NCBI GenBank assembly: GCA_963677495.2
Contig: CAXXOU010000004.1
Coordinates: 704,001-768,000 of the forward strand
Source of the DNA: Candidatus Cloacimonadales bacterium
Lineage (GTDB): Bacteria > Cloacimonadota > Cloacimonadia > Cloacimonadales > JAFGVF01
Length of the DNA: 64,000 nt
Direction of reading: 5' to 3'
Within the stretch, counting starts at the first letter, position 1. Every line of letters starts with the position of its first letter. Made by a program: the position numbers and the translations under genes. Positions 1 through 64,000 of this stretch are shown piece by piece. The notes beneath the pieces are model-generated. The model was given only the letters and a program-made list of their open reading frames with translations, made no database searches and had not been told where the DNA came from.

Positions 1-675
1 ATTAGTTGGGGGAGAGACAGTATCAAACAGCACTTCAGCTGTAGTAGAGTTTGAACCTGTCGACCAGCTCAAGTCAGTTGTCAGACTAACATCTGTTTCA
101 TATATATCTGGAAGGGGTGAAGTTGCCATGCCGGGACCAATAGGGGTTCCTACTACCTCAATATCATCAATACAAATACCGAAACCATAATAGGCAGTAC
201 CTGCAAATCCGATTTCAGTAGTTGATGTACAAGTCCCTAACGGTACTTCAATATATGACCAATCGTATATATCGAAGATATTGTTGTACATGTTCTGCCA
301 GCTTCCGTTTTCGGTTGTTTTCTTTTGAACCTCAATCAAATCACTATCATTGAACCAGGCTTCTTTACATATCCAGAAGCGAAGATACAGATTATTGTAA
401 TTAGCTAAGTCCATTTCAGGTAATACCATACGTGAAGAATTCCCGTCTGTTGAAGGATAGAAGAAGAAAGCATTTCTTGAATTGGAATGTGCAGTAGGGG
501 GGTGATCATTATGTCCACCTTCAGCAAGAGACCAGCTACCCAGACCACTTATCCTCTGTTGTTCCCATGAGAAGTAGTAATCGAAGTTAGAATCGAAATC
601 ATAAAAGAAGATGGTTTCAGCTTGAATAGATAGAATAATAGTAATAAAAATGCATAGAATTAATGTCTTTTTCAT
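1..675 (-). CDS. Secreted protein with signal peptide and MAM/cleaved-adhesin-like beta-sandwich domain (5' part; runs off window)
   Basis: Read manually: ATG at 675 with GAGG RBS upstream; MKKTLILCIFITIILSIQA signal peptide, then W/Y/F-rich domain ending ...GFGICIDDIEV; frame stays open to position 1. Confidence 0.7.
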   Translation of the reverse strand, partial: MKKTLILCIFITIILSIQAETIFFYDFDSNFDYYFSWEQQRISGLGSWSLAEGGHNDHPPTAHSNSRNAFFFYPSTDGNSSRMVLPEMDLANYNNLYLRFWICKEAWFNDSDLIEVQKKTTENGSWQNMYNNIFDIYDWSYIEVPLGTCTSTTEIGFAGTAYYGFGICIDDIEVVGTPIGPGMATSPLPDIYETDVSLTTDLSWSTGSNSTTAEVLFDTVSPPTN

Positions 676-749
676 AGTCATACCTCTTAGAATTCCTGAA
701 CAAAGTTCAGCATATAGCTAACTAGTTGTCAATAAATTTATTTACACGC

Positions 750-952
750 GTTTACGTAACTCAGCTTCACATGTACAACGACGTTGAACGTCGTTCCCAC
801 GCAACTCAGTAACAGTACCTTTAGAATGGTCCCAAGACCTTCTAAATGGTGCTCTTGTTACATTCCCCTCTTGTAGAGGGGTGCAGTTGGAAACGGCGGA
901 GTGTTATTCCCCTCTCGTAGAGGGGTGGCGACTTGTCGATGGGGTGGTTTAA
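750..952. repeat. Cluster of host REP-like palindromes (TGTACAACGACGTTGAACGTCGT type; two ATTCCCCTCT..AGAGGGGTG copies)
   Basis: Same motifs recur at 4175-4270 (inverted) and at 11941-12021, 16011-16053 and 18678-18720. Confidence 0.75.
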
Positions 953-1006
953 TTCTTCATTTTTATTCCTTTCATTTCCTGTCGCTCCGGATAATAGAAG
1001 ACGGAT

Positions 1007-1052
1007 GCATCTTGCATTCAGCATTCAGCATTTTGCATTTTGCATTTTGCAT
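1007..1052. repeat. Heptamer tandem repeat (GCATTTT/GCATTCA)n
   Basis: Directly visible; inverted equivalent at 3850-3902. Confidence 0.8.
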
Positions 1053-1327
1053 CCTCTTTCCCTCTCTACTCTCAGCAGTAATTGTTGCTTGCAAATTGAT
1101 TCTAACTTATTAACAAATTGGTCACTTCTTAGTATTTAACCCAAGGATTACCCAAGTGTTTCACAAGGGTTTCCCAAGTGTCTCACAGGAATTACTGCTG
1201 GGAGATGAGGGAGAAATGAAGGTAACTTGCGTGGTTTAATAAACTTTAGGGAAAATGTTAAAAAGTTTCTTGACTTATGAAGAACTTAAAATACATTATA
1301 CTCCATATTTTATCTGGAGGGAAAGTT

Positions 1328-2026
1328 ATGGCAACACCTTATTTGAAAAAAATGTTTGATCAAAAGGATTTTGTATTAGATGCAGTGAATTATGGGGTGA
1401 GGATTCTTTTCATACTTGAATCACCTGGAAACAATGAAGTTAAGAGTAAAAATCCTGCAGTTGGAAAATCAGGAAAGGATATGACAAGGTTATTATTACA
1501 GAAGACCAACGATAATCCAATCATAGGAATAGGTAATCTAATAAAAAATGAGAATAATGAACTTAACACATTATCCGATGAAGACAAAAATTTCGTAAAG
1601 CAACTTGGAGTAATGAATGTATGTAATTATCCTATGCAACATAGACTTAGTACCGATGTCCTAAGAAACTCAGTGATATTCAAGCGAATTAGTAAAAAAC
1701 AAGATAAATATGTTAAAGGAGAATCTTCGGAAAAACTGCAACAGTTACATGATGAAATTATCAATGACTTTAAAGCTAGATTATTAACTGCAATTGATAA
1801 TGGTGTTGAATATATTATTCCATGTGGTACATTTGCTAGAGTTGTTATTGAACAGCTTATTAGTAAAGGAGACATTGAAGAAATACCATATCCAAGTTGG
1901 GCAGAAAATATTCCTCATCCAGCTAGAAATCAATGGTTTCCTCAGGATAATGAAAAGAACAAGTCTAGATTAGGAATAATTCAGAATATGTTAAATGAGA
2001 TAAAATTGATTATTGATAATGGGTGA
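1328..2026 (+). CDS. Uracil-DNA glycosylase superfamily protein
   Basis: ILFILESPG..E...PAVGKSG motif A, NVC, PCGTFA and C-terminal HPAR motif B; GGAGG RBS before ATG 1328. Confidence 0.7.
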   Translation: MATPYLKKMFDQKDFVLDAVNYGVRILFILESPGNNEVKSKNPAVGKSGKDMTRLLLQKTNDNPIIGIGNLIKNENNELNTLSDEDKNFVKQLGVMNVCNYPMQHRLSTDVLRNSVIFKRISKKQDKYVKGESSEKLQQLHDEIINDFKARLLTAIDNGVEYIIPCGTFARVVIEQLISKGDIEEIPYPSWAENIPHPARNQWFPQDNEKNKSRLGIIQNMLNEIKLIIDNG

Positions 2027-2117
2027 TTCTTTGACGAATTTACCTTAATCTAATAAAATCTAAAGAAATGCCATGAGATACTAAAATGTAAATATATGTC
2101 ATTTAAAGGAGCAGGAT

Positions 2118-2786
2118 TTGATAGAAAGTAGAATGAATGAAAGTAAAGTTCTGTTAGAAGTACTTACATCTTTATTGGTGCCATATGACAAATTTAGAAA
2201 GACAACAATATCCAGAATTGCTACATTAGGTGGGAAATATCTTGTTGCAGGAAGTGAAGATATTTCTACTTCAATCGCGAACGATTTTGTTACAAATTAT
2301 GCATATATGACTGCTTTTAAGCTAAAGAGTGAGTTCATAGATCAGTATATTGATAACTCATTGTTACATAATCGATCTAAACCGTTAATTATCAGATTAA
2401 TGTATATTATTGAAATGGTTCGTTCTATTACTATTATATATGACAGGACGATTACGGAGAACAATCTTCATTATGTAAGTATTCACTTAAGTACAAATAT
2501 ACTTGAATTAATCTTAAGGAAGAGATCTAGATCTAGATCTACTATGAATAAATTTTTATATTCCCATCTAAAAAGTGCCACAAATTATAATACAAAGGCA
2601 ATTGAAGAACAAATCTATAATTTGTTAACATTAAATGATATTACAAATTACTTTCACAATTATCGTACAAAACCTAGAGAGTTTTCTCACGGAAGAACAA
2701 TTCAGTTTAAAGTTGAAGACTCTCTTATGTGGAGGATCGGGCAAAGGGTTATTGGATACTATAAATTTCTTGAAATTGAGAATTGA
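2118..2786 (+). CDS. Hypothetical protein
   Basis: 222-aa ORF, GGAG RBS before TTG; no recognised motif. Confidence 0.55.
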   Translation: MIESRMNESKVLLEVLTSLLVPYDKFRKTTISRIATLGGKYLVAGSEDISTSIANDFVTNYAYMTAFKLKSEFIDQYIDNSLLHNRSKPLIIRLMYIIEMVRSITIIYDRTITENNLHYVSIHLSTNILELILRKRSRSRSTMNKFLYSHLKSATNYNTKAIEEQIYNLLTLNDITNYFHNYRTKPREFSHGRTIQFKVEDSLMWRIGQRVIGYYKFLEIEN

Positions 2787-2815
2787 TTTACAAAACAATA
2801 AAGTAAGGAGTTGAA

Positions 2816-3166
2816 ATGCCAACAAAAAAAGAGTTAGCAAAGGAATACGCACAAAGATTACGCGGGAAAAGAGATTCCAGTCTACATGACGAGTTTGCAA
2901 AGATTTTAGATGATATTGAAAAATTAGTATACGAATCTAATAATGAGCCATTAACAAAGCAATTCAAAGTTTCGCTTCTAAATGAAATAAAAAAATATCT
3001 TAGAAAAACAAGGTTAGTTAAGAAAGCTGAGATACTTGATGAAGCTCAAGAAAGTGAAAGGTTTGCACAAAGCTTGAATGCTATTGAAGAATACATTAAA
3101 CCTGCAATAGATGTAATTGAAGCTGAAGTACAAACATTAAATCAAGAGATTGAAGCTGAGGTTTAG
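2816..3166 (+). CDS. Hypothetical charged helical protein
   Basis: 116-aa ORF with AAGGAG RBS. Confidence 0.65.
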   Translation: MPTKKELAKEYAQRLRGKRDSSLHDEFAKILDDIEKLVYESNNEPLTKQFKVSLLNEIKKYLRKTRLVKKAEILDEAQESERFAQSLNAIEEYIKPAIDVIEAEVQTLNQEIEAEV

Positions 3167-3170
3167 CAGA

Positions 3171-3617
3171 ATGGAGTTATTTATTGATTACATAATACCC
3201 TTTCTAGCTTTATTGATTTCAGTACTTAATTCTTCTTTTTATCTATTTAGTTATAGAGTTGAGTTAAAGCAACGTAAATTTGATCTTGAACATAAACTGC
3301 TAATTGATATTAGAGATGCTAGGTCAAAATTCTTAGATATCTGTGACAAACTTACAAGTATTCCTAAAAATAAAACTGAACTAACCTCAGTTGTTGCAGC
3401 TATGGTTGAAGAGAGGAAAGAAGAGTATTTAAACACTATTGACTATACTTGCGACAAGTATTTGAATGGTTTTTTAGATAAGAAGAGTTTTATCAATAAT
3501 CTGAGTCCTTTAGTTTTAACTATATCATCATCCAAGACGCTTAGAAACAGTGTGTTCAATGAAAAGAAAAATATTTATCCAAACATAAAAAGAGTCGTAT
3601 TGGAATTAGAAAAATGA
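3171..3617 (+). CDS. Hypothetical protein with N-terminal transmembrane helix
   Basis: Hydrophobic stretch YIIPFLALLISVLNSSFYLF followed by helical domain. Confidence 0.6.
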   Translation: MELFIDYIIPFLALLISVLNSSFYLFSYRVELKQRKFDLEHKLLIDIRDARSKFLDICDKLTSIPKNKTELTSVVAAMVEERKEEYLNTIDYTCDKYLNGFLDKKSFINNLSPLVLTISSSKTLRNSVFNEKKNIYPNIKRVVLELEK

Positions 3618-3831
3618 TTTTAATCTAAGTGCGTCTAGATTATACAGTTATTCTTGAAGTATGAATATTGTTCATTTATGTTAATTCTTATGAAAAAGTT
3701 GGATGATATACCTTCCTTATGATTATGGAGAGTTTAAAATTCCCGAAATGAAAAAATAAAAAAGTTTACCATTTTGTAAGTAAAACGGGCTTTTTGTGAG
3801 CAAGGGTAAGTGAAACGAGGTTTCACAGGTA

Positions 3832-4270
3832 ATAGCCTAGAGCCAATAGCTGAATGCTGAATGCTAGATGCAAAATGCAAGATGTAAAATGCAAGATGCA
3901 AAAAGGGAATAGTTCGACCCCTTTGGGGTCGTGGTTTGTTGGTGGTTGTTGACCCCACGCTTGCGCATGGGGCTATTCAGGTTCAGCTAACTTCGTAGCT
4001 GATATATATAAGAAATAGTACAGTGGATAGCTGAGCTACGGTGTACTTAGGAGACATCTGAGGGCTCAAGATGTTGAGCCCCTACGAAAGTGTTGACCTC
4101 AGCCGAGACAGCTGAGCTACGTAAAACGGTGCTCCGGACCGTTTCAATCACCCAGGGGTGGTTGCGTTACATTGGGGAAACGACGTGCAACATCGATGTA
4201 CATTTGAAGAAAGGGACGTGCAACGTCGATGTACATTTTGAAGAAAGCGACGTGCAACGTCGTTGAACAT
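3832..4270. repeat. Intergenic REP/heptamer repeat cluster
   Basis: Heptamers 3832-3902, CGACCCCTTTGGGGTCG hairpin, AGCTGAGCTACG twice, three (C/G)GACGTGCAAC(A/G)TCG(A/T)TG copies at 4181-4270. Confidence 0.75.
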
Positions 4271-4348
4271 ACTATTAACTGATATTCACTTGACAGCATG
4301 CCGTATGAAAAGAATTTTGGGGAAATAACAATATATTCTGGAGGATAA

Positions 4349-5266
4349 ATGGCTTTCACTAAACTATCTCAAACATTCGATTTCTTAAAGGATAAACCAA
4401 AGAAGAAACTTGTTGCTGTATATGCAAATGACTCTCACACAATCGGAGCTGTTAATATGGCAGTTGATAAAGGTATTATTGATGGTATCTTACTCGGTGA
4501 CAAGGAGACAATCGAGAAGGTTTGTAAGGAAGAGGGAATCGATGTTAATAAGTTCCAGGTTATTCATGAATCAAATCCGATGCAGTGTGCTTTGAAAGCA
4601 TGTGATATGATTAATGCCGGTGAAGGTGACCTTATTATGAAAGGTCTCTTAAGCACTGATCAATATATGAGAGCTATCCTTAATAAAGAGCGTGGCCTCA
4701 TGGAGAAGAAAGCTGTGCTTAGTCATGTAACTGTGTTTGAGATTCCAAGTTATCATAAGCTTATGATTGCCGGTGATGTTGCTATTATCCCTGCTCCGGA
4801 CTTGAATCAGAAGATTGCTATTACTAACTACCTAATAAAAACAGCTCATGCACTTGGTATCGAAAAACCTAAAGTTGGTATGCTCGCTGCTTCTGAGCAG
4901 ACTCTTCCTAAGATGCAAGCTTGTGTTGACGCGGCTATTATCTCTAAGATGGCCGAAAGAGGTCAGATTAAAGGTGCCTATGTTGACGGTCCTCTCGCTT
5001 TTGACCTTATGGTTGATGCTGAGTCAGTTAAAATTAAAAAGCTTGTTAGCCCTGTTGCCGGTGATGTTGATTGCGTTGTATTCCCTAATATTGAAAGCGG
5101 AAACGTATTCTATAAATCAATCACACGCTTCGGTGGTGCATCACTTGGTGCTCTCGTTGTTGGAGCTAAGGTTCCGGCTGTGCTCTCATCTCGTGGTGAC
5201 ACAACCGAAACTAAGATGTACTCAATTGCACTCGGTGCTACTCTTGCTTTCTTGAATAATAAATAA
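4349..5266 (+). CDS. ptb: Phosphate butyryltransferase / phosphate acyltransferase (PTA_PTB family)
   Basis: LIMKGLLST, DGPLAFD, SPVAGDVD, PNIESGN and SSRGD motifs. Confidence 0.85.
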   Translation: MAFTKLSQTFDFLKDKPKKKLVAVYANDSHTIGAVNMAVDKGIIDGILLGDKETIEKVCKEEGIDVNKFQVIHESNPMQCALKACDMINAGEGDLIMKGLLSTDQYMRAILNKERGLMEKKAVLSHVTVFEIPSYHKLMIAGDVAIIPAPDLNQKIAITNYLIKTAHALGIEKPKVGMLAASEQTLPKMQACVDAAIISKMAERGQIKGAYVDGPLAFDLMVDAESVKIKKLVSPVAGDVDCVVFPNIESGNVFYKSITRFGGASLGALVVGAKVPAVLSSRGDTTETKMYSIALGATLAFLNNK

Positions 5267-5286
5267 GAAATAGACTATTATAAATG

Positions 5287-5316
5287 AAAAGGCTACCGGA
5301 AACGGTGGCCTTTTTT
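5287..5316 (+). terminator. Intrinsic terminator after ptb
   Basis: AAAAGGCTACCG-GAAA-CGGTGGCCTTTTTT. Confidence 0.8.
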
Positions 5317-5464
5317 AATATCCACAGACTTATACTGACAGGCACTGACTTGCACTGACATATAGGAAGAGTTGCCACTGATTCCTCAGATTAGCTCAGA
5401 AAGTACAGAGGTGTCAATGGCATTTTAAATTGGTACAGTTTGGCATTTAAAAATGGTACAGTCT

Positions 5465-6196
5465 TCATTTTTGAAAATTCCTTAGTCTAAAGCTGTCTCC
5501 GAGCATTGTAATTGGTTGTGAGTGATGGAGTAATCTATCAAGAATAGCAGTTGCTATCACATTGTCGTTAAAAATAGCTCCCCATTCATTAAACAACCTA
5601 TTCGATGTTATGATTACTGATCTAAATTCGTATAAGAGATGGATGAGTCTAAAGAACAGATTAGCTGCCTTTGTCTGGAGAGGAAGATACCCCATCTCAT
5701 CTATAACTATCAGATCATTCTTGGCTATATTGCTTAGATATTTATCTATGTTGTTATCTGCTTCAGCTAGTACAAGTTCTTCGATAAGGTTGTTCAGATT
5801 ATAAAACACCACCTTATATCCTGCCTTTATTGCTTCATAACTGAGTGCTGTTGCAACATGAGTCTTACCTACTCCCGGAGGTCCCATTAAAATTATATTC
5901 CTCCTCTGCTCCAGCCAGACAAAGTTCTTCCACTCCTTTACTTGTCTTTTGGTTATTACTTGTTGATAAGCATAGTCGAACTCATCAAAGGTCTTTATTA
6001 CCGGGATGTGAGCCTGTTTAAGTCTTCTGTTGATATTGGTTTGATTCCTTCCTGAGTTCTCTTTTTCAAATAGATAATGTACGAACTCCAGATAAGTCAT
6101 ATTCTGTTTCTCTGCTTCTAAAACTGCACTTTCAAGAGTATTCAAAATATGAGTACAACGAGCCCTTTTGATGTATGTTTTAGTTATCTCTATCAT
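5465..6196 (-). CDS. istB: IS21 helper ATPase IstB
   Basis: GPPGVGKT Walker A, IDEMGYLP, TSNR.F..W and AILDRLLHH motifs. Confidence 0.95.
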   Translation of the reverse strand: MIEITKTYIKRARCTHILNTLESAVLEAEKQNMTYLEFVHYLFEKENSGRNQTNINRRLKQAHIPVIKTFDEFDYAYQQVITKRQVKEWKNFVWLEQRRNIILMGPPGVGKTHVATALSYEAIKAGYKVVFYNLNNLIEELVLAEADNNIDKYLSNIAKNDLIVIDEMGYLPLQTKAANLFFRLIHLLYEFRSVIITSNRLFNEWGAIFNDNVIATAILDRLLHHSQPITMLGDSFRLRNFQK

Positions 6197-6197
6197 C

Positions 6198-7673
6198 TTA
6201 TAACACCTTCATGTAGTCATCTAATGAGCGCTCTATTAATGAACTCTCTGAGTCTTGTTGTGGTTCTGATTCTGATAATTCATTTAGCTTCATTTGTCTT
6301 ACTTTTGCATTCAGAAGCTTCTCTATGGCTGTTGCCTTTACATGCGAAAGAGTCATTACCTCAGGAAGCACTGACTCCCATACATCTGTTTCATAGTTAC
6401 GCTTAAACTTGCTTAAGGCTCTCAACTGATCCCTTGCTATTTTAGGGTTATCATTAACAAGCCTCTGGATTAGTTCTTCTCCTTGGATATATTCACTCAT
6501 CTCATCCTTTACTCGCTCAATAAGCTCTTGTAGCACTACCGTAAAATCCCGATAATGATTAGTGTTTTTGATGATTTTGCCTTTTTCTGTGCATAGCTCA
6601 TGTTGGCAGATTTCCTTTCTTGTATAAATATCCATCACCACTAAAGTGCTCTTTTCTTTTTGCACATATACCTGTTTTCGCTGATACTCTAATGGAACAG
6701 AGTACTTATTACCCTCATACGAGATTAAGCCTGTTTTATCTGCATTACGAACTTCTAAAGTGAAGATAAACTCTGGAATATCTTTTAGCTTTAACCTCTC
6801 TTCTTGCCATACTTCTGATGGTACTTTACGGGTTGTGCCATGGGTTCTGCCGTTAAAGTGTAAAAGCCACTCAAGTCCGCGTGAACGCAGGTCTGCCAGG
6901 TCTTTGAACTCTTTGCCATACATAAAGCCATGCTTTACTTCTGAGACATTACGCTCTACTTTACCCTTGCTTTGTGGATCATAGCCTTCGCATACATGAG
7001 GATGAAAGCCCGTTTTTGCTGCAAACTGATGGAACTGATTATTTAAGATTACTTCCCGATAGCGTTCCTGTATTACTACAAGCTTTGTCTGGTCGTAAAC
7101 ACACTCTGAAGGGATACCTTCAAAATAGATAAAAGCTTCACGATGAGCTTCAATAAACCTTGATGTGTTATATGGTGTTGTGCTCCAATGGACATAGCTT
7201 TGACGCGAGTGGGAAAGCACAAAAACTATAAAATAAACTCTTTGACGTTTATTACCCAAAACTACTTTCATCTCACCTGGATCAACTTGAACCTGAACAC
7301 CGGGAGCCGTCTCGATTACTGCATAATTACGGTATTTATCGACAGGATAAGTCTGCTTTAGCTTACGAACAAAATCTCGGAAAGCTCTGTCTTTTGCTTT
7401 TATCTCAGGGAACTTTTTCTTAACTTCTAAATATAGTACACTAGCTCTTAATCGTGGATATTTGCTAAGCCTTTCGCGGACATATTGCTCACATATGGCA
7501 AAACTGCTTTCACGAATGCTATTGTTTATTAGTTCCATGAACTCATCAAGTGTCATATTTATGTATTTACCTACTGTTGTCTTTGATAGAGACAACTCCT
7601 CTGCGATCTTACGCTGACTATGCCCTTGCTTATGCATAGTTTTTATTGAATGATACACTTCTACTCCAATCAT
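6198..7673 (-). CDS. istA: IS21 transposase IstA
   Basis: N-terminal HTH, ETAPGVQVQVD, YDQTK and PQSKGKVER motifs; start moved to ATG 7673 behind GGAG RBS. Confidence 0.95.
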   Translation of the reverse strand: MIGVEVYHSIKTMHKQGHSQRKIAEELSLSKTTVGKYINMTLDEFMELINNSIRESSFAICEQYVRERLSKYPRLRASVLYLEVKKKFPEIKAKDRAFRDFVRKLKQTYPVDKYRNYAVIETAPGVQVQVDPGEMKVVLGNKRQRVYFIVFVLSHSRQSYVHWSTTPYNTSRFIEAHREAFIYFEGIPSECVYDQTKLVVIQERYREVILNNQFHQFAAKTGFHPHVCEGYDPQSKGKVERNVSEVKHGFMYGKEFKDLADLRSRGLEWLLHFNGRTHGTTRKVPSEVWQEERLKLKDIPEFIFTLEVRNADKTGLISYEGNKYSVPLEYQRKQVYVQKEKSTLVVMDIYTRKEICQHELCTEKGKIIKNTNHYRDFTVVLQELIERVKDEMSEYIQGEELIQRLVNDNPKIARDQLRALSKFKRNYETDVWESVLPEVMTLSHVKATAIEKLLNAKVRQMKLNELSESEPQQDSESSLIERSLDDYMKVL

Positions 7674-8081
7674 ACCTACTCCAAACTGTCTTGAAGTAGT
7701 CATTTTTAAAGGTTGGCAGTTTTGTACCACTTTTCACTGCCATCGTGTACCATTTCTCACTGCCATTGACAGTACAGAGGAAGATTACAGTTAGGTGATA
7801 GCCCATTAATTAAAGAGATTCCTATTGTACATTCCACTACTTAGGTGGTTTTGCCCAAAAGTGCCCGAAACTCATAGGGGGGGACAGAATGAGAGAGAAA
7901 TAGGGGAATATATTTTAGCTTCGCTGAAAATGGGGGTTTAGGGGTTATAGGGAACAATTTTTATTGGCGAGAAATAATCATAGAGGGACAAAATAACGGA
8001 GAAATTTGGAGATGTTTGGCGAAGTTTGGCAATTTAATGGCAATTAGCAATTTACAGCACTACCGGGACTCGGTTCTTATA

Positions 8082-8538
8082 CTTTAGGTCAAAATGATAG
8101 AGAAATAATAGGCGACATAGGCAACAGTGATAAGCGACACTAACGCTAAGTAATTAGAAAATAATACTTTAGATAGGCGACAATATAGGCAACATACACG
8201 CTTTAGGTCAAAATGGTAGAGAAATAATAGGCGACATAGGCGACAGCGATAAGCGACACTAACGCTAAATAATCAGAAAATAATACTTTAGATAGGCGAC
8301 AATATAGGCAACATACACGCTTTAGGTCAAAATGGTAGAGAAATAATAGGCGACATAGGCGACAATATAGGCGACACACACGCTTTAGGTCAAAATGGTA
8401 GAGAAATAATAGGCGACATAGGCGACAGCGATAAGCGACACTAACGCTAAATAATCAGAAAATAATACTTTAGATAGGCGACAATATAGGCGACACACAC
8501 GCTTTAGGTCAAAATGATAGAGAAATAATAGGCGACAC
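8082..8538. repeat. Tandem array of 119-bp units near the prophage left end
   Basis: Units start CTTTAGGTCAAAATG at 8082, 8201, 8320, 8383 and 8502 (spacing 119,119,63,119); about 19 TA(G/A)GC(G/A)ACA cores. Confidence 0.95.
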
Positions 8539-8552
8539 TATAACGGAACCTG

Positions 8553-9140
8553 CTATTCTATTCTGCCATGTCTCGCAGTTACCTCATATTGATAGCTACC
8601 TGATCCAGGTCTCCAAGAGTTGGAGTATCTATTTGCATCTATTGCCCAGACATGAACGCCAAAGTCAATCTCTTCATTTCCTCGTAGTGCTGCACCTTTG
8701 CATATTGTCTTAAAATCATTAGGGAACTGATTGAATCCAATGTATACATCATTGCCATCGACTGACACCCACTCTACTTCTTTTATGCTTTTTAAGTAGC
8801 TTATGGAACCTGATAAAGATTCCTTTCCGGTATTTGTCTTACTGGGGATGTTGATTGCACTGCTAACAAGCAGGATAAGTATTATACAGGTTGAGGATAC
8901 AGTGATAAGTTGTAGTTTTGAGTGTTTAGCACCACACTTAGAACAGGTGAATGTGAATATTGAATCATCACTATTATCGCACATCTTGCATTTGTTTTTT
9001 AGGAAGGGGAATGCAAATGAAAAACCTTTAACTTTCTTGGTTTCATCACCAGGTTCATCATATATAGAGGTTGTGTTGTCATAAGACTTATAAAGGAAAT
9101 AAAGAACACCTACTATGAGAATGATTAAAAACAGAGCCAT
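8553..9140 (-). CDS. Prophage membrane protein with CxxC..CxxC zinc-ribbon-like segment
   Basis: Two hydrophobic helices flanking CKMC..CSKC; directly downstream of cI with AGGAGG RBS. Confidence 0.7.
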   Translation of the reverse strand: MALFLIILIVGVLYFLYKSYDNTTSIYDEPGDETKKVKGFSFAFPFLKNKCKMCDNSDDSIFTFTCSKCGAKHSKLQLITVSSTCIILILLVSSAINIPSKTNTGKESLSGSISYLKSIKEVEWVSVDGNDVYIGFNQFPNDFKTICKGAALRGNEEIDFGVHVWAIDANRYSNSWRPGSGSYQYEVTARHGRIE

Positions 9141-9148
9141 GACACCTC

Positions 9149-9790
9149 CTACTTGAATGATCTAATTAAGTAATCCAACACTCCTATGATTCTGACATCC
9201 ATATTGTCATTGAGCTTGATTGGTTTGAATTTGAGGTTGAAAGGGAATAACCAGGCATTCTTACTTTCATGATCCAGGACAAACTTTTTGAGGGTGATAC
9301 CATCATCAATCCTAACTGCAACAACCCGGTTATCGTAGCAATCCTCTAAGCAATCCCGGTTGATGATCACAATATCATTATGCTGCACTACAGGTTTCAT
9401 ACTTGTACCATTAACCCGGAAAGCAACAAGACTCTCAACAGGCAAGGCACTGGAGACTTGAACAACACCAAGTTCATGGTCTATTGCTTCAAAAGGCTCC
9501 CCGGCTGAGATTTCAGCAGATATTGGGATTTCATTCATCTCGTGAGTTACCGGGAATGAAACTGTTGGCAATTCAGGAGAATTGAGAAGCATATTACCTT
9601 CTCCGGTTAGAAGCCAATGCAGGTTAACACTATATAGTTTACTGATTTTATGTAATAATGGCATATTGGGTTCTATGTTATTCTTCTCTAACCTACTGTA
9701 ATTGCCTTGATTTATCTCCAATACAGAAGAAATCTGCATTTGTGTAAGTCCTTGTGATAACCTTAGTTCCTTCAATCTTTTGCCAATCAT
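9149..9790 (-). CDS. CI-like phage repressor (XRE HTH + S24 peptidase)
   Basis: N-terminal HTH with NLHWLLTGEG; SAG cleavage site, VNGTSM serine, TLKK lysine. Confidence 0.9.
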   Translation of the reverse strand: MIGKRLKELRLSQGLTQMQISSVLEINQGNYSRLEKNNIEPNMPLLHKISKLYSVNLHWLLTGEGNMLLNSPELPTVSFPVTHEMNEIPISAEISAGEPFEAIDHELGVVQVSSALPVESLVAFRVNGTSMKPVVQHNDIVIINRDCLEDCYDNRVVAVRIDDGITLKKFVLDHESKNAWLFPFNLKFKPIKLNDNMDVRIIGVLDYLIRSFK

Positions 9791-9801
9791 TAAAACACCT
9801 T

Positions 9802-9859
9802 TATGTAATTATTGCATAAAACATCTTGACTAATATGTAGTATTTACATATTTATGTAA
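9802..9859. promoter_or_regulatory. Immunity-region operators TATGTA(A/G)-N3-TT(A/G)CATA and rightward -35 TTGACT (9826-9831)
   Basis: Imperfect palindromes at 9802-9818 and 9834-9850 plus half-site 9853-9859, between the divergent cI and early genes. Confidence 0.65.
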
Positions 9860-9921
9860 CTGTATCTACAAAAGCAGAGAGTGAGAAAAAAGTCAAGAAG
9901 ATAAAATGAGGAGGAATCCGA

Positions 9922-10116
9922 ATGAAGAATGGAGAAGCGAAAATTGAGAAAGATCATCCACTTGAGAAGCTTAGTGATAAGCTTTGTGCTCTTGTTAGTC
10001 ATTGCGATGGAGACTGCGGATGTTGCCCTGTCGGGATAAGCAACCTTGAGAAGAATATAGAAGATGCTGGTTATATACATCGAAGCAAGTTACAGACGGA
10101 GGCACTTGATGACTAA
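9922..10116 (+). CDS. Small Cys-rich early phage protein
   Basis: GAGGAGG RBS; HCDGDCGCCP. Confidence 0.6.
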   Translation: MKNGEAKIEKDHPLEKLSDKLCALVSHCDGDCGCCPVGISNLEKNIEDAGYIHRSKLQTEALDD

Positions 10117-10408
10117 AAGACAATTCAAATACACACCGGGACAGGTAAAGGCAGCTATTATGCTCCGAGAGGGAAAGTACTCACCTTCCTGGATTAGTTT
10201 TAAGCTACATGATCTCAGGATTGCCAAGGTTGGAGCACAGATGGTGAGTCAGGTGGTTAATGGTAACAGATTCAATTCTAAAGTTGTCGCTTGGATTGAG
10301 GAAGAGTTCGCAGATGAGTTAGCGGTTGTTAGTAAACAGGACGCAATTCCCCGAACTCCCGATGGTCGTAATGGTGACCGCTCCGATAGTGTTGGGGGTG
10401 CTGTATGA
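10109..10408 (+). CDS. Ner/Cro-like transcriptional regulator with repeat-derived C-terminal tail
   Basis: VKAAIMLR...MVSQVVNG HTH-like pattern; position opposite cI; GGAGG RBS. Confidence 0.55.
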   Translation: MTKRQFKYTPGQVKAAIMLREGKYSPSWISFKLHDLRIAKVGAQMVSQVVNGNRFNSKVVAWIEEEFADELAVVSKQDAIPRTPDGRNGDRSDSVGGAV

Positions 10409-10644
10409 TATATGCTTATGGTATCATTGCATTCTTACTGATTCTCTTAGTAAGAAGCTTACTGGTTGAGTTTAGGCTTCGAGGACGTTATCAAGATAAG
10501 ATTCTTGAGATTGAATCATATCGTCGTGAGATTTCACGAATCCAGCAGAAAGTCGAAAAGGCACATAGTGAGTTTATGGGTGGAAAACCTGTTACAAGCT
10601 TCTCTAGGTCATCGCAGATTAAGGCTAATGGTGGGGTGGAATGA
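10405..10644 (+). CDS. Small membrane-anchored phage protein
   Basis: N-terminal TM helix; ATGA overlap with neighbours. Confidence 0.6.
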   Translation: MIYAYGIIAFLLILLVRSLLVEFRLRGRYQDKILEIESYRREISRIQQKVEKAHSEFMGGKPVTSFSRSSQIKANGGVE

Positions 10645-10994
10645 TGAAGAAAAGAACCACCATTCCCAACATCATGGAATTACGAGAGGGGAATAACGAG
10701 CGAGACACTCATTCTACAGGTAAGACTAAGAAAGAACTGAATGTGAAGCGTGAGAAGATGAGCCTTCCTGAGTTTGTAGCAGCTATAAAAGCAACTACTA
10801 AGCTCAATGTTAAGTTTACTCAAAGGGGATTCGTTACCGGGTTCAGAGAGGTTGTTTATATTCAAGTGCATTATAATCCCATTGAGGGCATGTACAAAGT
10901 GTTTATGGCAGCCGGAGAGCATTACATCGAATGGAATCACAACATCATTTTTACTAATCAAATCAGAACAATATATTCCGGATGGAGGGGATAA
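10641..10994 (+). CDS. Hypothetical phage protein
   Basis: ORF coupled to both neighbours. Confidence 0.55.
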   Translation: MMKKRTTIPNIMELREGNNERDTHSTGKTKKELNVKREKMSLPEFVAAIKATTKLNVKFTQRGFVTGFREVVYIQVHYNPIEGMYKVFMAAGEHYIEWNHNIIFTNQIRTIYSGWRG

Positions 10995-11641
10995 TGGAAC
11001 AAGTAATAGTTAATAATGAACAAGCTATAGCTACAGAAGTATATAATCAGTTAAGAGAGAAAATAAGCACAACATGTTTAGCATCTGCAGATAGCTTAAG
11101 AATGCTACTCAATGGTTTAGGTTTTTATCATAAGAGTGAGTTTCCTGAAGCAAAAATTGAGTATTTCGAAGATCCAGGTTCAGGAGAATCAGTAGGTGTT
11201 CAGCTTGTTATTGATAATGGAAGACCATATACAGGGATTGGCAGTGACGTAGTGGACACAGTTGACGGTAGTGAACAAGAGAGTAATCCTTCAACTCAGA
11301 TCAGGAAGCCAATAGTTACAATTGATGATGAGGATATCTCAGATATGTTCTATCAACGACTTGCGATTTTGAAAGCCAATTTCGAAGTAAACCAATTAGA
11401 AGCTACAAGAGATCTAATCAAAAAAAAGGGGATATTCAAACCAGATTTCACTGTATTAGATTTCTATAGACTGAGCTCATCATCTGGTGGAGCTGCCTTA
11501 AACTTATTGAATATGGTCATTGGGGATTTGTTGGAAGACGCTGACTCAGTATCTACTTGCGAAGGTTACAATGAAGTGAACCTCCTTCCCGGTGAAGCAA
11601 ATAAGAAACAACCAAATAAAGATATATCGTCCCATCGATAA
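10994..11641 (+). CDS. Hypothetical acidic phage protein
   Basis: GGAGGGG RBS, TAATG overlap. Confidence 0.6.
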   Translation: MEQVIVNNEQAIATEVYNQLREKISTTCLASADSLRMLLNGLGFYHKSEFPEAKIEYFEDPGSGESVGVQLVIDNGRPYTGIGSDVVDTVDGSEQESNPSTQIRKPIVTIDDEDISDMFYQRLAILKANFEVNQLEATRDLIKKKGIFKPDFTVLDFYRLSSSSGGAALNLLNMVIGDLLEDADSVSTCEGYNEVNLLPGEANKKQPNKDISSHR

Positions 11642-11736
11642 TACGTAACCAACCCTCATGGTCTGAACCATTCGCAAGGTCAAGACCATTCCGAAGGTGA
11701 CCATGGGGGCTATTACGTATTACGATTGGAGAAAAT

Positions 11737-14163
11737 ATGAAGATTTGGAAAAGCACTAAGGAAGCTGCTGAACTGATGAACACAACCGAAAGGACAATTC
11801 AAAGACGAGCTAAGTCCGGGATGCTTGAAAGCCGGGATGGATTGAGTTCGAAAGGACGGAAAAGGCTTGAGGTACTTGTTGAGGTTGATGATCAACCTCA
11901 ACAGCCTAAAGCTGATAGTCTAGAGCCTAAAGCTGAAGGGAACCACCCCGCCGTAAGTTGCTCGCTTCCAGCTTGCGAGCTCCCTGCGGTCGGTTCACGG
12001 CACCCCTCCACAGAGGGGAATCAGGAGCAACAGCCTATAGCTGATAGCCTAAAGCCTATAGTTGAGAACCAGGGAGATGCAGGCAGGGATGCCTGCGTAC
12101 GTAGCTCAAGCGAAGGTGGACAGGACGCATCTACACAGTTGATGCACTCCAAAGACAAGCAAGCTGTATGCCCTACGGAATCAGAGGACTTTGTTGGACG
12201 GGACGCAATTCCCCGAACTCCCGTTGGTCGTAATGGTGACCGCTTCGAAATAGCAACACCTGCTGAGAAGGATGAGGAGAAAGCTTTTAAGGAATGCTCT
12301 CAATCCGAGAGGGAGCAAGCTTGGGCAAAGCTTCAGATTGTGAAGCTCTGGAATGATTTCAGATCAGCTAAGAAGGTTGAAGGTATGTCTAAGACAGAAA
12401 GCTCTAAGTTCTGGGATTCTCGCAGTAGCATTCTTGCCGGGAAACAGCTTCAGGTACTTGGGATTCAGGAAATCAAGTCTAAGACCATCTATAAGTGGAG
12501 TAAGGAACTGAAGGAATCCGGGCATATCAATTATCCGGTTGCTTTGATTCCTAACAGGCACTCATCCGGTCGCAAGAGCAAGGTTCCTGATGAAGTACTC
12601 TTCAGGATTAGGCAATTAGCTGCAGATCCCAGAGAGTTGAGAGCAAGCCATATCTATAAGATTCTTCTTAGTGAACACCCGGATAGTTTCTCTTTCCCAT
12701 GCTCCAGAAGAACAGTTACAAGGTTCGTGGCACAGGCTCGTGCTGATAGAGTACTTGTCTCACTTGGTAAAGGCAAGAAGGCTTATAAGAACAATGTGAG
12801 AGTTCATATTAAGCGTGTCAATGACAACATACCCGGAAAGCACTATGTTGGTGATGGTCGTCCTCATGACTTTATGGTATACTCTCCTTGGAGACATCAT
12901 GCTTCTGAGAATCTAAGACTCTTAGTAAGACCTTACGCAACAATGTGGGTTGATGCTGCAACCGGGTTGATTGTTGGTTATACAGCAAGCTATTCAGAAT
13001 CTACTCACACAGTTCTTAACTCCTTATCCAGAGCAATAAAAGCATGGGGAGTGCCTGAACGAATCACTGTTGATAACGGAAAATCTTACCAGAATTACTA
13101 CAATGATCCGTACTACTTCCTGAACAATCGAAAAGAGAATTCATCTCCATGGAAAAAGGCAAAGGGCTTTATAGATCAAGGTCAAGTGGGAGCATATAGA
13201 AAGGTTGGTATTGAGAAGATAACCTACTCCATTCCCGGTAATCCTGAATCAAAGCAGATTGAAGCCATCTGGAACTACGTATTTGAGGACTTTGAACGTT
13301 CACAGGCTATCTATTTAGGTAAATCACCAGAAAAGCGAATGGAAGCCCTTAATATGCCCACAATCAAGCTAATTGAGAAGTATGGGGATATGATACCTAA
13401 TTGGGACGAGTTTATTCAACAGATCAATGCAAGGATTCAGGAATGGAATAGCTCCAAGCGTGCAGTTCTTAAAAGTGCTGATGGTAATATGATGAGTCCA
13501 TTAGAGGTGATGGAATACTTCAAAGATGAAATCCAGATACCTAATCCGGGTTTCATTGATGAGTGGTTATCTGTTCCGGTGGAAGCTAAGGTTCAAAGGG
13601 ATGGAATCTACTGTGCCGGGAACTGGTACCAGCACAGGCAAAGTAAAGTCCATCTTAATAAAAAGTGCTTAGTGTTGTTTGATGAAATGGCACCTGAGAC
13701 TGCTCAGATTATGACTGAGAATGGTCAACTTTGGGAGGGCTTAGCAGAGCTTTATGTTCCCGGATCATACGTTGAAGAGGAGCAGATTCAAAAAGCAATT
13801 AGTACAGCTCGAAGTCTTGAAAAACAGGGCTTAGCAGTCTATGCAGGTGTTCGCTCTCGTATACCAGGTAAGCTTGATCAGAAAGAGGTCAATAAGATAG
13901 CTAAGAATACCGTCCTTGAAATTGAGGGTGATGCACATAAGAGACGAGAACGAATCAAAGATACAGGGAAAGAACGTCTATCAATTCCAAAAAGAAGCAA
14001 ATCACCTGAAGGTTCCGGTGTTGAACCAACACCTGACTGGAAGGAACTATTAAAAGAGATTGAAGTACCGGAAACAGAAGTGCAACCGGAAGAACCAAAG
14101 AATACAGAAGAGGATGCAATCCTCGCTACAATTGAAGGTAAATCAAATTATAGGGGGCTTTAA
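11737..14163 (+). CDS. MuA-like DDE transposase
   Basis: N-terminal HTH (STKEAAELMNTTERTIQRRAK); YVGDG, TVDNGKSY and PGNPESKQIE catalytic motifs; C-terminal VQRDGI beta-barrel. Confidence 0.9.
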   Translation: MKIWKSTKEAAELMNTTERTIQRRAKSGMLESRDGLSSKGRKRLEVLVEVDDQPQQPKADSLEPKAEGNHPAVSCSLPACELPAVGSRHPSTEGNQEQQPIADSLKPIVENQGDAGRDACVRSSSEGGQDASTQLMHSKDKQAVCPTESEDFVGRDAIPRTPVGRNGDRFEIATPAEKDEEKAFKECSQSEREQAWAKLQIVKLWNDFRSAKKVEGMSKTESSKFWDSRSSILAGKQLQVLGIQEIKSKTIYKWSKELKESGHINYPVALIPNRHSSGRKSKVPDEVLFRIRQLAADPRELRASHIYKILLSEHPDSFSFPCSRRTVTRFVAQARADRVLVSLGKGKKAYKNNVRVHIKRVNDNIPGKHYVGDGRPHDFMVYSPWRHHASENLRLLVRPYATMWVDAATGLIVGYTASYSESTHTVLNSLSRAIKAWGVPERITVDNGKSYQNYYNDPYYFLNNRKENSSPWKKAKGFIDQGQVGAYRKVGIEKITYSIPGNPESKQIEAIWNYVFEDFERSQAIYLGKSPEKRMEALNMPTIKLIEKYGDMIPNWDEFIQQINARIQEWNSSKRAVLKSADGNMMSPLEVMEYFKDEIQIPNPGFIDEWLSVPVEAKVQRDGIYCAGNWYQHRQSKVHLNKKCLVLFDEMAPETAQIMTENGQLWEGLAELYVPGSYVEEEQIQKAISTARSLEKQGLAVYAGVRSRIPGKLDQKEVNKIAKNTVLEIEGDAHKRRERIKDTGKERLSIPKRSKSPEGSGVEPTPDWKELLKEIEVPETEVQPEEPKNTEEDAILATIEGKSNYRGL

Positions 14164-14166
14164 GCA

Positions 14167-14862
14167 ATGAAGAGCAACGTAATAGTACCTATATTCAACA
14201 CAAGAGAAGCAGCAGCAAAAGTGAAAGAACTGCAAACAAGACCTAAGGCAGATGTTCCCGGGTTAGCCTGCATGTATGGTTGTCCCGGTCTTGGAAAGTC
14301 TTATTGGTCTGAGAGCTATGCATCACAGAACAATCACATTTGGATCAGAATGAAAGAAGCTGAAACAGCTAAGGGCTTTATGTCCAGATTGCTCAAACGC
14401 TTGGTGTATCGTGATGAAGGTCAAAACAGGAACATCTCAGGTTCAACAGATGAGATATACAAAGAGTGTGAGGAGATTCTTCAGCGTAATCCTGATTGGG
14501 TAGTGTTTATTGATGAAGTGGATAGAGCTCTTGGTGGTCGCAAAACTAAGGTTCTTGAGATGATTAGAGACCTTGCTGACTGTACTTATGCAAGCTATAT
14601 CCTGATTGGAATGGAGCATCTTCGCAGGTTAATCCAGAAGTACTCAGCTCATTATTTTGATAGATGTTACTTCTTCTATGAATTCAGACCTGCAACTTCT
14701 GAAGAGATGAAGGCGATTATAGAAGCAAAGATAGATTACAGTGCATCTGATAAGGTCGTTCAGGCAACGATGGAAAAGTCAGGTGGTACATTGCGAAAGA
14801 GTATCAAGCTCATGGTGGATATGGAGGAAGCTAGAAATGTCCGTAGAAACAGCCAAAAATAG
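14167..14862 (+). CDS. MuB-like AAA+ transposition ATPase
   Basis: GCPGLGKS Walker A, VFIDEVD Walker B, IRDLAD and ILIGM; follows the transposase. Confidence 0.9.
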   Translation: MKSNVIVPIFNTREAAAKVKELQTRPKADVPGLACMYGCPGLGKSYWSESYASQNNHIWIRMKEAETAKGFMSRLLKRLVYRDEGQNRNISGSTDEIYKECEEILQRNPDWVVFIDEVDRALGGRKTKVLEMIRDLADCTYASYILIGMEHLRRLIQKYSAHYFDRCYFFYEFRPATSEEMKAIIEAKIDYSASDKVVQATMEKSGGTLRKSIKLMVDMEEARNVRRNSQK

Positions 14863-15274
14863 ACTCAGAGACTTCGCTGTGATGAATGAAACTCCCTTCA
14901 CAATCTCCAGAGCTGCATTAGTTACCGGATACAGTATGTCCTGTGTATCCAGGAACCTTGCTGTTCTTAAGAAAGAGGGGTTTGTGCGTGAAATCGAAAC
15001 CGGAACAAGATTCAAGTCCTTTGTAGTAGAGAAAGAGATTCTACCTAAGAAAATGGAGCAGTTAACGGAACGTGTGTTCACTGAGATCCAGAATCAGAAT
15101 TTTGTAAGTAAAGAGATAGCTGAAAAGCTTAAGTGCAGTGTGGATAGAGTTTATAGGTGCCTTAAAGTACTTGAGCGTAGAGGAAGGGTAGAGGTTATCG
15201 TTAAGAAGAATGGCAAGATTACTGTGGCAAGACTTCCTAAGTATGATGCCATCCCGGAGGTAAGTAATGTCTAA
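14837..15274 (+). CDS. Tandem winged-HTH DNA-binding protein
   Basis: Two HTH-like segments (SCVSRNLAVLKKEG; EIAEKLKCSVDRVYRCLKVLERRG). Confidence 0.7.
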   Translation: MSVETAKNRLRDFAVMNETPFTISRAALVTGYSMSCVSRNLAVLKKEGFVREIETGTRFKSFVVEKEILPKKMEQLTERVFTEIQNQNFVSKEIAEKLKCSVDRVYRCLKVLERRGRVEVIVKKNGKITVARLPKYDAIPEVSNV

Positions 15275-15608
15275 CGTAGTTAAGGACGTACTCCAGAAGG
15301 CTATTGATACCAGGCAACGCAAGTTGGATAAGATAATTGAAGAGCAAGAGCATGATTGGTTCGAAGATATGAAGGCTGAGAGAGAGCGATATAATGAGTA
15401 TGTAAAGAAGTTCAACTCAAGCACCGTAGAGCAAAAACTGGAGCTAATAGATGAGGTCTTAAAGCAAAATCAAATCACTCAGAAAGCATATCAACTATGG
15501 ATCAAAGATAGAGGTTATCTCTGGGATAAACGTGCTGTGATTGAGAAAGAGGTTAGCAAACTAAAAAATGCTTTATATATACTTACACACAGAGGTTACC
15601 ATGAATAA
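15267..15608 (+). CDS. Hypothetical phage protein
   Basis: GGAGG RBS, coupled ORF. Confidence 0.6.
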   Translation: MSNVVKDVLQKAIDTRQRKLDKIIEEQEHDWFEDMKAERERYNEYVKKFNSSTVEQKLELIDEVLKQNQITQKAYQLWIKDRGYLWDKRAVIEKEVSKLKNALYILTHRGYHE

Positions 15609-15972
15609 AGAACAATATGCTAAGAATCTCCGTAGTAGGATAGTAGCAAATATAAAGCACAATTTCAATGTAGATCACCATGAGTTACTGGAGGAGTGGG
15701 GATACGGTTCCTCACTCCGGAAAATTCGGGATATAGATGTCCTGAAGGAGATCCTCTTTGTGGCTCAAGGTGGAACAATTCAAAGTCAGAGCATAGGCTC
15801 TCTGGATGAGCAGGGACGCTATGCGTGGGCTCTTATGAAAGAAGCAGGTTGGGATACTCGCAGATTGAGATCCCTGATGATCAAGAAGTGTGGTGTTGGT
15901 ACTTGGAAGCAACTCTCTACTTCAGAGAAAAAGCAAGTGATACAGATACTGAAGAGCTATCAGCAGAGCTGA
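15601..15972 (+). CDS. GemA/gp16-like (DUF1018-like) protein
   Basis: C-terminal LRSLMIKKCGV..WKQLS..EKKQVIQILK resembles Mu GemA; typical position. Confidence 0.55.
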   Translation: MNKEQYAKNLRSRIVANIKHNFNVDHHELLEEWGYGSSLRKIRDIDVLKEILFVAQGGTIQSQSIGSLDEQGRYAWALMKEAGWDTRRLRSLMIKKCGVGTWKQLSTSEKKQVIQILKSYQQS

Positions 15973-16069
15973 AATGTTTAATTATGAATGCAAAATGATG
16001 AATGAAAAGAACCACCCCACCGTTTCCAACGGCACCCCTCCACAGAGGGGAATTAAGATAGGAGGATAG

Positions 16070-16255
16070 ATGGAAGTTAGCGTTTGGAACATAGTTTACT
16101 CAGGAGCAGATGACAAAGATGTCACTGTCAGTGTAATAGCAGAAGATTTCGAGAAAGTAGCAGCATACATCCATACAAAGGTGTGGGCAACCACGGTGAA
16201 GGATGTGTACTATAATGGACGGATGGATTGTTTGATTAAGGATTTTAGAGGATAG
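16070..16255 (+). CDS. Hypothetical phage protein
   Basis: GGAGGA RBS. Confidence 0.55.
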   Translation: MEVSVWNIVYSGADDKDVTVSVIAEDFEKVAAYIHTKVWATTVKDVYYNGRMDCLIKDFRG

Positions 16256-16256
16256 T

Positions 16257-16463
16257 ATGGCAAAAGAGCAACAAGAGGACTGGATAGTTACTCAAAAGGA
16301 AGAGGACGACGCTCTGAAAGCACGGAAGGAGTCTGCATTTATGGAGATGCTATTTGCTAGTGCTGAGCCGGAACAGTATAAGAAAAGCTTAGCTGAACAG
16401 AAACAGAAGCAAACAGAGACTAATAGAGATAAACAGGGTTCGAACCCTGCTGGTAAGGAGTAA
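16257..16463 (+). CDS. Hypothetical phage protein
   Basis: GAGGA RBS, operon spacing. Confidence 0.55.
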   Translation: MAKEQQEDWIVTQKEEDDALKARKESAFMEMLFASAEPEQYKKSLAEQKQKQTETNRDKQGSNPAGKE

Positions 16464-16467
16464 AAAT

Positions 16468-17109
16468 ATGGCTAACTTAGTGAAAATCAAAGGTAAGAAT
16501 CACTGGATTAATGCTGAAGGTAATCCGGTAGAAGTATCACGTATATTCCCTGAAGAGAAAGCCAGGGAAAGAGTTGTACATAAGGTGTTTAAAAAGGTCT
16601 CTAGAACTTCTGTTGTGCTTAAGAAAGCTCATGAAGAGATCTGGAATACAGTCGATGATTATCTTCAAAAGTTAGCTGAAGAGCATGGTGAGACTTGGCA
16701 AGGTAATGCACAGATCATGTCATTTGATCAAACACAAAAGATTGATGTCAAAGTGACAAAGTACATCGGATTCAACGAGCATTTCCAGTTAGCTGAGAAG
16801 AAGATTCTTCGCTTTATCGAAGAGGTGACTGAAGGTCTTAATGGTGATGTTGTGGAGTTGATTCGTGGTGCCTTTCAACGAGATAAGAAAGGTCAAATTG
16901 ATTCCAAGAAGATCCTTGGTTTAAAGAGACTTAATATCAAATCTAAGATCTGGGCTGAAGCTATGGAGTTGATTGATAAGTCTATCTACGTGAAGAGTTC
17001 AAAGCGTTATATCAACTTCTATATCCGTGATCAGGATGGTAAGTGGGAAGTTGTTCCTCTTAACTTCAGTGCTTTGAAGGTTGTGGAGGTTGAAGATGAA
17101 AAAGAGTAA
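16468..17109 (+). CDS. DUF3164 family protein of Mu-like phages
   Basis: SFDQTQKI, AFQRDKKG, LKRLNI..W..AM and YINFY.RD..G.W....LNFS patterns. Confidence 0.8.
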   Translation: MANLVKIKGKNHWINAEGNPVEVSRIFPEEKARERVVHKVFKKVSRTSVVLKKAHEEIWNTVDDYLQKLAEEHGETWQGNAQIMSFDQTQKIDVKVTKYIGFNEHFQLAEKKILRFIEEVTEGLNGDVVELIRGAFQRDKKGQIDSKKILGLKRLNIKSKIWAEAMELIDKSIYVKSSKRYINFYIRDQDGKWEVVPLNFSALKVVEVEDEKE

Positions 17110-17509
17110 ACAGAGACCTGCAGGGACTGACAAAGACATTCAGGAGCAGAAGAAGTGGACTGCGAAGTACTTCAAGCGTGAAGAGTTTGCTTGTACTTGT
17201 TGTGGAGAAGTGAAGATAGACCAGGAAATGGTGAATATGTTAGATTATGCAAGACGCATTGCTAAGACACCATTCTCAATCAATTCCGGTTATCGTTGTC
17301 CTAAGCACAATGCTGAAGTTGGAGGAAAGGAGACTTCAAGCCATTTAAAGGGCTATGCTGTGGATATTAAAGTAACATCAATGAGAAGCAGATTCAAGAT
17401 ACTATCTGCTTTGATGGATGCAGGCTTTGAGCGTATCGGTATCGCTAAGACCTTTATTCATGTGGACAATGATCCTGATAAGGGTCCTGAAGTTATTTGG
17501 ATGTATTGA
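17096..17509 (+). CDS. Peptidase M15A endolysin
   Basis: F..EEFACTCCG, SGYRCPKHN..VGG, SSHLKGYAVD and FIHVD motifs. Confidence 0.9.
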   Translation: MKKSKQRPAGTDKDIQEQKKWTAKYFKREEFACTCCGEVKIDQEMVNMLDYARRIAKTPFSINSGYRCPKHNAEVGGKETSSHLKGYAVDIKVTSMRSRFKILSALMDAGFERIGIAKTFIHVDNDPDKGPEVIWMY

Positions 17510-17510
17510 T

Positions 17511-18248
17511 ATGACAAAAGAACAAGCTCAAGAGAAGATAAGTAAACTTCTGAAGCTTTCAGAATCTCCTAATCAAAATGAAGCCTTCGCAGCTCTTGCG
17601 AAGGCTCAGGAGATTGCTTTGAAGTTTGGGTTGGAGATGAAAAAACTCAAAGCTGAAGTTCTTGAAAAGACGATTCAATCACATTATAAAAACTTTCCGA
17701 AATGGTATCGACTTCTTCTTAGCGTTATTGCTCAGCACTTTAGATGTCGAGAGATGACAGTTCAAGGGTATAAACCGTGTACTGAATTTAGCGTACGAGG
17801 AAGTAAGTCCACACAAGTAAAGGTAGATGAAATCATCTTTATCGGTATGCCAAGTGATGTTGATATAGCAACTCAGTGTCTCCAATATAGCGTTAACTCA
17901 ATGAATAAGCTTTGGAGTGATTGGTATGAAGGCTATTCGAAAGGTACTAATACTGCAGTAAAAAGAACTAAAGAATGGAAAAACTATGTCTCGAAAGTTA
18001 AAAGGAATTATCGAGAAGGCTTTGGCATGGGGTTGAACGATGTTCTAACTCAGAACGAAGAACAGTATGGACTTGTAGTTGTTATCCCCTCCGAGGTTGA
18101 AGACTATTGCTCCGAAATGCATTCTGATGTTAGAATTTTAAAAGCAAGACAATCAAATGGAGAACTCATCAGCCAAGCTTATCGCAAAGGTTATAAAGAT
18201 GGATCTCAAACGAAACCTGAAACTATGCACACTATGATAGGTGGTTAG
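17511..18248 (+). CDS. DUF2786-domain protein
   Basis: KISKLLKLSESPNQNEAFAALAKAQ N-terminus; C-terminal AYRKGYKDG. Confidence 0.8.
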   Translation: MTKEQAQEKISKLLKLSESPNQNEAFAALAKAQEIALKFGLEMKKLKAEVLEKTIQSHYKNFPKWYRLLLSVIAQHFRCREMTVQGYKPCTEFSVRGSKSTQVKVDEIIFIGMPSDVDIATQCLQYSVNSMNKLWSDWYEGYSKGTNTAVKRTKEWKNYVSKVKRNYREGFGMGLNDVLTQNEEQYGLVVVIPSEVEDYCSEMHSDVRILKARQSNGELISQAYRKGYKDGSQTKPETMHTMIGG

Positions 18249-18249
18249 A

Positions 18250-18876
18250 ATGGCATTTCCTCGTGAGTTGTATGATGCATTGGCTGATTCAATCGGTAAG
18301 GATGTTGTGGATGGGAAGATCCGCAACCTTCTTACCCGGTTGAAGAAGAAAGCTGAGTCCGGTGAAGCACCTAAGCTAAATGAGCTTGAGGTTGCACGGG
18401 ATGTGATTCGTTTCTTTAATCAGGAGACCGGGGGAGCAATATCTGAGAAATCAGCTACTGCTCTCCGGTTGATTCGTTGTAGATTGAAAGATGGGTATAG
18501 TGCAGAAGATTTAAAGCACGTTGTGAGCTATAAAAACAAGCACTGGAAGGGAAACTCAGAGATGAAGGGGTTCATACGCCCTTTGACTCTGTTTGGCACG
18601 AAATTCGAGGGTTATTTGAGTGAGTATTCAAGATGGGAACAGGGACGTTCAAGGACTTGCACAGACAGGCAAGGACAACACCCCACCGTTTCCAACGGCA
18701 CCCCTCTACAAGAGGGGAATAAGCTTGATTGGAGATATGAGACAAATCTGGAACGGTTCGAAAGGATTCAAAGAGAAAGAGCTGAAGGTAAGGATCCTAA
18801 TCCTTCAGCTTTGAAGATTGATAAGAAAACAGGGAAAGTAATAAAAGAGGATATGGATGGCAGCAGAACTATTTAA
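18250..18876 (+). CDS. Conserved phage C-terminal domain (Phg_2220_C-like) protein
   Basis: RLKDGYSAEDLKHVV..K...W.....M..FIRPLTLFGTKFEGYL. Confidence 0.8.
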   Translation: MAFPRELYDALADSIGKDVVDGKIRNLLTRLKKKAESGEAPKLNELEVARDVIRFFNQETGGAISEKSATALRLIRCRLKDGYSAEDLKHVVSYKNKHWKGNSEMKGFIRPLTLFGTKFEGYLSEYSRWEQGRSRTCTDRQGQHPTVSNGTPLQEGNKLDWRYETNLERFERIQRERAEGKDPNPSALKIDKKTGKVIKEDMDGSRTI

Positions 18877-19063
18877 GAGAGATAGGTTGTATTCAGTTAA
18901 AGAGATTGCAGAGAAGCTTGATGTGTCAGAGAAAACTATTACCAGGGAGATTAACAACCCTGATACCGTACTTAAGAGTCACAAGATTCGTAGGACTGTG
19001 AGAGTTACAGGAGCTAGCTTAATAACTTATATGAAGAACTGTGAAATGGAGCCTTGGAAATGA
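18857..19063 (+). CDS. Excisionase/MerR-like HTH protein
   Basis: LYSVKEIAEKLDVSEKTITREI. Confidence 0.8.
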   Translation: MAAELFKRDRLYSVKEIAEKLDVSEKTITREINNPDTVLKSHKIRRTVRVTGASLITYMKNCEMEPWK

Positions 19064-20382
19064 GTGAGAGAATATACGATAAGTACATGAATGAGCTGTA
19101 TTTGGTTCTGAACAATACTTGGAAGAAGCAAGTCAAGAAAGCTGCACGTGATGCGATTGTTGAGCTCAGCTCTCTACCTGCAAGCCAGAAACCTGATAAT
19201 GAGTTTGTGGAAGAGATGATGCAGAATACTGTTAATCGCTTAACTACTGAGCTTGAAGGTGAGGTTGCTCCACAGGTTAGGAAGATCAATGAGAAGTGTT
19301 ATAGAATGGCTGGTGCTGACACTCAGAAGCCTTTGAATATCTCTGTTGGACTTTATGGCAACAAGCAGAAGGTGACAGTTGAGAAGGTTAATACTCAGAA
19401 CCTCTTCTGGATCAGGAAACACTTTGGAGCAGAGATTCAAGATAAACTGAAGGTCTCTTTAGCTGAAGCTCTTGATAAGGGTTACTCTGTACGTGAGTTT
19501 GGTGATGTGCTCAAAGGGCAGTTTAATAACCTGAATCAGAGCTCTCATTACTGGCGTGGTTTTGCCAATAATGCTATTGCCAGGACAAAGACGATTGGAT
19601 CTATTGAAGCAATGGAAAGGCATAAGATTGAGAAAGCTAAGATTGTGGCAAGGATGGATGATAGAACTACTGATATCTGCAGAGAGCTTAATGGCAGGAT
19701 CATTGAAGTTTCCCACATGATCGAAGCTAAGAATAAGATGCTTGATATTAAGACTGAAGGTAGATCTACTGAGGATGTTAAAGCTGAGATTCAAGCAGTA
19801 GCTCCCTTCTTCAGAAATGCAGATCAGATTAGAGGGAAGTCCACCAGAGAGATACAGTCTAAAGGAACCGGGGTTGGTATGCCACCATATCATTGGGGTT
19901 GCAGAACCAGGATCATTGCCTGGGTTGATGAGTTTGATGATCCCGGTGCTGTTACTCCCGGAAGTAACTCAGACCCTAATGACAAATATGCTAAGAACTT
20001 GACTCAAACAGAGATGCTTGAAAAGTGGAATGGAGTTAAGAGCAAGAGATATCCAACGTTCTCTGATGGTGATTTAGAGAGTGATTGGAAGAAACATGGT
20101 CAAAGAGAGTTTGGTTTCACAGATAAACGTGAGTATATCCAAAAAGCCAGGGACATATACAACAATGCAGATAGAGTGACATGCAGGACTTTTAAGGGAC
20201 AACTTCAATTCCAAGTATACAGCTTTGAGCAGAAGGGATATGTTGTTGTTGACACTAATAGCATAATCAGAGGTTGCTATGGACATTCAAAACCAGGTGG
20301 GACTGAGAATGCATATAACTATTACAAGAAACATTACTATGAGATAACACAACCGGAGGAAAAATGGCGGGACGTGAACTAA
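19060..20382 (+). CDS. MuF (phage head morphogenesis) protein with C-terminal putative toxin domain
   Basis: DDRTTDICRELNG and PPYHWGCRT MuF motifs; ~150-aa extension with KKHG.REFG.....EY...A. Confidence 0.85.
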   Translation: MSERIYDKYMNELYLVLNNTWKKQVKKAARDAIVELSSLPASQKPDNEFVEEMMQNTVNRLTTELEGEVAPQVRKINEKCYRMAGADTQKPLNISVGLYGNKQKVTVEKVNTQNLFWIRKHFGAEIQDKLKVSLAEALDKGYSVREFGDVLKGQFNNLNQSSHYWRGFANNAIARTKTIGSIEAMERHKIEKAKIVARMDDRTTDICRELNGRIIEVSHMIEAKNKMLDIKTEGRSTEDVKAEIQAVAPFFRNADQIRGKSTREIQSKGTGVGMPPYHWGCRTRIIAWVDEFDDPGAVTPGSNSDPNDKYAKNLTQTEMLEKWNGVKSKRYPTFSDGDLESDWKKHGQREFGFTDKREYIQKARDIYNNADRVTCRTFKGQLQFQVYSFEQKGYVVVDTNSIIRGCYGHSKPGGTENAYNYYKKHYYEITQPEEKWRDVN

Positions 20383-20627
20383 CTTATCAAGAGATTTTTC
20401 AAGAGCTTAATGAGCCTTTAAAGATGGACAGTTACTTGAATATGTGCATGAATATGGAGCATGAAGAAGGTTTAGTTGGGAATGAAGAGTTTAGAAAGAT
20501 CCTAAAGCAAAAGAAGAAGTTGATCATGAGTGATGAGCCTAAAGAGTTAACTCGTATGCTTAAGGGTTGGCGTGAGGAACATGACACTCCGAGAGACCAC
20601 TATTGGTGGTGGATTGATCAGTTATAA
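20364..20627 (+). CDS. Putative immunity protein for the MuF toxin
   Basis: Small ORF overlapping the MuF 3' end, ends P.DHYWWW. Confidence 0.6.
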   Translation: MAGRELTYQEIFQELNEPLKMDSYLNMCMNMEHEEGLVGNEEFRKILKQKKKLIMSDEPKELTRMLKGWREEHDTPRDHYWWWIDQL

Positions 20628-20628
20628 G

Positions 20629-20655
20629 AAAAGCCCCGGTTGACCGGGGCTTTTT
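20629..20655. terminator. Bidirectional intrinsic terminator
   Basis: AAAAGCCCCGGT-TG-ACCGGGGCTTTTT between convergent genes. Confidence 0.85.
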
Positions 20656-20689
20656 AACTATAAAGACTTAGTCTTAACGAAAGCAAATA

Positions 20690-21238
20690 CTACAATGAAA
20701 CAACTTCTCTTGCTCCTAAGTGACTATCTAATTGTAACTCAATATCCCTAGGATCAACAACATTAAAAAGAAGCTTTACTTTGTTAAAGTCTGAGTCAAA
20801 AGTATATAATATTGGTTTATCATCCATGACAGGGCTATCAATTTGCTTTTGTGACATTTTCGAGTAAACAGAAGAAGCAATATATCCGTCAGCCTTTATG
20901 CAAGATCTGCATTTACTAGCTTGCCCAGAGAATGATTTCGGGATTACTCTGCTACACATCTCTGCTTGCTTTAAGCCAAACTCAACAACCGTAAACATCT
21001 TAGTCAGGATTTCTGCTAGTCTAGCCTGTTTTTCTACAGGAACAAGTATCAGAAGTTCACTATATGAAATCGTAGATATACAGAAGTTGTATTGATCTTT
21101 TGCATTTTCATCTTTCAACTTCTTAAGCAACGCTAATGCTGACTCTTTCATCTCTTGTTCACTTTCATTCTTGGGAGCATCACCTCTAATAGCCCATATA
21201 AGGAAGCATGTATCAAAAAAAATGTTATTCTTCTTCAT
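20690..21238 (-). CDS. PIN-domain (VapC-like) ribonuclease
   Basis: FFDTCFLI, STISYSELL, ADGYIA and YTFDSDF acidic motifs. Confidence 0.8.
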   Translation of the reverse strand: MKKNNIFFDTCFLIWAIRGDAPKNESEQEMKESALALLKKLKDENAKDQYNFCISTISYSELLILVPVEKQARLAEILTKMFTVVEFGLKQAEMCSRVIPKSFSGQASKCRSCIKADGYIASSVYSKMSQKQIDSPVMDDKPILYTFDSDFNKVKLLFNVVDPRDIELQLDSHLGAREVVSL

Positions 21239-21259
21239 AAAACCCTCAGTATTAAAATA

Positions 21260-21973
21260 TTAATGTATATGAGCACCAAACTCTTTGATAAGTAAGTCAA
21301 AACCTTCATCAAGGGATATTTTATCATTCCTGTAATAATCAGTGAGTTCTAACATATTTACTTTATTGTTTTTCAATTCTCTACTATTATCTGTAACGAT
21401 ATAGGTTCCCTGAACTAATCCACTTATCACTAAGTTAGAGTATAAATGCTGAGCTAGCTCTATAGCCATATCTTTATCTATTTCTGCCTTTATCTCTAAA
21501 TTGTCGGAATTTCTAAATGTAGCTAAATGTTTAACATGACCTCCAACAGATTCTAAAACAACTTGATGTGTGGAATACTCTTTGAAATCTAGATATGAAA
21601 CTTCGCTTACTGGAGGATAATCAACTTCCGTAAGCTGCTTGAATGGTTTGTTGTAGTCTTCTAGGATGAAACAAGAAGTAGCACCATGCTTACTGTTAAT
21701 AGCCGACAATTCACTCAAGTCAGAATTTGATGTTTTTGCAATTCCATTAACGAGAAGTAAAGCAAAAGCAGTAGCCACACTAAATGTGAACCTAGCACAA
21801 CAATCTGTTAACTCACAAAGTTTAATTTCAGCTGATTGTCCCAGTTCATTGTTATGGTTAACTGAGGTAACTTGTTTGTTAATTGTTTTAAGGACTGTAA
21901 TGACTTCTTCCAGGTCTAGTTCGGAAAGCTTTGCTGGTGAATCAATAATATAATCAAATTTTGTGAAAGCCAT
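21260..21973 (-). CDS. Hypothetical protein, putative partner/antitoxin of the PIN gene
   Basis: GGAGGAGG RBS; lies 21 bp upstream of the PIN gene. Confidence 0.65.
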   Translation of the reverse strand: MAFTKFDYIIDSPAKLSELDLEEVITVLKTINKQVTSVNHNNELGQSAEIKLCELTDCCARFTFSVATAFALLLVNGIAKTSNSDLSELSAINSKHGATSCFILEDYNKPFKQLTEVDYPPVSEVSYLDFKEYSTHQVVLESVGGHVKHLATFRNSDNLEIKAEIDKDMAIELAQHLYSNLVISGLVQGTYIVTDNSRELKNNKVNMLELTDYYRNDKISLDEGFDLLIKEFGAHIH

Positions 21974-22197
21974 ACCTCCTCCATAATATGATTTTAACAC
22001 TAAATAGACAAAATTTCTTTTAACTTAAAAAACGACATGTCTAGTCAAACTGACAGTGACATTTATGTCAACCGTTTTGTTCTTGTACGTACAGTGACAA
22101 TAATAAAGTTTTGTGGACTGGAGGGGACTGGAGGGTTTGACGGAGTGTTGTTTTGCAAGGAAAATACCTTTAGAATAGAAACATTCGGAGGTATAGA

Positions 22198-22683
22198 ATG
22201 GCTGGAGTTATTCCATTAACAGTAGAACGGATAGTTAACCTTACAGGTTTGAACGGTTCGTTGAAGAGTAATCCGTTATGGGTACCACACCACACTGCGG
22301 CAGTCGCTGAGTTGGAAAAGTATCTGTATCCGGAATATTGCGATTACCTGGAGACCGGGGTTAGTGAGACGTATGAATCTCATGAGGCAACCTTGGGAGA
22401 AATGGCTGCTGCTATGTTTACTCTTAAACGAGTAATGCCTTTGATGAATCTGAATACAGTTGGTTCCGGGTTTGTACAGAAGACCGGGATTGATGCTGAC
22501 TCTACTGAGATCCTTTCTCATGACAGTTTAGGCAAGTATATCAAAACAATTGAATATCAAGCCCTTCTTACTATTGAACCTTATCTTAATGACTTAGGGT
22601 TACAGAGACTCAAACAGCTTAATACAACTCCAAAGCAAGCGATTAAAGCGATGCTTATTGTGAATGAGGATAACTTAGCATGA
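22198..22683 (+). CDS. Putative head-tail adaptor/virion protein
   Basis: First late-operon gene, GGAGG RBS; function by context only. Confidence 0.45.
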   Translation: MAGVIPLTVERIVNLTGLNGSLKSNPLWVPHHTAAVAELEKYLYPEYCDYLETGVSETYESHEATLGEMAAAMFTLKRVMPLMNLNTVGSGFVQKTGIDADSTEILSHDSLGKYIKTIEYQALLTIEPYLNDLGLQRLKQLNTTPKQAIKAMLIVNEDNLA

Positions 22684-23138
22684 ACGGTGAACTCTTTGCT
22701 CGAATGATAGAAACTCAGCTCATCAACAGGTTTGATAAGTTAGGTGTGTTTTTGTCAGGACAAGTCTATGATGAAGCAACTAACCAGGGCATTGCTGCTT
22801 CAGGCAAGTTCTTGGAAAATGTGGGCTACTCGGTCGAAAGACAGGGAACATTACTTACACTACACCTTGGATCCAATGTAGAATATGAGAAGTACATATT
22901 CGGTGGTAAGGTTCCCTCCTGGACTCCAACTGATGCACTTATCCCATGGGTGAAGCAGAAGGGATTGCAGTGGGTTGATCAGAATGGGAAAGAGATGTCA
23001 GCTAAGCAGATGGCGTTCCTAATCGCAAGAAAGCATTCACGTGTAGGTATTAAGGGTCGCAATGTCGTACAGCAGGTTATGAAGAAGCGTGAGAGCTGGA
23101 TAATATCACAACTGGAAAACTTAGAGGTGGATGTATGA
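22680..23138 (+). CDS. Neck/tail-completion protein (HK97 gp10-like)
   Basis: SG.FLENV, GSNVEY.KY...G..P and WVKQKG...AFLIARK...GIKGR patterns. Confidence 0.6.
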   Translation: MNGELFARMIETQLINRFDKLGVFLSGQVYDEATNQGIAASGKFLENVGYSVERQGTLLTLHLGSNVEYEKYIFGGKVPSWTPTDALIPWVKQKGLQWVDQNGKEMSAKQMAFLIARKHSRVGIKGRNVVQQVMKKRESWIISQLENLEVDV

Positions 23139-23548
23139 AACAAATCATAGCAATAAAAGCAGATGTATTGAAGGCTGTTGGGAGTGTTATTCCCTCTGCG
23201 AACATCTACACAAAGAGTACTATCATTCCGAAAACATATCCTACTGCGATGGTTGTTTCTACCGGGTTTAATCCTGATGGAACAAGAACCAGTCAGATGA
23301 AGGGTACCTACAGGTTCAACATCTACACAATTGTTGATGCTACTGACTACGATAAAACAGGAGACCAGTGGACTGCAGAGACTCCGGATCCTGAAGACAA
23401 TCTGTGGGATCTAATCCTCAAGATTGAAGAACAGCTATCAGATAGAGCACACAATATCACCAGTATTGATATTTATCCCGGTGTTGCTTCCGGTGGGAAA
23501 GAAACACTAATAGCTAAAGTAGGATTGGAGATAAAGGGCAAGTTATGA
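23135..23548 (+). CDS. Putative tail terminator protein
   Basis: Size, YP motif and position after the gp10-like gene. Confidence 0.45.
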   Translation: MKQIIAIKADVLKAVGSVIPSANIYTKSTIIPKTYPTAMVVSTGFNPDGTRTSQMKGTYRFNIYTIVDATDYDKTGDQWTAETPDPEDNLWDLILKIEEQLSDRAHNITSIDIYPGVASGGKETLIAKVGLEIKGKL

Positions 23549-24732
23549 GAATAGCAAAGGTAGCAGGACATAATGTTGCGATTGTGACAACTGAGGAGAT
23601 TACAAAGGACTATCTTCAGGGACAATGTATTGTTCAGAAATCTGACAAGTGGCTTAGTTGTGCAGAAACTACTGACGATAGAGCAAAGAGGCTCGCTGAG
23701 ATAGTTAAGCAACCTGAAGTGAGACCTATAATTGATATAGCTAAGATGATGGAGTTGCTTGAGGTTGATGGCTTCCATTCCGGTTGTTGTGATGCAATCG
23801 GTAAGGGTGCAATCATGAAGGTGGAGTGTAAGGATCTTAATGTGACAAAATGGCTTGAAAGCTACCAATCACAGGACAGTTTTCAGAAGCTTCTTCAGAT
23901 CTCCATTGAGGAGCGAGAAGCATGTGGTAATGGCTTTATCATGCTTCAAAGGAATCGCAAAGGTGAGTGGGTTGGTTTAGAGAGAATGCTTCCACAAGAG
24001 ATGGGTATAACCTTACATACTGATGAGAACAACTTCCTGAGACCTAACTTCATCCAGAGGAAATCAGGGAAGATATTGCCTATCCTAAATGAGGATATGT
24101 TCCACCTGAAAAAGTACACACATCGTTCCCAAATCTGGGGTGCAAGTTCAATACCACCTGCACAGGGAATCGAAACCCTGAAGCAGATTAAAGCCCTGGA
24201 TTTCAACAACTTTAAGAACGGACTATTGATAGACTATTTCATCATTGTGAATGGTGGAACTATAAAGGATTCAGAGGAATATGACGAGAATGGAGAAAAG
24301 GTCAATTCTCTTTCAGATCTGGAAGATGCACTTAGAGCTGCTACCGGGACAAAGAGAGGACATTCAACCGTGCTACTCGAATCTGAGGATCCTAACTCCA
24401 AGATTGAGCTTATCCCACTGAGACAGGAAGCTAAGGACGGTGCATTCATTAAACTAAAAGAGGAGATCAGGAATGAGATCCTTGCATATCATCGTGTACC
24501 TAAACGGATAATTGCTCAAGCAACATCCGGGCAACTTAGTGGAGATAACAACTCAGATATGATCATGTTTTACAATTTGGTACTTAAACCCATCCAGCAG
24601 GAAGTGGCAGAGATGCTGAGTCGCAAATTCAGAGAGGAGTTTGGTTGGACTGTGACTGCAAAGGATTGGGATTTCGGTAAACTAACAGACATCTTCAAGA
24701 CACCAGAGGAACTGGCATTGGAGGTAAGTTAA
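23545..24732 (+). CDS. Phage portal protein (PBSX/P2-Q-like)
   Basis: GNGFI...RN..G, NNFKNG, DGAFI..KEEIRNEILAYHRVP. Confidence 0.8.
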   Translation: MRIAKVAGHNVAIVTTEEITKDYLQGQCIVQKSDKWLSCAETTDDRAKRLAEIVKQPEVRPIIDIAKMMELLEVDGFHSGCCDAIGKGAIMKVECKDLNVTKWLESYQSQDSFQKLLQISIEEREACGNGFIMLQRNRKGEWVGLERMLPQEMGITLHTDENNFLRPNFIQRKSGKILPILNEDMFHLKKYTHRSQIWGASSIPPAQGIETLKQIKALDFNNFKNGLLIDYFIIVNGGTIKDSEEYDENGEKVNSLSDLEDALRAATGTKRGHSTVLLESEDPNSKIELIPLRQEAKDGAFIKLKEEIRNEILAYHRVPKRIIAQATSGQLSGDNNSDMIMFYNLVLKPIQQEVAEMLSRKFREEFGWTVTAKDWDFGKLTDIFKTPEELALEVS

Positions 24733-24863
24733 TGAATGGCAGGATGTCCAAGAAGCTGCGTAAGGACGCACGCAAAGCAATTAGGGAGCTACGAGAAATG
24801 CCCTTTAAGTGGAGATTACTTGTAGCAGGATTTATTCTATTTGGAAGAAAACACTACCGATAG
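24732..24863 (+). CDS. Small basic protein (43 aa) not in ORF track
   Basis: MNGRMSKKLRKDARKAIRELREMPFKWRLLVAGFILFGRKHYR; GGAGG RBS and TAATG coupling. Confidence 0.55.
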   Translation: MNGRMSKKLRKDARKAIRELREMPFKWRLLVAGFILFGRKHYR

Positions 24864-24872
24864 GAGGAACAA

Positions 24873-26891
24873 GTGTTTAAGAAAATTTTTAAGAAATGGA
24901 AACGGATAGCGAAGAGCGAACTGACTGAAGTTCAGGTTGAGCTCGTATCGTTGCTGTTTGATGACAAGAAACCTGCCAATGGTAAGACTTATACTTACAA
25001 ATCAACTGATGGCAAGACTATCAAGGCTGTAAGTAAGAGTACTACTACCAAGATCAAGAAAGATGAAGCAAAGGGTCTTGTCTATGTTACTATCATGGAA
25101 CCGGGAGTTACTGATTCTCAGGGTGATTCTTATTCAGAAGAGACTGTTCGTAAAGCTATGGAAGATGCAGCAGGACGCAACATCTTCAGGAAGTTTGATC
25201 AGAATCATAACATGGATGTGGTTGATGGTGTCACCATGGTTGAGAGCTTTATCCTTACCGGAAAAGATGAGAGATTCCCAGATGCTGCAAAAGGCTCATG
25301 GGTTGGTGTTCTGAAGTTTGATCAAAGCAAAGAGTTATGGCAGAGAGTTAAGGATGGTCGCTTTAATGGTGTTTCCATCTTTGGAAAGGCTGCTTATGAT
25401 GATGAAAATTCTGCAGAAACTGTTAAAGAGCTGATTGATAATCTTAAGCAAGTGAAGAAAGCTTTAGAAGAAGCCGGAAACAAAGAAGCAGCGACTGCTG
25501 TACAGACTAAGATTAATGAAATTGAGAAGAGTAACAACTCAGACATCTCTGAGATTGTTAAGAGCATAAAGAGCCTTGAGAGTACACTTACCAAGACCCT
25601 TGAGAAGGCTTTTTCAATGTCAATCAAAACAGAGGGAGGTGCACCTGTGATAGTGAAAAAAAGCTTTGGTGGTGTGCAATATGACTACAATGAGAAGTTA
25701 GTAGAGATTTATAAGTCTTTTGCTAATATCTATTCCGGTGACAACATGAACATGCTTGCTGACAACCTTGGTAATCAGTTCATGGATGCTACTCTTGAAG
25801 ATCCTAATGATGATACTTTATCCGATATCACTGTTGCTCCTCTTGGTAGAGACAACAAGATTGATAAGGGACTCATTAACGATATTATCTTAACTAATAC
25901 AGCTGATGGCACTGCACCAGAAGATGCTCATTCTCATGGTGACTTAGAAATATCCCCACAAGTACTTAAGGCTGATATCTCACTAAGCGAAGATACTGCT
26001 GAAGAGTATAGAGATTCTATGGGTGTGAATGAGTTTGGTGCATACATGGAGAAGAAAATCACTAATGGGGTTAAGACTGCTGTTAAAAAGCTTCTCTTTA
26101 AAGGTGATAGAACCGGAGCTACTGCGGTGAAAGCTATGAATGGTGTTATCAAGCTTGCTACAGCTAACGATGACATCACTGAGATTGATGGAGCTGACGT
26201 CTTAGCTCGCATTGACAATGCTTTGAGAACCTTCTCTGAGAATATGTTAGTCAACATGGAGAACTTCGTAATCTATCTCACACCTGCAGACTGGTTAGCT
26301 TTATCTCAGCTTAGAGATAAAGATAGAACTGATCAGGGTCGTCTTGTGAAAGAGAAAGGGAAGATGTGGCTTGATGGTATTCCTGTGAAGAAACGCTACA
26401 TGACAGCCGGATACATGATCATCGGTTTAGCTAAGTTCATCTGTCTTGGTTATATCAGAGATGCTAGATTGAAGATTGAGCATAAAGGCTCAGACTCTAA
26501 GTTTCACTGGTACCCAAGAATCCGTGCTGGTGTGAACTATGTACCAGGTGGCTTTGTGAAAGTATTCAAGTTTGTTGCTAACAAGGCTCCAGTGGCTTCT
26601 AATGTTGAGATCTTACAGGATGGATTGAATACCGGAGATGAGCTTGTAGGATCCTATGATTACTCTGATAGCTATGGTGATGTTGAAGGTGCATCAACCT
26701 TTAGATGGTTGAGCTCTGCAACTGCTAACGGTACTTATGCAGCTATTGCAGGTGCAACTTCTGATAAATTCGAGATCACTGCTGATCAGGCAACTAAGTA
26801 TATCAAATTTGAAGTAACTCCTAAAGATGAAAATGGAAATGCAGGTGCTGCAGTACTTTCAAGTGCTGTTGGTGCATGCACAAATGAATAA
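24873..26891 (+). CDS. Fused XkdF-like prohead protease + major capsid protein + C-terminal Ig-like domain
   Basis: VYVTIMEPG.TDSQGD, NH, VESFI, GSW, W..VKDG..NGVSI.G (XkdF); coiled-coil scaffold; LFKGD..NGVIK capsid; NKAPVASNV..YDYSD..GDVEG.S.FRW..IKFEVTP Ig-like. Confidence 0.8.
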   Translation: MFKKIFKKWKRIAKSELTEVQVELVSLLFDDKKPANGKTYTYKSTDGKTIKAVSKSTTTKIKKDEAKGLVYVTIMEPGVTDSQGDSYSEETVRKAMEDAAGRNIFRKFDQNHNMDVVDGVTMVESFILTGKDERFPDAAKGSWVGVLKFDQSKELWQRVKDGRFNGVSIFGKAAYDDENSAETVKELIDNLKQVKKALEEAGNKEAATAVQTKINEIEKSNNSDISEIVKSIKSLESTLTKTLEKAFSMSIKTEGGAPVIVKKSFGGVQYDYNEKLVEIYKSFANIYSGDNMNMLADNLGNQFMDATLEDPNDDTLSDITVAPLGRDNKIDKGLINDIILTNTADGTAPEDAHSHGDLEISPQVLKADISLSEDTAEEYRDSMGVNEFGAYMEKKITNGVKTAVKKLLFKGDRTGATAVKAMNGVIKLATANDDITEIDGADVLARIDNALRTFSENMLVNMENFVIYLTPADWLALSQLRDKDRTDQGRLVKEKGKMWLDGIPVKKRYMTAGYMIIGLAKFICLGYIRDARLKIEHKGSDSKFHWYPRIRAGVNYVPGGFVKVFKFVANKAPVASNVEILQDGLNTGDELVGSYDYSDSYGDVEGASTFRWLSSATANGTYAAIAGATSDKFEITADQATKYIKFEVTPKDENGNAGAAVLSSAVGACTNE

Positions 26892-26957
26892 CCTATAAAC
26901 TCACGGGATTAGCGAGTCACACTTCGTTGCGACTCACTTCTCCCGGTTGGAGGAATT

Positions 26958-27494
26958 ATGAAACGATTTATTAATGTGCTGTTGATAGTTATGGTTCTGG
27001 GAATGGTTGCAATGCCAGCTTTGGCTGCAGACGCATTTCCCCAAGCTCCTGATGTCGCACAGGTGACTGCTTCTGAAGAACATACAAGTGTACCTTGGGT
27101 TGCAATTTCAGGCTGGGTCATATTTGTCCTTGTAGCGGGGTTCTTCGCTTGGAAGAAATTCGTTAACAAGCAGGCTTTATCTCAATCTGAAGTTGATATG
27201 ATCTGCGATATGCTACCAGGTAAGAATGCAAGTTGGAGACCAATTGTTGAAAGGTTTGTGACTGCTATCTATGCAACTGAGGATTCCCATCGAGGGAAGA
27301 AGGGATATCAGAAAGCAGAGATAGCAACAAGAGCAGCCCTGGATATGTTGAAGTATGACGCAAAAGTCAATGACAGTAAAGTTAGCAAGCTCCTTAAAAC
27401 TGTAACCGGTGGGGCTAAAACCATCACTTCTGTGGCTTTTAATGCTTTAGTTAGTAATGGAGCCCAACAGCTTGTGAAAAGCATCAAATTTTAG
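26958..27494 (+). CDS. Membrane protein with signal peptide, possibly holin-like (LL-H-like C-terminus)
   Basis: Signal peptide ..PALA/AD, TM helix, then AIYATE....KGYQK. Confidence 0.45.
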   Translation: MKRFINVLLIVMVLGMVAMPALAADAFPQAPDVAQVTASEEHTSVPWVAISGWVIFVLVAGFFAWKKFVNKQALSQSEVDMICDMLPGKNASWRPIVERFVTAIYATEDSHRGKKGYQKAEIATRAALDMLKYDAKVNDSKVSKLLKTVTGGAKTITSVAFNALVSNGAQQLVKSIKF

Positions 27495-27502
27495 GGGGAA
27501 AT

Positions 27503-28033
27503 GTGGCACCAGTATCAAAACCAACCTTACCAGCCGGAACAGATCTCAGTTTTGCAGAACTACTTGATGGCTTGGAAGGTGGACATATCTACCTTGGAGA
27601 AGGCTCCTATGCAGATATCGCTGCGGTGAAAGCAGCTTTTTCTGATCAGGATGTTGCAGCAGCAACTTTGGCAGCTGGATTCATCTCTATGGGTGAGTTG
27701 GCTGAGAACCCAGGTAAAGCTAACAGCAAGGCTGAGAAGAAGAAAACTTACCACTATATCAAAGAAGGTAAGAGAACCAACGTCGTTGAGTTGCATCTTT
27801 CCGGTGTGACTGAAGAACAGAAGAACTATCTTGAAAGTTCTCTCAATTCAACAGCTAAAACCATCGTGGTTCAGAGTGATGATCTAAGCACTATAGTGGT
27901 GTTTAATGGTCTCAAATGGACGGCTGATTGGGATGGTGAGTTTGATGACTATTGGGACTGGACTATCAATACGGAATTTAACGGAGCGACTGCAGCTAAA
28001 ATCGTACCTCTTCAGTGCGATCCTGCAGCTTAG
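27503..28033 (+). CDS. Putative major tail (tube) protein
   Basis: 176-aa acidic beta-rich ORF after the capsid gene; context. Confidence 0.55.
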   Translation: MAPVSKPTLPAGTDLSFAELLDGLEGGHIYLGEGSYADIAAVKAAFSDQDVAAATLAAGFISMGELAENPGKANSKAEKKKTYHYIKEGKRTNVVELHLSGVTEEQKNYLESSLNSTAKTIVVQSDDLSTIVVFNGLKWTADWDGEFDDYWDWTINTEFNGATAAKIVPLQCDPAA

Positions 28034-28161
28034 ATAATCAAGGGAGCTGTGAATCATGTATGTGCTGACTGAGGAAACAGACAACAGACACAGCTCCCTA
28101 ACTTTTGTGGTTTCAAATTGCTACTTAATAGGTAGCAGCTTAAAACTTCAAGGAGGTAAAG

Positions 28162-28470
28162 ATGCCTAAAGGTGATATGAGTTTGAAAGAAGGCAAGAAT
28201 GGTCATGGAATACCTATTGCTAAGAGATTTAGTACTAAGAAGCATATTCTTTCCGGGAGTGATGCAGAAGAGATTAATGTGCCTGATACGGTTGGAGAGT
28301 GTGAAGTTGTGAGTTCTTCAGCTTTCACAGTTTATGAAACTGCCGGAGCTGATGGGTTCCCGGTTGCAGCTAATGAGAAAGAGTACTTACCATTGCTTTC
28401 TATGGATAGCTTCTGGGTTAAGGGTGAGAATGAGCAGGAAATCTACATCAAGTTTTATGGGTTGAAGTAA
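28162..28470 (+). CDS. Hypothetical virion protein
   Basis: AGGAGG RBS; beta-rich. Confidence 0.6.
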   Translation: MPKGDMSLKEGKNGHGIPIAKRFSTKKHILSGSDAEEINVPDTVGECEVVSSSAFTVYETAGADGFPVAANEKEYLPLLSMDSFWVKGENEQEIYIKFYGLK

Positions 28471-29294
28471 TGAAGTGTAGATCCGGGAGCAGAATGCAGA
28501 GACCAGGGAAGCCTAGTCTTCTACTAGCTGAGACTTCAGTCTATAAAGCAAGGGTGCAAGCTGATGGTGGAACAATAAGCACTGCCAGCTTGTTGAAAAT
28601 CAATGCAGATATAGCTAAGTTCAAAGAGATTGGTATATGGAACAAGATGTATCAATATATTGTTGCTGATGGTGGATTAAAGACGGATGGAACAAGTCCT
28701 GTTAGGGTAACAAAGGCTTATGATGTTAAGTCTACAAAAGATGTTGTCTCAACCATTGAAACCGAGCAACCTTACATTGTTAGAGGATCTGAAAATTACT
28801 TTGATTTTACACCAGCCTTATCAAACCTCCACGGATCATATGGAGAAACTATAGCTCAGCCGTACGAGACTCTTGTACTTCCGAGAACGGGTGGTGGCTA
28901 TGGTTATCTTGTAGACGGTTACGGAAGCTTAACAGGTGTGATAGGTGTTATACCTGCTGGTGATAAAATCAGAATTTATGCAGGTGCTGCAGGTGACTTT
29001 GCTTCCGGTACTTGGGCACCACCATCTCAAATTCTTGTAAGGATGAATGGTGCAGTATCGCAGGTGTGGAAAAACAATCTTAGCTTAGGTATTGTTGATC
29101 CAGGGAGCTCTAGCATTAGTGGTCTCTATTTTGGTAACAAAAATAATCCAAGCTCTACATTAGGGTATGAAGGTACTGCTTATGGTGTTATAAGATTCAA
29201 ATCAGGTACAAGTAACCTCTTAACATCTACTGAGAGAACTGAACTAGCAACTTACTTACAAAGCAGATTCAACCTTAATGCATTGGAGGAATAA
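28470..29294 (+). CDS. Putative fibre/receptor-binding protein (LamG/lectin-like)
   Basis: YKARVQADGG N-terminus, G/S-rich beta domain, ending LTSTER..LATYL. Confidence 0.55.
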   Translation: MKCRSGSRMQRPGKPSLLLAETSVYKARVQADGGTISTASLLKINADIAKFKEIGIWNKMYQYIVADGGLKTDGTSPVRVTKAYDVKSTKDVVSTIETEQPYIVRGSENYFDFTPALSNLHGSYGETIAQPYETLVLPRTGGGYGYLVDGYGSLTGVIGVIPAGDKIRIYAGAAGDFASGTWAPPSQILVRMNGAVSQVWKNNLSLGIVDPGSSSISGLYFGNKNNPSSTLGYEGTAYGVIRFKSGTSNLLTSTERTELATYLQSRFNLNALEE

Positions 29295-29518
29295 TGTACG
29301 CTCTCTTTAAGAACAAAGACGATTATCTGACAAAGTTAAATGAGGTTAATCAAGCTTTAGGTTATCCCAACTTAGTCGGAACAAATACTTATGCAACTGA
29401 GGAACCTATTCTTACTATCTGTGGGCATTATGCAATGCCTGTGGTGCAGCATGTACAGCAACTATTTAACGACGAAGAATTGGTTGAATCTGTTGAATGG
29501 GATACATTGGAGGAATAA
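29294..29518 (+). CDS. Small fibre-associated protein
   Basis: Coupled to the fibre gene, GGAGG RBS. Confidence 0.55.
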   Translation: MYALFKNKDDYLTKLNEVNQALGYPNLVGTNTYATEEPILTICGHYAMPVVQHVQQLFNDEELVESVEWDTLEE

Positions 29519-29740
29519 ATGAGTAGAGGCAAGAATCCTAATCAAACTAACAACCAGAAAGAGACCATGCTTGAGCGTGATGTTCGTGAAGTAAGGGAAT
29601 GTGTCTTTGGTAATGGGAAACCCGGTTTAAAGTATGAAATCGTGCGTATAAAAAGCAACCTGAAGTTCAATACCTGGTTAACCGGAGCAATCGCTTTAGC
29701 TCTGATAACCGGAGTTATTAAGCTCCTCTTCTTCTTTTAG
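29519..29740 (+). CDS. Holin/XhlA-like single-TM protein
   Basis: GNGKPGL motif followed by a C-terminal TM helix. Confidence 0.55.
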   Translation: MSRGKNPNQTNNQKETMLERDVREVRECVFGNGKPGLKYEIVRIKSNLKFNTWLTGAIALALITGVIKLLFFF

Positions 29741-30208
29741 GTGGTGATGATGGCAAAAGGATCAAGAGATTATAAGAAGTTATCACGAATCGCATTCCAA
29801 ATGTGGCAAGATGGAACCAGAGATATTAAGGACATAGCCAAACTCCTTGATGTTGGTGACAGAACTGTGTCTCGGTGGAAGTCTAATGGTAAATGGGTTG
29901 AACTTGAAAATGAGGAAGCAGAACTTGAGAGAAAGACACTAATAGTTGCAAGAAGAGTAAGATTAAAAGCTCTTGAAGAGTATGAACAGAATCCTCATGA
30001 TAAGGAAGTTCAGAGCCTTGTTCTCTTGTTAAGAGACATCGAAAAGAAGGCTCAACCAGCTAAAGAACTTCTAAACTACATCATCAAGTTTTTAGATCAA
30101 ACAACAAACTATTTCATTGAAAAAGGTCTATTAGATGAACTCGCAATGATCCAAGAGCATGTTCCAGATTTGGCAGAGTATCTTAAAGCAAAAAATCAAG
30201 GTGTTTAA
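29741..30208 (+). CDS. Terminase small subunit (HTH)
   Basis: IKDIAKLLDVGDRTVSRWK...KW; immediately upstream of the large subunit. Confidence 0.7.
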   Translation: MVMMAKGSRDYKKLSRIAFQMWQDGTRDIKDIAKLLDVGDRTVSRWKSNGKWVELENEEAELERKTLIVARRVRLKALEEYEQNPHDKEVQSLVLLLRDIEKKAQPAKELLNYIIKFLDQTTNYFIEKGLLDELAMIQEHVPDLAEYLKAKNQGV

Positions 30209-31719
30209 TGGCATTAAAGTGGACTAAAGTACAAAAACTTAAACTTGAAGAAATAGCTGGTAAAACTCCAGAAGTCTTACCTTTTGAAGCAGATACACCT
30301 GCTAAGAAAAAGAGACGTAAAAAAACTTCTGCTAAGCCTAGTTGGGAAGGCTTTAGTTTCTTTTGTAAAACATACTTTAGCAACGTCTTCACTAACGAGT
30401 TTAACGGTGATCATAAAGAAGCGTTTGAATATGTTGAAGGTAATGTCCATGGTATTACAGCTATAACCGGATATAGGGGACTTGGAAAAACCACTGAGTT
30501 TGCATTTGCTTATGTCATTTGGAGACTCGCTACACAAGGTGATCAGTTCAATTTGAATATTGCTGCTGATAGGGATCTCGCTGATGCAAGAACAGCAGCT
30601 ATTCATTATGCGTTAAACAACAATGTTAGAATCAAGAATGACTATCCAGAAATGATTCCTCTTAATGATGACACTAAGAACTATTCCTTAGGGAATAAGG
30701 CACTTATAAAGGCTCAGGGTATAAAAAAGAATGCAAAGGGTGCTAAGAATTATAAGACTCAGAAAAGAGTAGATTTACTGATTTATGACGATGTGGATGA
30801 TGAAGATAACCAGGGGAACAGAACTGTAGGCTTCAAGAAAATGAATAAAATCAAGGGTGATGGGTTTGGAGCCCTAATTCCCAAAGGTGGAAGAGTAATT
30901 TGGCTTGGGAATGAAACACACCCAAACTTTGCCATTGCACAGTATGCAGCTGATATAAATAAAAAGCAAAAGACAGGGCATTTGATTAAAGGATATCAAA
31001 TTTTTCTAAGATATTCAATCGAAGATGAGAATGGTAATAGCAGATGGCAAGAACAGTATTCCAATGAGGATTTAGCAGCAATTAGAGAAATCATGGGTTA
31101 TACTGTATATTGTCGAGAGATGCTAGGAAAGCCAATCATTGAAGGCTCTGTTTTCAAGGCAGAATGGTTTACGTATTGGGAGAAGTTACCAAAGAAATTC
31201 AAGTGCGTCTGGATGTATGCTGATCCATCGTGGGGTGAGAAGGGTTGCTATAAGGCAATAGTCATTATTGGGCTTGGTTATGATGGTAAATATTATATGA
31301 TAGATTGCTGGGTTAGACAAACTAGCAACACTGTCTTCTACACTGAGTTCATTGAGTTATTCTACAAAGTTAAAAAGATGGGTGGTAGGACAGCTATGGA
31401 GACAGTCTTTGGTCAACATAGACATCTGAAAGACATGGATGATTACTGTGAAGAGATGGGTATGTTGCCTATATCACACTGGATAAAGCATATTAATACA
31501 AAAGAAGATAAGAGTATGAGGATAGAACGGCTTGAAACGTCTATTGAACGTGGAAAACTATTATTTTGTCACCATGGTGATATAACAACTTTAGAAGGGC
31601 AGTTCCTTTCTTATCCTGATGGGTATTTGGATGGACCAGATGCAACAGCAGGAGCAATGGAAAGATTCCCAAAATACACAAGAAGAAGACCAGCAAGAGT
31701 TCGAAGACTCAATTACTAG
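30208..31719 (+). CDS. Terminase large subunit
   Basis: YRGLGKTT Walker A, LIYDD Walker B, YADPS and DGPDA nuclease motifs. Confidence 0.9.
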   Translation: MALKWTKVQKLKLEEIAGKTPEVLPFEADTPAKKKRRKKTSAKPSWEGFSFFCKTYFSNVFTNEFNGDHKEAFEYVEGNVHGITAITGYRGLGKTTEFAFAYVIWRLATQGDQFNLNIAADRDLADARTAAIHYALNNNVRIKNDYPEMIPLNDDTKNYSLGNKALIKAQGIKKNAKGAKNYKTQKRVDLLIYDDVDDEDNQGNRTVGFKKMNKIKGDGFGALIPKGGRVIWLGNETHPNFAIAQYAADINKKQKTGHLIKGYQIFLRYSIEDENGNSRWQEQYSNEDLAAIREIMGYTVYCREMLGKPIIEGSVFKAEWFTYWEKLPKKFKCVWMYADPSWGEKGCYKAIVIIGLGYDGKYYMIDCWVRQTSNTVFYTEFIELFYKVKKMGGRTAMETVFGQHRHLKDMDDYCEEMGMLPISHWIKHINTKEDKSMRIERLETSIERGKLLFCHHGDITTLEGQFLSYPDGYLDGPDATAGAMERFPKYTRRRPARVRRLNY

Positions 31720-31727
31720 GAGGAAAG

Positions 31728-32051
31728 ATGAGAGTTTATACTAACCTAAACACTTTAAAGAAGGTTAAGCACTTGTTGAAACAATTAGATTTAGGGCATC
31801 TATTAGATGGTGGAGAACCTAATCCCAATACAACAGTATCCGGGATACTCGATAAGCTACTGGATGAAGGCTTAATGGAAGAGTTCATGCAGACAATCAC
31901 AAGAGATAATCAGACAGACTTTGCAGAAATGGAGCTGGTTGAGATGAAGGAGGTGATCTCAAATTTTTTGTCAGGTATCATCGAATTCTTGCCCGAATCT
32001 GCACAAAAGATTCTAATTCCAGAAGCAAGTCAAGAGCCAAGCGAACGGTAG
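31728..32051 (+). CDS. Tail assembly chaperone (gpG-like); -1 frameshift product extends to 32197
   Basis: Precedes the tape measure gene; slippery A AAT TTT at 31961-31967; -1 frame open to TAG 32195-32197. Confidence 0.75.
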   Translation: MRVYTNLNTLKKVKHLLKQLDLGHLLDGGEPNPNTTVSGILDKLLDEGLMEEFMQTITRDNQTDFAEMELVEMKEVISNFLSGIIEFLPESAQKILIPEASQEPSER

Positions 32052-32185
32052 AGAATAGCGATGTATTCCTGGACTACTATTACACACTTAAAAGAGCAAA
32101 TCTCTGGGATAAAGACCTTGAACTTGATGAGGCTGTATACTTGCTTAAAAAGCTTAAAAAAGAGAATGAGGAGATTGAAAAGAAC

Positions 32186-32332
32186 TCAACCAAGTAGTTC
32201 GTCAATTATATCCTTTTTACTACGTTTAGGTGGGTGTTTAAGTCGTTCATTAATAGAAAGAATGGTACCACAAACAATTGCTGAAATAGCAATGAAAGCA
32301 AGTAGTGTGATAACAGTAAATATAATATTCAT
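32186..32332 (-). CDS. 48-aa single-TM moron protein not in ORF track
   Basis: MNIIFTVITLLAFIAISAIVCGTILSINERLKHPPKRSKKDIIDELLG with GAGG RBS. Confidence 0.55.
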   Translation of the reverse strand: MNIIFTVITLLAFIAISAIVCGTILSINERLKHPPKRSKKDIIDELLG

Positions 32333-32370
32333 TTTAAAACCTCAGTTAAAGATTGAAGGAGCTGTATAAG

Positions 32371-35109
32371 ATGTCAAGTAAATTAAACATGGTTATGCAA
32401 TTAGACATCAAGCAGGTGCTTGAAAGACTTAAGCGTGTTGACAGCAAGATTAAAGATGTGTTTGGCATTGTTAGCAAGCCATTAAAGCTTAATGCGGACG
32501 GCTCTGAAGTAGAGCAAGCCTTAGACAACATATCAGCTAAAGTAGATGGAATTGAAGATATCGAAATAGATGCTGATGGTAGCGATGCTGTTGATGAAGC
32601 AGGAGAAGTTGCCGGGGCAATGGATGAAATTCCAGACAATAAGAATATTAAAATTAATACTGAGGGCACAGAGAATAGTGTGCAGGAACTTACAAGGGTG
32701 GGAGTGGCAATTTTTGCCATATCTAACTCTTACAATATGGTCAAAAGCAAGATAGCAGGATATTTAGAATTGTCTAATAGACAAGAGCTATCAGAGGTTT
32801 CACTTACTTCTGCACTGAAAGCCAGAGGATTGGCTAGTCAGCAGAATATTGATTCAATGATTAAGCTGGCACAACGAACTCAGGCTGTTACAATGATTGG
32901 GGATGAAGCATCAATTGAGATGCTTGCTCTTGCAACATCAAGCGGAGTGGCATTTGATAAAATGGAGGAAACTCTAACAGGAGCTATTGGTCTTTCAACT
33001 GCCTTTGAAAAAGCAGGACTAAGCCAGGAAATGGCAATGAAGGGGTTAGCACTTGCTTATGAAGGTGAGTTCACTCAGCTAAACAGGTATATTCCGGCTC
33101 TAAGGACAGCAACAACTGATACTGAGAAGATGGCAATCCTTCAAGAAGCAATGGCTAATGGTTTTGAGATGGCAAAAGATCAGGCAAAATCTCAAGCAGG
33201 TCAATTAGCCCAAACCGGGAATCTGCTATCTGATCTAGGTGATAAGATTGGGGATGTATTGAAGTCATACCTTAAGCCACTAAATGTTGTTTTGAAGGGC
33301 ATAGCACAGTGGCTCAATGATTATCCTAGCTTATTCCGGGGATTGGTGGCGGCTTTTACAGCCATGGTGACAGTGACGAGTCTTTTACTATCTAAAACTA
33401 TTGCCTTGAATGCCGCAAAAGCGGTTGGGGCTGCTCTGTCCGGGAATTGGATTGCTTTGGCTGCAGCCGCTGCTGTTGGAGTAGGAGCTTGGGCTGCGAG
33501 TAGTTCTGCACTGAAGGGGAATATAGACGAGCTCAATGAGTCTGTAGAAGAAGCAACCAATTCGACACAGCAATACCAGAATCAACTTGATAGAATGAAT
33601 ACTCAACAAGTGAAGAGTGCAGTGACGGATCTTAAACAAGAATATGAAGATCTTAAGTTGGAACTTGAGGAGCTAAAAAAACATGATCCAGGGAGAACAC
33701 TTTCAGATAACCATGAAAGGCTTGAAAAGGCTATATACGAAGCCAAGAAGAAGTACAGGGTAGCTCGTAGTAAATTGATTGTATTGGAGAATAAAGATGA
33801 GCAATCAAGACTTGAAATCCAAGAGGACTTTGTGCTTAGAAAAACTGAGTTAGATAATCAGGCTTCATTATCAAATGAAAGATTGCTGGAACGCCAACTA
33901 GAGCTTGCCCGACTGAGTTATGAAGATATGAAGGTTGTTGATCAGCAAACTATGAATGCTAAGCTTGGGCAATACCAGAAGATTATGGATTTAGAAAAGC
34001 AACTAAAGGCTTTTAGAGAGCAAGAAGATGCTACCGAGTTAGCTGAGCAAGCACAGAAACTATCTCAATCCAAGGCTGAGATAGTGGAGTATTACTCTAA
34101 TCTTAAAGAGCTTGGGATTATTAATTATGAGGAGATGAAAAACAAGCTTCAAGAGTATTTAGAGAAAGTAAAGAGCGTCTATGGTGAGGAAAGCGAGATT
34201 TATAAAGAAGAGAAGAAAGAGATAACCAGATTGGAGCAAAACACCAACCTTAGAATGTATGAAGATAGGATTTCTTTACAATTAAAGGTGCATACTGAGC
34301 TATTGGAAGCTGATGGTAAGTATCACGAATCTAAGCTTCTTCTGTTTGAAGCAAGCTGGGAAAAGGAGAAGGCTGCACTTATCGCTGCTAAGGTATCTGA
34401 AGAGGAAATTGAGAAGCTTTACGCAGAAAGGAAGCTTGCGATAACAAGCAAGATGACTAAGGCTCAAAGCCAGGCATATAATGTGTTTCATGCCGGGATA
34501 ATGGAGATGTTTGGTGACATTGCCAGAATCGAAGTTGAGACCAATAACACGCTGATCAAGGGCTTTGTTGCAATGGCTAATACCTTTATTGCTCAAGTTC
34601 AGAGAATGATTGCTCAATGGCTCGCTTTTCAGGCAGTGAAGAAGCTTGGTGCAACCTTGGGTTTCAATATATTAGGTAGTGTTCTTGGCTTTGGTAACGG
34701 TGGTCAGGTTCCTATTATGGCAGATGGTGGATTGCTTTATGGTGCCAGTCACTCTGAAGGTGGAATTCCACTTGTTGCTGAAGGAGGTGAGTATATCATT
34801 AATACTTCGTCAACAGCTATGTTTAAGCCATTATTAGATCTGATTAATTTTGCACCAAAGGTTGCAATGGATATGTTCAAGGGTTTGTCCGGATTTAGGA
34901 TCCCTACAGCAAGCAGCTATAACCTGGCATATTCCGGAGCAAATGGAGCCGGAATGGAAGAGCTTGTTGGGGAAGTTAGAGCTTTGCGTGCTGAGGTGAG
35001 AAATAAGCAAATTTCCGGAGTATTTAGCATGAGGGATGATAGAAGCTCATACAATAGATATAAGTGCTTCCTTGTTGATAAAAAGAGCTATGAGGAGCAA
35101 GCAAAGTGA
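32371..35109 (+). CDS. Tail tape measure protein
   Basis: 912-aa helical protein with central hydrophobic Ala-rich segment and C-terminal G.SHSEGG...AEGGEYIIN; AGGAG RBS before 32371. Confidence 0.9.
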   Translation: MSSKLNMVMQLDIKQVLERLKRVDSKIKDVFGIVSKPLKLNADGSEVEQALDNISAKVDGIEDIEIDADGSDAVDEAGEVAGAMDEIPDNKNIKINTEGTENSVQELTRVGVAIFAISNSYNMVKSKIAGYLELSNRQELSEVSLTSALKARGLASQQNIDSMIKLAQRTQAVTMIGDEASIEMLALATSSGVAFDKMEETLTGAIGLSTAFEKAGLSQEMAMKGLALAYEGEFTQLNRYIPALRTATTDTEKMAILQEAMANGFEMAKDQAKSQAGQLAQTGNLLSDLGDKIGDVLKSYLKPLNVVLKGIAQWLNDYPSLFRGLVAAFTAMVTVTSLLLSKTIALNAAKAVGAALSGNWIALAAAAAVGVGAWAASSSALKGNIDELNESVEEATNSTQQYQNQLDRMNTQQVKSAVTDLKQEYEDLKLELEELKKHDPGRTLSDNHERLEKAIYEAKKKYRVARSKLIVLENKDEQSRLEIQEDFVLRKTELDNQASLSNERLLERQLELARLSYEDMKVVDQQTMNAKLGQYQKIMDLEKQLKAFREQEDATELAEQAQKLSQSKAEIVEYYSNLKELGIINYEEMKNKLQEYLEKVKSVYGEESEIYKEEKKEITRLEQNTNLRMYEDRISLQLKVHTELLEADGKYHESKLLLFEASWEKEKAALIAAKVSEEEIEKLYAERKLAITSKMTKAQSQAYNVFHAGIMEMFGDIARIEVETNNTLIKGFVAMANTFIAQVQRMIAQWLAFQAVKKLGATLGFNILGSVLGFGNGGQVPIMADGGLLYGASHSEGGIPLVAEGGEYIINTSSTAMFKPLLDLINFAPKVAMDMFKGLSGFRIPTASSYNLAYSGANGAGMEELVGEVRALRAEVRNKQISGVFSMRDDRSSYNRYKCFLVDKKSYEEQAK

Positions 35110-36188
35110 AGAGTAATGCAGTATTAAGGTTTGAATGGCAAGAAAGCCCCGGGACTGCGATAAATGGGATTGTGGTTAATGGGTTTCTTTCTGAGATCCC
35201 CGAGTTTGTCTCCCGGATTGAGCTTGATACATCTATCATCACTTTGGAAAGTGCTTCTTTAGTCTTTCAATACACTCCTTCAGAACAGTTAGCTCAGGGA
35301 GAATACAGGACTTGGTGCTTAGTGCTTGAAGCTTATTTGATTACTCAGAAGGTTGTGAGTATTGAGGTTATGATCAATGGGATAAGTGAGTATACCGGGA
35401 TACCTGATTATGGTACTATTGGTGAGGATTATGTTGATCATACGCTTAGCATTGATGTAGGCTCTGAAGCAGGAGCTTTGCTTGATCAGGAGATTGAAGC
35501 CGGGACTGAGATTTGGACTTATCTTACTGCTCTGACCCAGAATCTTACACCTTTGAAGGGTATGTTTACTCATATCCTGAATACATACTTACCGGAATAC
35601 ATGATTCAGTTTAATCTTGATGAGAGTATGGTTATCTATCACCCAGATCAGATTGAAGATAGTCATGCATATAGGATATGGATAAACTCCACAACTACTG
35701 TATCAAGCCTGCTGAAGCAGATACTTTACTTAACCGGGTGCAAGCTTAGGTTTGTGAGAGTTGGTGGAATGAGACAAGTGATGATCTCCAATATAATGCA
35801 TGGCTCAGAGAACCCGGTCATTGATATCCAGAAAGCTGCATTGCCTAGAAAGAATTCTGATTATCTGGCTGAGTTTGATGATCCCGGAGCTAATGTTGCT
35901 GTGTCTTTATTTTACATTGCTCTAGGTGGATTACCCGGTGAGTCAGTGTTTAATGTAGGTTTAGGTTTCTTTGCTTCAGGATGGGTGCAATGGTATGATA
36001 ATCTGAAGAAGATGTCACATAAAGAAAGATACTTGTTAGAAGGGGCTGGGCAATACGCAAAAGCAGGGGAACACGTGCGTGTTCATGGGACTACCTACTA
36101 TGTACTCGAATCAGTGAGAAAGCCTAAATTTAGCCCGGGAAATCAACCGTTAGAGATGATATTACTGAAGGGAGTGTGGAATGCTTAG
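35106..36188 (+). CDS. Putative tail/baseplate hub protein
   Basis: Follows the tape measure gene with GTGA overlap; context. Confidence 0.55.
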   Translation: MKSNAVLRFEWQESPGTAINGIVVNGFLSEIPEFVSRIELDTSIITLESASLVFQYTPSEQLAQGEYRTWCLVLEAYLITQKVVSIEVMINGISEYTGIPDYGTIGEDYVDHTLSIDVGSEAGALLDQEIEAGTEIWTYLTALTQNLTPLKGMFTHILNTYLPEYMIQFNLDESMVIYHPDQIEDSHAYRIWINSTTTVSSLLKQILYLTGCKLRFVRVGGMRQVMISNIMHGSENPVIDIQKAALPRKNSDYLAEFDDPGANVAVSLFYIALGGLPGESVFNVGLGFFASGWVQWYDNLKKMSHKERYLLEGAGQYAKAGEHVRVHGTTYYVLESVRKPKFSPGNQPLEMILLKGVWNA

Positions 36189-36672
36189 TTTATACAAATT
36201 TTCTGGAGATGCTGCTAATCCAGTGATCAAGATTTATGAAGACTATACTATGAATGTGAAGCAGAGTGCTCCTCATTATAAGTATAAGCAGAATAATCCA
36301 TTGAATCCGGCTGAGGTTTGGACAATTGGTAAGTACTTTGTGAAGCAGGGGAAGGCTTCTATTATACTTGATACTCAGGGGTATGATGAGCTTGTTACCT
36401 TTCTAGAGGGAGTTGATAGTGCTTCTTATGATGATTTAACCGGGTTATGGATACAGTATACTCACGGCACTGGAGCTAAGGTGCTACATGTGACTAATCT
36501 GGTGTCTGTACCCCAAGAAATAGATGATATACACTACGATGCCTGTGTTTGGGCTGAGATAGAATTTGATTGTGTTTACAATGATGGAGTCCCTCCGACA
36601 TTACCTCTTGAATCCTTCTGGGGAGCAGGAAGCTGGGGTGCCGGAAGCTGGGGATTTACTGCTAATGAATAG
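36181..36672 (+). CDS. Putative distal tail protein
   Basis: Context; C-terminal WGAGSWGAGSWG. Confidence 0.5.
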   Translation: MLSLYKFSGDAANPVIKIYEDYTMNVKQSAPHYKYKQNNPLNPAEVWTIGKYFVKQGKASIILDTQGYDELVTFLEGVDSASYDDLTGLWIQYTHGTGAKVLHVTNLVSVPQEIDDIHYDACVWAEIEFDCVYNDGVPPTLPLESFWGAGSWGAGSWGFTANE

Positions 36673-36677
36673 AGGAG

Positions 36678-37460
36678 ATGATTATGGGAACTCAATTTAA
36701 TACACCCCCGGCATTGAATACACCGGGAACACAATACGCTGCTGATGTAAATAGCCTTTTAACAGCTATAACCGGAGCTATTAATGCTCTGGAAGCGGGG
36801 ACACCTTTAAATACTGTTTTTGCTGCTCTGAATCATACACATGCTTATGTGCCTACATCACATACCGATAACTCAGGCATAAAGCATACTACTGAGAGAA
36901 TATCCAGTCAGTTAGGTGGGGAATCACATCCTAACCTTGAGTTGTTACTTGCTTTGATGGTGGGAACTACTCAATTAACCGGACTTAAGTCTTTAGACGA
37001 CCTGACAAAGCACATTGCAGGCACTTCTAACAAGCACATGGCAAGTAAGATTGACTATGATGAAAACAACACAGTGGAAGAGATGATTGCTTTGCTTCAG
37101 CAAGGCATGTTAGGGCAATATTCAGTGCATAGACAGGTGGGGTTTGAGTTTACTCCAACTGCAGCTACAAAGTCGGTTTCTGAAGCTGATTTGCTTGCTT
37201 TACACCCGGAGATGGATGCAGGTCCTGAACACATTAATCCAAACTGTATTGTGCAGCTTTATAAGATTGATGACACGAGTGGGAAACGTACTCCGTCCGG
37301 TGTTGCTGAACCTGTTGAGATGAGTACCCCAGTTGATGGTGGTTCGATCACTCATATAAAACAGGTTGATTGCTCTTCTCTTACTGCAGGTAAGAATTAT
37401 GTGCTTGTGGTTGGATTCAGAAAAGCATCGGTTACACCTTCAGGAGGATCTCAGACTTAA
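36678..37460 (+). CDS. Putative tail fibre protein
   Basis: FAALNHTH and H....SNKH.ASKI fibre-like His motifs. Confidence 0.55.
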   Translation: MIMGTQFNTPPALNTPGTQYAADVNSLLTAITGAINALEAGTPLNTVFAALNHTHAYVPTSHTDNSGIKHTTERISSQLGGESHPNLELLLALMVGTTQLTGLKSLDDLTKHIAGTSNKHMASKIDYDENNTVEEMIALLQQGMLGQYSVHRQVGFEFTPTAATKSVSEADLLALHPEMDAGPEHINPNCIVQLYKIDDTSGKRTPSGVAEPVEMSTPVDGGSITHIKQVDCSSLTAGKNYVLVVGFRKASVTPSGGSQT

Positions 37461-37533
37461 TTTTCGCTAATTAGAAACACGTAAGACATGCTGGCAGAGT
37501 CCAGCATGATTACTATATATATGGGAGATAAAC

Positions 37534-38280
37534 ATGGACGCAATGATACCATGGATTGGCGGAAAAAGATTACTTAGAAAAACTATTTCAGAGATGATAC
37601 CGGGAGATATCACAACCTACATTGAGCCTTTTGGTGGTGCAGGATGGGTTATGTTCTACAAGGACAGATGGGCAAAGCATGAGGTATATAACGACCTTAA
37701 TGGAGACCTGACTAACCTGTTTAAGTATGTGAAATATCATCCGGATTCATTGGTTGCTGAACTTGATTTCTTCGTACATTCAAGAGAATTGTTTAAGGAC
37801 ATTAAAGTCAATCCCGGTATAACTGAGCTGCAGAGAGCAGCCCGGTTTATGTGGTTAACTTGCTTCAGCTTTGGAGCAAAAGGTGAGAGTGTTGCAACGT
37901 CGAAATTAGGGGAATCCAGGTCACTGCAGAATCGCTTTAAGAAGATAAGAGATCTGCACGATCGATTGGATAGAGTAATGATTGAAAATCTGGACTATAG
38001 AGAGCTGTTTAATCGGTATGATCAGCCCGGAGCATTCTTCTATACTGATCCTCCATATTTCCATGGGGTGAAGTATGATAATGCTAAGAACTTTGACCAT
38101 GAAGAGCTTAGGGATATGCTCTTTAAACTCAAAGGGAGATGGTTGCTTTCCTATGATGATTGTCCTGAGATTAGGGAACTGTATGCCGGATGTAAGATAG
38201 TGGGAGTTACCCGACAGAAAGGCATAAACAGGAAACTGGGAGACATGGAATACAAAGAGGTGATTATTATGCCAGGATAA
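37534..38280 (+). CDS. DNA adenine methyltransferase (Dam/D12 class) at the prophage right end
   Basis: WIGGK, YIEPFGGAG, NDLNG and YTDPPY motifs. Confidence 0.95.
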   Translation: MDAMIPWIGGKRLLRKTISEMIPGDITTYIEPFGGAGWVMFYKDRWAKHEVYNDLNGDLTNLFKYVKYHPDSLVAELDFFVHSRELFKDIKVNPGITELQRAARFMWLTCFSFGAKGESVATSKLGESRSLQNRFKKIRDLHDRLDRVMIENLDYRELFNRYDQPGAFFYTDPPYFHGVKYDNAKNFDHEELRDMLFKLKGRWLLSYDDCPEIRELYAGCKIVGVTRQKGINRKLGDMEYKEVIIMPG

Positions 38281-38380
38281 AAGAATTGACACCTATATAT
38301 AAGGATATAGGGTTTGTGTGTAATTGGACTTGCTCCAATTAAACCTAGGTTCCCCCTGCTTGCTACAGACGGCAGGGGGA

Positions 38381-38518
38381 TTTCTCTATTATTTTGGCTT
38401 GAAAATTCTCCGTTATTTTGGCACACTTTTTCTCTACCATTTGTCTCATTTTCTTAATACTGGATAATTTCTCTGACATTTTGGCACGTTTCTCTGACAT
38501 TTTGGCGGGGGTTATGAG
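38381..38518 (-). repeat. Five putative transposase-binding sites at the prophage right end
   Basis: TTTCTCNNNNATTTTGGC-type copies at 38381, 38406, 38429, 38468 and 38489, inverted relative to the left-end copies. Confidence 0.8.
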
Positions 38519-38784
38519 AGTCATTCTAGAGCCTTGAAACTAGCTGATTGTTAAGAGAAAATGAAGAAAAATAGCAGTTGAATCCACTTCAAGTAAAATG
38601 TTCTAACCACTTAAAAACATAACAATTACGCATAAACACCAGTCTTAACCCATACTCAGGAATTACAGAAAAGAAAAAAGTTAGGCATTTTAAGGAATTA
38701 TTCTTGACAGAGTGGGCAAAGAAAGTCAAATTTGAATCATTATAAGGCAATAGAATTCAATAAAAGGCAAAAAGTGAGGTTAGA

Positions 38785-39228
38785 TTGAATTATACGAGCT
38801 TCTACGGTCACTCAAAAAACAGTCTGAACAAAAACAGGGTTGTGATACCTAAGGATTTCAAGAATGCTATTACAGTAGCTGCAAAGCAGACATTCTATAT
38901 CCTTCCGGGTCAGGACAACCGTTGCTTGATGGTTTTCCCCGCAGATGTGTGGGTGGAAATTATCTCTAAGATGGCTGAGAGTGATGAGAAAGCTGTGAAG
39001 CGTCGTATGAAAGCAATGCTCATGATGGCCTCTAAGGAGAAGCTTGAAGGAAATGCAGGAAGAGTGAGATTGCCGGAGACGTTAATGGCAATGGTTGGGA
39101 TTACAGGAAACAAGGTTCATTTCTTTGGTGAAGGTCGTTACTTCACTATCTACGGGGAAGAACAGGGTGATAAGAAATTCCAGGAAGTTTTCAATAGTAT
39201 TAGTGAAATTGACTTCGACGAGTTTTAG
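38785..39228 (+). CDS. mraZ: Division/cell-wall cluster regulator MraZ (divergent)
   Basis: RVVIP..F, CL.VFP...W, GRV.LP; first gene of the dcw cluster; TTG start. Confidence 0.8.
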   Translation: MNYTSFYGHSKNSLNKNRVVIPKDFKNAITVAAKQTFYILPGQDNRCLMVFPADVWVEIISKMAESDEKAVKRRMKAMLMMASKEKLEGNAGRVRLPETLMAMVGITGNKVHFFGEGRYFTIYGEEQGDKKFQEVFNSISEIDFDEF

Positions 39229-39230
39229 TT

Positions 39231-40178
39231 ATGTATCATACTAGTGTCTTACTTAATGAATCAGTCCAATCTCTTCAGCTAAAGCCAAACGGTATTTACG
39301 TTGACGGAACAATGGGTGCCGGTGGGCACTCAAAGGCAATTCTAGAAGAGAACTCTACAATTAGACTCTACTGCTTTGATCAAGATCAGGAAGCAATTGA
39401 TTATGCAAGCAAACGCCTTAGTCCTTTTGGTGAAAGAGTGACTATTATAAAAGACAACTTTGCCAATATTAGAACGCAACTTGCCTGGTGCAAGATTAAC
39501 TCGATAGATGGTATTCTCCTTGATCTCGGTGTCTCATCAAGGCAGTTCGATTCAGGTGAACGCGGATTTAGCTTTCAGGAAGACTATCCGCTAGACATGA
39601 GAATGGACCAGAGTGGAAAGCTTACGGCGAAGGACGTGCTTAACGAACTGACACTGGAAGAACTTACTAAAATCATTAGAGATTACGGTGAAGAGAAGCA
39701 AGCATTTAAAATTTCGAAAGCCATTATCGAAGCACGCGAAATTAAGCCATTAGAAACAACGGGTGAACTATCCCGTATCATAGAGAAAATTGTAAAAGGT
39801 AATCCGAAATTGGTAACAAAGAGCAAGGCTAGAGTATTTCAGGCTTTGCGTATCCATGTGAACGATGAATTAGGAGTGCTGAAAAAAGTTCTGGAAGATG
39901 CTTTAAATATCCTTAATCCGGGGGGGATTATGGCTATTATAACATTCCATAGTTTAGAAGATCGTTTGGTAAAGGAGTTTTTTAAGTATCAGGAGAAAGA
40001 CTGTACTTGCCCACCAAACTTTCCACGCTGTGTTTGCGATAAGGTATCCAGACTAAAAATTATCAGTAAAAAGCCCATCGTTGCATGTGAACAGGAGATC
40101 AGAGAGAACAGCCGTTCAAGGTCTGCTAAGTTAAGAGTTGCCGTTAAGACAAGATGGGGGAGTGATGAACAGAATTAG
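39231..40178 (+). CDS. rsmH: 16S rRNA m4C1402 methyltransferase
   Basis: DGTMGAGGHS, DLGVSS.Q, RGFSF, FHSLEDR, N.RSRSAKLR. Confidence 0.97.
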   Translation: MYHTSVLLNESVQSLQLKPNGIYVDGTMGAGGHSKAILEENSTIRLYCFDQDQEAIDYASKRLSPFGERVTIIKDNFANIRTQLAWCKINSIDGILLDLGVSSRQFDSGERGFSFQEDYPLDMRMDQSGKLTAKDVLNELTLEELTKIIRDYGEEKQAFKISKAIIEAREIKPLETTGELSRIIEKIVKGNPKLVTKSKARVFQALRIHVNDELGVLKKVLEDALNILNPGGIMAIITFHSLEDRLVKEFFKYQEKDCTCPPNFPRCVCDKVSRLKIISKKPIVACEQEIRENSRSRSAKLRVAVKTRWGSDEQN

Positions 40179-40503
40179 TATTATATTTTTAGTCCTGTTC
40201 TCAGCATTTGTCGTACATTTTATCTTCGTATCACTTGTTACAGGCGGTGGACGTTTGAATACAAGACTTCAAAACGAACTTGTAGCTGCAAAAAGCTTAC
40301 AAGAAACTTTGGAGAAAGAAAACAATGTACTAACAGCTCGTGAGAGAGTTGAAGAGATAGCTGAAGACAGACTTGGAATGGTAAAAAGTGAATTTTTAAA
40401 AGACAACCTTGATTTCGTATTATGGGAGGAAACAAGAAAGGGCTGGACCGTTGAGTTTCTGGGTACTATAACCACTAGTGTTTTAGCCGCAGACCGACAA
40501 TGA
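40165..40503 (+). CDS. ftsL: Cell division protein FtsL-like
   Basis: TM helix + coiled coil + ERVEEIA..RLGM; between rsmH and ftsI. Confidence 0.7.
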   Translation: MNRISIIFLVLFSAFVVHFIFVSLVTGGGRLNTRLQNELVAAKSLQETLEKENNVLTARERVEEIAEDRLGMVKSEFLKDNLDFVLWEETRKGWTVEFLGTITTSVLAADRQ

Positions 40504-42722
40504 TTAACTCCCGTATAAAATCTCTAATAATATTTACAACAGGAATAGGAATATTTTGGATAGTTAGCCTATTCCTTATTCAAGTTATAGATGTAAATAA
40601 ATTCAAGGACAGAGCTTCCAGACAATATGTTCCAGGACGCGAGGTGATTCTTCCCCAACGAGGTTCAATTTATGACAGGAATGGTGAGCTCCTCGTTAGT
40701 ACTCAAAAGTGCTACTCTCTTGAAATTGATCGAGTTGCTATTAATGAGTATGCTAAATATTATTCAACTAAAACAAAACAAATCCATGCTAAAGATATTA
40801 AAGACAATGTAGCGACGGTTGTTTCAAGATATACAGATATACCATACTCAAAGGTAATGAGCAAGCTTAACTTAAAGGGTAAGCGTAGAACAGTTTTAAT
40901 AAGTGATAAGATATCTGAACTTGCAATCAAGAGTATTAAAGAAGACTTCAGAAAAGAGAGATATAGATTCCATGTTGTAACTTTCAACTCGTTCCGAAGA
41001 GTCTATCAGAAAGGTGCACTAGCTGCACGATTAATTGGAGCGGTTACCAGTGATATTGACAAGGACTTAAAAATACGTAATCCTGAGAAGACACTCTATG
41101 AACTGAAAGGTATCTGTGGGGTTGAGAAGAGCTTTAACGAAGTACTGAGTGGAGAGCATGGCTGGAAAGATGTTATGTATGAAGCTAACTCTAAGTCTCC
41201 AATAGATTATGAAGGTCTTAAAACACATCCTGCAATTGATGGAAAAGATGTCTATCTTACAATAGATTCCGATATTCAAGAGATTGTTAAAAATGTGCTG
41301 GAAGCAGGACTAAAAAAAACGAGTGCTAAGAATGCTGTTGGTATTGTTATGAGTACGGAAACAGGTGAAATCTATGCGATGAGTAGTGTTAATAATGATG
41401 ACAAGTCAAGAGACATTAAGAAGTTGAGAACACTACCAAACTTATGTGTTAGCTTCCTATATGAGCCGGGATCAACTTTAAAAGCTATCACTGCAGCAGC
41501 AGCACTTCATTACAATACAATATCTATAGATGATACTGTAAATTGTAGATCCAGGACAGAATATTTTGGTAAGGGACGTAGGAAGAAGAAGAGGATTATA
41601 GATGATGATGATCATGATTATCATGATTTATCGCTTAGAGATATTATTGCAAAATCATCTAATCCGGGAATATCAAGAGTTTCAGATAGAATCGATGACA
41701 TAAAACTGTACAATATGTTTAGAGATTTTGGCTTTGGACGTAAGACAGGTACTGATTTTAATGAAGAAGCTAAAGGTTTAATGAGACCTATAGATAAATG
41801 GACAAGTTATTCAAAGCATTCTCTATCATTTGGTCATGAGATTAGTGTTACTCCACTTCAAGTAGCAGCTTCCTATGTCACAATAGCTAATAACGGTAAG
41901 CCATTAAAACCTTATGTACTTTTAGGCACAAAAGATGAGAATGGAAACATGGATTATTCTAAACCCAGAGAAGGTGATAGAATTCTCAAGAAAAGTGCTG
42001 TTAGAGATGTTCAATCAGCTCTTGAAGCTGTGGTGGAATATGGTACAGGTTCAAGATTAAATCTTGAATACTTGAATCTTGCAGGAAAGACCGGTACAGC
42101 TGAAAAGCTTGATCCTGTGACGAAGAGGTACACTAATAAATACTTTGCATCTTTTAGTGGATATTTCCCAACTGATAAGCCAAAATTCGTTGTATTTGTA
42201 ATGTACGATGAAGCCTCTTACTATTATAGGACAGGTTCTTTATCAGCAGGAGTATCAGTAAACAAGATTGCTAGAGGAATACTGTCATTACCTCGTTATC
42301 GATTAGCAGAAAAAGAGGTAATTAATGATATCGTTCTAAGAAAAGTACCTGATGTAAAAGGCATGGATCTTACTCAGGCCAAAGAGATATTAACTGACAG
42401 AAGAATACAGTTTGACATAAAGAAAAAAGATGACAATGGGATTGTTCTGGAGCAGATACCTGAAGAGGGTGTTGAGATTGGCCCCGGTCACAAAGTGATA
42501 CTAGTTGTCGGGGAAAGGTCAATCTCAAGTGAAAACCTTGAAAATGAAGAAACAAAAGTTATGCCTGATTTGGTTGGAAAAACAGTTCGAAGTGCTATGC
42601 AATTAGCACAGTCTCATGGGTTTGTTTTGAAAATTATGGGAACCGGGATTATTAAATCTCAATCTATAAAAGTTGGAAGAGAGTTAAAAGCAGGAATGGT
42701 ATGCAAAGTAAGTTTACGATAA
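40500..42722 (+). CDS. ftsI: Class B penicillin-binding protein with two PASTA domains
   Basis: RGSIYDRNG, EPGSTLK (SxxK), KSSN, KTGTA. Confidence 0.9.
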   Translation: MINSRIKSLIIFTTGIGIFWIVSLFLIQVIDVNKFKDRASRQYVPGREVILPQRGSIYDRNGELLVSTQKCYSLEIDRVAINEYAKYYSTKTKQIHAKDIKDNVATVVSRYTDIPYSKVMSKLNLKGKRRTVLISDKISELAIKSIKEDFRKERYRFHVVTFNSFRRVYQKGALAARLIGAVTSDIDKDLKIRNPEKTLYELKGICGVEKSFNEVLSGEHGWKDVMYEANSKSPIDYEGLKTHPAIDGKDVYLTIDSDIQEIVKNVLEAGLKKTSAKNAVGIVMSTETGEIYAMSSVNNDDKSRDIKKLRTLPNLCVSFLYEPGSTLKAITAAAALHYNTISIDDTVNCRSRTEYFGKGRRKKKRIIDDDDHDYHDLSLRDIIAKSSNPGISRVSDRIDDIKLYNMFRDFGFGRKTGTDFNEEAKGLMRPIDKWTSYSKHSLSFGHEISVTPLQVAASYVTIANNGKPLKPYVLLGTKDENGNMDYSKPREGDRILKKSAVRDVQSALEAVVEYGTGSRLNLEYLNLAGKTGTAEKLDPVTKRYTNKYFASFSGYFPTDKPKFVVFVMYDEASYYYRTGSLSAGVSVNKIARGILSLPRYRLAEKEVINDIVLRKVPDVKGMDLTQAKEILTDRRIQFDIKKKDDNGIVLEQIPEEGVEIGPGHKVILVVGERSISSENLENEETKVMPDLVGKTVRSAMQLAQSHGFVLKIMGTGIIKSQSIKVGRELKAGMVCKVSLR

Positions 42723-45475
42723 GTGATATAATAAAGATTTTAAAGAAAAATGGCCTCTATCAATCAAAGAGTTATGTAAATTCAGAGGTACCTATTAATG
42801 GAACAGTCCATACTGATTCTAGAAAGATTCAAAATGGCGATGTGTTTGTTGCAATCAAGGGATTTGTTTCAGATGGACACCAATTTATCCGAGATGCTGC
42901 AGATGCAGGTGCTGTGCTAATTATTTCGGAAGCTATGGTGACAACTCACCTTCCTCAGATTAAAGTTGTTGATAGTAGAAAAGCAACTGCTGTTATAATA
43001 AATGAGTTAACCGGTAACCCAACTTCTAAACTGAAACTTATCGGTATCACAGGTACAAATGGGAAGACAACGACATCATTTATTATAAGCAATTTGTTTA
43101 AACAATTCGGTGTAAAATATGGAGTTATTGGAACTCTTGGTTATTATATCGAAGATGAGTTCTTTCCCACAAAACTGACAACACCTGATATTCTGGATTT
43201 AAACAGGATTTTCCTCAAGATGCTTGAAAGGGGAGTTGAGATTGTTGTGATGGAAGTTTCAGCGCATGCTATCTCACTTAGAAGGATTGATGGTCTTAAG
43301 TTTGATCTGGCATGTTTCACAAACCTATCAAGAGATCATCTCGATTTCTATAAATCAATGAATGAGTATTATCAAACAAAGAAGGGATTCATTCAAGATG
43401 TTGCTGAACAAGGTGGTCGAGTTCTTATTAATTATGAGGATGAATGGAGTAAGAAGCTTTTTAAATCGATTAAAGGCAAAAAATTCTCGATTGGTGCAGA
43501 ACAAGCCGACTATACATTGAAAGAGATTTCTGTTACTAAAAAAATGAGTGAATTTAGTTGTGCTATCGGTGGAGATGTTTGTAGATTTAAAACTAACTTA
43601 CCCGGTAAGTACAATATTCGCAATGCAGTTATGGCTATAGTCTCAATGCATTTATTATATCCTGATTTAAAATGTGAACAATTGGACTTATCAAAAATGG
43701 ATTTCGTACCGGGTCGCTTAGAGAGGATAACTAATTGCAGTGGTGTGACAATTTTCAATGATTATGCACACACACCTGATGCTATTGAGAAAGTATTAGA
43801 AAGCATTAATGAGTTTGCTGATGGCAGGATTATTACTATTTGTGGAGCCGGTGGTGATAGAGACAAGGGGAAAAGACCTGAAATGTTCAGGAAAGCATTG
43901 AAAGGTTCTGATTTAGTTATCGTTACAAATGATAATCCCCGTTTCGAGAAACCGAACGATATAATCAATGATATGGTTGGTGAAGCAAGAGTTGAGGATA
44001 ACTACTTAATTATTAGAGATAGAAAGGTTGCAATAGAAACAGCTATTAAACTGGCTCATGCAAATGATATTGTCTTGATTGCCGGAAAAGGTCATGAAGA
44101 GTATCAAGAAATAGAAGGTATTAGGCATCCATTTAGTGATAAAGAAGTTGCACTAAATTACAGAGAGCGAGTATCAAGGACAGGTAAGTTAAGTGTATAT
44201 CTTGATTTAGTCTGGGTACAAAAGATTCTTGGGATTGAGTTTAGTGATGATACTGAGTATATCTTTAAGTATGTTTCAACAGATTCCAGGTCTATTAGAC
44301 GAAACTCTTTGTTTATTGCCTTGAAAGGTGAAAGATTTGATGGTCATACATACCTTGAAGAAGTATTAGCAGAACCAACAAACTGGGCAATTGTATCAAG
44401 AAGGATTAATCATCCTCGATGTATATATGTACAAGATACGTTACGAGCATATGGGGAACTGGCTAAGAATTATCTTAAGTTGTTTAATTTAAAGACAATT
44501 GGCATTACCGGAAGTGCCGGAAAAACTACAACGAAAGAGATATTATACAATATCCTTGAAGTTAAGTATAAAACTCATAAGACATTTGCCAATGAGAATA
44601 ACCTGATTGGTTTACCTAAAACTATTTTTAAACTCAGTAATAAAGATGAAGCTGCTATTTTCGAGTTGGGAAGTAACCATCCAGGAGAGATAAAGCGTTT
44701 AGCTGAAATTTGTGAACCCCAGATAGGGATTATTACTCATATTGGACCGTCACATCTTGAATTCTTCCATGACCTAGATGGTGTTTATAAAGAGAAAGTC
44801 TCATTGTTTGAGCATGTTCAAGATTTTAAATTATATAATAATGATAGTGGATACTTTAAAGAGATTAGAAACAGTATTTCGATAGGGTTTGAGGATCGCA
44901 ATGATTTAGCAATCAAAGATATTACATCACATCAGAATGGATTGAAATTCATGCTGAATGAAGATACTTACTTCGTTAATACACAAGTTCCTTACCTAAC
45001 TTTGAACGCTGCTTTAGCATTAAAAACAGCTGAACTATTGGGACTACAAAATACTGAGATTAATATAGGTCTAAAGAAAGCTATAGAAATAGAGAACAGA
45101 ATGGAGATTCAAGAAAAAGGCAATCGAATTATCATAAAAGATTGTTATAATGCTAATCCTATTTCGATGAAAGCAGCTATTAGTTTTTGGCAAAATCTCA
45201 ATCCTTCTACACCGCATATTGCCTTTTTAGGGGATATGTTGGAATTAGGTAATAAATCTGAGGAGTATCATAAGGATCTGTTGAACTATATAAATCAAAA
45301 AGACTTTGTTGTTTCTATTGGCTATTATTCAAGGGTTCTAGGATGCAACAACCACTATGATAATATTGAAAATTTGTTAAGAGATTTTAGTTTTGATAAT
45401 TTACCTGATAAGTGTGTTATCCTTTTAAAAGCTTCTAACAGCGTACGTTTATACAAAATAATGGAGCGTTTATAA
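42701..45475 (+). CDS. murE/murF: MurE-MurF fusion ligase
   Basis: Two ligase modules in one ORF: GTNGKTT..DNPR..GKGHE (MurE) then DSR..GSAGKTT..DCYNANP.SM..GDMLELG (MurF). Confidence 0.92.
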   Translation: MQSKFTISDIIKILKKNGLYQSKSYVNSEVPINGTVHTDSRKIQNGDVFVAIKGFVSDGHQFIRDAADAGAVLIISEAMVTTHLPQIKVVDSRKATAVIINELTGNPTSKLKLIGITGTNGKTTTSFIISNLFKQFGVKYGVIGTLGYYIEDEFFPTKLTTPDILDLNRIFLKMLERGVEIVVMEVSAHAISLRRIDGLKFDLACFTNLSRDHLDFYKSMNEYYQTKKGFIQDVAEQGGRVLINYEDEWSKKLFKSIKGKKFSIGAEQADYTLKEISVTKKMSEFSCAIGGDVCRFKTNLPGKYNIRNAVMAIVSMHLLYPDLKCEQLDLSKMDFVPGRLERITNCSGVTIFNDYAHTPDAIEKVLESINEFADGRIITICGAGGDRDKGKRPEMFRKALKGSDLVIVTNDNPRFEKPNDIINDMVGEARVEDNYLIIRDRKVAIETAIKLAHANDIVLIAGKGHEEYQEIEGIRHPFSDKEVALNYRERVSRTGKLSVYLDLVWVQKILGIEFSDDTEYIFKYVSTDSRSIRRNSLFIALKGERFDGHTYLEEVLAEPTNWAIVSRRINHPRCIYVQDTLRAYGELAKNYLKLFNLKTIGITGSAGKTTTKEILYNILEVKYKTHKTFANENNLIGLPKTIFKLSNKDEAAIFELGSNHPGEIKRLAEICEPQIGIITHIGPSHLEFFHDLDGVYKEKVSLFEHVQDFKLYNNDSGYFKEIRNSISIGFEDRNDLAIKDITSHQNGLKFMLNEDTYFVNTQVPYLTLNAALALKTAELLGLQNTEINIGLKKAIEIENRMEIQEKGNRIIIKDCYNANPISMKAAISFWQNLNPSTPHIAFLGDMLELGNKSEEYHKDLLNYINQKDFVVSIGYYSRVLGCNNHYDNIENLLRDFSFDNLPDKCVILLKASNSVRLYKIMERL

Positions 45476-46577
45476 TGCTATATTTACTTCTAGCCCCACT
45501 GCAAGATTACCATATCTTTTTTAATGTGTTTAGATATGTAACTTTCCGTTCGATAATGGCATTTATTACAGCTTTAGTTTTCTCTCTGTTTATAGGAAAA
45601 AGACTAATCAATCTACTTAGAAATAAGAAAGCTGTTGAAGAGATTGATGAAGATATGCCTGAAACACACAGATCAAAAAAAGGTACCCCTACAATGGGAG
45701 GACTAATTATTTTGCTGGGATTGCTGATCTCATCAATACTCTGGAATGATATTAGTAATACTTTTATTTTATTGATGTATCTGACTACAATTTGGTTGGG
45801 ATTTTTTGGGTTCTTAGATGACTATTTAAAGAACTTTGTTAAAGCTAAGAAGGGATTAATCCCTAAATATAAGTTGTTAGGACAGGTTTCAATAGCTCTT
45901 TTGGTTTCAATTGCCATTTTTGTTTTATACAAAGATGATCCCAATGTAACAATGATTCAGATTCCGTTCCTTAAAAATACTTCAATAACTTTAGGATTAC
46001 TCTTTATACCTTTTGTTGTATTTATGATAACAGGTACTTCTAATGCTGTTAATCTTACAGATGGATTAGATGGACTTGCGGCTGGAGTAATCTCATTTTC
46101 AGTGATTGGACTTGGTATAATGGCTTATATTAAAGGTAACTTTGTTATGTCTGAGTATTTGCATATGGAGTTTATTGCTGAAGCTGGTGAATTATCAGTC
46201 TTCACATCTGCATTATTGGGTACATTAATAGGATTCTTATGGTATAATACCCATCCTGCAGAAATATTCATGGGTGATACTGGATCATTAGCGCTAGGTG
46301 GAATACTAGCTCAAATGTCAATTTTGCTCCGGGAGCAGATATTCTTTGCTATTATTGGTCTTATTTTTATCTCAGAAACACTTTCAGTTATCATGCAGAG
46401 AAGATATTTTAGATATACAAAGAAAAAGTTTGGTGAGGGTAAGCGAATTTTTTTATGTGCTCCTATACACCACCATTTTGAAAGCAAGGTATTAAAGAAA
46501 CAAAGATTGTTGTTAGATTCTGGATTGTTTCAATTCTACTTTTAGCATTAGGTCTTGCAACAATCAAGCTTCGATAG
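45475..46577 (+). CDS. mraY: Phospho-N-acetylmuramoyl-pentapeptide transferase, with apparent 1-bp deletion near 46487
   Basis: [28 protein letters not shown]; canonical tail [18 protein letters not shown] lies in another frame ending at TAG 46577. Confidence 0.92.
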
Positions 46578-46586
46578 GAAAATAAA

Positions 46587-47900
46587 ATGATAGATATTAA
46601 GCTTAAATACGGAATTCTTGGATTTGCCCGAAGTGGGCTTGCTGTTGCTGATAAACTAAAGAACGCAAATGCTGATTATATTATTTCAGACAGCAAAGAA
46701 ATTACCTTTTTTGATAAAGATTTAACAACAAAATATAATTGTGAATTTGGTGGACATAGCAATAGACTGTTAGAAAGTGATGTATTAATTGTTAGCCCGG
46801 GTGTACCCTATAGAGCACCTATAATTAAGAAGGCTCAAGAGATAGGCATAGATGTAATATCGGAGATTGAGTTTGCTTATAGAATAAAACATCCCAACTC
46901 TAAACTTATTGCCATTACAGGCTCAAATGGTAAAAGTACAACTGTAAGTCTAATCCATCATATACTAATCCAAAGAGGATATAACTCAATTCTAGCAGGG
47001 AATATTGGAACTGCTTTCTCAGGATGTGATATTGAAAATCCAGATGTGGATTTCATTGTATTAGAAGTAAGTAGTTTTCAGCTTGAACTAATAAAGGACT
47101 TTAAACCTGACGTAGCAGCAGTTTTAAATGTTACCCCTGATCATCTTAATCGCTATGATAGTTTTGAACATTATGGACTTACAAAACTCAAGATCTTTGA
47201 TAATCTTGATGCAAACTCACTAGCAATCGCAAACTATGATGATGATTTTACACAATCGAATATTGATAGAGTGGGTGAAAATTTTCTTCAATTTTCATTA
47301 AAAAACCCAACTGATTGCTTCATAGATAAGGAATGCATTGTTTATAAAGATAGTTTTATTGATCTAGATACTCTACCGATAAAAGGTCCACATAATGTTG
47401 CCAATATGATGTCTGCAGTTTTATGCCTTAGTCCATACTTTAATCTTCAGGAGATTGCAGAAGCTGCAAAAGGATTTAACGCATTAAACCATAGATTAGA
47501 ACCGGTTAGAGAACTTGATGGTGTATTATTCGTTAATGATTCAAAAGCTACAAATACAGATTCAGTAAAATATGCTCTTCAATCATATAGTAATCCTATT
47601 AGGGTTATTCTAGGTGGATCAGACAAAGGTGAAGATTTCACAGTACTGATACCATATTTGATGAAGCATGTTGTCCAAATATTACTTATTGGTGAAACAA
47701 CTGAAAACATGATTGTTTCTTATAAAGATTTAGATAATGTTATGACTTGTAAAACTCTCGAAGAAGCTGTACTTGCAGCATATCAGTCTGCACAAAGTGG
47801 AGATGTTATTCTTTTATCACCTGCTTGTGCAAGTTACGATATGTTTAATAATTTTGAACATCGAGGGAATACTTTTAAAGAGATTGTTAGAGGATTGTAA
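46587..47900 (+). CDS. murD: UDP-MurNAc-L-Ala:D-Glu ligase
   Basis: GSNGKST, EVSSFQL, NDSKATN, SPACAS.D. Confidence 0.95.
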   Translation: MIDIKLKYGILGFARSGLAVADKLKNANADYIISDSKEITFFDKDLTTKYNCEFGGHSNRLLESDVLIVSPGVPYRAPIIKKAQEIGIDVISEIEFAYRIKHPNSKLIAITGSNGKSTTVSLIHHILIQRGYNSILAGNIGTAFSGCDIENPDVDFIVLEVSSFQLELIKDFKPDVAAVLNVTPDHLNRYDSFEHYGLTKLKIFDNLDANSLAIANYDDDFTQSNIDRVGENFLQFSLKNPTDCFIDKECIVYKDSFIDLDTLPIKGPHNVANMMSAVLCLSPYFNLQEIAEAAKGFNALNHRLEPVRELDGVLFVNDSKATNTDSVKYALQSYSNPIRVILGGSDKGEDFTVLIPYLMKHVVQILLIGETTENMIVSYKDLDNVMTCKTLEEAVLAAYQSAQSGDVILLSPACASYDMFNNFEHRGNTFKEIVRGL

Positions 47901-49072
47901 TGAAAACAGTATCATTGAACTATTTCAGTAACCAAAAGATTTTCTTACTTTGTATAGCTATCCTAGTTCTATTTGGGTTCTGGATTCAGATCGATTACTA
48001 CTCAACTAAGGACTCCTTTATTAACTTTTTTATGAAGTACTTTATATTTTGGGGAGTAGGACTTTCAGTGATACTCGTACTGATATCAAAAGTAAATCTA
48101 CTTAAGAATGTTAGAAATGGGATCATTATTTTTAACGCAATCTCAATAGGTTTACTGATTCTAGTGTTACTATTTGGTATTAGAGCACATGGAGCTAGAC
48201 GATTTTTAAACTTAGGTAGGTTTACGTTTCAACCCAGTACCTTGGCACGAATGTCCATGATTTTCAGTTTTGCTTATGGTTTATCTAGAATCAAAGAAAG
48301 CATTCAAGAAAAGAACTTAGTGGCTTTTATAACCCTGTTATTCCCATCTTTACTTATACTGGTACCTCAATATGGCCTTATAGCATTAGGTAAGCATATG
48401 AGTACTTTAGCGATAAGTCTCACTACTATGGTAGCTATGATGTGGATGGCAGGAGTAAGAAGACGTTTTATTGGGGGGATATTAGGTGTAGGTATTATTG
48501 CTTTCATTTTGATGATTACTTTTGGAGGAAAATTTGGCAGTGAATTCAGAAAAACACGTGTGAATATTTTCCGAAAATATGCATGGTTCATGCCGGGAGG
48601 GGATAGTATACATATCCCAGGGGGCAGAGATCATCAAGCACGAGAAAGCTTAATTGCACTTACTGCAGGTGGCTTAATTGGTGTTGGATCTAACAAAGGA
48701 TTAGCTAAGTATAACTACATATCGGATGTTAATACTGATTATGCTTTTACAATGATAGCTGAGCAAAGAGGTTTTATCGCAGGATTTTTGGTTATAGGGA
48801 TATATGTTGTTTTATTACTTGTTGTTGCTAGAGAGATGATGAAGATTAAAAGCATGTATCTTAAGCTACTGGGTATGGGATTGGCATTCAATATTTTTAT
48901 GAATGCTATTATACATACTGGAGTTATCCAATCGATTGTAATTCCAACAGGACAGACTTTACCTTTTGTTAGTTGGGGAGGTACTTCCTTTGTTGTGGAC
49001 TTAGCGTCGGCAGCAATAATTTATAACATTATGATTCATAAAGGGAAGTTGTATGAAAAGAGTAGTTATTAG
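47900..49072 (+). CDS. ftsW: SEDS peptidoglycan glycosyltransferase FtsW
   Basis: Multi-TM, GARR....FQPS, TDY....AE, LPFVSWGGTS. Confidence 0.85.
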   Translation: MKTVSLNYFSNQKIFLLCIAILVLFGFWIQIDYYSTKDSFINFFMKYFIFWGVGLSVILVLISKVNLLKNVRNGIIIFNAISIGLLILVLLFGIRAHGARRFLNLGRFTFQPSTLARMSMIFSFAYGLSRIKESIQEKNLVAFITLLFPSLLILVPQYGLIALGKHMSTLAISLTTMVAMMWMAGVRRRFIGGILGVGIIAFILMITFGGKFGSEFRKTRVNIFRKYAWFMPGGDSIHIPGGRDHQARESLIALTAGGLIGVGSNKGLAKYNYISDVNTDYAFTMIAEQRGFIAGFLVIGIYVVLLLVVAREMMKIKSMYLKLLGMGLAFNIFMNAIIHTGVIQSIVIPTGQTLPFVSWGGTSFVVDLASAAIIYNIMIHKGKLYEKSSY

Positions 49073-50120
49073 TGCCGGAGGAACTGGTGGACATATTCAA
49101 CCTGCTATCTCAATAGCAAGAGAATTTGTAAACCGGGGATGGGAAGTTCATTACATAGGTAACAAGGAAGGAATGGAAGAGGGACTGGTGAAATCAGCTG
49201 GAATACCATTCTACCCGATTAACGTGCAAAAGTTGTATAGAAAGCTAACTTTCAAGCACGTTAGATTTCCGTTTATGCTACTCAACAGTTACAAGAAGTG
49301 CATCAAATATCTTAAAGATATAAACCCTGATATTTACCTTGGCTGTGGTGGATTTGTTAGTGGTCCTGCCGGGCTTGCTGCAGTAAAGCTTAATATCCCA
49401 ATATATCTTCAAGAACAAAATAGTTATCCTGGTATTACAACTCGATTTCTATCAAAACATGCGAAAATTGTCTTTACCGCTTATGAAGCAGCTGAATCAT
49501 ATCTAAAAGCAGATGATGTAAGAAATGTTGGAAACCCTACAAATATTAGCGAAGATAATCACCAACAGTTGGAATTAACCAAATACAATTTAACTAAAGA
49601 GACAAAGAAACTTTTAGTTCTTGGTGGAAGTCAAGGTTCAGTTGTTATGAATAATCTTATCGAGTCTTGTATTGATGAATTGTTAGAGCAGAATATTGAG
49701 GTTATATGGCAGACAGGGAAGAGGAACTATTTAAATCTTAAGGACAAGTTTAGCAATAAACAAGGTACTTTTATTTTTGCATTCACAAACAAGATGAATG
49801 AGATGTATAATAGTGCCGATATAGTCGTTGCCCGAGCTGGAGCTCTCACTTTAAGCGAATTACAGATCAAAAAGATTCCTTCAATACTTATACCATTACC
49901 TTCTGCAGCTGAAAACCACCAATACTTTAACGCAAAAGAGCTTGCCGATAAAGGAATGGCTAGAATTATTGAACAGAAACATTTAACAAAAAGCAGTTTT
50001 ATCAAAGTTATAGGTGATGTTGTAAGTAGATTGGAGAATATCAAAACATCTTTTCCTGAATTTAATGAACCTGTACAAAGTCTGATAACTGACCAAATAA
50101 ACAAAGATATGGAGAAATAG
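49053..50120 (+). CDS. murG: Undecaprenyl-PP-MurNAc-pentapeptide GlcNAc transferase
   Basis: GGTGGHI, EQN, GGSQG, RAGA, HQY.NA. Confidence 0.95.
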   Translation: MKRVVISAGGTGGHIQPAISIAREFVNRGWEVHYIGNKEGMEEGLVKSAGIPFYPINVQKLYRKLTFKHVRFPFMLLNSYKKCIKYLKDINPDIYLGCGGFVSGPAGLAAVKLNIPIYLQEQNSYPGITTRFLSKHAKIVFTAYEAAESYLKADDVRNVGNPTNISEDNHQQLELTKYNLTKETKKLLVLGGSQGSVVMNNLIESCIDELLEQNIEVIWQTGKRNYLNLKDKFSNKQGTFIFAFTNKMNEMYNSADIVVARAGALTLSELQIKKIPSILIPLPSAAENHQYFNAKELADKGMARIIEQKHLTKSSFIKVIGDVVSRLENIKTSFPEFNEPVQSLITDQINKDMEK

Positions 50121-51491
50121 ATGCTAGGTCGTACTAAAAGAATACATTTTGTTGGAATTGGTGGAATCGGTATGAGTGGTATTGCTGAGTTTCTGTTTAA
50201 TCAGGGCTTAGAAATAACAGGCTCAGATATGAGGAAGAGTGAGTTAACCGACCATCTTGAGAGTATTGGTATTAATATTGCTGAGGGGCATGATTCTGAT
50301 CTTCTCTATAATGCTGATGTGGTTGTGAAATCATCAGCTGTAACTGATGATAATCCTGAAATTATGAAGGCTTTAAAATCTCATATTCCTGTTATAAGAA
50401 GAGCCGAAATGCTGGCTGAAATCACAAGAATGAGTATCGGAATTGGTTTAGCCGGTACACATGGCAAAACATCTACTACTTCAATGGTTGGTATGATCCT
50501 GAATGATGCCAAGCTTGATCCAACTATTATCGTAGGTGGAAGAGTTAAAAACTTTGGTTCTAACAACATAATTGGCTCAGGGAAATATATTGTTGTCGAA
50601 GCTGATGAGTATGATCACTCTTTTCTTACTTTATCTCCTATCTTTGCAGGTATCACAAATATTGATGCTGACCATCTAGACTGCTATAAAAGTCTTGATG
50701 ATATTAAAGATGCCTTTGTTGAATATGCAAACAAAGTGCCATTTTTTGGATGTGTAGTAGCATGTCTTGATGATAAAGGTGTTCAGTCTATATTACCGAG
50801 AATCAACAAGCGAGTATTGACTTATGGTTTCTCACGACAAGCTGATCTGCAAGCTGTAAATGTGGAATACAAAAATTTCAAATCATCTTTTGATGTGGTT
50901 TTTAAAGGATATAAACTCGGTCGTGTATCAATGCAAGTGACCGGAAAGCACAATATTCAGAATGCACTTAATGCGATTGGTATTGCCTTGGAACTTGATG
51001 TCCCATTCGAGAGTATTCAATCAGGATTAAGTAATTATAAGGGTGTATTTAGAAGGTTCGAGTACAAAGGTGAAGCAAAGCAGGTTATCGTCTATGACGA
51101 TTATGCACATCATCCAACGGAGATTATTGCTACCCTAGAAGCCTTTAGAGAATCAACTGACAAAAGGATAATACTTCTTTTTCAACCACATCTCTTCTCT
51201 AGAACCAGAGATTTCCATGAGGAGTTTGGACGATCATTCTTCTCTTGTGATGTGCTTTTTGTAGCTCCTATATACCCGGCAAGAGAAGCTCCTATACCTG
51301 GGATCTCCGGTCAATTGATAGCTGATTCAGCGATAAAATCAGGGCATCAACATGTTCATTATATAGAAAATAGTGAAAATATTGAAGCTACGGTTTTAAA
51401 ACACCTTAAAGATGGTGATATTCTTTTAACAATGGGTGCCGGACCTATATGGAGAACTGGTGAGAAAATATTAGAGGAACTTGAAAAATAA
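50121..51491 (+). CDS. murC: UDP-MurNAc:L-Ala ligase
   Basis: GIGGIGMSG, GTHGKT, EADE, DDYAHHPTE. Confidence 0.97.
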   Translation: MLGRTKRIHFVGIGGIGMSGIAEFLFNQGLEITGSDMRKSELTDHLESIGINIAEGHDSDLLYNADVVVKSSAVTDDNPEIMKALKSHIPVIRRAEMLAEITRMSIGIGLAGTHGKTSTTSMVGMILNDAKLDPTIIVGGRVKNFGSNNIIGSGKYIVVEADEYDHSFLTLSPIFAGITNIDADHLDCYKSLDDIKDAFVEYANKVPFFGCVVACLDDKGVQSILPRINKRVLTYGFSRQADLQAVNVEYKNFKSSFDVVFKGYKLGRVSMQVTGKHNIQNALNAIGIALELDVPFESIQSGLSNYKGVFRRFEYKGEAKQVIVYDDYAHHPTEIIATLEAFRESTDKRIILLFQPHLFSRTRDFHEEFGRSFFSCDVLFVAPIYPAREAPIPGISGQLIADSAIKSGHQHVHYIENSENIEATVLKHLKDGDILLTMGAGPIWRTGEKILEELEK

Positions 51492-52231
51492 TGAAGAAGA
51501 AAGTTAGAGGAAATAGCCGATATGTTACCTACATGGTGACAGGCATTCTCCTATTAATTATCATCTTCAATTTTGGTCGCTCATATTTGAGAAAATGGGA
51601 CAAATGTCTTCTTAAAACAGTTGTAATTAAGAATAATGCTGCTATTTCAGAAGAAAAACTTCAAAGTATTATGAGTACATACATTGGGCAAAATCTCTTT
51701 ACAATAAACAAACGTGAGATTAAAGATAAGATTTTAGAGTTTTATAGAATCAAGGAAGTAAAGATAAGTAGAAGGCTATTTGATAAACTTATAATTACAG
51801 TTTATGAGCATAATGGATATGTAAACGTCCTAACTAAGGATAATAAAATCTTTACGCTTAATTCTGATGTTGTTGTTTTAAATGAGTTTAGCTATAATAA
51901 GAATGATGACTATCCATTAATAAGAACGTCTCTACACTCCCGTAACTGTACTCCCGGTGTTGCTGTTACAGATGCTGCAATTTTAGAAATTATCGAATAT
52001 CATAAAAAATTACTTGAAGTTAAACCAGAGATACAAAACTATATCTCTGAATATTATAAAGAAGGAAACGATATTTGTTTCCGAGAAATAAAGTCAGGAA
52101 AGAAAGTTATTATTGACTTAAGGTACTTAGAAGAAAACATTTCAATGTTTTTCTCAATGCTTGAAAGCTTAAGATATGATGAGTATAGTACCTACATATT
52201 TAAATTTAAAGACAAAACTATAAGAAAATAA
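51491..52231 (+). CDS. ftsQ: Cell division protein FtsQ/DivIB-like
   Basis: TM helix + POTRA-like (GQNLF..., ISRRLFDKLIITVYE). Confidence 0.75.
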   Translation: MKKKVRGNSRYVTYMVTGILLLIIIFNFGRSYLRKWDKCLLKTVVIKNNAAISEEKLQSIMSTYIGQNLFTINKREIKDKILEFYRIKEVKISRRLFDKLIITVYEHNGYVNVLTKDNKIFTLNSDVVVLNEFSYNKNDDYPLIRTSLHSRNCTPGVAVTDAAILEIIEYHKKLLEVKPEIQNYISEYYKEGNDICFREIKSGKKVIIDLRYLEENISMFFSMLESLRYDEYSTYIFKFKDKTIRK

Positions 52232-52255
52232 GCATTACCTTATAGAGGAGTAGCC

Positions 52256-53524
52256 ATGTTAGAATTTGATCAAAAACCTGTATTAAAACACGCTAAACTT
52301 GTTATATTTGGAGTTGGTGGTGCCGGCTGTAATGCAATCAACAATATGATAGATTTTGGATTAGAGGACGTTGAGTACATTGCAACAAACACAGATATTG
52401 CTCATCTCAACATCTCTAAAGCAAAAATAAAGATTCAACTAGGTAAGAAACTTACACAGGGAAGAGGAGCAGGTTCCGATCCTCAGAGAGGACGTGAAGC
52501 TGCAGAAGAGAATTATGAAGACATTAAACATCTAATGGAAGGTGCAGATTTAGTTCTTATTGCTGCTGGTATGGGTGGGGGCACAGGAACAGGAGCAGCA
52601 CCAATAATTGCAAAGATAGCTAAAGAGAAAGAGATTATATCAATAGCAGTTGTGACAACTCCATTCGATGATGAAGGTAAGATCAGAAGAGAGAATGCAA
52701 AAAACGGTTTGCTTGAACTGAGAAACTATGTCGATTCTTACTTGATTGTACCCAATCAGAAGATTTATGAGGCTTATCCTGATGCTCCGGCATTTGAAGC
52801 TTACAAAGAAGCTGACCTTGTGCTTTTCAACTCAGCAAAAGCAATTGCAGATGTTATCAACAAATCCTATGTAATGAATGCAGAGTTATCTGACCTTATT
52901 ACAATCCTTAAAGGAAATGGTAGAGCGTTAATCGGGATTGGAACCGGTGAAGGTGAGAATAGAGCTTCTGATGCTCTTAAGAATGCTATTGAAAATCCAT
53001 TATTGAATGATGTTACTCTCGAGGACTGTGCTGGTGTCGTATACCAAATACTGGCGGGACAAGATATTCCAACAAGTGATTTACGTTTTATATCAGAAGA
53101 GATTCACAAATTAGCAGGTGATGATGCACATATCATACGTGGAGCTCATTTTGATGAATCAAGTAATGGTAAGATATCATTAACTGTTATTGCTTCAGGT
53201 CTAGTAGATCCTGATGATTTCCTAAGAGAAAATGTACAACAACAGCTTAATCCTCAGCAAAACTTTAATAATCAGGGTTATAACCCAAATAGTAACTCGA
53301 ATCTAAATACTCAATTCAATCCAAATCTTGGATCAAGCTTTAGTAATGATCCGGCTAATCTTGGTTCATATGATTCAGGGACACAAGAGGATGACGATGC
53401 CTCTGCTCATCTTAAAGAGTTGATGAGTGGTATTAGTTTAGCAGGAGATAATGAGGAACCTGAAGAAAAGAAATCCGGTTCTCAACTTAAATCTGAACCT
53501 CTTGACTTTAGTAGACGCTATTAA
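52256..53524 (+). CDS. ftsZ: Cell division protein FtsZ
   Basis: GVGGAGCNA, NTD, GAG..P..G, GMGGGTGTG. Confidence 0.97.
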   Translation: MLEFDQKPVLKHAKLVIFGVGGAGCNAINNMIDFGLEDVEYIATNTDIAHLNISKAKIKIQLGKKLTQGRGAGSDPQRGREAAEENYEDIKHLMEGADLVLIAAGMGGGTGTGAAPIIAKIAKEKEIISIAVVTTPFDDEGKIRRENAKNGLLELRNYVDSYLIVPNQKIYEAYPDAPAFEAYKEADLVLFNSAKAIADVINKSYVMNAELSDLITILKGNGRALIGIGTGEGENRASDALKNAIENPLLNDVTLEDCAGVVYQILAGQDIPTSDLRFISEEIHKLAGDDAHIIRGAHFDESSNGKISLTVIASGLVDPDDFLRENVQQQLNPQQNFNNQGYNPNSNSNLNTQFNPNLGSSFSNDPANLGSYDSGTQEDDDASAHLKELMSGISLAGDNEEPEEKKSGSQLKSEPLDFSRRY

Positions 53525-53548
53525 GCTAATTTGATTTATAGATTTATT

Positions 53549-53573
53549 AAAGCCCGGGTCTTGCCGGGCTTTT
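53549..53573 (+). terminator. Intrinsic terminator after ftsZ
   Basis: AAAGCCCGG-loop-CCGGGCTTTT. Confidence 0.75.
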
Positions 53574-54159
53574 CCATTTTCTCATATTCAATTGATTTAA
53601 ACCACGGAAATTGAACCCTCACTGCTCTATCTTAACTCACAGGAAACACACGGGAATCTCTCGGGACTTTGCCTGCGTAATTCCCGGGAATGGCTCGAGT
53701 TAATCGCGTGTAATTCCCATGAGTTAAGATAGCACAATGAATGAGAAATACATGTGTATTGATTAATAGGAATACCAATTTCAATTTCAATCTGTCGATT
53801 AAGAAAGCAATTCTACATATGCAATCATTAACACTGAATCTATTCACAGATTATTTTATCACATCAATGGCTTACTGCAGTTGTGACATACTATTCGCAT
53901 ACTTGACCACGGGTTAACCAGGGGTAAACCACGGGTTAACCGCGGCTTACGTGGTTTAGGCGTGGTTTATCCCTGGTTTATCCGGGGAAAGACAACATAA
54001 TTGTTCTTTAGTGTCCCTGATTAATTCTTTGATATAAAGTTAACATTCATTACTATCAAAGTACATTTTAAAGAAAATTATGGTACATTGGATATAATAT
54101 ACTTGCCAAAAGAAAATCGGTATTTATTTATTGATAAAACATTTATTGGGAGAGTATGT

Positions 54160-55140
54160 ATGCGATACATTAAGTTCTTGGTCATCCCATTGATGGCTCT
54201 GGTTATTTCTTGTACTCCGGGGTCTGATCCATGGTCAAAAGTTATAACATGCAACCTTAAAGGTAGAGATACAAAGACACTCATTTCAGTTGACGAATCC
54301 AATGAATACTTATCTACAATGTATGTTTCAACCGATACTGTGCTAAATGAGGAGAAAATCTTAGGAGTGAAAATCTGGAATTATGAAATAATTAATCCCA
54401 TTAATGGTTCTATAGAGTATTCATTTACTCCTGATACTGAAGATTTTTATATCTACAACCCCATTCTATCACATTCTCGCACTACTTTGCTTATTGACAA
54501 TCAGAAGTCACTAGTGATGTGTAGCACAACTGCGAATGAAACTACTGTTATTTGTGAAGTTGATTCAACAAACAAGTTTTATCCGTCATTCTCAATTGAT
54601 GATTCAGAAATTCTATACAATACCTCAATAGACACTGTTAGGGTTCTTATGGCATATAATATAAACAATGCAACACATAGAGTCGTATATAAATGCATTG
54701 CAGCTCAGCTAATTCAGGCAAAACAGGTTAATGAATCAAGTTATATCGGATTACTTTATAACTATGCTTCAGGATATGAAATGATTGCTCCTTTGGTACT
54801 ATTTAATGAGCAGGATGGTTCAGTAGAAGTTATTTCAAATGAAGATATTGTGGATTTAACTTTCTCAGCAGAAACCGGATATATTGCATATGTTAGTGAA
54901 GGAAGAGAGCTAGTTGGAATTAATTTGAATACAAGGGAAGAACTCGGAAGGATTGATGTTAACAGAAGAATTTACATGTCTCATCCTGAGTTCAATACTG
55001 ATGGGACTAAACTTGTATATTCAGATTACATTGTTTCTTTCCCTGAAATGATAGGAAAACGAGTATATTGTGATGCAAACTCCCAACCTCATTTTTCTAG
55101 AGACTCATCAAGACTTACTACAACCCTTTCGAATTTTTAA
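54160..55140 (+). CDS. Lipoprotein with TolB-like beta-propeller
   Basis: Lipobox LVISC; YPSFSIDD, HPEFNTDG and QPHFSRD repeats. Confidence 0.7.
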   Translation: MRYIKFLVIPLMALVISCTPGSDPWSKVITCNLKGRDTKTLISVDESNEYLSTMYVSTDTVLNEEKILGVKIWNYEIINPINGSIEYSFTPDTEDFYIYNPILSHSRTTLLIDNQKSLVMCSTTANETTVICEVDSTNKFYPSFSIDDSEILYNTSIDTVRVLMAYNINNATHRVVYKCIAAQLIQAKQVNESSYIGLLYNYASGYEMIAPLVLFNEQDGSVEVISNEDIVDLTFSAETGYIAYVSEGRELVGINLNTREELGRIDVNRRIYMSHPEFNTDGTKLVYSDYIVSFPEMIGKRVYCDANSQPHFSRDSSRLTTTLSNF

Positions 55141-55275
55141 CTGAAGTTAGATTTAATAATATTTCATATTTAATGAGAACTAAGTTCAGATACGATTCTT
55201 GCTTAAGTGTCATTCTGTCAAAATTACTTGCCAAGAATTAACAATGTGCAAATAAAGATACAAAGGAGATTACTA

Positions 55276-56559
55276 ATGAAAAGAAAGTATATCGAAGAGC
55301 TTAAAGAGTTTTTAGATCAATCACCTACAGCGTATCAGGCTAGTGGCAATATTATATATGAACTAGAAAAGAACGGATATCAACATCTTGATGAATGCGA
55401 TGAGTGGAAGCTTGAAAAAGGTGGTAAATACTACCTTCAAAGAAACCAATCAGCTGTAGTTGCTTTCATTAATGGAAACACAAAACCTAATGCTAATGGT
55501 TACAAGTTAATCGGTGCACATACTGATAGTCCTGCTCTTAAAATAAAACCATTAACAGAAACAACCGTTAAAGGCACCAGAAAGCTTGGTGTTGAAGTTT
55601 ATGGTGGACCTATCCTTTCAACTTGGCTGGATAGAGAACTTTCAGTAGCCGGTAGAGTTGTAATTAAAGTAGATGACAGCTTTGAATCCAGACTTATAAA
55701 CCTTATCAAACCTATTGGTATTATTCCAAACGCTGCTATTCATATGAATAGAGAAGTTAACTCAGGTTTCAAGTACAATGCTCAAAATCATCTTCCTATT
55801 ATGATGGGAACAGGCTCTGAAAACAATGAAAACTACTTAAAGTGTCTCATTGCTGACCATTTAGATGTCCCGATGGATGATATTCTTGATTATGATCTTT
55901 TCCTTTATGATCCGCAACCTGCCACATTAATTGGTGATGTAGAAGATGGATACATTATCGCAGGCAGACAAGATGATCTGTCTATGTGCCATGCTATTCT
56001 TGTTGCATTGCTTGAATCTAATACTTCAGATGCTACTCTTGTGGGTGTATTCTTCGATAATGAAGAGATTGGTAGCAGAACCCTTCAAGGTGCTGCATCT
56101 CCTTTCTTAGCAACAATTCTTAAACGAATCTCTTTGACTCATGGTCTTAATGAAGAGGAACATCTTATCTCATTGAGAAAGAGTAAACTTGTCTCTGCTG
56201 ATTTAGCGCATGCATATCATCCCAACTTCGCCGGTAAGCATGATCCACATTATACACCTATCATGAACAAAGGTCCAGTCATCAAAATCAATGCAGGATT
56301 CAGTTATGCCACAACTGCTGAAACATCATATTTCTTTGAGCAACTATGTAAGCAAGCAGACGTACCGGTGCAGAAGATTATCGGACGTTCAGATGTACGT
56401 TCAGGTTCTACAATTGGACCAATCAGTTCTGCCGGTTTAGGCATAGACACTGTGGATATTGGTTCTCCTGTATGGGCTATGCACTCAGTTCGTGAGACAG
56501 GTGGACAAGCTGACCATTTCTATATGATAGAAGTACTTAAAGAGTTCTATAAAGATTAA
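55276..56559 (+). CDS. M18 family aspartyl aminopeptidase
   Basis: GAHTDSP, YGG...TWLDR, DNEEIGS, GSTIGP, MHSVRE. Confidence 0.93.
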   Translation: MKRKYIEELKEFLDQSPTAYQASGNIIYELEKNGYQHLDECDEWKLEKGGKYYLQRNQSAVVAFINGNTKPNANGYKLIGAHTDSPALKIKPLTETTVKGTRKLGVEVYGGPILSTWLDRELSVAGRVVIKVDDSFESRLINLIKPIGIIPNAAIHMNREVNSGFKYNAQNHLPIMMGTGSENNENYLKCLIADHLDVPMDDILDYDLFLYDPQPATLIGDVEDGYIIAGRQDDLSMCHAILVALLESNTSDATLVGVFFDNEEIGSRTLQGAASPFLATILKRISLTHGLNEEEHLISLRKSKLVSADLAHAYHPNFAGKHDPHYTPIMNKGPVIKINAGFSYATTAETSYFFEQLCKQADVPVQKIIGRSDVRSGSTIGPISSAGLGIDTVDIGSPVWAMHSVRETGGQADHFYMIEVLKEFYKD

Positions 56560-56668
56560 TTTTGAGTAAAGAGAAACGGATTCATTATTTTATGTTGACA
56601 AAATAATGAAATAAACTCTCATATTAGCGATTAAAATCCAGAACAATAAAATATAAATGGAGGATTTC

Positions 56669-57760
56669 ATGGAAAGAAGAATTCATAACTTCAGTGCAGG
56701 ACCTTCAACACTTCCTTTAGAGGTGTTACAGCAGGTTCAAAAAGACTTAGTAAGCTACAAAGGCCTCGGTCTTTCAGTAATGGAGATGTCACATCGTTCA
56801 AAAGAGTACGGTGAGATTATCAATGCTGCTCGTGAGAATGCAAAGAAAATCTACGGTCTCGGAGATGATTGGGAAGTTCTTTTCCTTCAAGGTGGTGCAA
56901 GTACTCAGTTCCTTATGGTTGCAATGAATCTTTGTGCAGACGACAAAGTTGCAAACTATATCAATACTGGTACATGGGCTACAAAAGCTTATAAAGAAGC
57001 TAAGAAGATTGGTAAGAAAACTCATCTTGCTGCTACATCTGAAGAAGATGGATTTGCATACATTCCTAAAGAGTTCACTCTTTCAGAGAATCCTGCTTAT
57101 CTTCATATCACCCATAATAACACTATTAGAGGTACAGAATATCATTGGACTCCTGAAGTCCCTGCAGGTGTACCACTAATTGCTGACATGTCTTCAAACT
57201 TCATGAGTCGTCCAGTAGATATCGAGAAATACGATATGGTTTATGCAGGTGCTCAGAAGAATGTAGGACCAGCCGGTTGTACTGTTGTTCTTATCAAGAA
57301 AGAATTTGCTGCTAAATTACCTGGTGGTCTTCCTACAATGCTTGATTACACAACTCATCTTGAGAAAGAATCAATGTTCAATACTCCACCTGCTTTCGCT
57401 ATCTACGTAATTGGTGAAGTTTTCAAATGGATCCTTGAACAGGGTGGTATTGATAAAGTTAATGAAAACAACGTAGCAAAAGCTAAGCTTATCTATGATG
57501 TGATCGATAACTCAAACGGTTTCTACAAAGGTTCAGTTACTGATATAGATAGCCGTTCATTAATGAACATCACATTCTTACTTCCAACTGATGAGTTAAG
57601 TAAGAAGTTCATCGCTGAAGGTGCTGCTCAAGACCTTAGTGGTCTTAAAGGTCACCGTTCAGTTGGTGGTTGCAGAGCTTCTGTTTACAATGCATGCCCT
57701 TACGAAAGTGCACACGCATTAGCTGAGTTCATGAAGAAGTTCATGGAAGAAAATAAGTAA
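56669..57760 (+). CDS. serC: Phosphoserine aminotransferase
   Basis: NFSAGP, EMSHRS, GAQKN, NTPP, KGHRSVGG. Confidence 0.97.
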   Translation: MERRIHNFSAGPSTLPLEVLQQVQKDLVSYKGLGLSVMEMSHRSKEYGEIINAARENAKKIYGLGDDWEVLFLQGGASTQFLMVAMNLCADDKVANYINTGTWATKAYKEAKKIGKKTHLAATSEEDGFAYIPKEFTLSENPAYLHITHNNTIRGTEYHWTPEVPAGVPLIADMSSNFMSRPVDIEKYDMVYAGAQKNVGPAGCTVVLIKKEFAAKLPGGLPTMLDYTTHLEKESMFNTPPAFAIYVIGEVFKWILEQGGIDKVNENNVAKAKLIYDVIDNSNGFYKGSVTDIDSRSLMNITFLLPTDELSKKFIAEGAAQDLSGLKGHRSVGGCRASVYNACPYESAHALAEFMKKFMEENK

Positions 57761-57780
57761 TTTATTGATTACTATATATC

Positions 57781-57858
57781 AAGGGCTTCTGAGAAATCAG
57801 AAGCCTTTTTTGATACAGTAAAACAGTAATAAAAAAGGCAGTGGATATACACTGCCTT
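57781..57858. terminator. Back-to-back terminators between convergent serC and TPR genes
   Basis: GGCTTCTGA-GAAA-TCAGAAGCCTTTTTT (+) and AAAAAAGGCAGTG..CACTGCCTT (-). Confidence 0.8.
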
Positions 57859-57879
57859 CTAAGATTGTTTAAGTAGTAA

Positions 57880-58989
57880 CTACTTATCAAAAGCTTTAAG
57901 CTTTTTGCTATATTCAGTAACAGTATCTTTGTCACCAAGTTGCTGTGCAGCAACAAGTACAAGACGTACAGCTTCAATTCTATCTGGTGCTGCTTCATGG
58001 AATTTCTTACTATAGACTAAAAGGTCATCATATTTCTTAGCGTTACTAAGTGCATAGCATAAGAATTCAAATCTTTCAGCTTTTGGATCAAGGTCTGCAA
58101 CCTTTTTACCATAATCAAGAGCTTTATCTGTTTCTCCAAGAACATTAGCAAACTGAGAAGCATTATCTAAAGCATCAAGGTTTTCAGGTTCAATTGCGAT
58201 AGCCATTTCTGTATATTCAAGTGCCTTAGCATATTTTTCCAAATTGGAAAAAGCAATCGAGATATTGAAAAGAACATTGATATCATTTGGTGTCACAGCA
58301 AGAAGAGCTTGATATGTTTCGATAGCTTTCTCAGGTTTCTCTGCATTAAAATAAAGTGCAGCAAGTTGGTTAAGTGACTGTGTATCTTCAGGTGCCTTTT
58401 CTTTAATCAATTCATAAGTAGCAATAGCATTATCATTCTGTTCTAAGTTAAGATAAGCAGATGCTTTAAGTTGAAGAGCAGTTACATTCTCTGGATCGAG
58501 TTCAATAACTTTGTCATAAGCAACGATAGCTTCTTCGTATTCTTCATCATCAGTTGCAAGTGTCTGACCAATAACAAGAATCTTCTGAACAGGGAACATG
58601 AGTTCTTTCTCTCTAAGTCTATCAATATCTTTCTTTTCGTTTTTAAGCTTCTTAGGTTTAATACCTTCTTCGATAAGCTTATCATAAGCTTCGATAGCAG
58701 CTTTATATGATTTGTAGGCTTCAGCATAATAATTAACTTTGTTTTTAGAACGTTCTGAACCAAATGTGTAGTTAATCTGTCCAATTTTGACTAAAGCTTC
58801 AACACTATTAGGATCAGTTTCGAGAACTGTATTGTAAAACTCTAAAGCTTTGTCGTAGTTCTTTTGTTGAAGCTTCATTTTTGCATCTCTCAAAGAACGT
58901 GTTCCTTGTCCTGAAAGCTTCTGCTTTGCTTGAAGTCCTGTAGCAAGCAGAACTAACATTGTTAAGATTATGAGTAAACTCTTTTTCAT
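57880..58989 (-). CDS. Secreted TPR-repeat protein
   Basis: Signal peptide and multiple TPR motifs (..YDKVIELDPEN..). Confidence 0.85.
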   Translation of the reverse strand: MKKSLLIILTMLVLLATGLQAKQKLSGQGTRSLRDAKMKLQQKNYDKALEFYNTVLETDPNSVEALVKIGQINYTFGSERSKNKVNYYAEAYKSYKAAIEAYDKLIEEGIKPKKLKNEKKDIDRLREKELMFPVQKILVIGQTLATDDEEYEEAIVAYDKVIELDPENVTALQLKASAYLNLEQNDNAIATYELIKEKAPEDTQSLNQLAALYFNAEKPEKAIETYQALLAVTPNDINVLFNISIAFSNLEKYAKALEYTEMAIAIEPENLDALDNASQFANVLGETDKALDYGKKVADLDPKAERFEFLCYALSNAKKYDDLLVYSKKFHEAAPDRIEAVRLVLVAAQQLGDKDTVTEYSKKLKAFDK

Positions 58990-59063
58990 TGTATCCTCCA
59001 ATAAGTTATCAATTTTGATGTTAAAGACATTTATAGTGGTTTATAAGTCAAGTAGATTCTCTA

Positions 59064-60452
59064 TTACAATAACTTATAAACTGTTCCATCTTTAGTATCT
59101 AATAACTGAACCTTTAGTGCAAGCAGGTCATCTCTAATTCTATCTGCAAGTACCCAGTTCTTATCTTTCTTAGCATCATTTCTATATGTAATAAGCAGGT
59201 TGATAAGGCTTTCACTGATTTGATTCATATCATTTGAAAGCTTCGTTTCAATGTCTGCGAAGAATCCCAGTACTCTTCCAAGTTCAACCATCAGATGTGC
59301 TGCATCTTTTCTTAACTGCATATCTTCGCTTGCTTTACCAACTATCTTAGCTAAATCAAAGAGAGTAGCAATAGCTATTGCACTGTTAAAGTCATCATCC
59401 ATAGCTTTAACAAATTTATCCTTGAACTTAACTAGTGCATCAGAAACCTCATAAGACTCATCTGCAAAAGAAAGATAATCTACTTTCTCCAGTGCCTTAT
59501 AGAAGTTCTTAACTGCTTTCTCTGATTCATCCAGGATCCCTGTATTGTAATCAATGGGTGAACGGTAATGCTTTGATAAGAAGAAGAACCTTACAGCTTC
59601 AGAGTCATATTTCTTAAGCACATCTCTAAGAGTGAAGAAATTGTTCAGACTCTTAGACATCTTTTCACCTTCTATATTAATAAATCCATTGTGCATCCAA
59701 TAATTACATAATGGTTTCTTATTAACAGCATAAGCTTGAGCTAACTCATTCTCGTGATGAGGGAATACTAGGTCAATACCACCGCCATGAATATCAAAAG
59801 TCTCACCAAGATTTGCACATGACATCACAACACATTCACTGTGCCAACCCGGACGGCCTTCACCCCAAGGAGAATCCCATTTTGGTTCACCCGGTTTAGA
59901 TGCTTTCCATAGTGTGAAGTCATAAGGATTACGTTTCTGTGTGTTTTCCTGTATACGCGCTCCTGCTTGCATATCTTCGAGTTTTCGACCTGATAATGAA
60001 CCATACTGTGGAAGTTTATCAACAGCAAAGTAAACATCACCATTTACAGCATATGCAGCTTCAATCTCTACCATCTTATCAATAAAGGCAATAATCTCCT
60101 CAATCACATCAGTAGCTTTTGGTTGGATATCAGCTCCAACTATACCCAAGGCTTTTATATCATCTAAGAAAGCTTTTATATACTTCTCAGTTACCTTCTC
60201 GAAAGGAATACCTTCCTCATTGGCTTTGTTGATTATCTTATCATCTATATCTGTTATATTCTGTACGTAGGTTACATCATAGCCAATGTATCTAAAATAG
60301 TTTTTAACTACATCAAAAAAGAGAAATGGTCTTGCATTTCCAATATGGAAATAGTTATAAACTGTTGGTCCGCAGGAGTACATCTTTACTTTTCCCGCTT
60401 CAACAGGCACAAACTCCTCTTTCTTACGTGTCATTGTGTTATATATTTTCAT
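59064..60452 (-). CDS. cysS: Cysteine--tRNA ligase
   Basis: CGPTVY, HIGNAR, GRPGWH.EC, KMSKS. Confidence 0.98.
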   Translation of the reverse strand: MKIYNTMTRKKEEFVPVEAGKVKMYSCGPTVYNYFHIGNARPFLFFDVVKNYFRYIGYDVTYVQNITDIDDKIINKANEEGIPFEKVTEKYIKAFLDDIKALGIVGADIQPKATDVIEEIIAFIDKMVEIEAAYAVNGDVYFAVDKLPQYGSLSGRKLEDMQAGARIQENTQKRNPYDFTLWKASKPGEPKWDSPWGEGRPGWHSECVVMSCANLGETFDIHGGGIDLVFPHHENELAQAYAVNKKPLCNYWMHNGFINIEGEKMSKSLNNFFTLRDVLKKYDSEAVRFFFLSKHYRSPIDYNTGILDESEKAVKNFYKALEKVDYLSFADESYEVSDALVKFKDKFVKAMDDDFNSAIAIATLFDLAKIVGKASEDMQLRKDAAHLMVELGRVLGFFADIETKLSNDMNQISESLINLLITYRNDAKKDKNWVLADRIRDDLLALKVQLLDTKDGTVYKLL

Positions 60453-61002
60453 CTGATTCCTCATTTTTATCAAATCTCAAGAACGAGATAGTAACTTCTT
60501 TCTTTCTTTTATCTCTGAAAACAAACTCTTTATATTCTTCAGGTATTCTTTCTTTAGTTGCATGATCGACAACTATGATGCCACTAGGTTTGAGTATTTT
60601 GTATTCAATAATACTATCTAAAGTCTCTTTCACAAGTCCCTTACTGTAAGGTGGATCCATAAAGATAATATCATACTGCCTTTCGCATTTCTTAAGGAAC
60701 CTTTTCACAGTTTTTCGGTAGATATGACTGCATTTATCATATTTAGTCTTAGCTAGATTTTGTAACAACGGGGCCACAGCATTTGATGAGAACTCTACGA
60801 AATCAGCATATACAGCACCGCGACTCAAAGCTTCAATTCCTAATGAACCTGTACCTGCAAACAAATCTAAAACTTCTGTATCATCAATATCTTGTAACAC
60901 TGAGAAGATAAACTCTCGCATAAATCCTGTGGTAGGTCTAGAGGTATTACCATCAACAGAGAAGAGCTTGTAACCCTTTCTTTTTCCTGCTATTATTCTC
61001 AT
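60439..61002 (-). CDS. rsmD: 16S rRNA m2G966 methyltransferase
   Basis: MRIIAG..KG, RPT, LDLFAGTGSLG.EALSRGA, DPPY. Confidence 0.93.
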   Translation of the reverse strand: MRIIAGKRKGYKLFSVDGNTSRPTTGFMREFIFSVLQDIDDTEVLDLFAGTGSLGIEALSRGAVYADFVEFSSNAVAPLLQNLAKTKYDKCSHIYRKTVKRFLKKCERQYDIIFMDPPYSKGLVKETLDSIIEYKILKPSGIIVVDHATKERIPEEYKEFVFRDKRKKEVTISFLRFDKNEESDENI

Positions 61003-61169
61003 TTCGTTTTCTTTGTTCGAGTACGTTTCTTTGAAACCATATCAAAGAAGGTGAGCTGAGTAGGTTTCTCCACAAAATTGGGACATGTTATCAGGCGAAC
61101 ATTCTTAGACTGCTTACATGAACACTCGCATTTTTGGCATAATTTATTTATATCTTTTGTTGAACTCAT
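60999..61169 (-). CDS. 56-aa Cys-rich protein not in ORF track
   Basis: MSSTKDINKLCQKCECSCKQSKNVRLITCPNFVEKPTQLTFFDM...; AGGAG RBS, ATGA overlap with rsmD. Confidence 0.65.
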   Translation of the reverse strand: MSSTKDINKLCQKCECSCKQSKNVRLITCPNFVEKPTQLTFFDMVSKKRTRTKKTK

Positions 61170-61187
61170 AAACTCCTGCTTGATTAC

Positions 61188-61820
61188 TTAAAAGAGTGAA
61201 CTAATGCTTTCAAGCAGCTCATTTCGGTCAATACTTTTTAATAGAGTATCTTCTCCGTATATTCTCTTCAAGTGGGTAATCAAATCCCTAACTACTAAAT
61301 TTTGTTTCAAAATATCTTCTGCTGAAGGGTGAGAATCACGTGGGGAAGAGGCTATCTTTTCCTTTATTTCCTCCTCCTCTTCAATTGTATCTAGTACTTC
61401 TTGAAAGACTTCATTAGGTTTCTCTACTTCCGGTTTCTGCTCTTTTACCGGTTCGTCCTCTTCAATGTCAATTATCTCAACAACTCTCTCCTCATCATCT
61501 TCAATCTCTATCTTAATATCGAAATCACTGGTGTCCGGATTGTAAGCCTCATTATAACGCTTGTATTGAGTAGGAGTAAGAATTCTGAATAACTCCTTCT
61601 CATGCTCATTAAAGATGAAAGCTAAGGGTGAATCATCTCTCTTCTTTCGCTTACCTGAAGAGATGAATTCATGCTTAAGTGTTTCTATCTTTTGAAACAA
61701 CTCTTCACTAGGGGTTTCTGAATAAATCGCTTCATATGTAGCAATAGCATCAGCAATTAATCCCTGACTTTCATATAGTTTTGCTAATGTTGATGTAGCT
61801 TTTATCTTATTCTCAGCCAT
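61188..61820 (-). CDS. Hypothetical protein with N-terminal TPR-like motif
   Basis: TSTLAKLYESQG...AI..YE; acidic linker. Confidence 0.7.
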   Translation of the reverse strand: MAENKIKATSTLAKLYESQGLIADAIATYEAIYSETPSEELFQKIETLKHEFISSGKRKKRDDSPLAFIFNEHEKELFRILTPTQYKRYNEAYNPDTSDFDIKIEIEDDEERVVEIIDIEEDEPVKEQKPEVEKPNEVFQEVLDTIEEEEEIKEKIASSPRDSHPSAEDILKQNLVVRDLITHLKRIYGEDTLLKSIDRNELLESISSLF

Positions 61821-62416
61821 TATTCCTGTCCAAGGTATGTATTCAACTCAAGTACCTCTATCGTTTTGGGACCGATGCCATTAACAATACGTAGCTCTTC
61901 ATATTGTTTAATCTGACCAACTCGATCACGATATTCAACAATACCTTGAGCTCGAAGTTTCCCAATTCCTTTGATACTTAAAAGCTGTTCAAATGTTGCT
62001 TTATTCAGGTCAAACATTGTGTCAATATTATCTTCTTTATAAACCGTAGCGCTACTGCTCTTATAACCTACACCATAGCCATAGGCTATGATTTTCTGCA
62101 CTGTATTCATACCAATGCCTTTGACCTTCATTATATCGTTTACTACAGAAAAACCATAGAAATCACGATACTCCACAAGTCGTTTTGCTCTCTTTGTACC
62201 TAATCCCGGAACCAGTATCCACTCTTCGTACGTTGCTTTGTGGATATCAAGATTTGGAAGGTTTTTTCTTTGCAAAGCAGCTTCTAATGAATCCGGACTG
62301 AGTACTTCTGATTCATTCTTTGTTTGTGCACTAAACAGAGTTGCAAGTATGAATAAAACAGTTAGAAAAAGTAATGTTTTTCTCTCAATAGATGTCATAT
62401 AGTTCTTTAATTTCAT
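61820..62416 (-). CDS. ComEA-like helix-hairpin-helix DNA-binding protein (two HhH domains)
   Basis: DIHKAT..VPGLG.KRA and DLNKAT..IKGIG..RA..IVEYR. Confidence 0.85.
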   Translation of the reverse strand: MKLKNYMTSIERKTLLFLTVLFILATLFSAQTKNESEVLSPDSLEAALQRKNLPNLDIHKATYEEWILVPGLGTKRAKRLVEYRDFYGFSVVNDIMKVKGIGMNTVQKIIAYGYGVGYKSSSATVYKEDNIDTMFDLNKATFEQLLSIKGIGKLRAQGIVEYRDRVGQIKQYEELRIVNGIGPKTIEVLELNTYLGQE

Positions 62417-62808
62417 GATTTACCTACTTTCACATAGATTGCTGTTGCTTCTGCAATCAAGTTATCTCCAGCCATAATCTTAGCAGAGGTTTTTATAATC
62501 CTACCCTTTGTTTCGGAAATAGTTCCAATTATGCTAATATGAGCTCCAACATTCAAGGGTTTCCTGTAATTGACAGTCATTTTTCCTGTGACAGCTTCAC
62601 CGATTTTCATTATAACGATTTTTGCCATTGCTTCATCAAGGATTGTTGAGATTATTCCACCATGAATAATCCCGGGATAACCTGCAAAAACAGCAGGACA
62701 GTCCCATTCTGCAATCGCATTATCATCTTCGTATCTAAACTTAAGTTTCAATCCAAACGGATGATTCTCTCCACAAGCAAAACATTCATTGTATTTAGGT
62801 TCTTCCAT
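62413..62808 (-). CDS. PaaI-like hotdog thioesterase
   Basis: CFACG..HPFGL.L, GYPGIIHGGII..ILDEAM. Confidence 0.88.
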   Translation of the reverse strand: MEEPKYNECFACGENHPFGLKLKFRYEDDNAIAEWDCPAVFAGYPGIIHGGIISTILDEAMAKIVIMKIGEAVTGKMTVNYRKPLNVGAHISIIGTISETKGRIIKTSAKIMAGDNLIAEATAIYVKVGKS

Positions 62809-62920
62809 TTAGCAAAATTATCTCCAAGTATTTATATGTCAATTTTATAGTGTATTATTTATTTGGCAAAGGTATTTTCTACAGAGAGGTATTATTTTGG
62901 TAATACACAGTGGGAATTTC

Positions 62921-63360
62921 AATGACTTACATCATTGGAGTCAAAGCGACCAAAGGGAGTTGGACTCATAGTGGTGTACTCTTGTCATTTTCGCTATTCG
63001 CTATTCGCCCATCTCCCTTCGGTCGCTATTGCTATTGCGACAGCTACTGGTTACATTCACTTCGCTCAGGGTGACATATCAGGAGCAGTCACCAGTGCGA
63101 GTTTACGAGCTTGGGGAAATGCGGAAAAGAAATGTTATCCGGTAGGCATTTAGTTGTTTGCCTAACGACTTATGAGCTCCTCCCGCTAGTCGTAGGTTCC
63201 CCGAACTCCCGTTGTTAGTAATTGTGACTATTTCATATTATCATAGTCAGTGTGATTTGCAATAACTTACAGCATTGGAGTCAAAGCGACCAAGGGAGTT
63301 GGACTCATAGTGGTGTACTCTTGCTAGAATTCGCTATGAGCCCAACTCGTAAACTAGCTG
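62921..63360. repeat. Intergenic repeat cluster with a ~64-bp direct repeat
   Basis: CATTGGAGTCAAAGCGACCA(A)AGGGAGTTGGACTCATAGTGGTGTACTCTTG within 62921-62984 and 63261-63323. Confidence 0.85.
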
Positions 63361-63688
63361 TAGCTCCAGCTTCCAATTAGTTACACAGTGCCATTACCAA
63401 CAACTTAGCTATATTTATTACCCTTCATACTCCCTTTTACTGCTCATTCCACCAACGCACTGTGCACGCACTGTGTCCCCACTTTGAAGGCACTGCCAAC
63501 CCACTGTTTCACTGGGTGCACAGTGCGTGCACAGTGGGAAAACAGTGCGATGATTGCGTTTTGTTGGATAGTCAAGTGAAAGAGTACTATTATTGTACAG
63601 ATACTTATGAAATGAAATCATTTGACATAGAATAGGCTCAATCATATATGACAAACAAAATAACAAATAACATCTCAAGGAGAATCAT

Positions 63689-64000
63689 ATGAGTACTGAC
63701 GTAAGAGTCAGGTTTGCTCCAAGTCCGACCGGATACCTACATCTTGGAGGATTACGTGTAGCCTTATACAATTATGCTTTTGCAAAACAAAACAATGGCA
63801 AGTTCATACTTAGAATAGAAGATACAGACCAAGCACGTCTAGTTGAAGGTGCTGTTGAAAACTTAATTAGTTCATTAGAAGTAATGGGAATTACTTATGA
63901 TGAAGGTCCTAATAAAGACGCCGAATATGGCCCATATTTCCAGTCTCAAAGATTAGACATCTATAGAAAATATATCAATGAGCTAATTGCTAAAGGTCAT
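63689..64000 (+). CDS. gltX: Glutamate--tRNA ligase (5' part)
   Basis: [35 protein letters not shown]. Confidence 0.95.

Follow-up and report, generated by a model that had tools for sequence, protein, structure and literature searches.

We identified a prophage of 30,640 bp at positions 7875-38514 of the window, which is the whole stretch of DNA analysed (64,000 nucleotides of contig CAXXOU010000004.1 from a Candidatus Cloacimonadales bacterium). It is very probably the prophage of a transposable phage of Mu type whose tail is non-contractile (siphovirus-type), and it looks structurally complete. Sequence comparisons place it in an as yet undescribed group of transposable siphophages common in uncultured Cloacimonadota, and it is not a singleton but a branch of a Mu-like group of prophages that occurs widely in one bacterial class. 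The prophage lies in an intergenic region of the Cloacimonadota chromosome, upstream of mraZ-rsmH-ftsL-PBP, and has a GC fraction of 0.40-0.44 compared to 0.31-0.39 in the flanks. Its ends were placed by homology of the termini with those of relatives, each four bases further in than in the first-pass annotation (7871..38518), which had recognized the element itself and its size of about 30.6 kb, below that of Mu (36,717 bp). Pfam and PHROGs searches also agreed with the gene content and order described there. The features are (E values in brackets):

7875..8540, no strand: left ('A-type') end, terminal TAGGGGGGGACA, with seven direct copies of the putative transposase-binding site AAAATNNNAGAGAAA at 7886-8525
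8553..9140, minus: 195-aa ORF with two hydrophobic segments (hydropathy)
9149..9790, minus: CI/LexA-type repressor, HTH and S24 autopeptidase (PF00717 4.6e-18, HTH_19 1.5e-10, phrog_4 2.4e-35)
10064..11641, plus: four small early ORFs of 114, 79, 117 and 219 aa (ORF coordinates)
11737..14163, plus: MuA-like DDE transposase, 808 aa (phrog_310 1.2e-68, residues 1-798)
14167..14862, plus: MuB-like AAA+ transposition ATPase (phrog_296 1.6e-25; AAA_22/TniB; BLASTP to Mu B 5e-7)
14741..15274, plus: winged-helix DNA-binding protein (TrmB 1.6e-7, other wHTH families)
15568..15972, plus: GemA-like protein, weak (PF06252 1.2e-3, below cut-off)
16468..17109, plus: DUF3164 protein (PF11363 5.8e-42; phrog_846 1.2e-51)
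17081..17509, plus: M15 peptidase, putative endolysin (PF08291 3.9e-18; phrog_894 endolysin 6.6e-33)
17418..19063, plus: DUF2786/DUF7168 protein, Phg_2220_C protein and small HTH_17 protein (Pfam, PHROGs)
19054..20627, plus: MuF-like minor head protein (442 aa) and 87-aa ORF (PF04233 9.8e-7; phrog_115 5.8e-15)
20690..22000, minus: cargo pair, a 182-aa weak PIN-like protein (PIN 5.5e-4, below cut-off) and a 246-aa protein without assigned function
22198..23548, plus: three small genes (161, 152 and 137 aa) directly 5' of the portal gene, conserved in relatives
23545..24732, plus: portal protein (PF04860 2.3e-14; phrog_12 3.7e-18; PBSX-type TIGR01540 4.3e-21, below cut-off)
24873..26891, plus: protease/coiled-coil/capsid/Ig fusion, 672 aa (PF14550 5.7e-22; IG_AIR9 1.1e-6)
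26958..27494, plus: 178-aa ORF with hydrophobic N-terminus (hydropathy)
27503..28033, plus: tail tube protein, non-contractile type (AF2 model, pLDDT 74; Foldseek)
28162..29518, plus: three ORFs of 102, 274 and 74 aa between tube and TerS (phrog_28256, unknown, 4.4e-7)
29519..29740, plus: conserved 73-aa ORF with C-terminal hydrophobic segment (relatives, hydropathy)
29741..30208 and 30208..31719, plus: TerS (155 aa) and TerL (503 aa) (PF10668 2.2e-7; phrog_38 1.3e-54)
31728..32369, plus: pair of small ORFs, 107 and 102 aa, at the position of the tail-assembly chaperone (coordinates; homologues before the tape measure in G001 and G004)
32353..35109, plus: tape measure protein, 918 aa (phrog_339 8.7e-11)
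35106..37460, plus: three putative tail-tip ORFs of 360, 163 and 260 aa (position; Atlas features)
37534..38280, plus: D12-class N6-adenine DNA methyltransferase at the right end (PF02086 2.5e-27; phrog_56 1.9e-74; PADLOC MTase_II/orphan MTase)
38281..38514, no strand: right ('B-type') end, four inverted copies of the AAAATNNNAGAGAAA site at 38381-38503, terminal ...GGCGGGGGTTA

All 46 ORFs scanned in the element are open, and among them Pfam searches detected neither an integrase-family recombinase nor a reverse transcriptase. The MuA-like gene is single-copy in the genome. Both its product and the MuB-like ATPase can be aligned with their Mu counterparts by BLASTP (E 3e-7 and 5e-7). In the MuA match D373 and D446 align with Mu residues 269 and 336, which we take from the Mu literature to be catalytic; the third catalytic residue (E) found no alignment to Mu in this match. 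The set of MuA/B, GemA-like, DUF3164 and terminal methylase genes named in the first-pass annotation was recovered by family searches, with the GemA-like assignment weak only. The GemA-like gene is kept at the same position in relatives, with 47-52% identity in G006 and G232. DUF3164 is a family that accompanies Mu-like early regions. The putative endolysin gene sits in the early/middle arm, and MuF (19054-20382) and the 87-aa ORF, both conserved in G006, G232 and L057, form the last pair of this arm, in agreement with the placement of endolysin and MuF proposed before. The small HTH_17 protein is possibly a late activator, and the product of 8553..9140, for which neither a family match nor a homologue in relatives was found, possibly a membrane moron adjoining the repressor. 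No family match in Pfam or PHROGs was obtained for the four early ORFs. The cargo pair gave no PADLOC match; its slot carries reverse-strand cargo in relatives too, and the equivalent slot in G015 and G119 contains helicase, methyltransferase and SbcC-like genes.

A motif scan showed that the AAAATNNNAGAGAAA arrays are inverted between the ends, with seven sites on the left and four on the right. The motif occurs 12 times in the window compared to 2.3 expected, a number reached in 0 of 100 shuffles. Five of the seven left sites lie in a tandem array at 8082-8537, composed of repeats with a period of 119 (2.4 copies, 96% matches) and of 182 (2.0 copies, 97%). The left terminal motif is common to the MuF-side ends of G006, G232 and L057, and the right terminus is similar to the ends on the tail side of G006 and G232, TAACTAACCCCAGCC; these motifs are shared despite different flanking DNA. 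The IMG/VR contig G232 (33,060 bp) ends 12 and 29 bases past its two termini. The termini are TA...TTA, whereas those of Mu are TG...CA. No 5-bp target-site duplication is visible in the flanks (ACTCA / TGAGA), and the G006 element (AAAGT / CCTCT) is likewise without one.

In the head region, the previously suggested PBSX/P2-like portal was supported by PF04860 and, below cut-off, by the PBSX-type model, and the XkdF protease was found as a domain of the 672-aa fusion protein. This protein consists of the XkdF-type protease (residues ~1-175), a coiled coil (~180-250), an HK97-fold capsid domain (~300-570) and an Ig-like domain (~575-665); its AF2 model (pLDDT 63) matched phi29 gp8 (E 1.8e-9) and the P4, HK97 and T5 capsids in Foldseek searches of the PDB. 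The three pre-portal genes, kept in G006, G232, G004, G015 and G119, are presumed to encode head-tail joining ('neck') proteins. They gave a DUF6712 match at 6e-5, below cut-off, and nothing significant in PDB profile searches (best lambda gpU, E 1.1). The product of 26958..27494 has no counterpart in relatives, and none of the relatives fetched has a homologue of the three ORFs at 28162..29518, putatively labelled 'fibre' before.

The tail is of siphovirus type, as already proposed: the tube protein matches lambda gpV structurally (top Foldseek match, E 1.2e-4, prob 1.00, TM 0.45-0.51, followed by other siphophage tubes) and the sheath is absent. The sheath family PF04984 gave 0 matches at E<=0.1 across the whole 3.4-Mb genome; as a control, it was matched in 4 of 14 known genomes. 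The tape measure is 32-40% identical to its counterparts in G006, G001, G004 and G096. The two preceding ORFs share one reading frame, with a stop and nine bases between them. The tail-tip module is very short, with no or weak homologues in relatives. In its Atlas features, 35106-36188 is similar to viral tail-protein clusters (0.97, a lead only); the resemblance of 36678-37460 is weak (0.80). Since no receptor-binding protein was recognized in this 2.35-kb module and no holin was identified in the element by Pfam, PHROGs or hydropathy, the prophage may be defective.

In the class, 57 of 232 genomes and 25 of 66 genera have DUF3164, and Mu-like prophages are therefore common in it. Relatives carry several DUF3164 loci per genome (up to nine in G037, seven in G005), and of the 44 full-length capsid matches, 29 have a DUF3164 gene no more than 25 kb away on their contig. 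The elements of G004, G015 and G119 have in common with ours, at 30-57% identity, MuB, GemA-like, DUF3164, TerS, TerL, MuF, the pre-portal trio, portal, fused protease-capsid, tube and tape measure, as well as a cargo slot on the reverse strand that separates MuF from the pre-portal genes. In these three TerS-TerL lie directly 5' of MuF, as in Mu, whereas here they follow the tube; in most relatives TerS-TerL-MuF precede the head genes. The endolysin gene is located immediately before the pre-portal genes in G015 and G119 but in the early arm here. The capsid C-terminal Ig domain is present here and in G004 and absent in G015 and G119. The order capsid, tube, small ORF, TerS, TerL, (chaperone), tape measure recurs in G006, G096 and G232, which upholds the rearranged order noted before, with TerS/TerL between the tube region and the chaperone position. 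Module order thus appears fluid in the group, and this branch seems to have moved TerS-TerL downstream of capsid and tube and the endolysin into the early arm.

Read evidence came from the only sample found (four runs of one study), possibly the source of the assembly, with contigs mapped to 26001-45000. Short-read contigs from the four runs bridge the right junction at one depth, with no loose ends at 38514. Read mapping had been proposed to look for variable host DNA at the ends; in this sample the right junction is fixed, with no variable ends or sign of induction. The fixed junction and uniform depth fit a phage descendant that is grounded, no longer mobile and possibly domesticated, passed on vertically at this site upstream of mraZ from a time before the two species of the genus diverged, a reading we regard as possible but rather unlikely. 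It is favoured further by G011 of the same genus, where the orthologous orf305-mraZ spacer holds a 263-bp piece 85% identical to window 22159-22419 within host DNA that is 75-83% identical. This remnant suggests long residence at the locus rather than a recent insertion, but an independent insertion by a closely related phage could explain it equally well. The missing target-site duplication, the short and unshared tail tip and an IS21 element settled about 100 bp from the left end also agree with grounding. However, both end arrays are intact, every scanned ORF is open and the core genes match those of relatives over their full length, which is unexpected after neutral decay at about 20% divergence. 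That the element produces particles, gene-transfer-agent-like or tailocin-like, and is not a self-propagating phage is highly improbable: its small size, minimal tail tip, single peptidase as sole recognizable lysis gene and perhaps long stay at one locus would suit such a role, but neither a gene-transfer agent nor a tailocin needs the retained repressor, MuA/MuB and end arrays, TerS/TerL and the full head module exclude a tailocin, and the relatives are multi-copy per genome.

How the early arm is oriented towards the two ends was seen in this window only: the MuF end adjoins the A-type terminus in the three sister elements G006, G232 and L057, whereas the repressor does so here. This, together with contig mapping limited to 26001-45000, could point to an assembly chimera or to two unrelated neighbours, a Mu/Tn552-like transposon beside an ordinary-siphophage remnant. 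We consider either very unlikely, as G006 and G232 contain this early gene set together with this late one, bounded by the same pair of termini, MuA is single-copy and the inverted repeats flanking the early arm are only at chance level. Moreover, a Logan contig of 8,246 bases that ends at 26936 would reach ~18690, across the MuF/cargo/portal region, and a second spans 26913 to beyond 45000. The late order, repeated in G006, G096 and G232, is therefore not a misassembly, the possibility raised in the first-pass annotation, of which the bridged right junction also gave no sign.

For the preferred transposable prophage, the gene identities, the end arrays, the folds of tube and capsid, the missing sheath, the recurring late gene order and the rarity of close relatives are results of the analysis, whereas the act of transposition, packaging by headful, the route of lysis and any present activity are inferred. 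The S24/HTH repressor would hold the rightward early operon silent; upon induction, the MuA-like DDE transposase would bind the arrays of ~15-18-bp sites at both ends and, with the MuB-like ATPase, copy the genome by replicative transposition. TerS/TerL would package by headful from integrated copies into a head made of portal, MuF and the single protease-scaffold-capsid-Ig fusion protein, the lambda-V-like tube would assemble on the 918-aa tape measure, and the terminal Dam-type methylase would probably modify the phage DNA.

Close relatives are rare among known phages and proteins. In 50,697 deposited phage records, MuA matched 104; all matches listed show less than 25% identity, and in none of them does the alignment reach 80% of the query. 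The capsid fusion matched 26 records, and in the 15 matches listed similarity was confined to the N-terminal protease part (residues 17-195), with no match to the capsid part. TerL matched 39 records (best ~26-29% identity). At E<=1e-30, only 33 of 1.84 billion representative proteins matched MuA, with 49% identity for the closest. These searches found no described phage genus close by; the proposed distinct, possibly undescribed lineage holds in so far as no described phage clusters with it, but rearranged transposable siphophages are known already (hankyphage p00).

The element resembles Mu in its repressor gene read leftward at one end, early operon read rightward in which A precedes B, GemA-like gene, MuF minor head protein, separate portal, DNA-modification gene at the right end and transposase-site arrays at both ends. 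The contractile tail (sheath gp L, baseplate), invertible G segment and Mom of Mu are lacking here, and TerL could not be aligned with Mu gp28 (E 4.5). The order in Mu is lys-TerS-TerL-portal-MuF-protease-capsid-neck-sheath-tube, whereas here the endolysin is early, reverse-strand cargo separates MuF from portal, TerS-TerL follow the tube, and protease, scaffold-like coil and capsid form one polypeptide. Bacteroides hankyphage p00 (BK010646.1) is also transposable, with MuA/MuB, a tape measure, no annotated sheath and an N6 methyltransferase as last gene. Of the named relatives, it has one of the TerL proteins closest to that of the element (24% identity, full length, E 4e-16); its MuA was absent among the matches listed. 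Its head/packaging module is rearranged too, but in a different order (MuF-portal-TerL-TerS on the opposite strand), and it is larger (42.8 kb), has separate ClpP protease and capsid genes and carries a diversity-generating retroelement with reverse transcriptase. Mu-type replication with a long non-contractile tail is also found in RcapMu and in B3/D3112-type transposable siphophages of Proteobacteria, whose packaging and head genes follow a Mu-like order. In sequence they are related to the element very distantly. The 104 records with a MuA match include no Pseudomonas phage, and the RcapMu transposase A is a weak match, with 21.9% identity over 57% of MuA.

The gene content of the prophage at positions 7875-38514 was determined by listing the ORFs and scanning 50 of them, including the 46 ORFs of the element itself, against Pfam and PHROGs. 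These scans bore out the inventory of the first-pass annotation; the match of the GemA-like gene named there is weak (E 1.2e-3) and lies under the Pfam cut-off. The GC content is 0.40-0.44 inside the element and 0.31-0.39 outside it.

Features of the prophage and its flanks, in gene order
4349-5266, host gene of the left flank
9149-9790 (-), repressor, S24/HTH
downstream of the repressor, four small early ORFs
11737-14163, MuA-like transposase (phrog_310, 1.2e-68)
14167-14862, MuB-like ATPase (phrog_296, 1.6e-25), starting 4 bases past the end of the A gene
after the MuB-like ATPase, winged-helix protein
GemA-like protein (weak match)
DUF3164 protein (E 5.8e-42)
after DUF3164, M15 peptidase/endolysin
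between endolysin and MuF, DUF2786/DUF7168 protein, Phg_2220_C protein and small HTH protein
19054-20382, MuF, followed by a conserved 87-aa ORF
20690-22000, reverse strand, cargo pair of two genes, one weakly PIN-like
22198-23548, three small conserved genes upstream of the portal
23545-24732, portal
3' of the portal, 672-aa protein with XkdF protease domain and Ig domain
between the 672-aa protein and TerS, several small ORFs
29741-31719, TerS and TerL
31728-32369, two small ORFs in the tail-chaperone position, between TerL and the tape measure
after these, tape measure, 918 aa
35106-37460, three ORFs after the tape measure
37534-38280, D12 adenine methylase, the last gene
38785, mraZ, with rsmH, ftsL and a PASTA-containing PBP in the right flank

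We are confident in reading this element as a transposable prophage of the Mu type whose tail is non-contractile. The 808-aa protein aligned with Mu A (NC_000929) in BLASTP (E 3e-7), placing GDG(D373) on Mu residue 269 and VDN(D446) on Mu residue 336, which we take to be two of the three catalytic residues of Mu A. The third catalytic residue (E) lies outside this alignment; glutamates 504, 509 and 517 are invariant in six relatives. The MuB-like protein matched Mu B (BLASTP E 5e-7). The Pfam scan detected neither an integrase-type recombinase nor a reverse transcriptase among the 46 ORFs of the element.

The exact termini were set by homology, using the DNA (80-91% identical) of sister elements in a genome of the host family (G006) and in an IMG/VR contig (G232). 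In both, similarity ceases at TAACTAACCCCAGCC... towards the tail genes and at ...TGTCCCCCCTTA at the opposite end; the ...TGTCCCCCCTTA terminus is shared by a metagenome contig (L057). The window element starts at 7875 with TAGGGGGGGACA and finishes at 38514 with ...GGCGGGGGTTA, a length of 30,640 bp. The flanking DNA is unrelated among the elements of the window, G006, G232 and L057. The IMG/VR element measures 33,060 bp and its contig stops 12 and 29 bases outside the termini, as expected if assembly breaks where flanks turn heterogeneous, which is suggestive only. The motif AAAATNNNAGAGAAA (at most one mismatch) occurs in seven plus-strand copies at 7886-8525 and four minus-strand copies at 38381-38503, with one copy outside both end arrays in 64 kb; the total of 12 compares with 2.3 expected and was reached in 0 of 100 shuffles. 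Multiple putative transposase sites, inverted between the two ends of the element, match the pattern of Mu. Five of the seven left-end sites fall inside a tandem array (8082-8537) that lies between the left terminus and the genes on the repressor side and could be an enhancer/operator region by analogy with Mu. Its periods are 63, 119 and 182, and the end-site motif and repeated words similar to ATAGGCGACA fill it densely. A 5-bp target duplication, which is defining for Mu-type transposable phages, was not found in the flanks of the window element (ACTCA / TGAGA) or of the G006 element (AAAGT / CCTCT); as the termini were placed from homology only, they may be offset. The 93 bases left of 7875 were considered as a relic of an older phage end and rejected, the only match being of 10 bases (E 0.17).

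Two structural proteins were modelled with AlphaFold. For the 672-aa protein, a model from 20 homologues (pLDDT 63) matched HK97-fold capsids in the PDB, namely phi29 gp8 (E 1.8e-9) and the P4, HK97, T5 and GTA capsids. This capsid fold, together with the Pfam protease and Ig matches and a coiled-coil stretch, indicates that the protein is a fusion of protease, scaffold-like coil, capsid and Ig parts. The model of the tube protein (27503-28033; 22 homologues, pLDDT 74) had lambda gpV as its top match (E 1.2e-4, probability 1.00, TM 0.45-0.51), followed by other siphophage tubes. Sheath family PF04984 gave no match at E<=0.1 in the 3.4-Mb genome, and the same search was positive in 4 of 14 control genomes. 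The siphophage-type tube model and the absent sheath family support well the non-contractile tail that had been proposed from sequence alone. PDB sequence-profile searches with the tube, the capsid fusion and the three pre-portal genes yielded nothing significant, the fusion matching coiled-coil proteins only, and the tube homologue search recovered only the tube protein itself. The pre-portal genes are conserved and encode putative 'neck' proteins at most. Among the fetched relatives, the putative 'fibre' ORFs between tube and TerS are confined to the window, and the ORFs of the 2.35-kb tail-tip module 3' of the tape measure have no homologues; a language-model look-up placed the first tail-tip ORF with viral tail-protein clusters, which we treat as a lead only. 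The tail-chaperone position is occupied by two ORFs that share a reading frame, with a stop codon and 9 bases between them, unlike the usual -1 frameshift layout.

A MuA match was present in 8 of the 12 genomes of the host's taxonomic family, the window's own included. The sister elements in G006 and G232 agree with the window element in gene set (~27-56% protein identity), and their late block has the same order: pre-portal genes, portal, capsid fusion, tube, small ORF, TerS, TerL, tape measure. A 7.6-kb contig of a genome from another family (G096) reads capsid-tube-small ORF-TerS-TerL-chaperone-tape measure. This recurrence rules out assembly error as the source of the terminase position, which is therefore a conserved trait of the sublineage, and the rearranged order described in the first-pass annotation is real. 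In the more distantly related Mu-like prophages of three other genomes of the class (G004, G015, G119), TerS-TerL stand directly 5' of MuF, as in Mu, and the head genes follow. The slot between MuF and the pre-portal genes, filled by two reverse-strand genes in the window, holds 8-9 kb of reverse-strand cargo in G015 (L043 3513-12519) and G119 (L045 5184-12824), comprising helicases, DNA methyltransferases, an SbcC-like ATPase, sugar-modifying enzymes, an epimerase and a tRNA-methyltransferase-like gene; it looks like a slot for defence or accessory islands.

Relative to the late arm, the arm with the repressor and early genes runs the opposite way in G006 and G232: the TGTCCCCCCTTA terminus adjoins the MuF end of the early arm in G006, G232 and L057, and the repressor end in the window. 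A programmed inversion would call for flanking inverted repeats or an invertase; no inverted repeats above chance level flank the early arm and the Pfam scan found no invertase gene, so that this explanation was dropped and the flip is read as an inversion that arose in evolution. The window orientation is probably the older of the two, since the outgroups are co-directional. Module order is unusually fluid in the group to which the element belongs.

Mu has the order TerS-TerL-portal-MuF-protease-capsid; in the window, by contrast, MuF precedes portal-protease/capsid-tube, and TerS-TerL follow the tube, so the departure from Mu that had been noted earlier holds against the Mu map. Muvirus also has a contractile tail with sheath and baseplate wedge, whereas the window element lacks PF04984 and has a siphophage-like tube. 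On both tail and gene order the element therefore falls outside Muvirus, and combines Mu-like replication with a tail structure like that of lambda-type siphophages. The nearest named analogue is hankyphage p00, in which MuA/MuB likewise occur with a tape measure and no sheath; its packaging module is also rearranged, and its last gene encodes an N6 methylase. TerL of the two is 24-27% identical; p00 has separate protease and capsid genes and a diversity-generating retroelement, and no reverse-transcriptase family was found by Pfam in the ORFs of the window element. The missing retroelement and the distant sequence relation place it outside the hankyphage group.

The claim of a distinct lineage agrees with searches of 50,697 deposited phage records, in which no close phage was found. 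MuA matched 104 records, with at most 24.4% identity and none covering 80% among the matches listed; TerL matched 39, of which 21 are Bacteroides phages, with 25.8% identity at the best coverage (86%); and the capsid fusion matched 26, the best 15 of the 26 over residues 17-195 only, its capsid part having no match in this collection. Among 5.8 billion proteins, MuA had three relatives besides itself (43%, 39% and 22%), and among 1.84 billion representatives 33 at E<=1e-30 (best 49%). A single-sequence MuA search of viral and genome contigs gave no match, and the relatives in contigs were then recovered with alignment queries.

The sequence is present in four runs of one sample, possibly the source of the assembly, with no RNA run among them. 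Just 3' of the capsid gene (26907-26942), the contigs of all four runs break at a 31-base word, covered 2-5 times as deeply as the adjoining sequence and with other neighbours in other contigs; it is common to other elements in the community. From 26913 past 45000 the contigs are unbroken at 38514, with a single depth and a fixed junction, and no loose ends or joints occur in them at this right terminus. The unbroken right junction at one depth gives no evidence of induction, and none against competence. We are far less sure that this copy can still move than we are of its Mu-type nature and non-contractile tail.

In a genome of the same genus (G011), the orthologous spacer between the homologue of the gene at 4349-5266 and mraZ measures 807 bp and contains a 263-bp piece (L054 1108-1369) with 85% identity to the beginning of the first pre-portal gene (window 22159-22419). 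The host DNA flanking this remnant is 75-83% identical to that of the window. As an empty site the spacer is too diverged to define the target, and its gapped alignment with the right end of the phage is too weak to be informative. Either a closely related prophage already resided upstream of mraZ in the common ancestor, or the same site was hit twice; under the former the window prophage would be old yet fully open. A broader reading joins these points: the arms would be unfixed in order and orientation, which is unusual for transposable phages, and the window copy would be vertically inherited and selectively maintained, whether domesticated or still active. It builds on the transposition arm being opposite in three sister elements and on the terminase pair having moved across the head genes, and would mean that residence upstream of mraZ predates the split of the two species of the genus with every gene still open. 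We regard this combination as improbable.

Anaerobic digesters are rich in Cloacimonadota, which are uncultured fermenters. In the class of the host, the capsid fusion had matches in 59 of 232 genomes at E<=1e-10, many over the Ig or protease part only, and 44 places were near full length. A DUF3164 gene lies within 25 kb on the same contig at 29 of these 44, the other 15 being mostly on short contigs. DUF3164 itself occurs in 57 of the 232 genomes, spread over 25 of 66 genera, and a single genome has as many as nine loci; none of 14 control genomes has a match. As a quarter of the species genomes of the class carry this Mu-associated family, transposable phages may contribute heavily to insertions and rearrangements in the phylum. 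Two relatives of the host have seven (G005) and nine (G037) DUF3164 loci. Four of the G005 loci (C1:3622, C1:1371489, C2:6442 and C2:311183) have identical DUF3164 scores and belong to another Mu-like lineage; together these observations suggest recent transposition bursts in relatives of the host.

A full-text search of one literature library found no paper naming both Mu-like phages and Cloacimonadota, and selected passages of papers that name both this phylum and prophages contain no transposable phage. The element is of a known kind, a transposable siphophage, and the first that we can find for Cloacimonadota. Mu-like prophages in Firmicutes are attributed to Toussaint 2013 in the available text of a preprint on Negativicutes phages. 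With terminase relocation, arm inversion, a fixed cargo slot and protease, scaffold and capsid in one polypeptide, the group forms a natural series that can be used to ask which gene orders the Mu-type life cycle needs. The ends and transposase could also become a genetic tool for Cloacimonadota, a phylum for which we know of none.

For the remaining ORFs, NCBIfam and PADLOC scans gave no further assignment, and a hydropathy scan yielded no convincing holin candidate. No tRNA genes were found, and no Rfam family reached gathering score within 5000-40000. ORFs 8553-9140 and 26958-27494 have hydrophobic N-termini and no counterpart in the fetched relatives; they are possible membrane morons, which might serve, for instance, in superinfection exclusion. 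An IS21-family element (~5412-7772), with istA (6198-7730) and istB (5465-6196) both on the minus strand, is flanked by the direct repeat GTACAGAGG and has tandem 23-bp terminal repeats at 7723-7766; it inserted later and independently, ~100 bp from the left end of the prophage.

Follow-up and report, generated by a model that had tools for sequence, protein, structure and literature searches.

Dispersed repeat families stacked in frame within the linker of a Mu-type transposase gene in a Cloacimonadota prophage

REP elements are extragenic by name and by habit, and to our knowledge they have been little described in phages. Palindromic repeats carried in frame within genes are known mainly from Rickettsia, as the Rickettsia palindromic elements (RPEs). 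Tandem repeats of heptamers, termed STRRs, occur in cyanobacteria; one of the families described below, family C, resembles them in its 7-nt tandem units, and differs from them in phylum and sequence. In the literature searched, no paper was found on REPs in Cloacimonadota or in the linker of a phage transposase.

Among the described elements, RPEs are about 150 bp long, lie in unrelated metabolic bacterial genes and encode one conserved peptide per family, according to the passages cited here (PMC10969869). The locus reported below is like them in that small palindromic repeats occupy a conserved and otherwise intact ORF, keep its frame and add a segment of peptide. Unlike RPEs, its modules are 23-44 nt long, belong to seven families and are stacked and nested in a single 357-nt linker of a phage gene, and the same type of module is read in different frames in different genes. 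As with REP, BIME and REPIN sequences (PMC8266576 and PMC3733652, in the parts cited), the repeats are short, imperfectly palindromic and covariant in their stems, number from tens to more than 100 extragenic copies and form mosaic clusters, and, as in REP/RAYT systems, Y1 HUH transposase genes are flanked by cognate repeats (families A and U). PMC3733652 names, for REPs, a GTAG or CGTC tag beside the palindrome. Unlike the usual REPs, those described here form a cluster within a coding sequence of a prophage, the host is an uncultured bacterium of the phylum Cloacimonadota, and mobilisation by RAYTs is putative.

A further point of comparison is MuA, in which the linker between subdomains I-alpha and I-beta (aa 65-89) was found by pentapeptide scanning to tolerate insertions, many of them raising activity (PMC3362531, in the sections cited). 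The linker described here has the same position, between N-terminal winged-helix and end-binding domains, so that the repeat mosaic sits at exactly the site where those sections place the greatest tolerance of MuA to mutagenesis. In place of engineered five-residue insertions in the protein of the E. coli phage Mu, there is a natural spacer of about 119 residues encoded by repeat DNA.

The transposase gene and its linker

The window is the whole stretch of 64,000 nt that was analysed, and positions refer to it unless a contig is named. It includes a prophage with the following features around the transposase gene:

11667..11698, + strand: REP of family U, intergenic, in the leader of the transposase gene (178 copies; nhmmer E 1.7e-8)
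11737..14163, + strand: ORF of a Mu-type DDE transposase, 808 aa
11737..11895, + strand: N-terminal helix-turn-helix (HTH) domain, aa 1-53, conserved and aligned with homolog N-termini MWLTVKEAA...TIRRRIK
11877..11903, no strand: perfect palindrome of 13+13 nt with a 1-nt spacer at the HTH/linker boundary (repeat finding)
14167..14862, + strand: MuB-like AAA+ transposition ATPase (phrog_296 1.6e-25; Pfam AAA_22 2.4e-12, TniB 1.6e-6)

The transposase ORF matches phrog_310 transposases at 1.2e-68, and a profile of 30 homologs matches the MuA structures 4FCY (6.7e-21) and 1BCM (2.1e-14). Matches to Pfam rve (5.4e-7; 30.2 bits against a gathering score of 32.6) and DDE_2 (7.3e-4) lie below their gathering scores, and HTH_17 on aa 1-53 (8.5e-4) falls short of its cut-off. 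The columns of D373, D446 and E509/E520 are invariant in the 30 homologs. By these comparisons the protein is related to MuA, only distantly, through a predicted RNase-H-like DDE catalytic core. Long ORFs downstream, of the portal, large terminase, tape measure and head protease families, are intact. The palindrome at the HTH boundary occurs once in the genome, its sole match being itself.

Residues 54-172 (119 residues, 357 nt) form the linker that joins the HTH domain to the MuA-aligning part, the stretch 3' of it aligning with the MuA chain in 4FCY from position 13. Across 11896-12252 the frame of the ORF has no stop codon, against 6, 11, 5, 2 and 6 in the other five frames, and when the linker is shuffled by mononucleotides, just 0.6% of 20,000 versions remain open. 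With repeat families built by iterative nhmmer searches within the same genome, 271 of the 357 nt are tiled by eight copies from seven dispersed families (A, B, C, D, E, F and M):

11903..11934, + strand: family C heptamer array, copy 1, aa 56-66 (nhmmer E 8.4e-6)
11941..11957, + strand: family D, left part, CACCCC and the 5' arm of hairpin 1 (aligned with 38 other D copies)
11956..11995, + strand: mini-element of family E that interrupts D hairpin 1 in its loop (nhmmer E 3.3e-4; 24 copies)
11995..12021, + strand: family D, right part, the 3' arm of hairpin 1 and a CCCCTC-CACA-GAGGGG hairpin (nhmmer E 2e-5)
12032..12063, + strand: family C heptamer array, copy 2, aa 99-109 (nhmmer E 4.1e-8; TRF period 14)
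12076..12100, + strand: family F hairpin GCAGGC-AGGGAT-GCCTGC (nhmmer E 3.8e-4; 5 copies in the genome)
12119..12152, + strand: family B hairpin, GCATC...GATGC (nhmmer E 1.8e-9; 67 copies)
12155..12177, + strand: family M (nhmmer E 8.3e-5; 14 copies, each in a separate 20-kb bin)
12203..12246, + strand: REP of family A, corresponding to one arm of a REPIN-like doublet (130 copies; nhmmer E 3.9e-14)

The in-frame stack of several dispersed repeat families proposed in an initial annotation of this DNA is thus present, with families B and M as members that its list did not include. Among the 271 repeat clusters of the genome, the linker has both the most matches (8) and the most families (7); as a control, six of six 46-nt pieces of the transposase core match themselves alone. 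The two C arrays are 87% identical and lie 129 nt apart, and their unit variants are without in-frame TAA or TAG. Only one of the 39 D copies, that of the linker, contains an E insert, and E is nested in four A copies as well. The right part of D is identical at 25 of 25 positions to window 16029-16053, and of 30 loci in the genome two have the CACA variant of its loop, both inside the prophage. Stems covary in D hairpin 1 and in family B (GCATC/GATGC versus GCACC/GGTGC). Resemblance to other copies differs among the modules: the linker A copy is identical at 43 of 43 positions to G000:C2:167949-167991, the best matches of B and C show 94% identity, and E and F resemble other copies weakly, with E 0.07 and 3.8 in single-sequence nhmmer searches.

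Four runs of a single sample, probably that from which the window came, gave contigs that agree with 11600-12233 and 12217-12600 at every position and break off within repeat A; no allele lacking a module was seen in these contigs, a form of data that drops rare variants. No RNA run was among those listed as containing the sequence. The linker peptide has no Pfam match (best E 0.078) and no sign of a conserved peptide, and an Rfam search over 11500-12400 returned just two sub-threshold chance matches of miRNA type. A composition-based measure of disorder puts the linker and the folded HTH on the same side and does not discriminate between them.

Copies of the families in the prophage and the host genome

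Elsewhere in the prophage, four further copies were located:

10341..10382, + strand: family A, in-frame C-terminal tail of ORF 10064-10408 (nhmmer E 4.9e-13)
16018..16053, + strand: intact family D, intergenic, with the CACA variant like that of the linker (D-copy alignment)
18684..18720, + strand: family D, in frame in the tail of ORF 18241-18876 (nhmmer E 9e-12)
27031..27073, + strand: family A-like, in frame near the N-terminus of ORF 26958-27494 (nhmmer E 3.9e-9)

The first translates as ...DAIPRTPDGRNGDRS, in the same frame as the A copy of the linker, and in ORF 18241-18876 the phrog_428 domain stops at about aa 142, with D spanning aa 148-160. Across the genome, family copies number from 5 to 178 and lie on all four contigs in both orientations, and 11 of the 271 clusters hold at least three families. 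For six families, 4-10% of copies fall in stop-to-stop ORFs of at least 150 aa, against 84% of random 40-mers; for family F the figure is one of five, namely the linker copy itself. Away from the linker the families are some 90-96% extragenic. Copies inside ORFs are mostly those of the prophage, the others being in repeat arrays or in short ORFs next to RAYT genes. Family C comprises 42 arrays, short tandem runs of 7-nt units that stand mostly right behind genes.

These counts bear on the expectation that the sub-elements of the linker are multi-copy in the host, which holds for C, D, F and A but fails for CGTAGCTCA; this 9-mer was dropped as a repeat family, its 12 genomic occurrences comparing with a mean of 13 for permutations of the 9-mer, and it occurs three times in the window, where 0.25 are expected. 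The CCACCCC...GAGGGGAAT element at 11941-12021 corresponds to family D (39 copies), and the inverted host copies reported for it are real (window 862-897 and 906-929). A 44-nt element said to be related to window 63197-63229 proved to be family A at both places. The host heptamers likened to those of the linker, at 3832-3902, are so in part: 3825-3851 scores as family C, but 3849-3911 is mostly another heptamer, of the ATGCAAA type. The region 3800-4400 contains no tRNA gene. D copies at G000:C4:951-960 kb were considered as marking a second prophage, and the genes there are those of the host (lysyl-tRNA synthetase, kinases); a D match in a "636-aa ORF" of this region precedes the position at which a kinase gene is likely to start.

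The RAYT genes that had been suggested as worth seeking are present, some with cognate repeats on their flanks. The genome has 14 Y1_Tnp matches, 13 of them above the cut-off. One RAYT, at G000:C3:76655-76981, lies between inverted A copies, at -105 and +226; its match to NF047646 (REP-associated tyrosine transposase) has an E-value of 1.4e-20 and scores 73.7 bits, where the cut-off is 80. Two Y1 transposase genes have U copies on their flanks, and none of the Y1_Tnp genes of this genome is flanked by B, C, D, E, F or M.

Linkers of related transposases

With the transposase as query, none of three genomes of the same genus yielded a close relative of the prophage, the best homologs being 45-49% identical, and for this reason no pair of sequences from before and after an insertion is visible for the transposase gene. 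Homologs had been expected to show a gap at about aa 52-172; what they have instead are linkers unrelated to this one, about 60-230 aa long, some built of 15-nt tandem repeats. The nearest subgroup (P0002, P0003, P0006 and P0007) has linkers of this tandem type, without dispersed repeats. The 15-nt unit (KVDT/KLDT, AAGKTGGACAY) was rejected as a DNA site in the prophage, with 4 matches against 4.45 expected, and in genome G001 it is confined to two transposase linkers.

Modules resembling D, F and A occur in the same linker of transposases from a sister genus and from an IMG/VR contig. Between paralogous transposases of the sister genus, the linkers differ by indels of 39+90, 48+24 and 39+24 nt, all multiples of three, with clean module-sized gaps of 24-90 nt; homologs of the present gene have unrelated linkers instead. 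These modular differences bear out the suggestion that the linker is a hotspot for repeat insertion. One related linker, that of L053, has more than 60 dispersed matches within its own genome, and relatives with comparable mosaics are found as two or three near-identical prophage copies per genome.

The families differ in distribution. The core of family A occurs 39 times in this genome, three times in one genome of the same genus and in none of the other 10 genomes of the family; that of family B is restricted to the genus (three of four genomes). Judged by these core counts, A and B are specific to the host genus. The family F core is present in all four genomes of the genus and in four copies on a viral contig, L058, and the CACA variant of D is the usual form around Mu-like prophages of another genus. 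Since phages of other genomes also have this variant and F, the mosaic may in part have been inherited with the phage rather than inserted here. The initial annotation's description of the modules as host repeats is therefore apt for A and B but not for the CACA variant of D. Its inference of long residence is not needed, given that two prophage copies in genome G009 have the same repeat sites, which indicates that the repeats travel with the phage. Of its alternatives, "tolerated or domesticated", the former fits better; against domestication, there is no sign of a conserved peptide and the frames differ between genes. Modules of D type are read as HPSTEGN in some genes and TPPQRGI in others, and the A-like module of L058 is read in a frame other than that used here.

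Origin and orientation of the mosaic

We consider it probable, at roughly 0.7, that the mosaic accumulated in an unconstrained tether of a transposase the phage needs, and that the peptide is a mere flexible spacer. The small N-terminal HTH domain would be placed like MuA subdomain I-alpha, and the long, sequence-unconstrained linker would tether it to the end-binding and catalytic part. Because such a tether would tolerate almost any peptide, it could act as an intergenic-like space in a gene-dense phage, where short hairpin repeats would have landed or been copied repeatedly, one inside another. Their sources would be REP-type elements served by the RAYT single-strand transposases of the host, tandem heptamers and hairpins of the phage lineage, and insertion was presumably RAYT-mediated or recombinational. 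Because the phage needs its transposase, only versions with an open frame would survive, leaving an in-frame mosaic of eight copies from seven families whose peptide would have no specific role beyond that of a spacer. The linker is probably flexible and the protein, from its sequence, probably active. If so, selfish hairpin repeats can pile up in a working gene where the protein tolerates them, and ride along with a transposable phage. The locus would be a natural experiment in how much arbitrary sequence a transposase tether absorbs, and its several families, one of them nested, would offer a place to order insertions in time. For annotators, it means that low-complexity linkers of phage proteins may be repeat DNA.

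That the prophage is decaying, its transposase being a dead gene with a frame open by chance, is hardly credible. Repeats do occur in three further prophage ORFs, and the activity and expression of the transposase are predictions from sequence, but the 808-aa frame is fully open with conserved catalytic-core columns, the linker stays open in so few shuffles, the structural genes are long intact ORFs, and the relatives combine near-identical prophage copies with linker indels in multiples of three. It is also very unlikely that the mosaic was captured whole, and not stepwise, from a BIME-like cluster of the host by illegitimate recombination or imprecise handling of DNA by the phage. Host clusters with at least three families exist, and such an event would suit the single orientation of the eight linker copies; no other cluster of the genome, however, has the same order or more than four of these families, and orientations are mixed in host clusters. 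The ages of the modules look unequal, from the perfect match of A through B and C to the weakly matched E and F, and the D variant is of phage type while A and B are of host type.

Accumulation in a tolerant tether leaves the orientation of the repeats to be considered, and their strict sense orientation in prophages is a clean and testable oddity. The coding strand carries all eight linker copies and, across the prophage (10-28 kb), all 13 family matches. Inside the two prophages of G009, 31 of 31 matches share the direction of the transposase gene, those in the rest of that genome being 15 plus and 16 minus; D-core matches by known Mu-like transposase genes of G007, G008 and G009 are likewise all co-oriented, and L058 has four F copies in 7.3 kb, all on the plus strand and three of them at gene junctions. 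Avoidance of stop codons was rejected as the cause, the two orientations being about equally open, and host copies show no replication-strand bias overall (276 versus 210 cells; A 64 versus 63), with a weak one for C and D. This uniformity hints at a constraint beyond plain tolerance.

The orientation counts from the prophages and L058 would suit hairpins that are functional, strand-specific cis-elements of the phage, either RNA punctuation, in the form of processing, stabilising or non-terminating hairpins, or DNA sites for transposition, the linker cluster being kept, for example, to modulate the ratio of full-length transposase to an HTH-only product. The linkers of several distant homologs end, on the 3' side, with an F-like hairpin, in any reading frame, and the intergenic D copy scores as terminator-like in antisense at 16017-16032. 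The idea is nevertheless unlikely: families and their order vary by lineage, the nearest subgroup has none of them, A and B are repeats of the host genus whose roughly 100 extragenic copies face either way, the RNA of the whole linker folds no more stably than its shuffles (z -0.63), and the two G009 prophages are copies of each other, so that their sites are not independent.

It is conceivable rather than likely that Mu-like phages of Cloacimonadota own REP-type hairpins, always in sense orientation, which they ferry between hosts and which seed the families amplified by RAYTs. The phage would then be the vector and resident RAYTs the amplifiers of what it seeded, and co-orientation would stem from some function, or from an insertion step that is strand-specific and linked to replication or transcription of the phage. 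A phage-type D variant would be common to prophages of different genera, with an expanded, derived variant in the host, and the transposase linker would be the one coding site where phage-borne and host-borne families meet.

Repeat families in the linker of a Mu-like transposase

The window, C4:704001-768000 of the genome under study (G000; 3.41 Mb, 37% GC), encodes an 808-residue Mu-type DDE transposase whose closest named relative lies in a Candidatus Cloacimonadales MAG. Its ORF follows a GGAG-N7-ATG start signal and matches PHROG 310 'transposase' across residues 1-798 (1.2e-68), and a profile built from the protein and 29 homologs finds 4FCY, a structure of the MuA transpososome, at 6.7e-21; Pfam rve and DDE_2 matches both fall under their gathering scores. 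Together with the neighboring genes, these matches indicate a Mu-like prophage whose genes are long and intact:

Upstream of the transposase, opposite strand: S24/HTH repressor gene
11737..14163: transposase ORF
14167..14862: MuB-like ORF, next after the transposase (phrog_296, 1.6e-25; AAA_22)
Downstream: portal, head protease, large terminase, tape measure and methyltransferase genes

Alignment with homologs places a conserved N-terminal HTH at aa 1-53 (HTH_17 at 8.5e-4, sub-threshold), and conservation returns from about aa 173, where the profile starts aligning at position 13 of the 4FCY chain. Because the 4FCY construct presumably begins at MuA residue 77, the alignment beyond the linker would start at subdomain I-beta. 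A Pfam search of the linker itself (residues 54-172; 11896-12252) gave no match. Exactly at the end of the HTH and the start of the repeat mosaic, within coding sequence, sits a perfect 13+13 nt palindrome with a 1-nt spacer (11877-11903), found nowhere else in G000. As a hairpin it could have nucleated the insertions; alternatively, it could be a protein-binding site.

Sliding 40-nt BLAST windows found no genome matches over the HTH and core, and peaks of 19-39 matches at three points within the linker and at one within the leader. We defined the repeat families by iterative nhmmer on G000 itself; such searches may drift, and every final model still matches its linker copy at E <=4e-4 with the whole genome searched. 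As a control, pieces of the transposase core matched themselves alone in six of six cases.

Dispersed repeat families of G000 and their copy numbers
Family A: 130
Family B: 67
Family C, heptamer arrays: 42
Family D: 39
Family E: 24
Family F: 5
Family M: 14
Family U: 178, with a leader copy at 11667-11698

The initial annotation had claimed that several dispersed repeat families lie in frame in the linker, and this is borne out: eight matches from seven families tile 271 of its 357 nt with no stop in the coding frame. Of the genome's 271 repeat clusters, this one is the richest. Each of the other five frames contains 2-11 stops, and only 0.6% of shuffled linkers stay open. In an alignment of all D copies, the linker copy stands alone in having 38 nt inserted into its first hairpin loop; the insert belongs to family E, and four A copies likewise have an E element nested in them. 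Sequencing support for the locus is limited to a single sample, which is probably the one that was assembled.

Genome-wide, the families are spread over all four contigs in both orientations, and 4-10% of copies fall within stop-to-stop ORFs of at least 150 aa, compared with 84% of random 40-mers; for family F the figure is one of five, the linker copy itself. Most of these in-ORF copies are the prophage's own, the rest being in short ORFs beside RAYT (REP-type tyrosine transposase) genes or built of repeat arrays, and one falls upstream of a kinase gene's likely true start.

Provenance of the modules and the linkers of related transposases

RAYT genes, proposed earlier as something to look for, are present. 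Among 14 Y1_Tnp matches in G000, the gene at C3:76655-76981 carries motifs of the HUH and YxHxNP types and scores 1.4e-20 against NCBIfam 'REP-associated tyrosine transposase' (73.7 bits, just below the cut-off of 80). Inverted A copies flank it, and U copies flank two others. The A core occurs 39 times in G000 and three times in one same-genus genome and is absent from the family's remaining 10 genomes, and the B core is confined to three of the four genus genomes. Family F occurs in all four, and the D core in 10 of 12 genomes. Of the 30 CCCCTC-loop-GAGGGG loci in G000, only the linker D copy and an intergenic copy (16018-16053) have the loop CACA. The sister genus has this variant more often than any other, with copies grouped near genes for Mu-like transposases. 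A and B are therefore host-lineage repeats, and the CACA variant of D, and perhaps F, probably arrived with the phage lineage.

No close relatives of the transposase were found in the collections searched, and three same-genus genomes gave no match to it. The best homolog, P0005 (also on IMG/VR contig L058), is 49% identical, and the next are 43-45%. Homologs had been expected to show a gap at the linker; instead, all carry linkers of about 60-230 residues, unrelated in sequence. Linkers of the nearest subgroup consist of a 15-nt unit in tandem (KVDT/KLDT, KADGQ, VLDN); in genome G001 this repeat is confined to the linkers of two different transposases. Two unrelated Mu-like transposases of one Cloacimonadales genome each carry about 10 tandem copies of one such unit, CTAAGKTGGACAY / CTAAATTGGACAC, almost absent elsewhere in that genome:

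L001, 6140-6370: array read as KVDT/KLDT
L045, about 2815-2985, minus strand: array read as KVDT/KLDT

K[VL]D[TI] repeats turn up again in homolog linkers from other genomes. The L058 linker holds an F module and an A-like module, the latter read in another frame. Seven paralogs or orthologs in the sister genus contain hairpin modules, D-like and F-like ones among them; pairs that could be compared cleanly show differences of 39+90, 48+24 and 39+24 nt, and one linker has more than 60 dispersed matches within its own genome. Sister-genus genomes hold 2-3 copies of mosaic-linker prophages, so phages with such linkers multiplied there recently.

A proposed tolerant tether and the orientation of prophage repeats

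The simplest account is that a tolerant tether between HTH and core would pick up selfish repeats while selection keeps the frame open. In a pentapeptide-scanning study (PMC3362531), the MuA I-alpha/I-beta linker (aa 65-89) accepted insertions, many raising activity; the mosaic occupies the same position as this most insertion-tolerant MuA site. A 'domesticated' peptide, one of two options in the initial annotation, is disfavored, since one module type is read in varying frames. The closest precedent is the Rickettsia palindromic elements (RPEs; PMC10969869), which are larger than the modules here and, unlike them, encode a conserved peptide in each family.

Tolerance does not explain the uniform coding-strand orientation of the prophage repeats. 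All 13 family matches in the prophage, at sites between 10341 and 27073, lie on the coding strand. In genome G009 (via L051/L053), 31 of 31 matches inside two prophages, which are duplicates of each other, are co-oriented with the genes, with a 15/16 split elsewhere; D-core matches adjoining the transposase genes of G007-G009 are likewise all on the coding strand. Neither stop codons nor GC skew accounts for this uniformity; measured against GC skew, copies in the host favor neither strand overall. The repeats may therefore have a strand-specific function, or their insertion may include a strand-specific step; one weak hint is that D read antisense looks terminator-like.

Other repeats in and near the prophage

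Three more prophage ORFs read through A or D in frame, and three A copies are read in one common frame (DAIP/DAFP...):

10064-10408: repeat in the C-terminal tail
18241-18876: repeat in the tail after a phrog_428 domain
26958-27494: repeat in the N-terminal region

Immediately left of the prophage, a stretch of about 2.4 kb (5411-7772) whose 12-mers recur as many as 27 times in G000 probably represents an insertion sequence, and just beyond the repressor end a unit of about 119 nt (TTAGGTCAAAATGRTAGAGAAATAATAGG...) is repeated in tandem (8084-8532). Other dispersed repeats are densely packed at 62895-63580, where one stretch has 12-mers that are rich in CACTG words and occur up to 101 times across the genome. 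Four D copies, all on the minus strand and spaced by about 210 nt, lie 2 kb ahead of the window (C4:701540-702167), and two further copies lie at 862-929.
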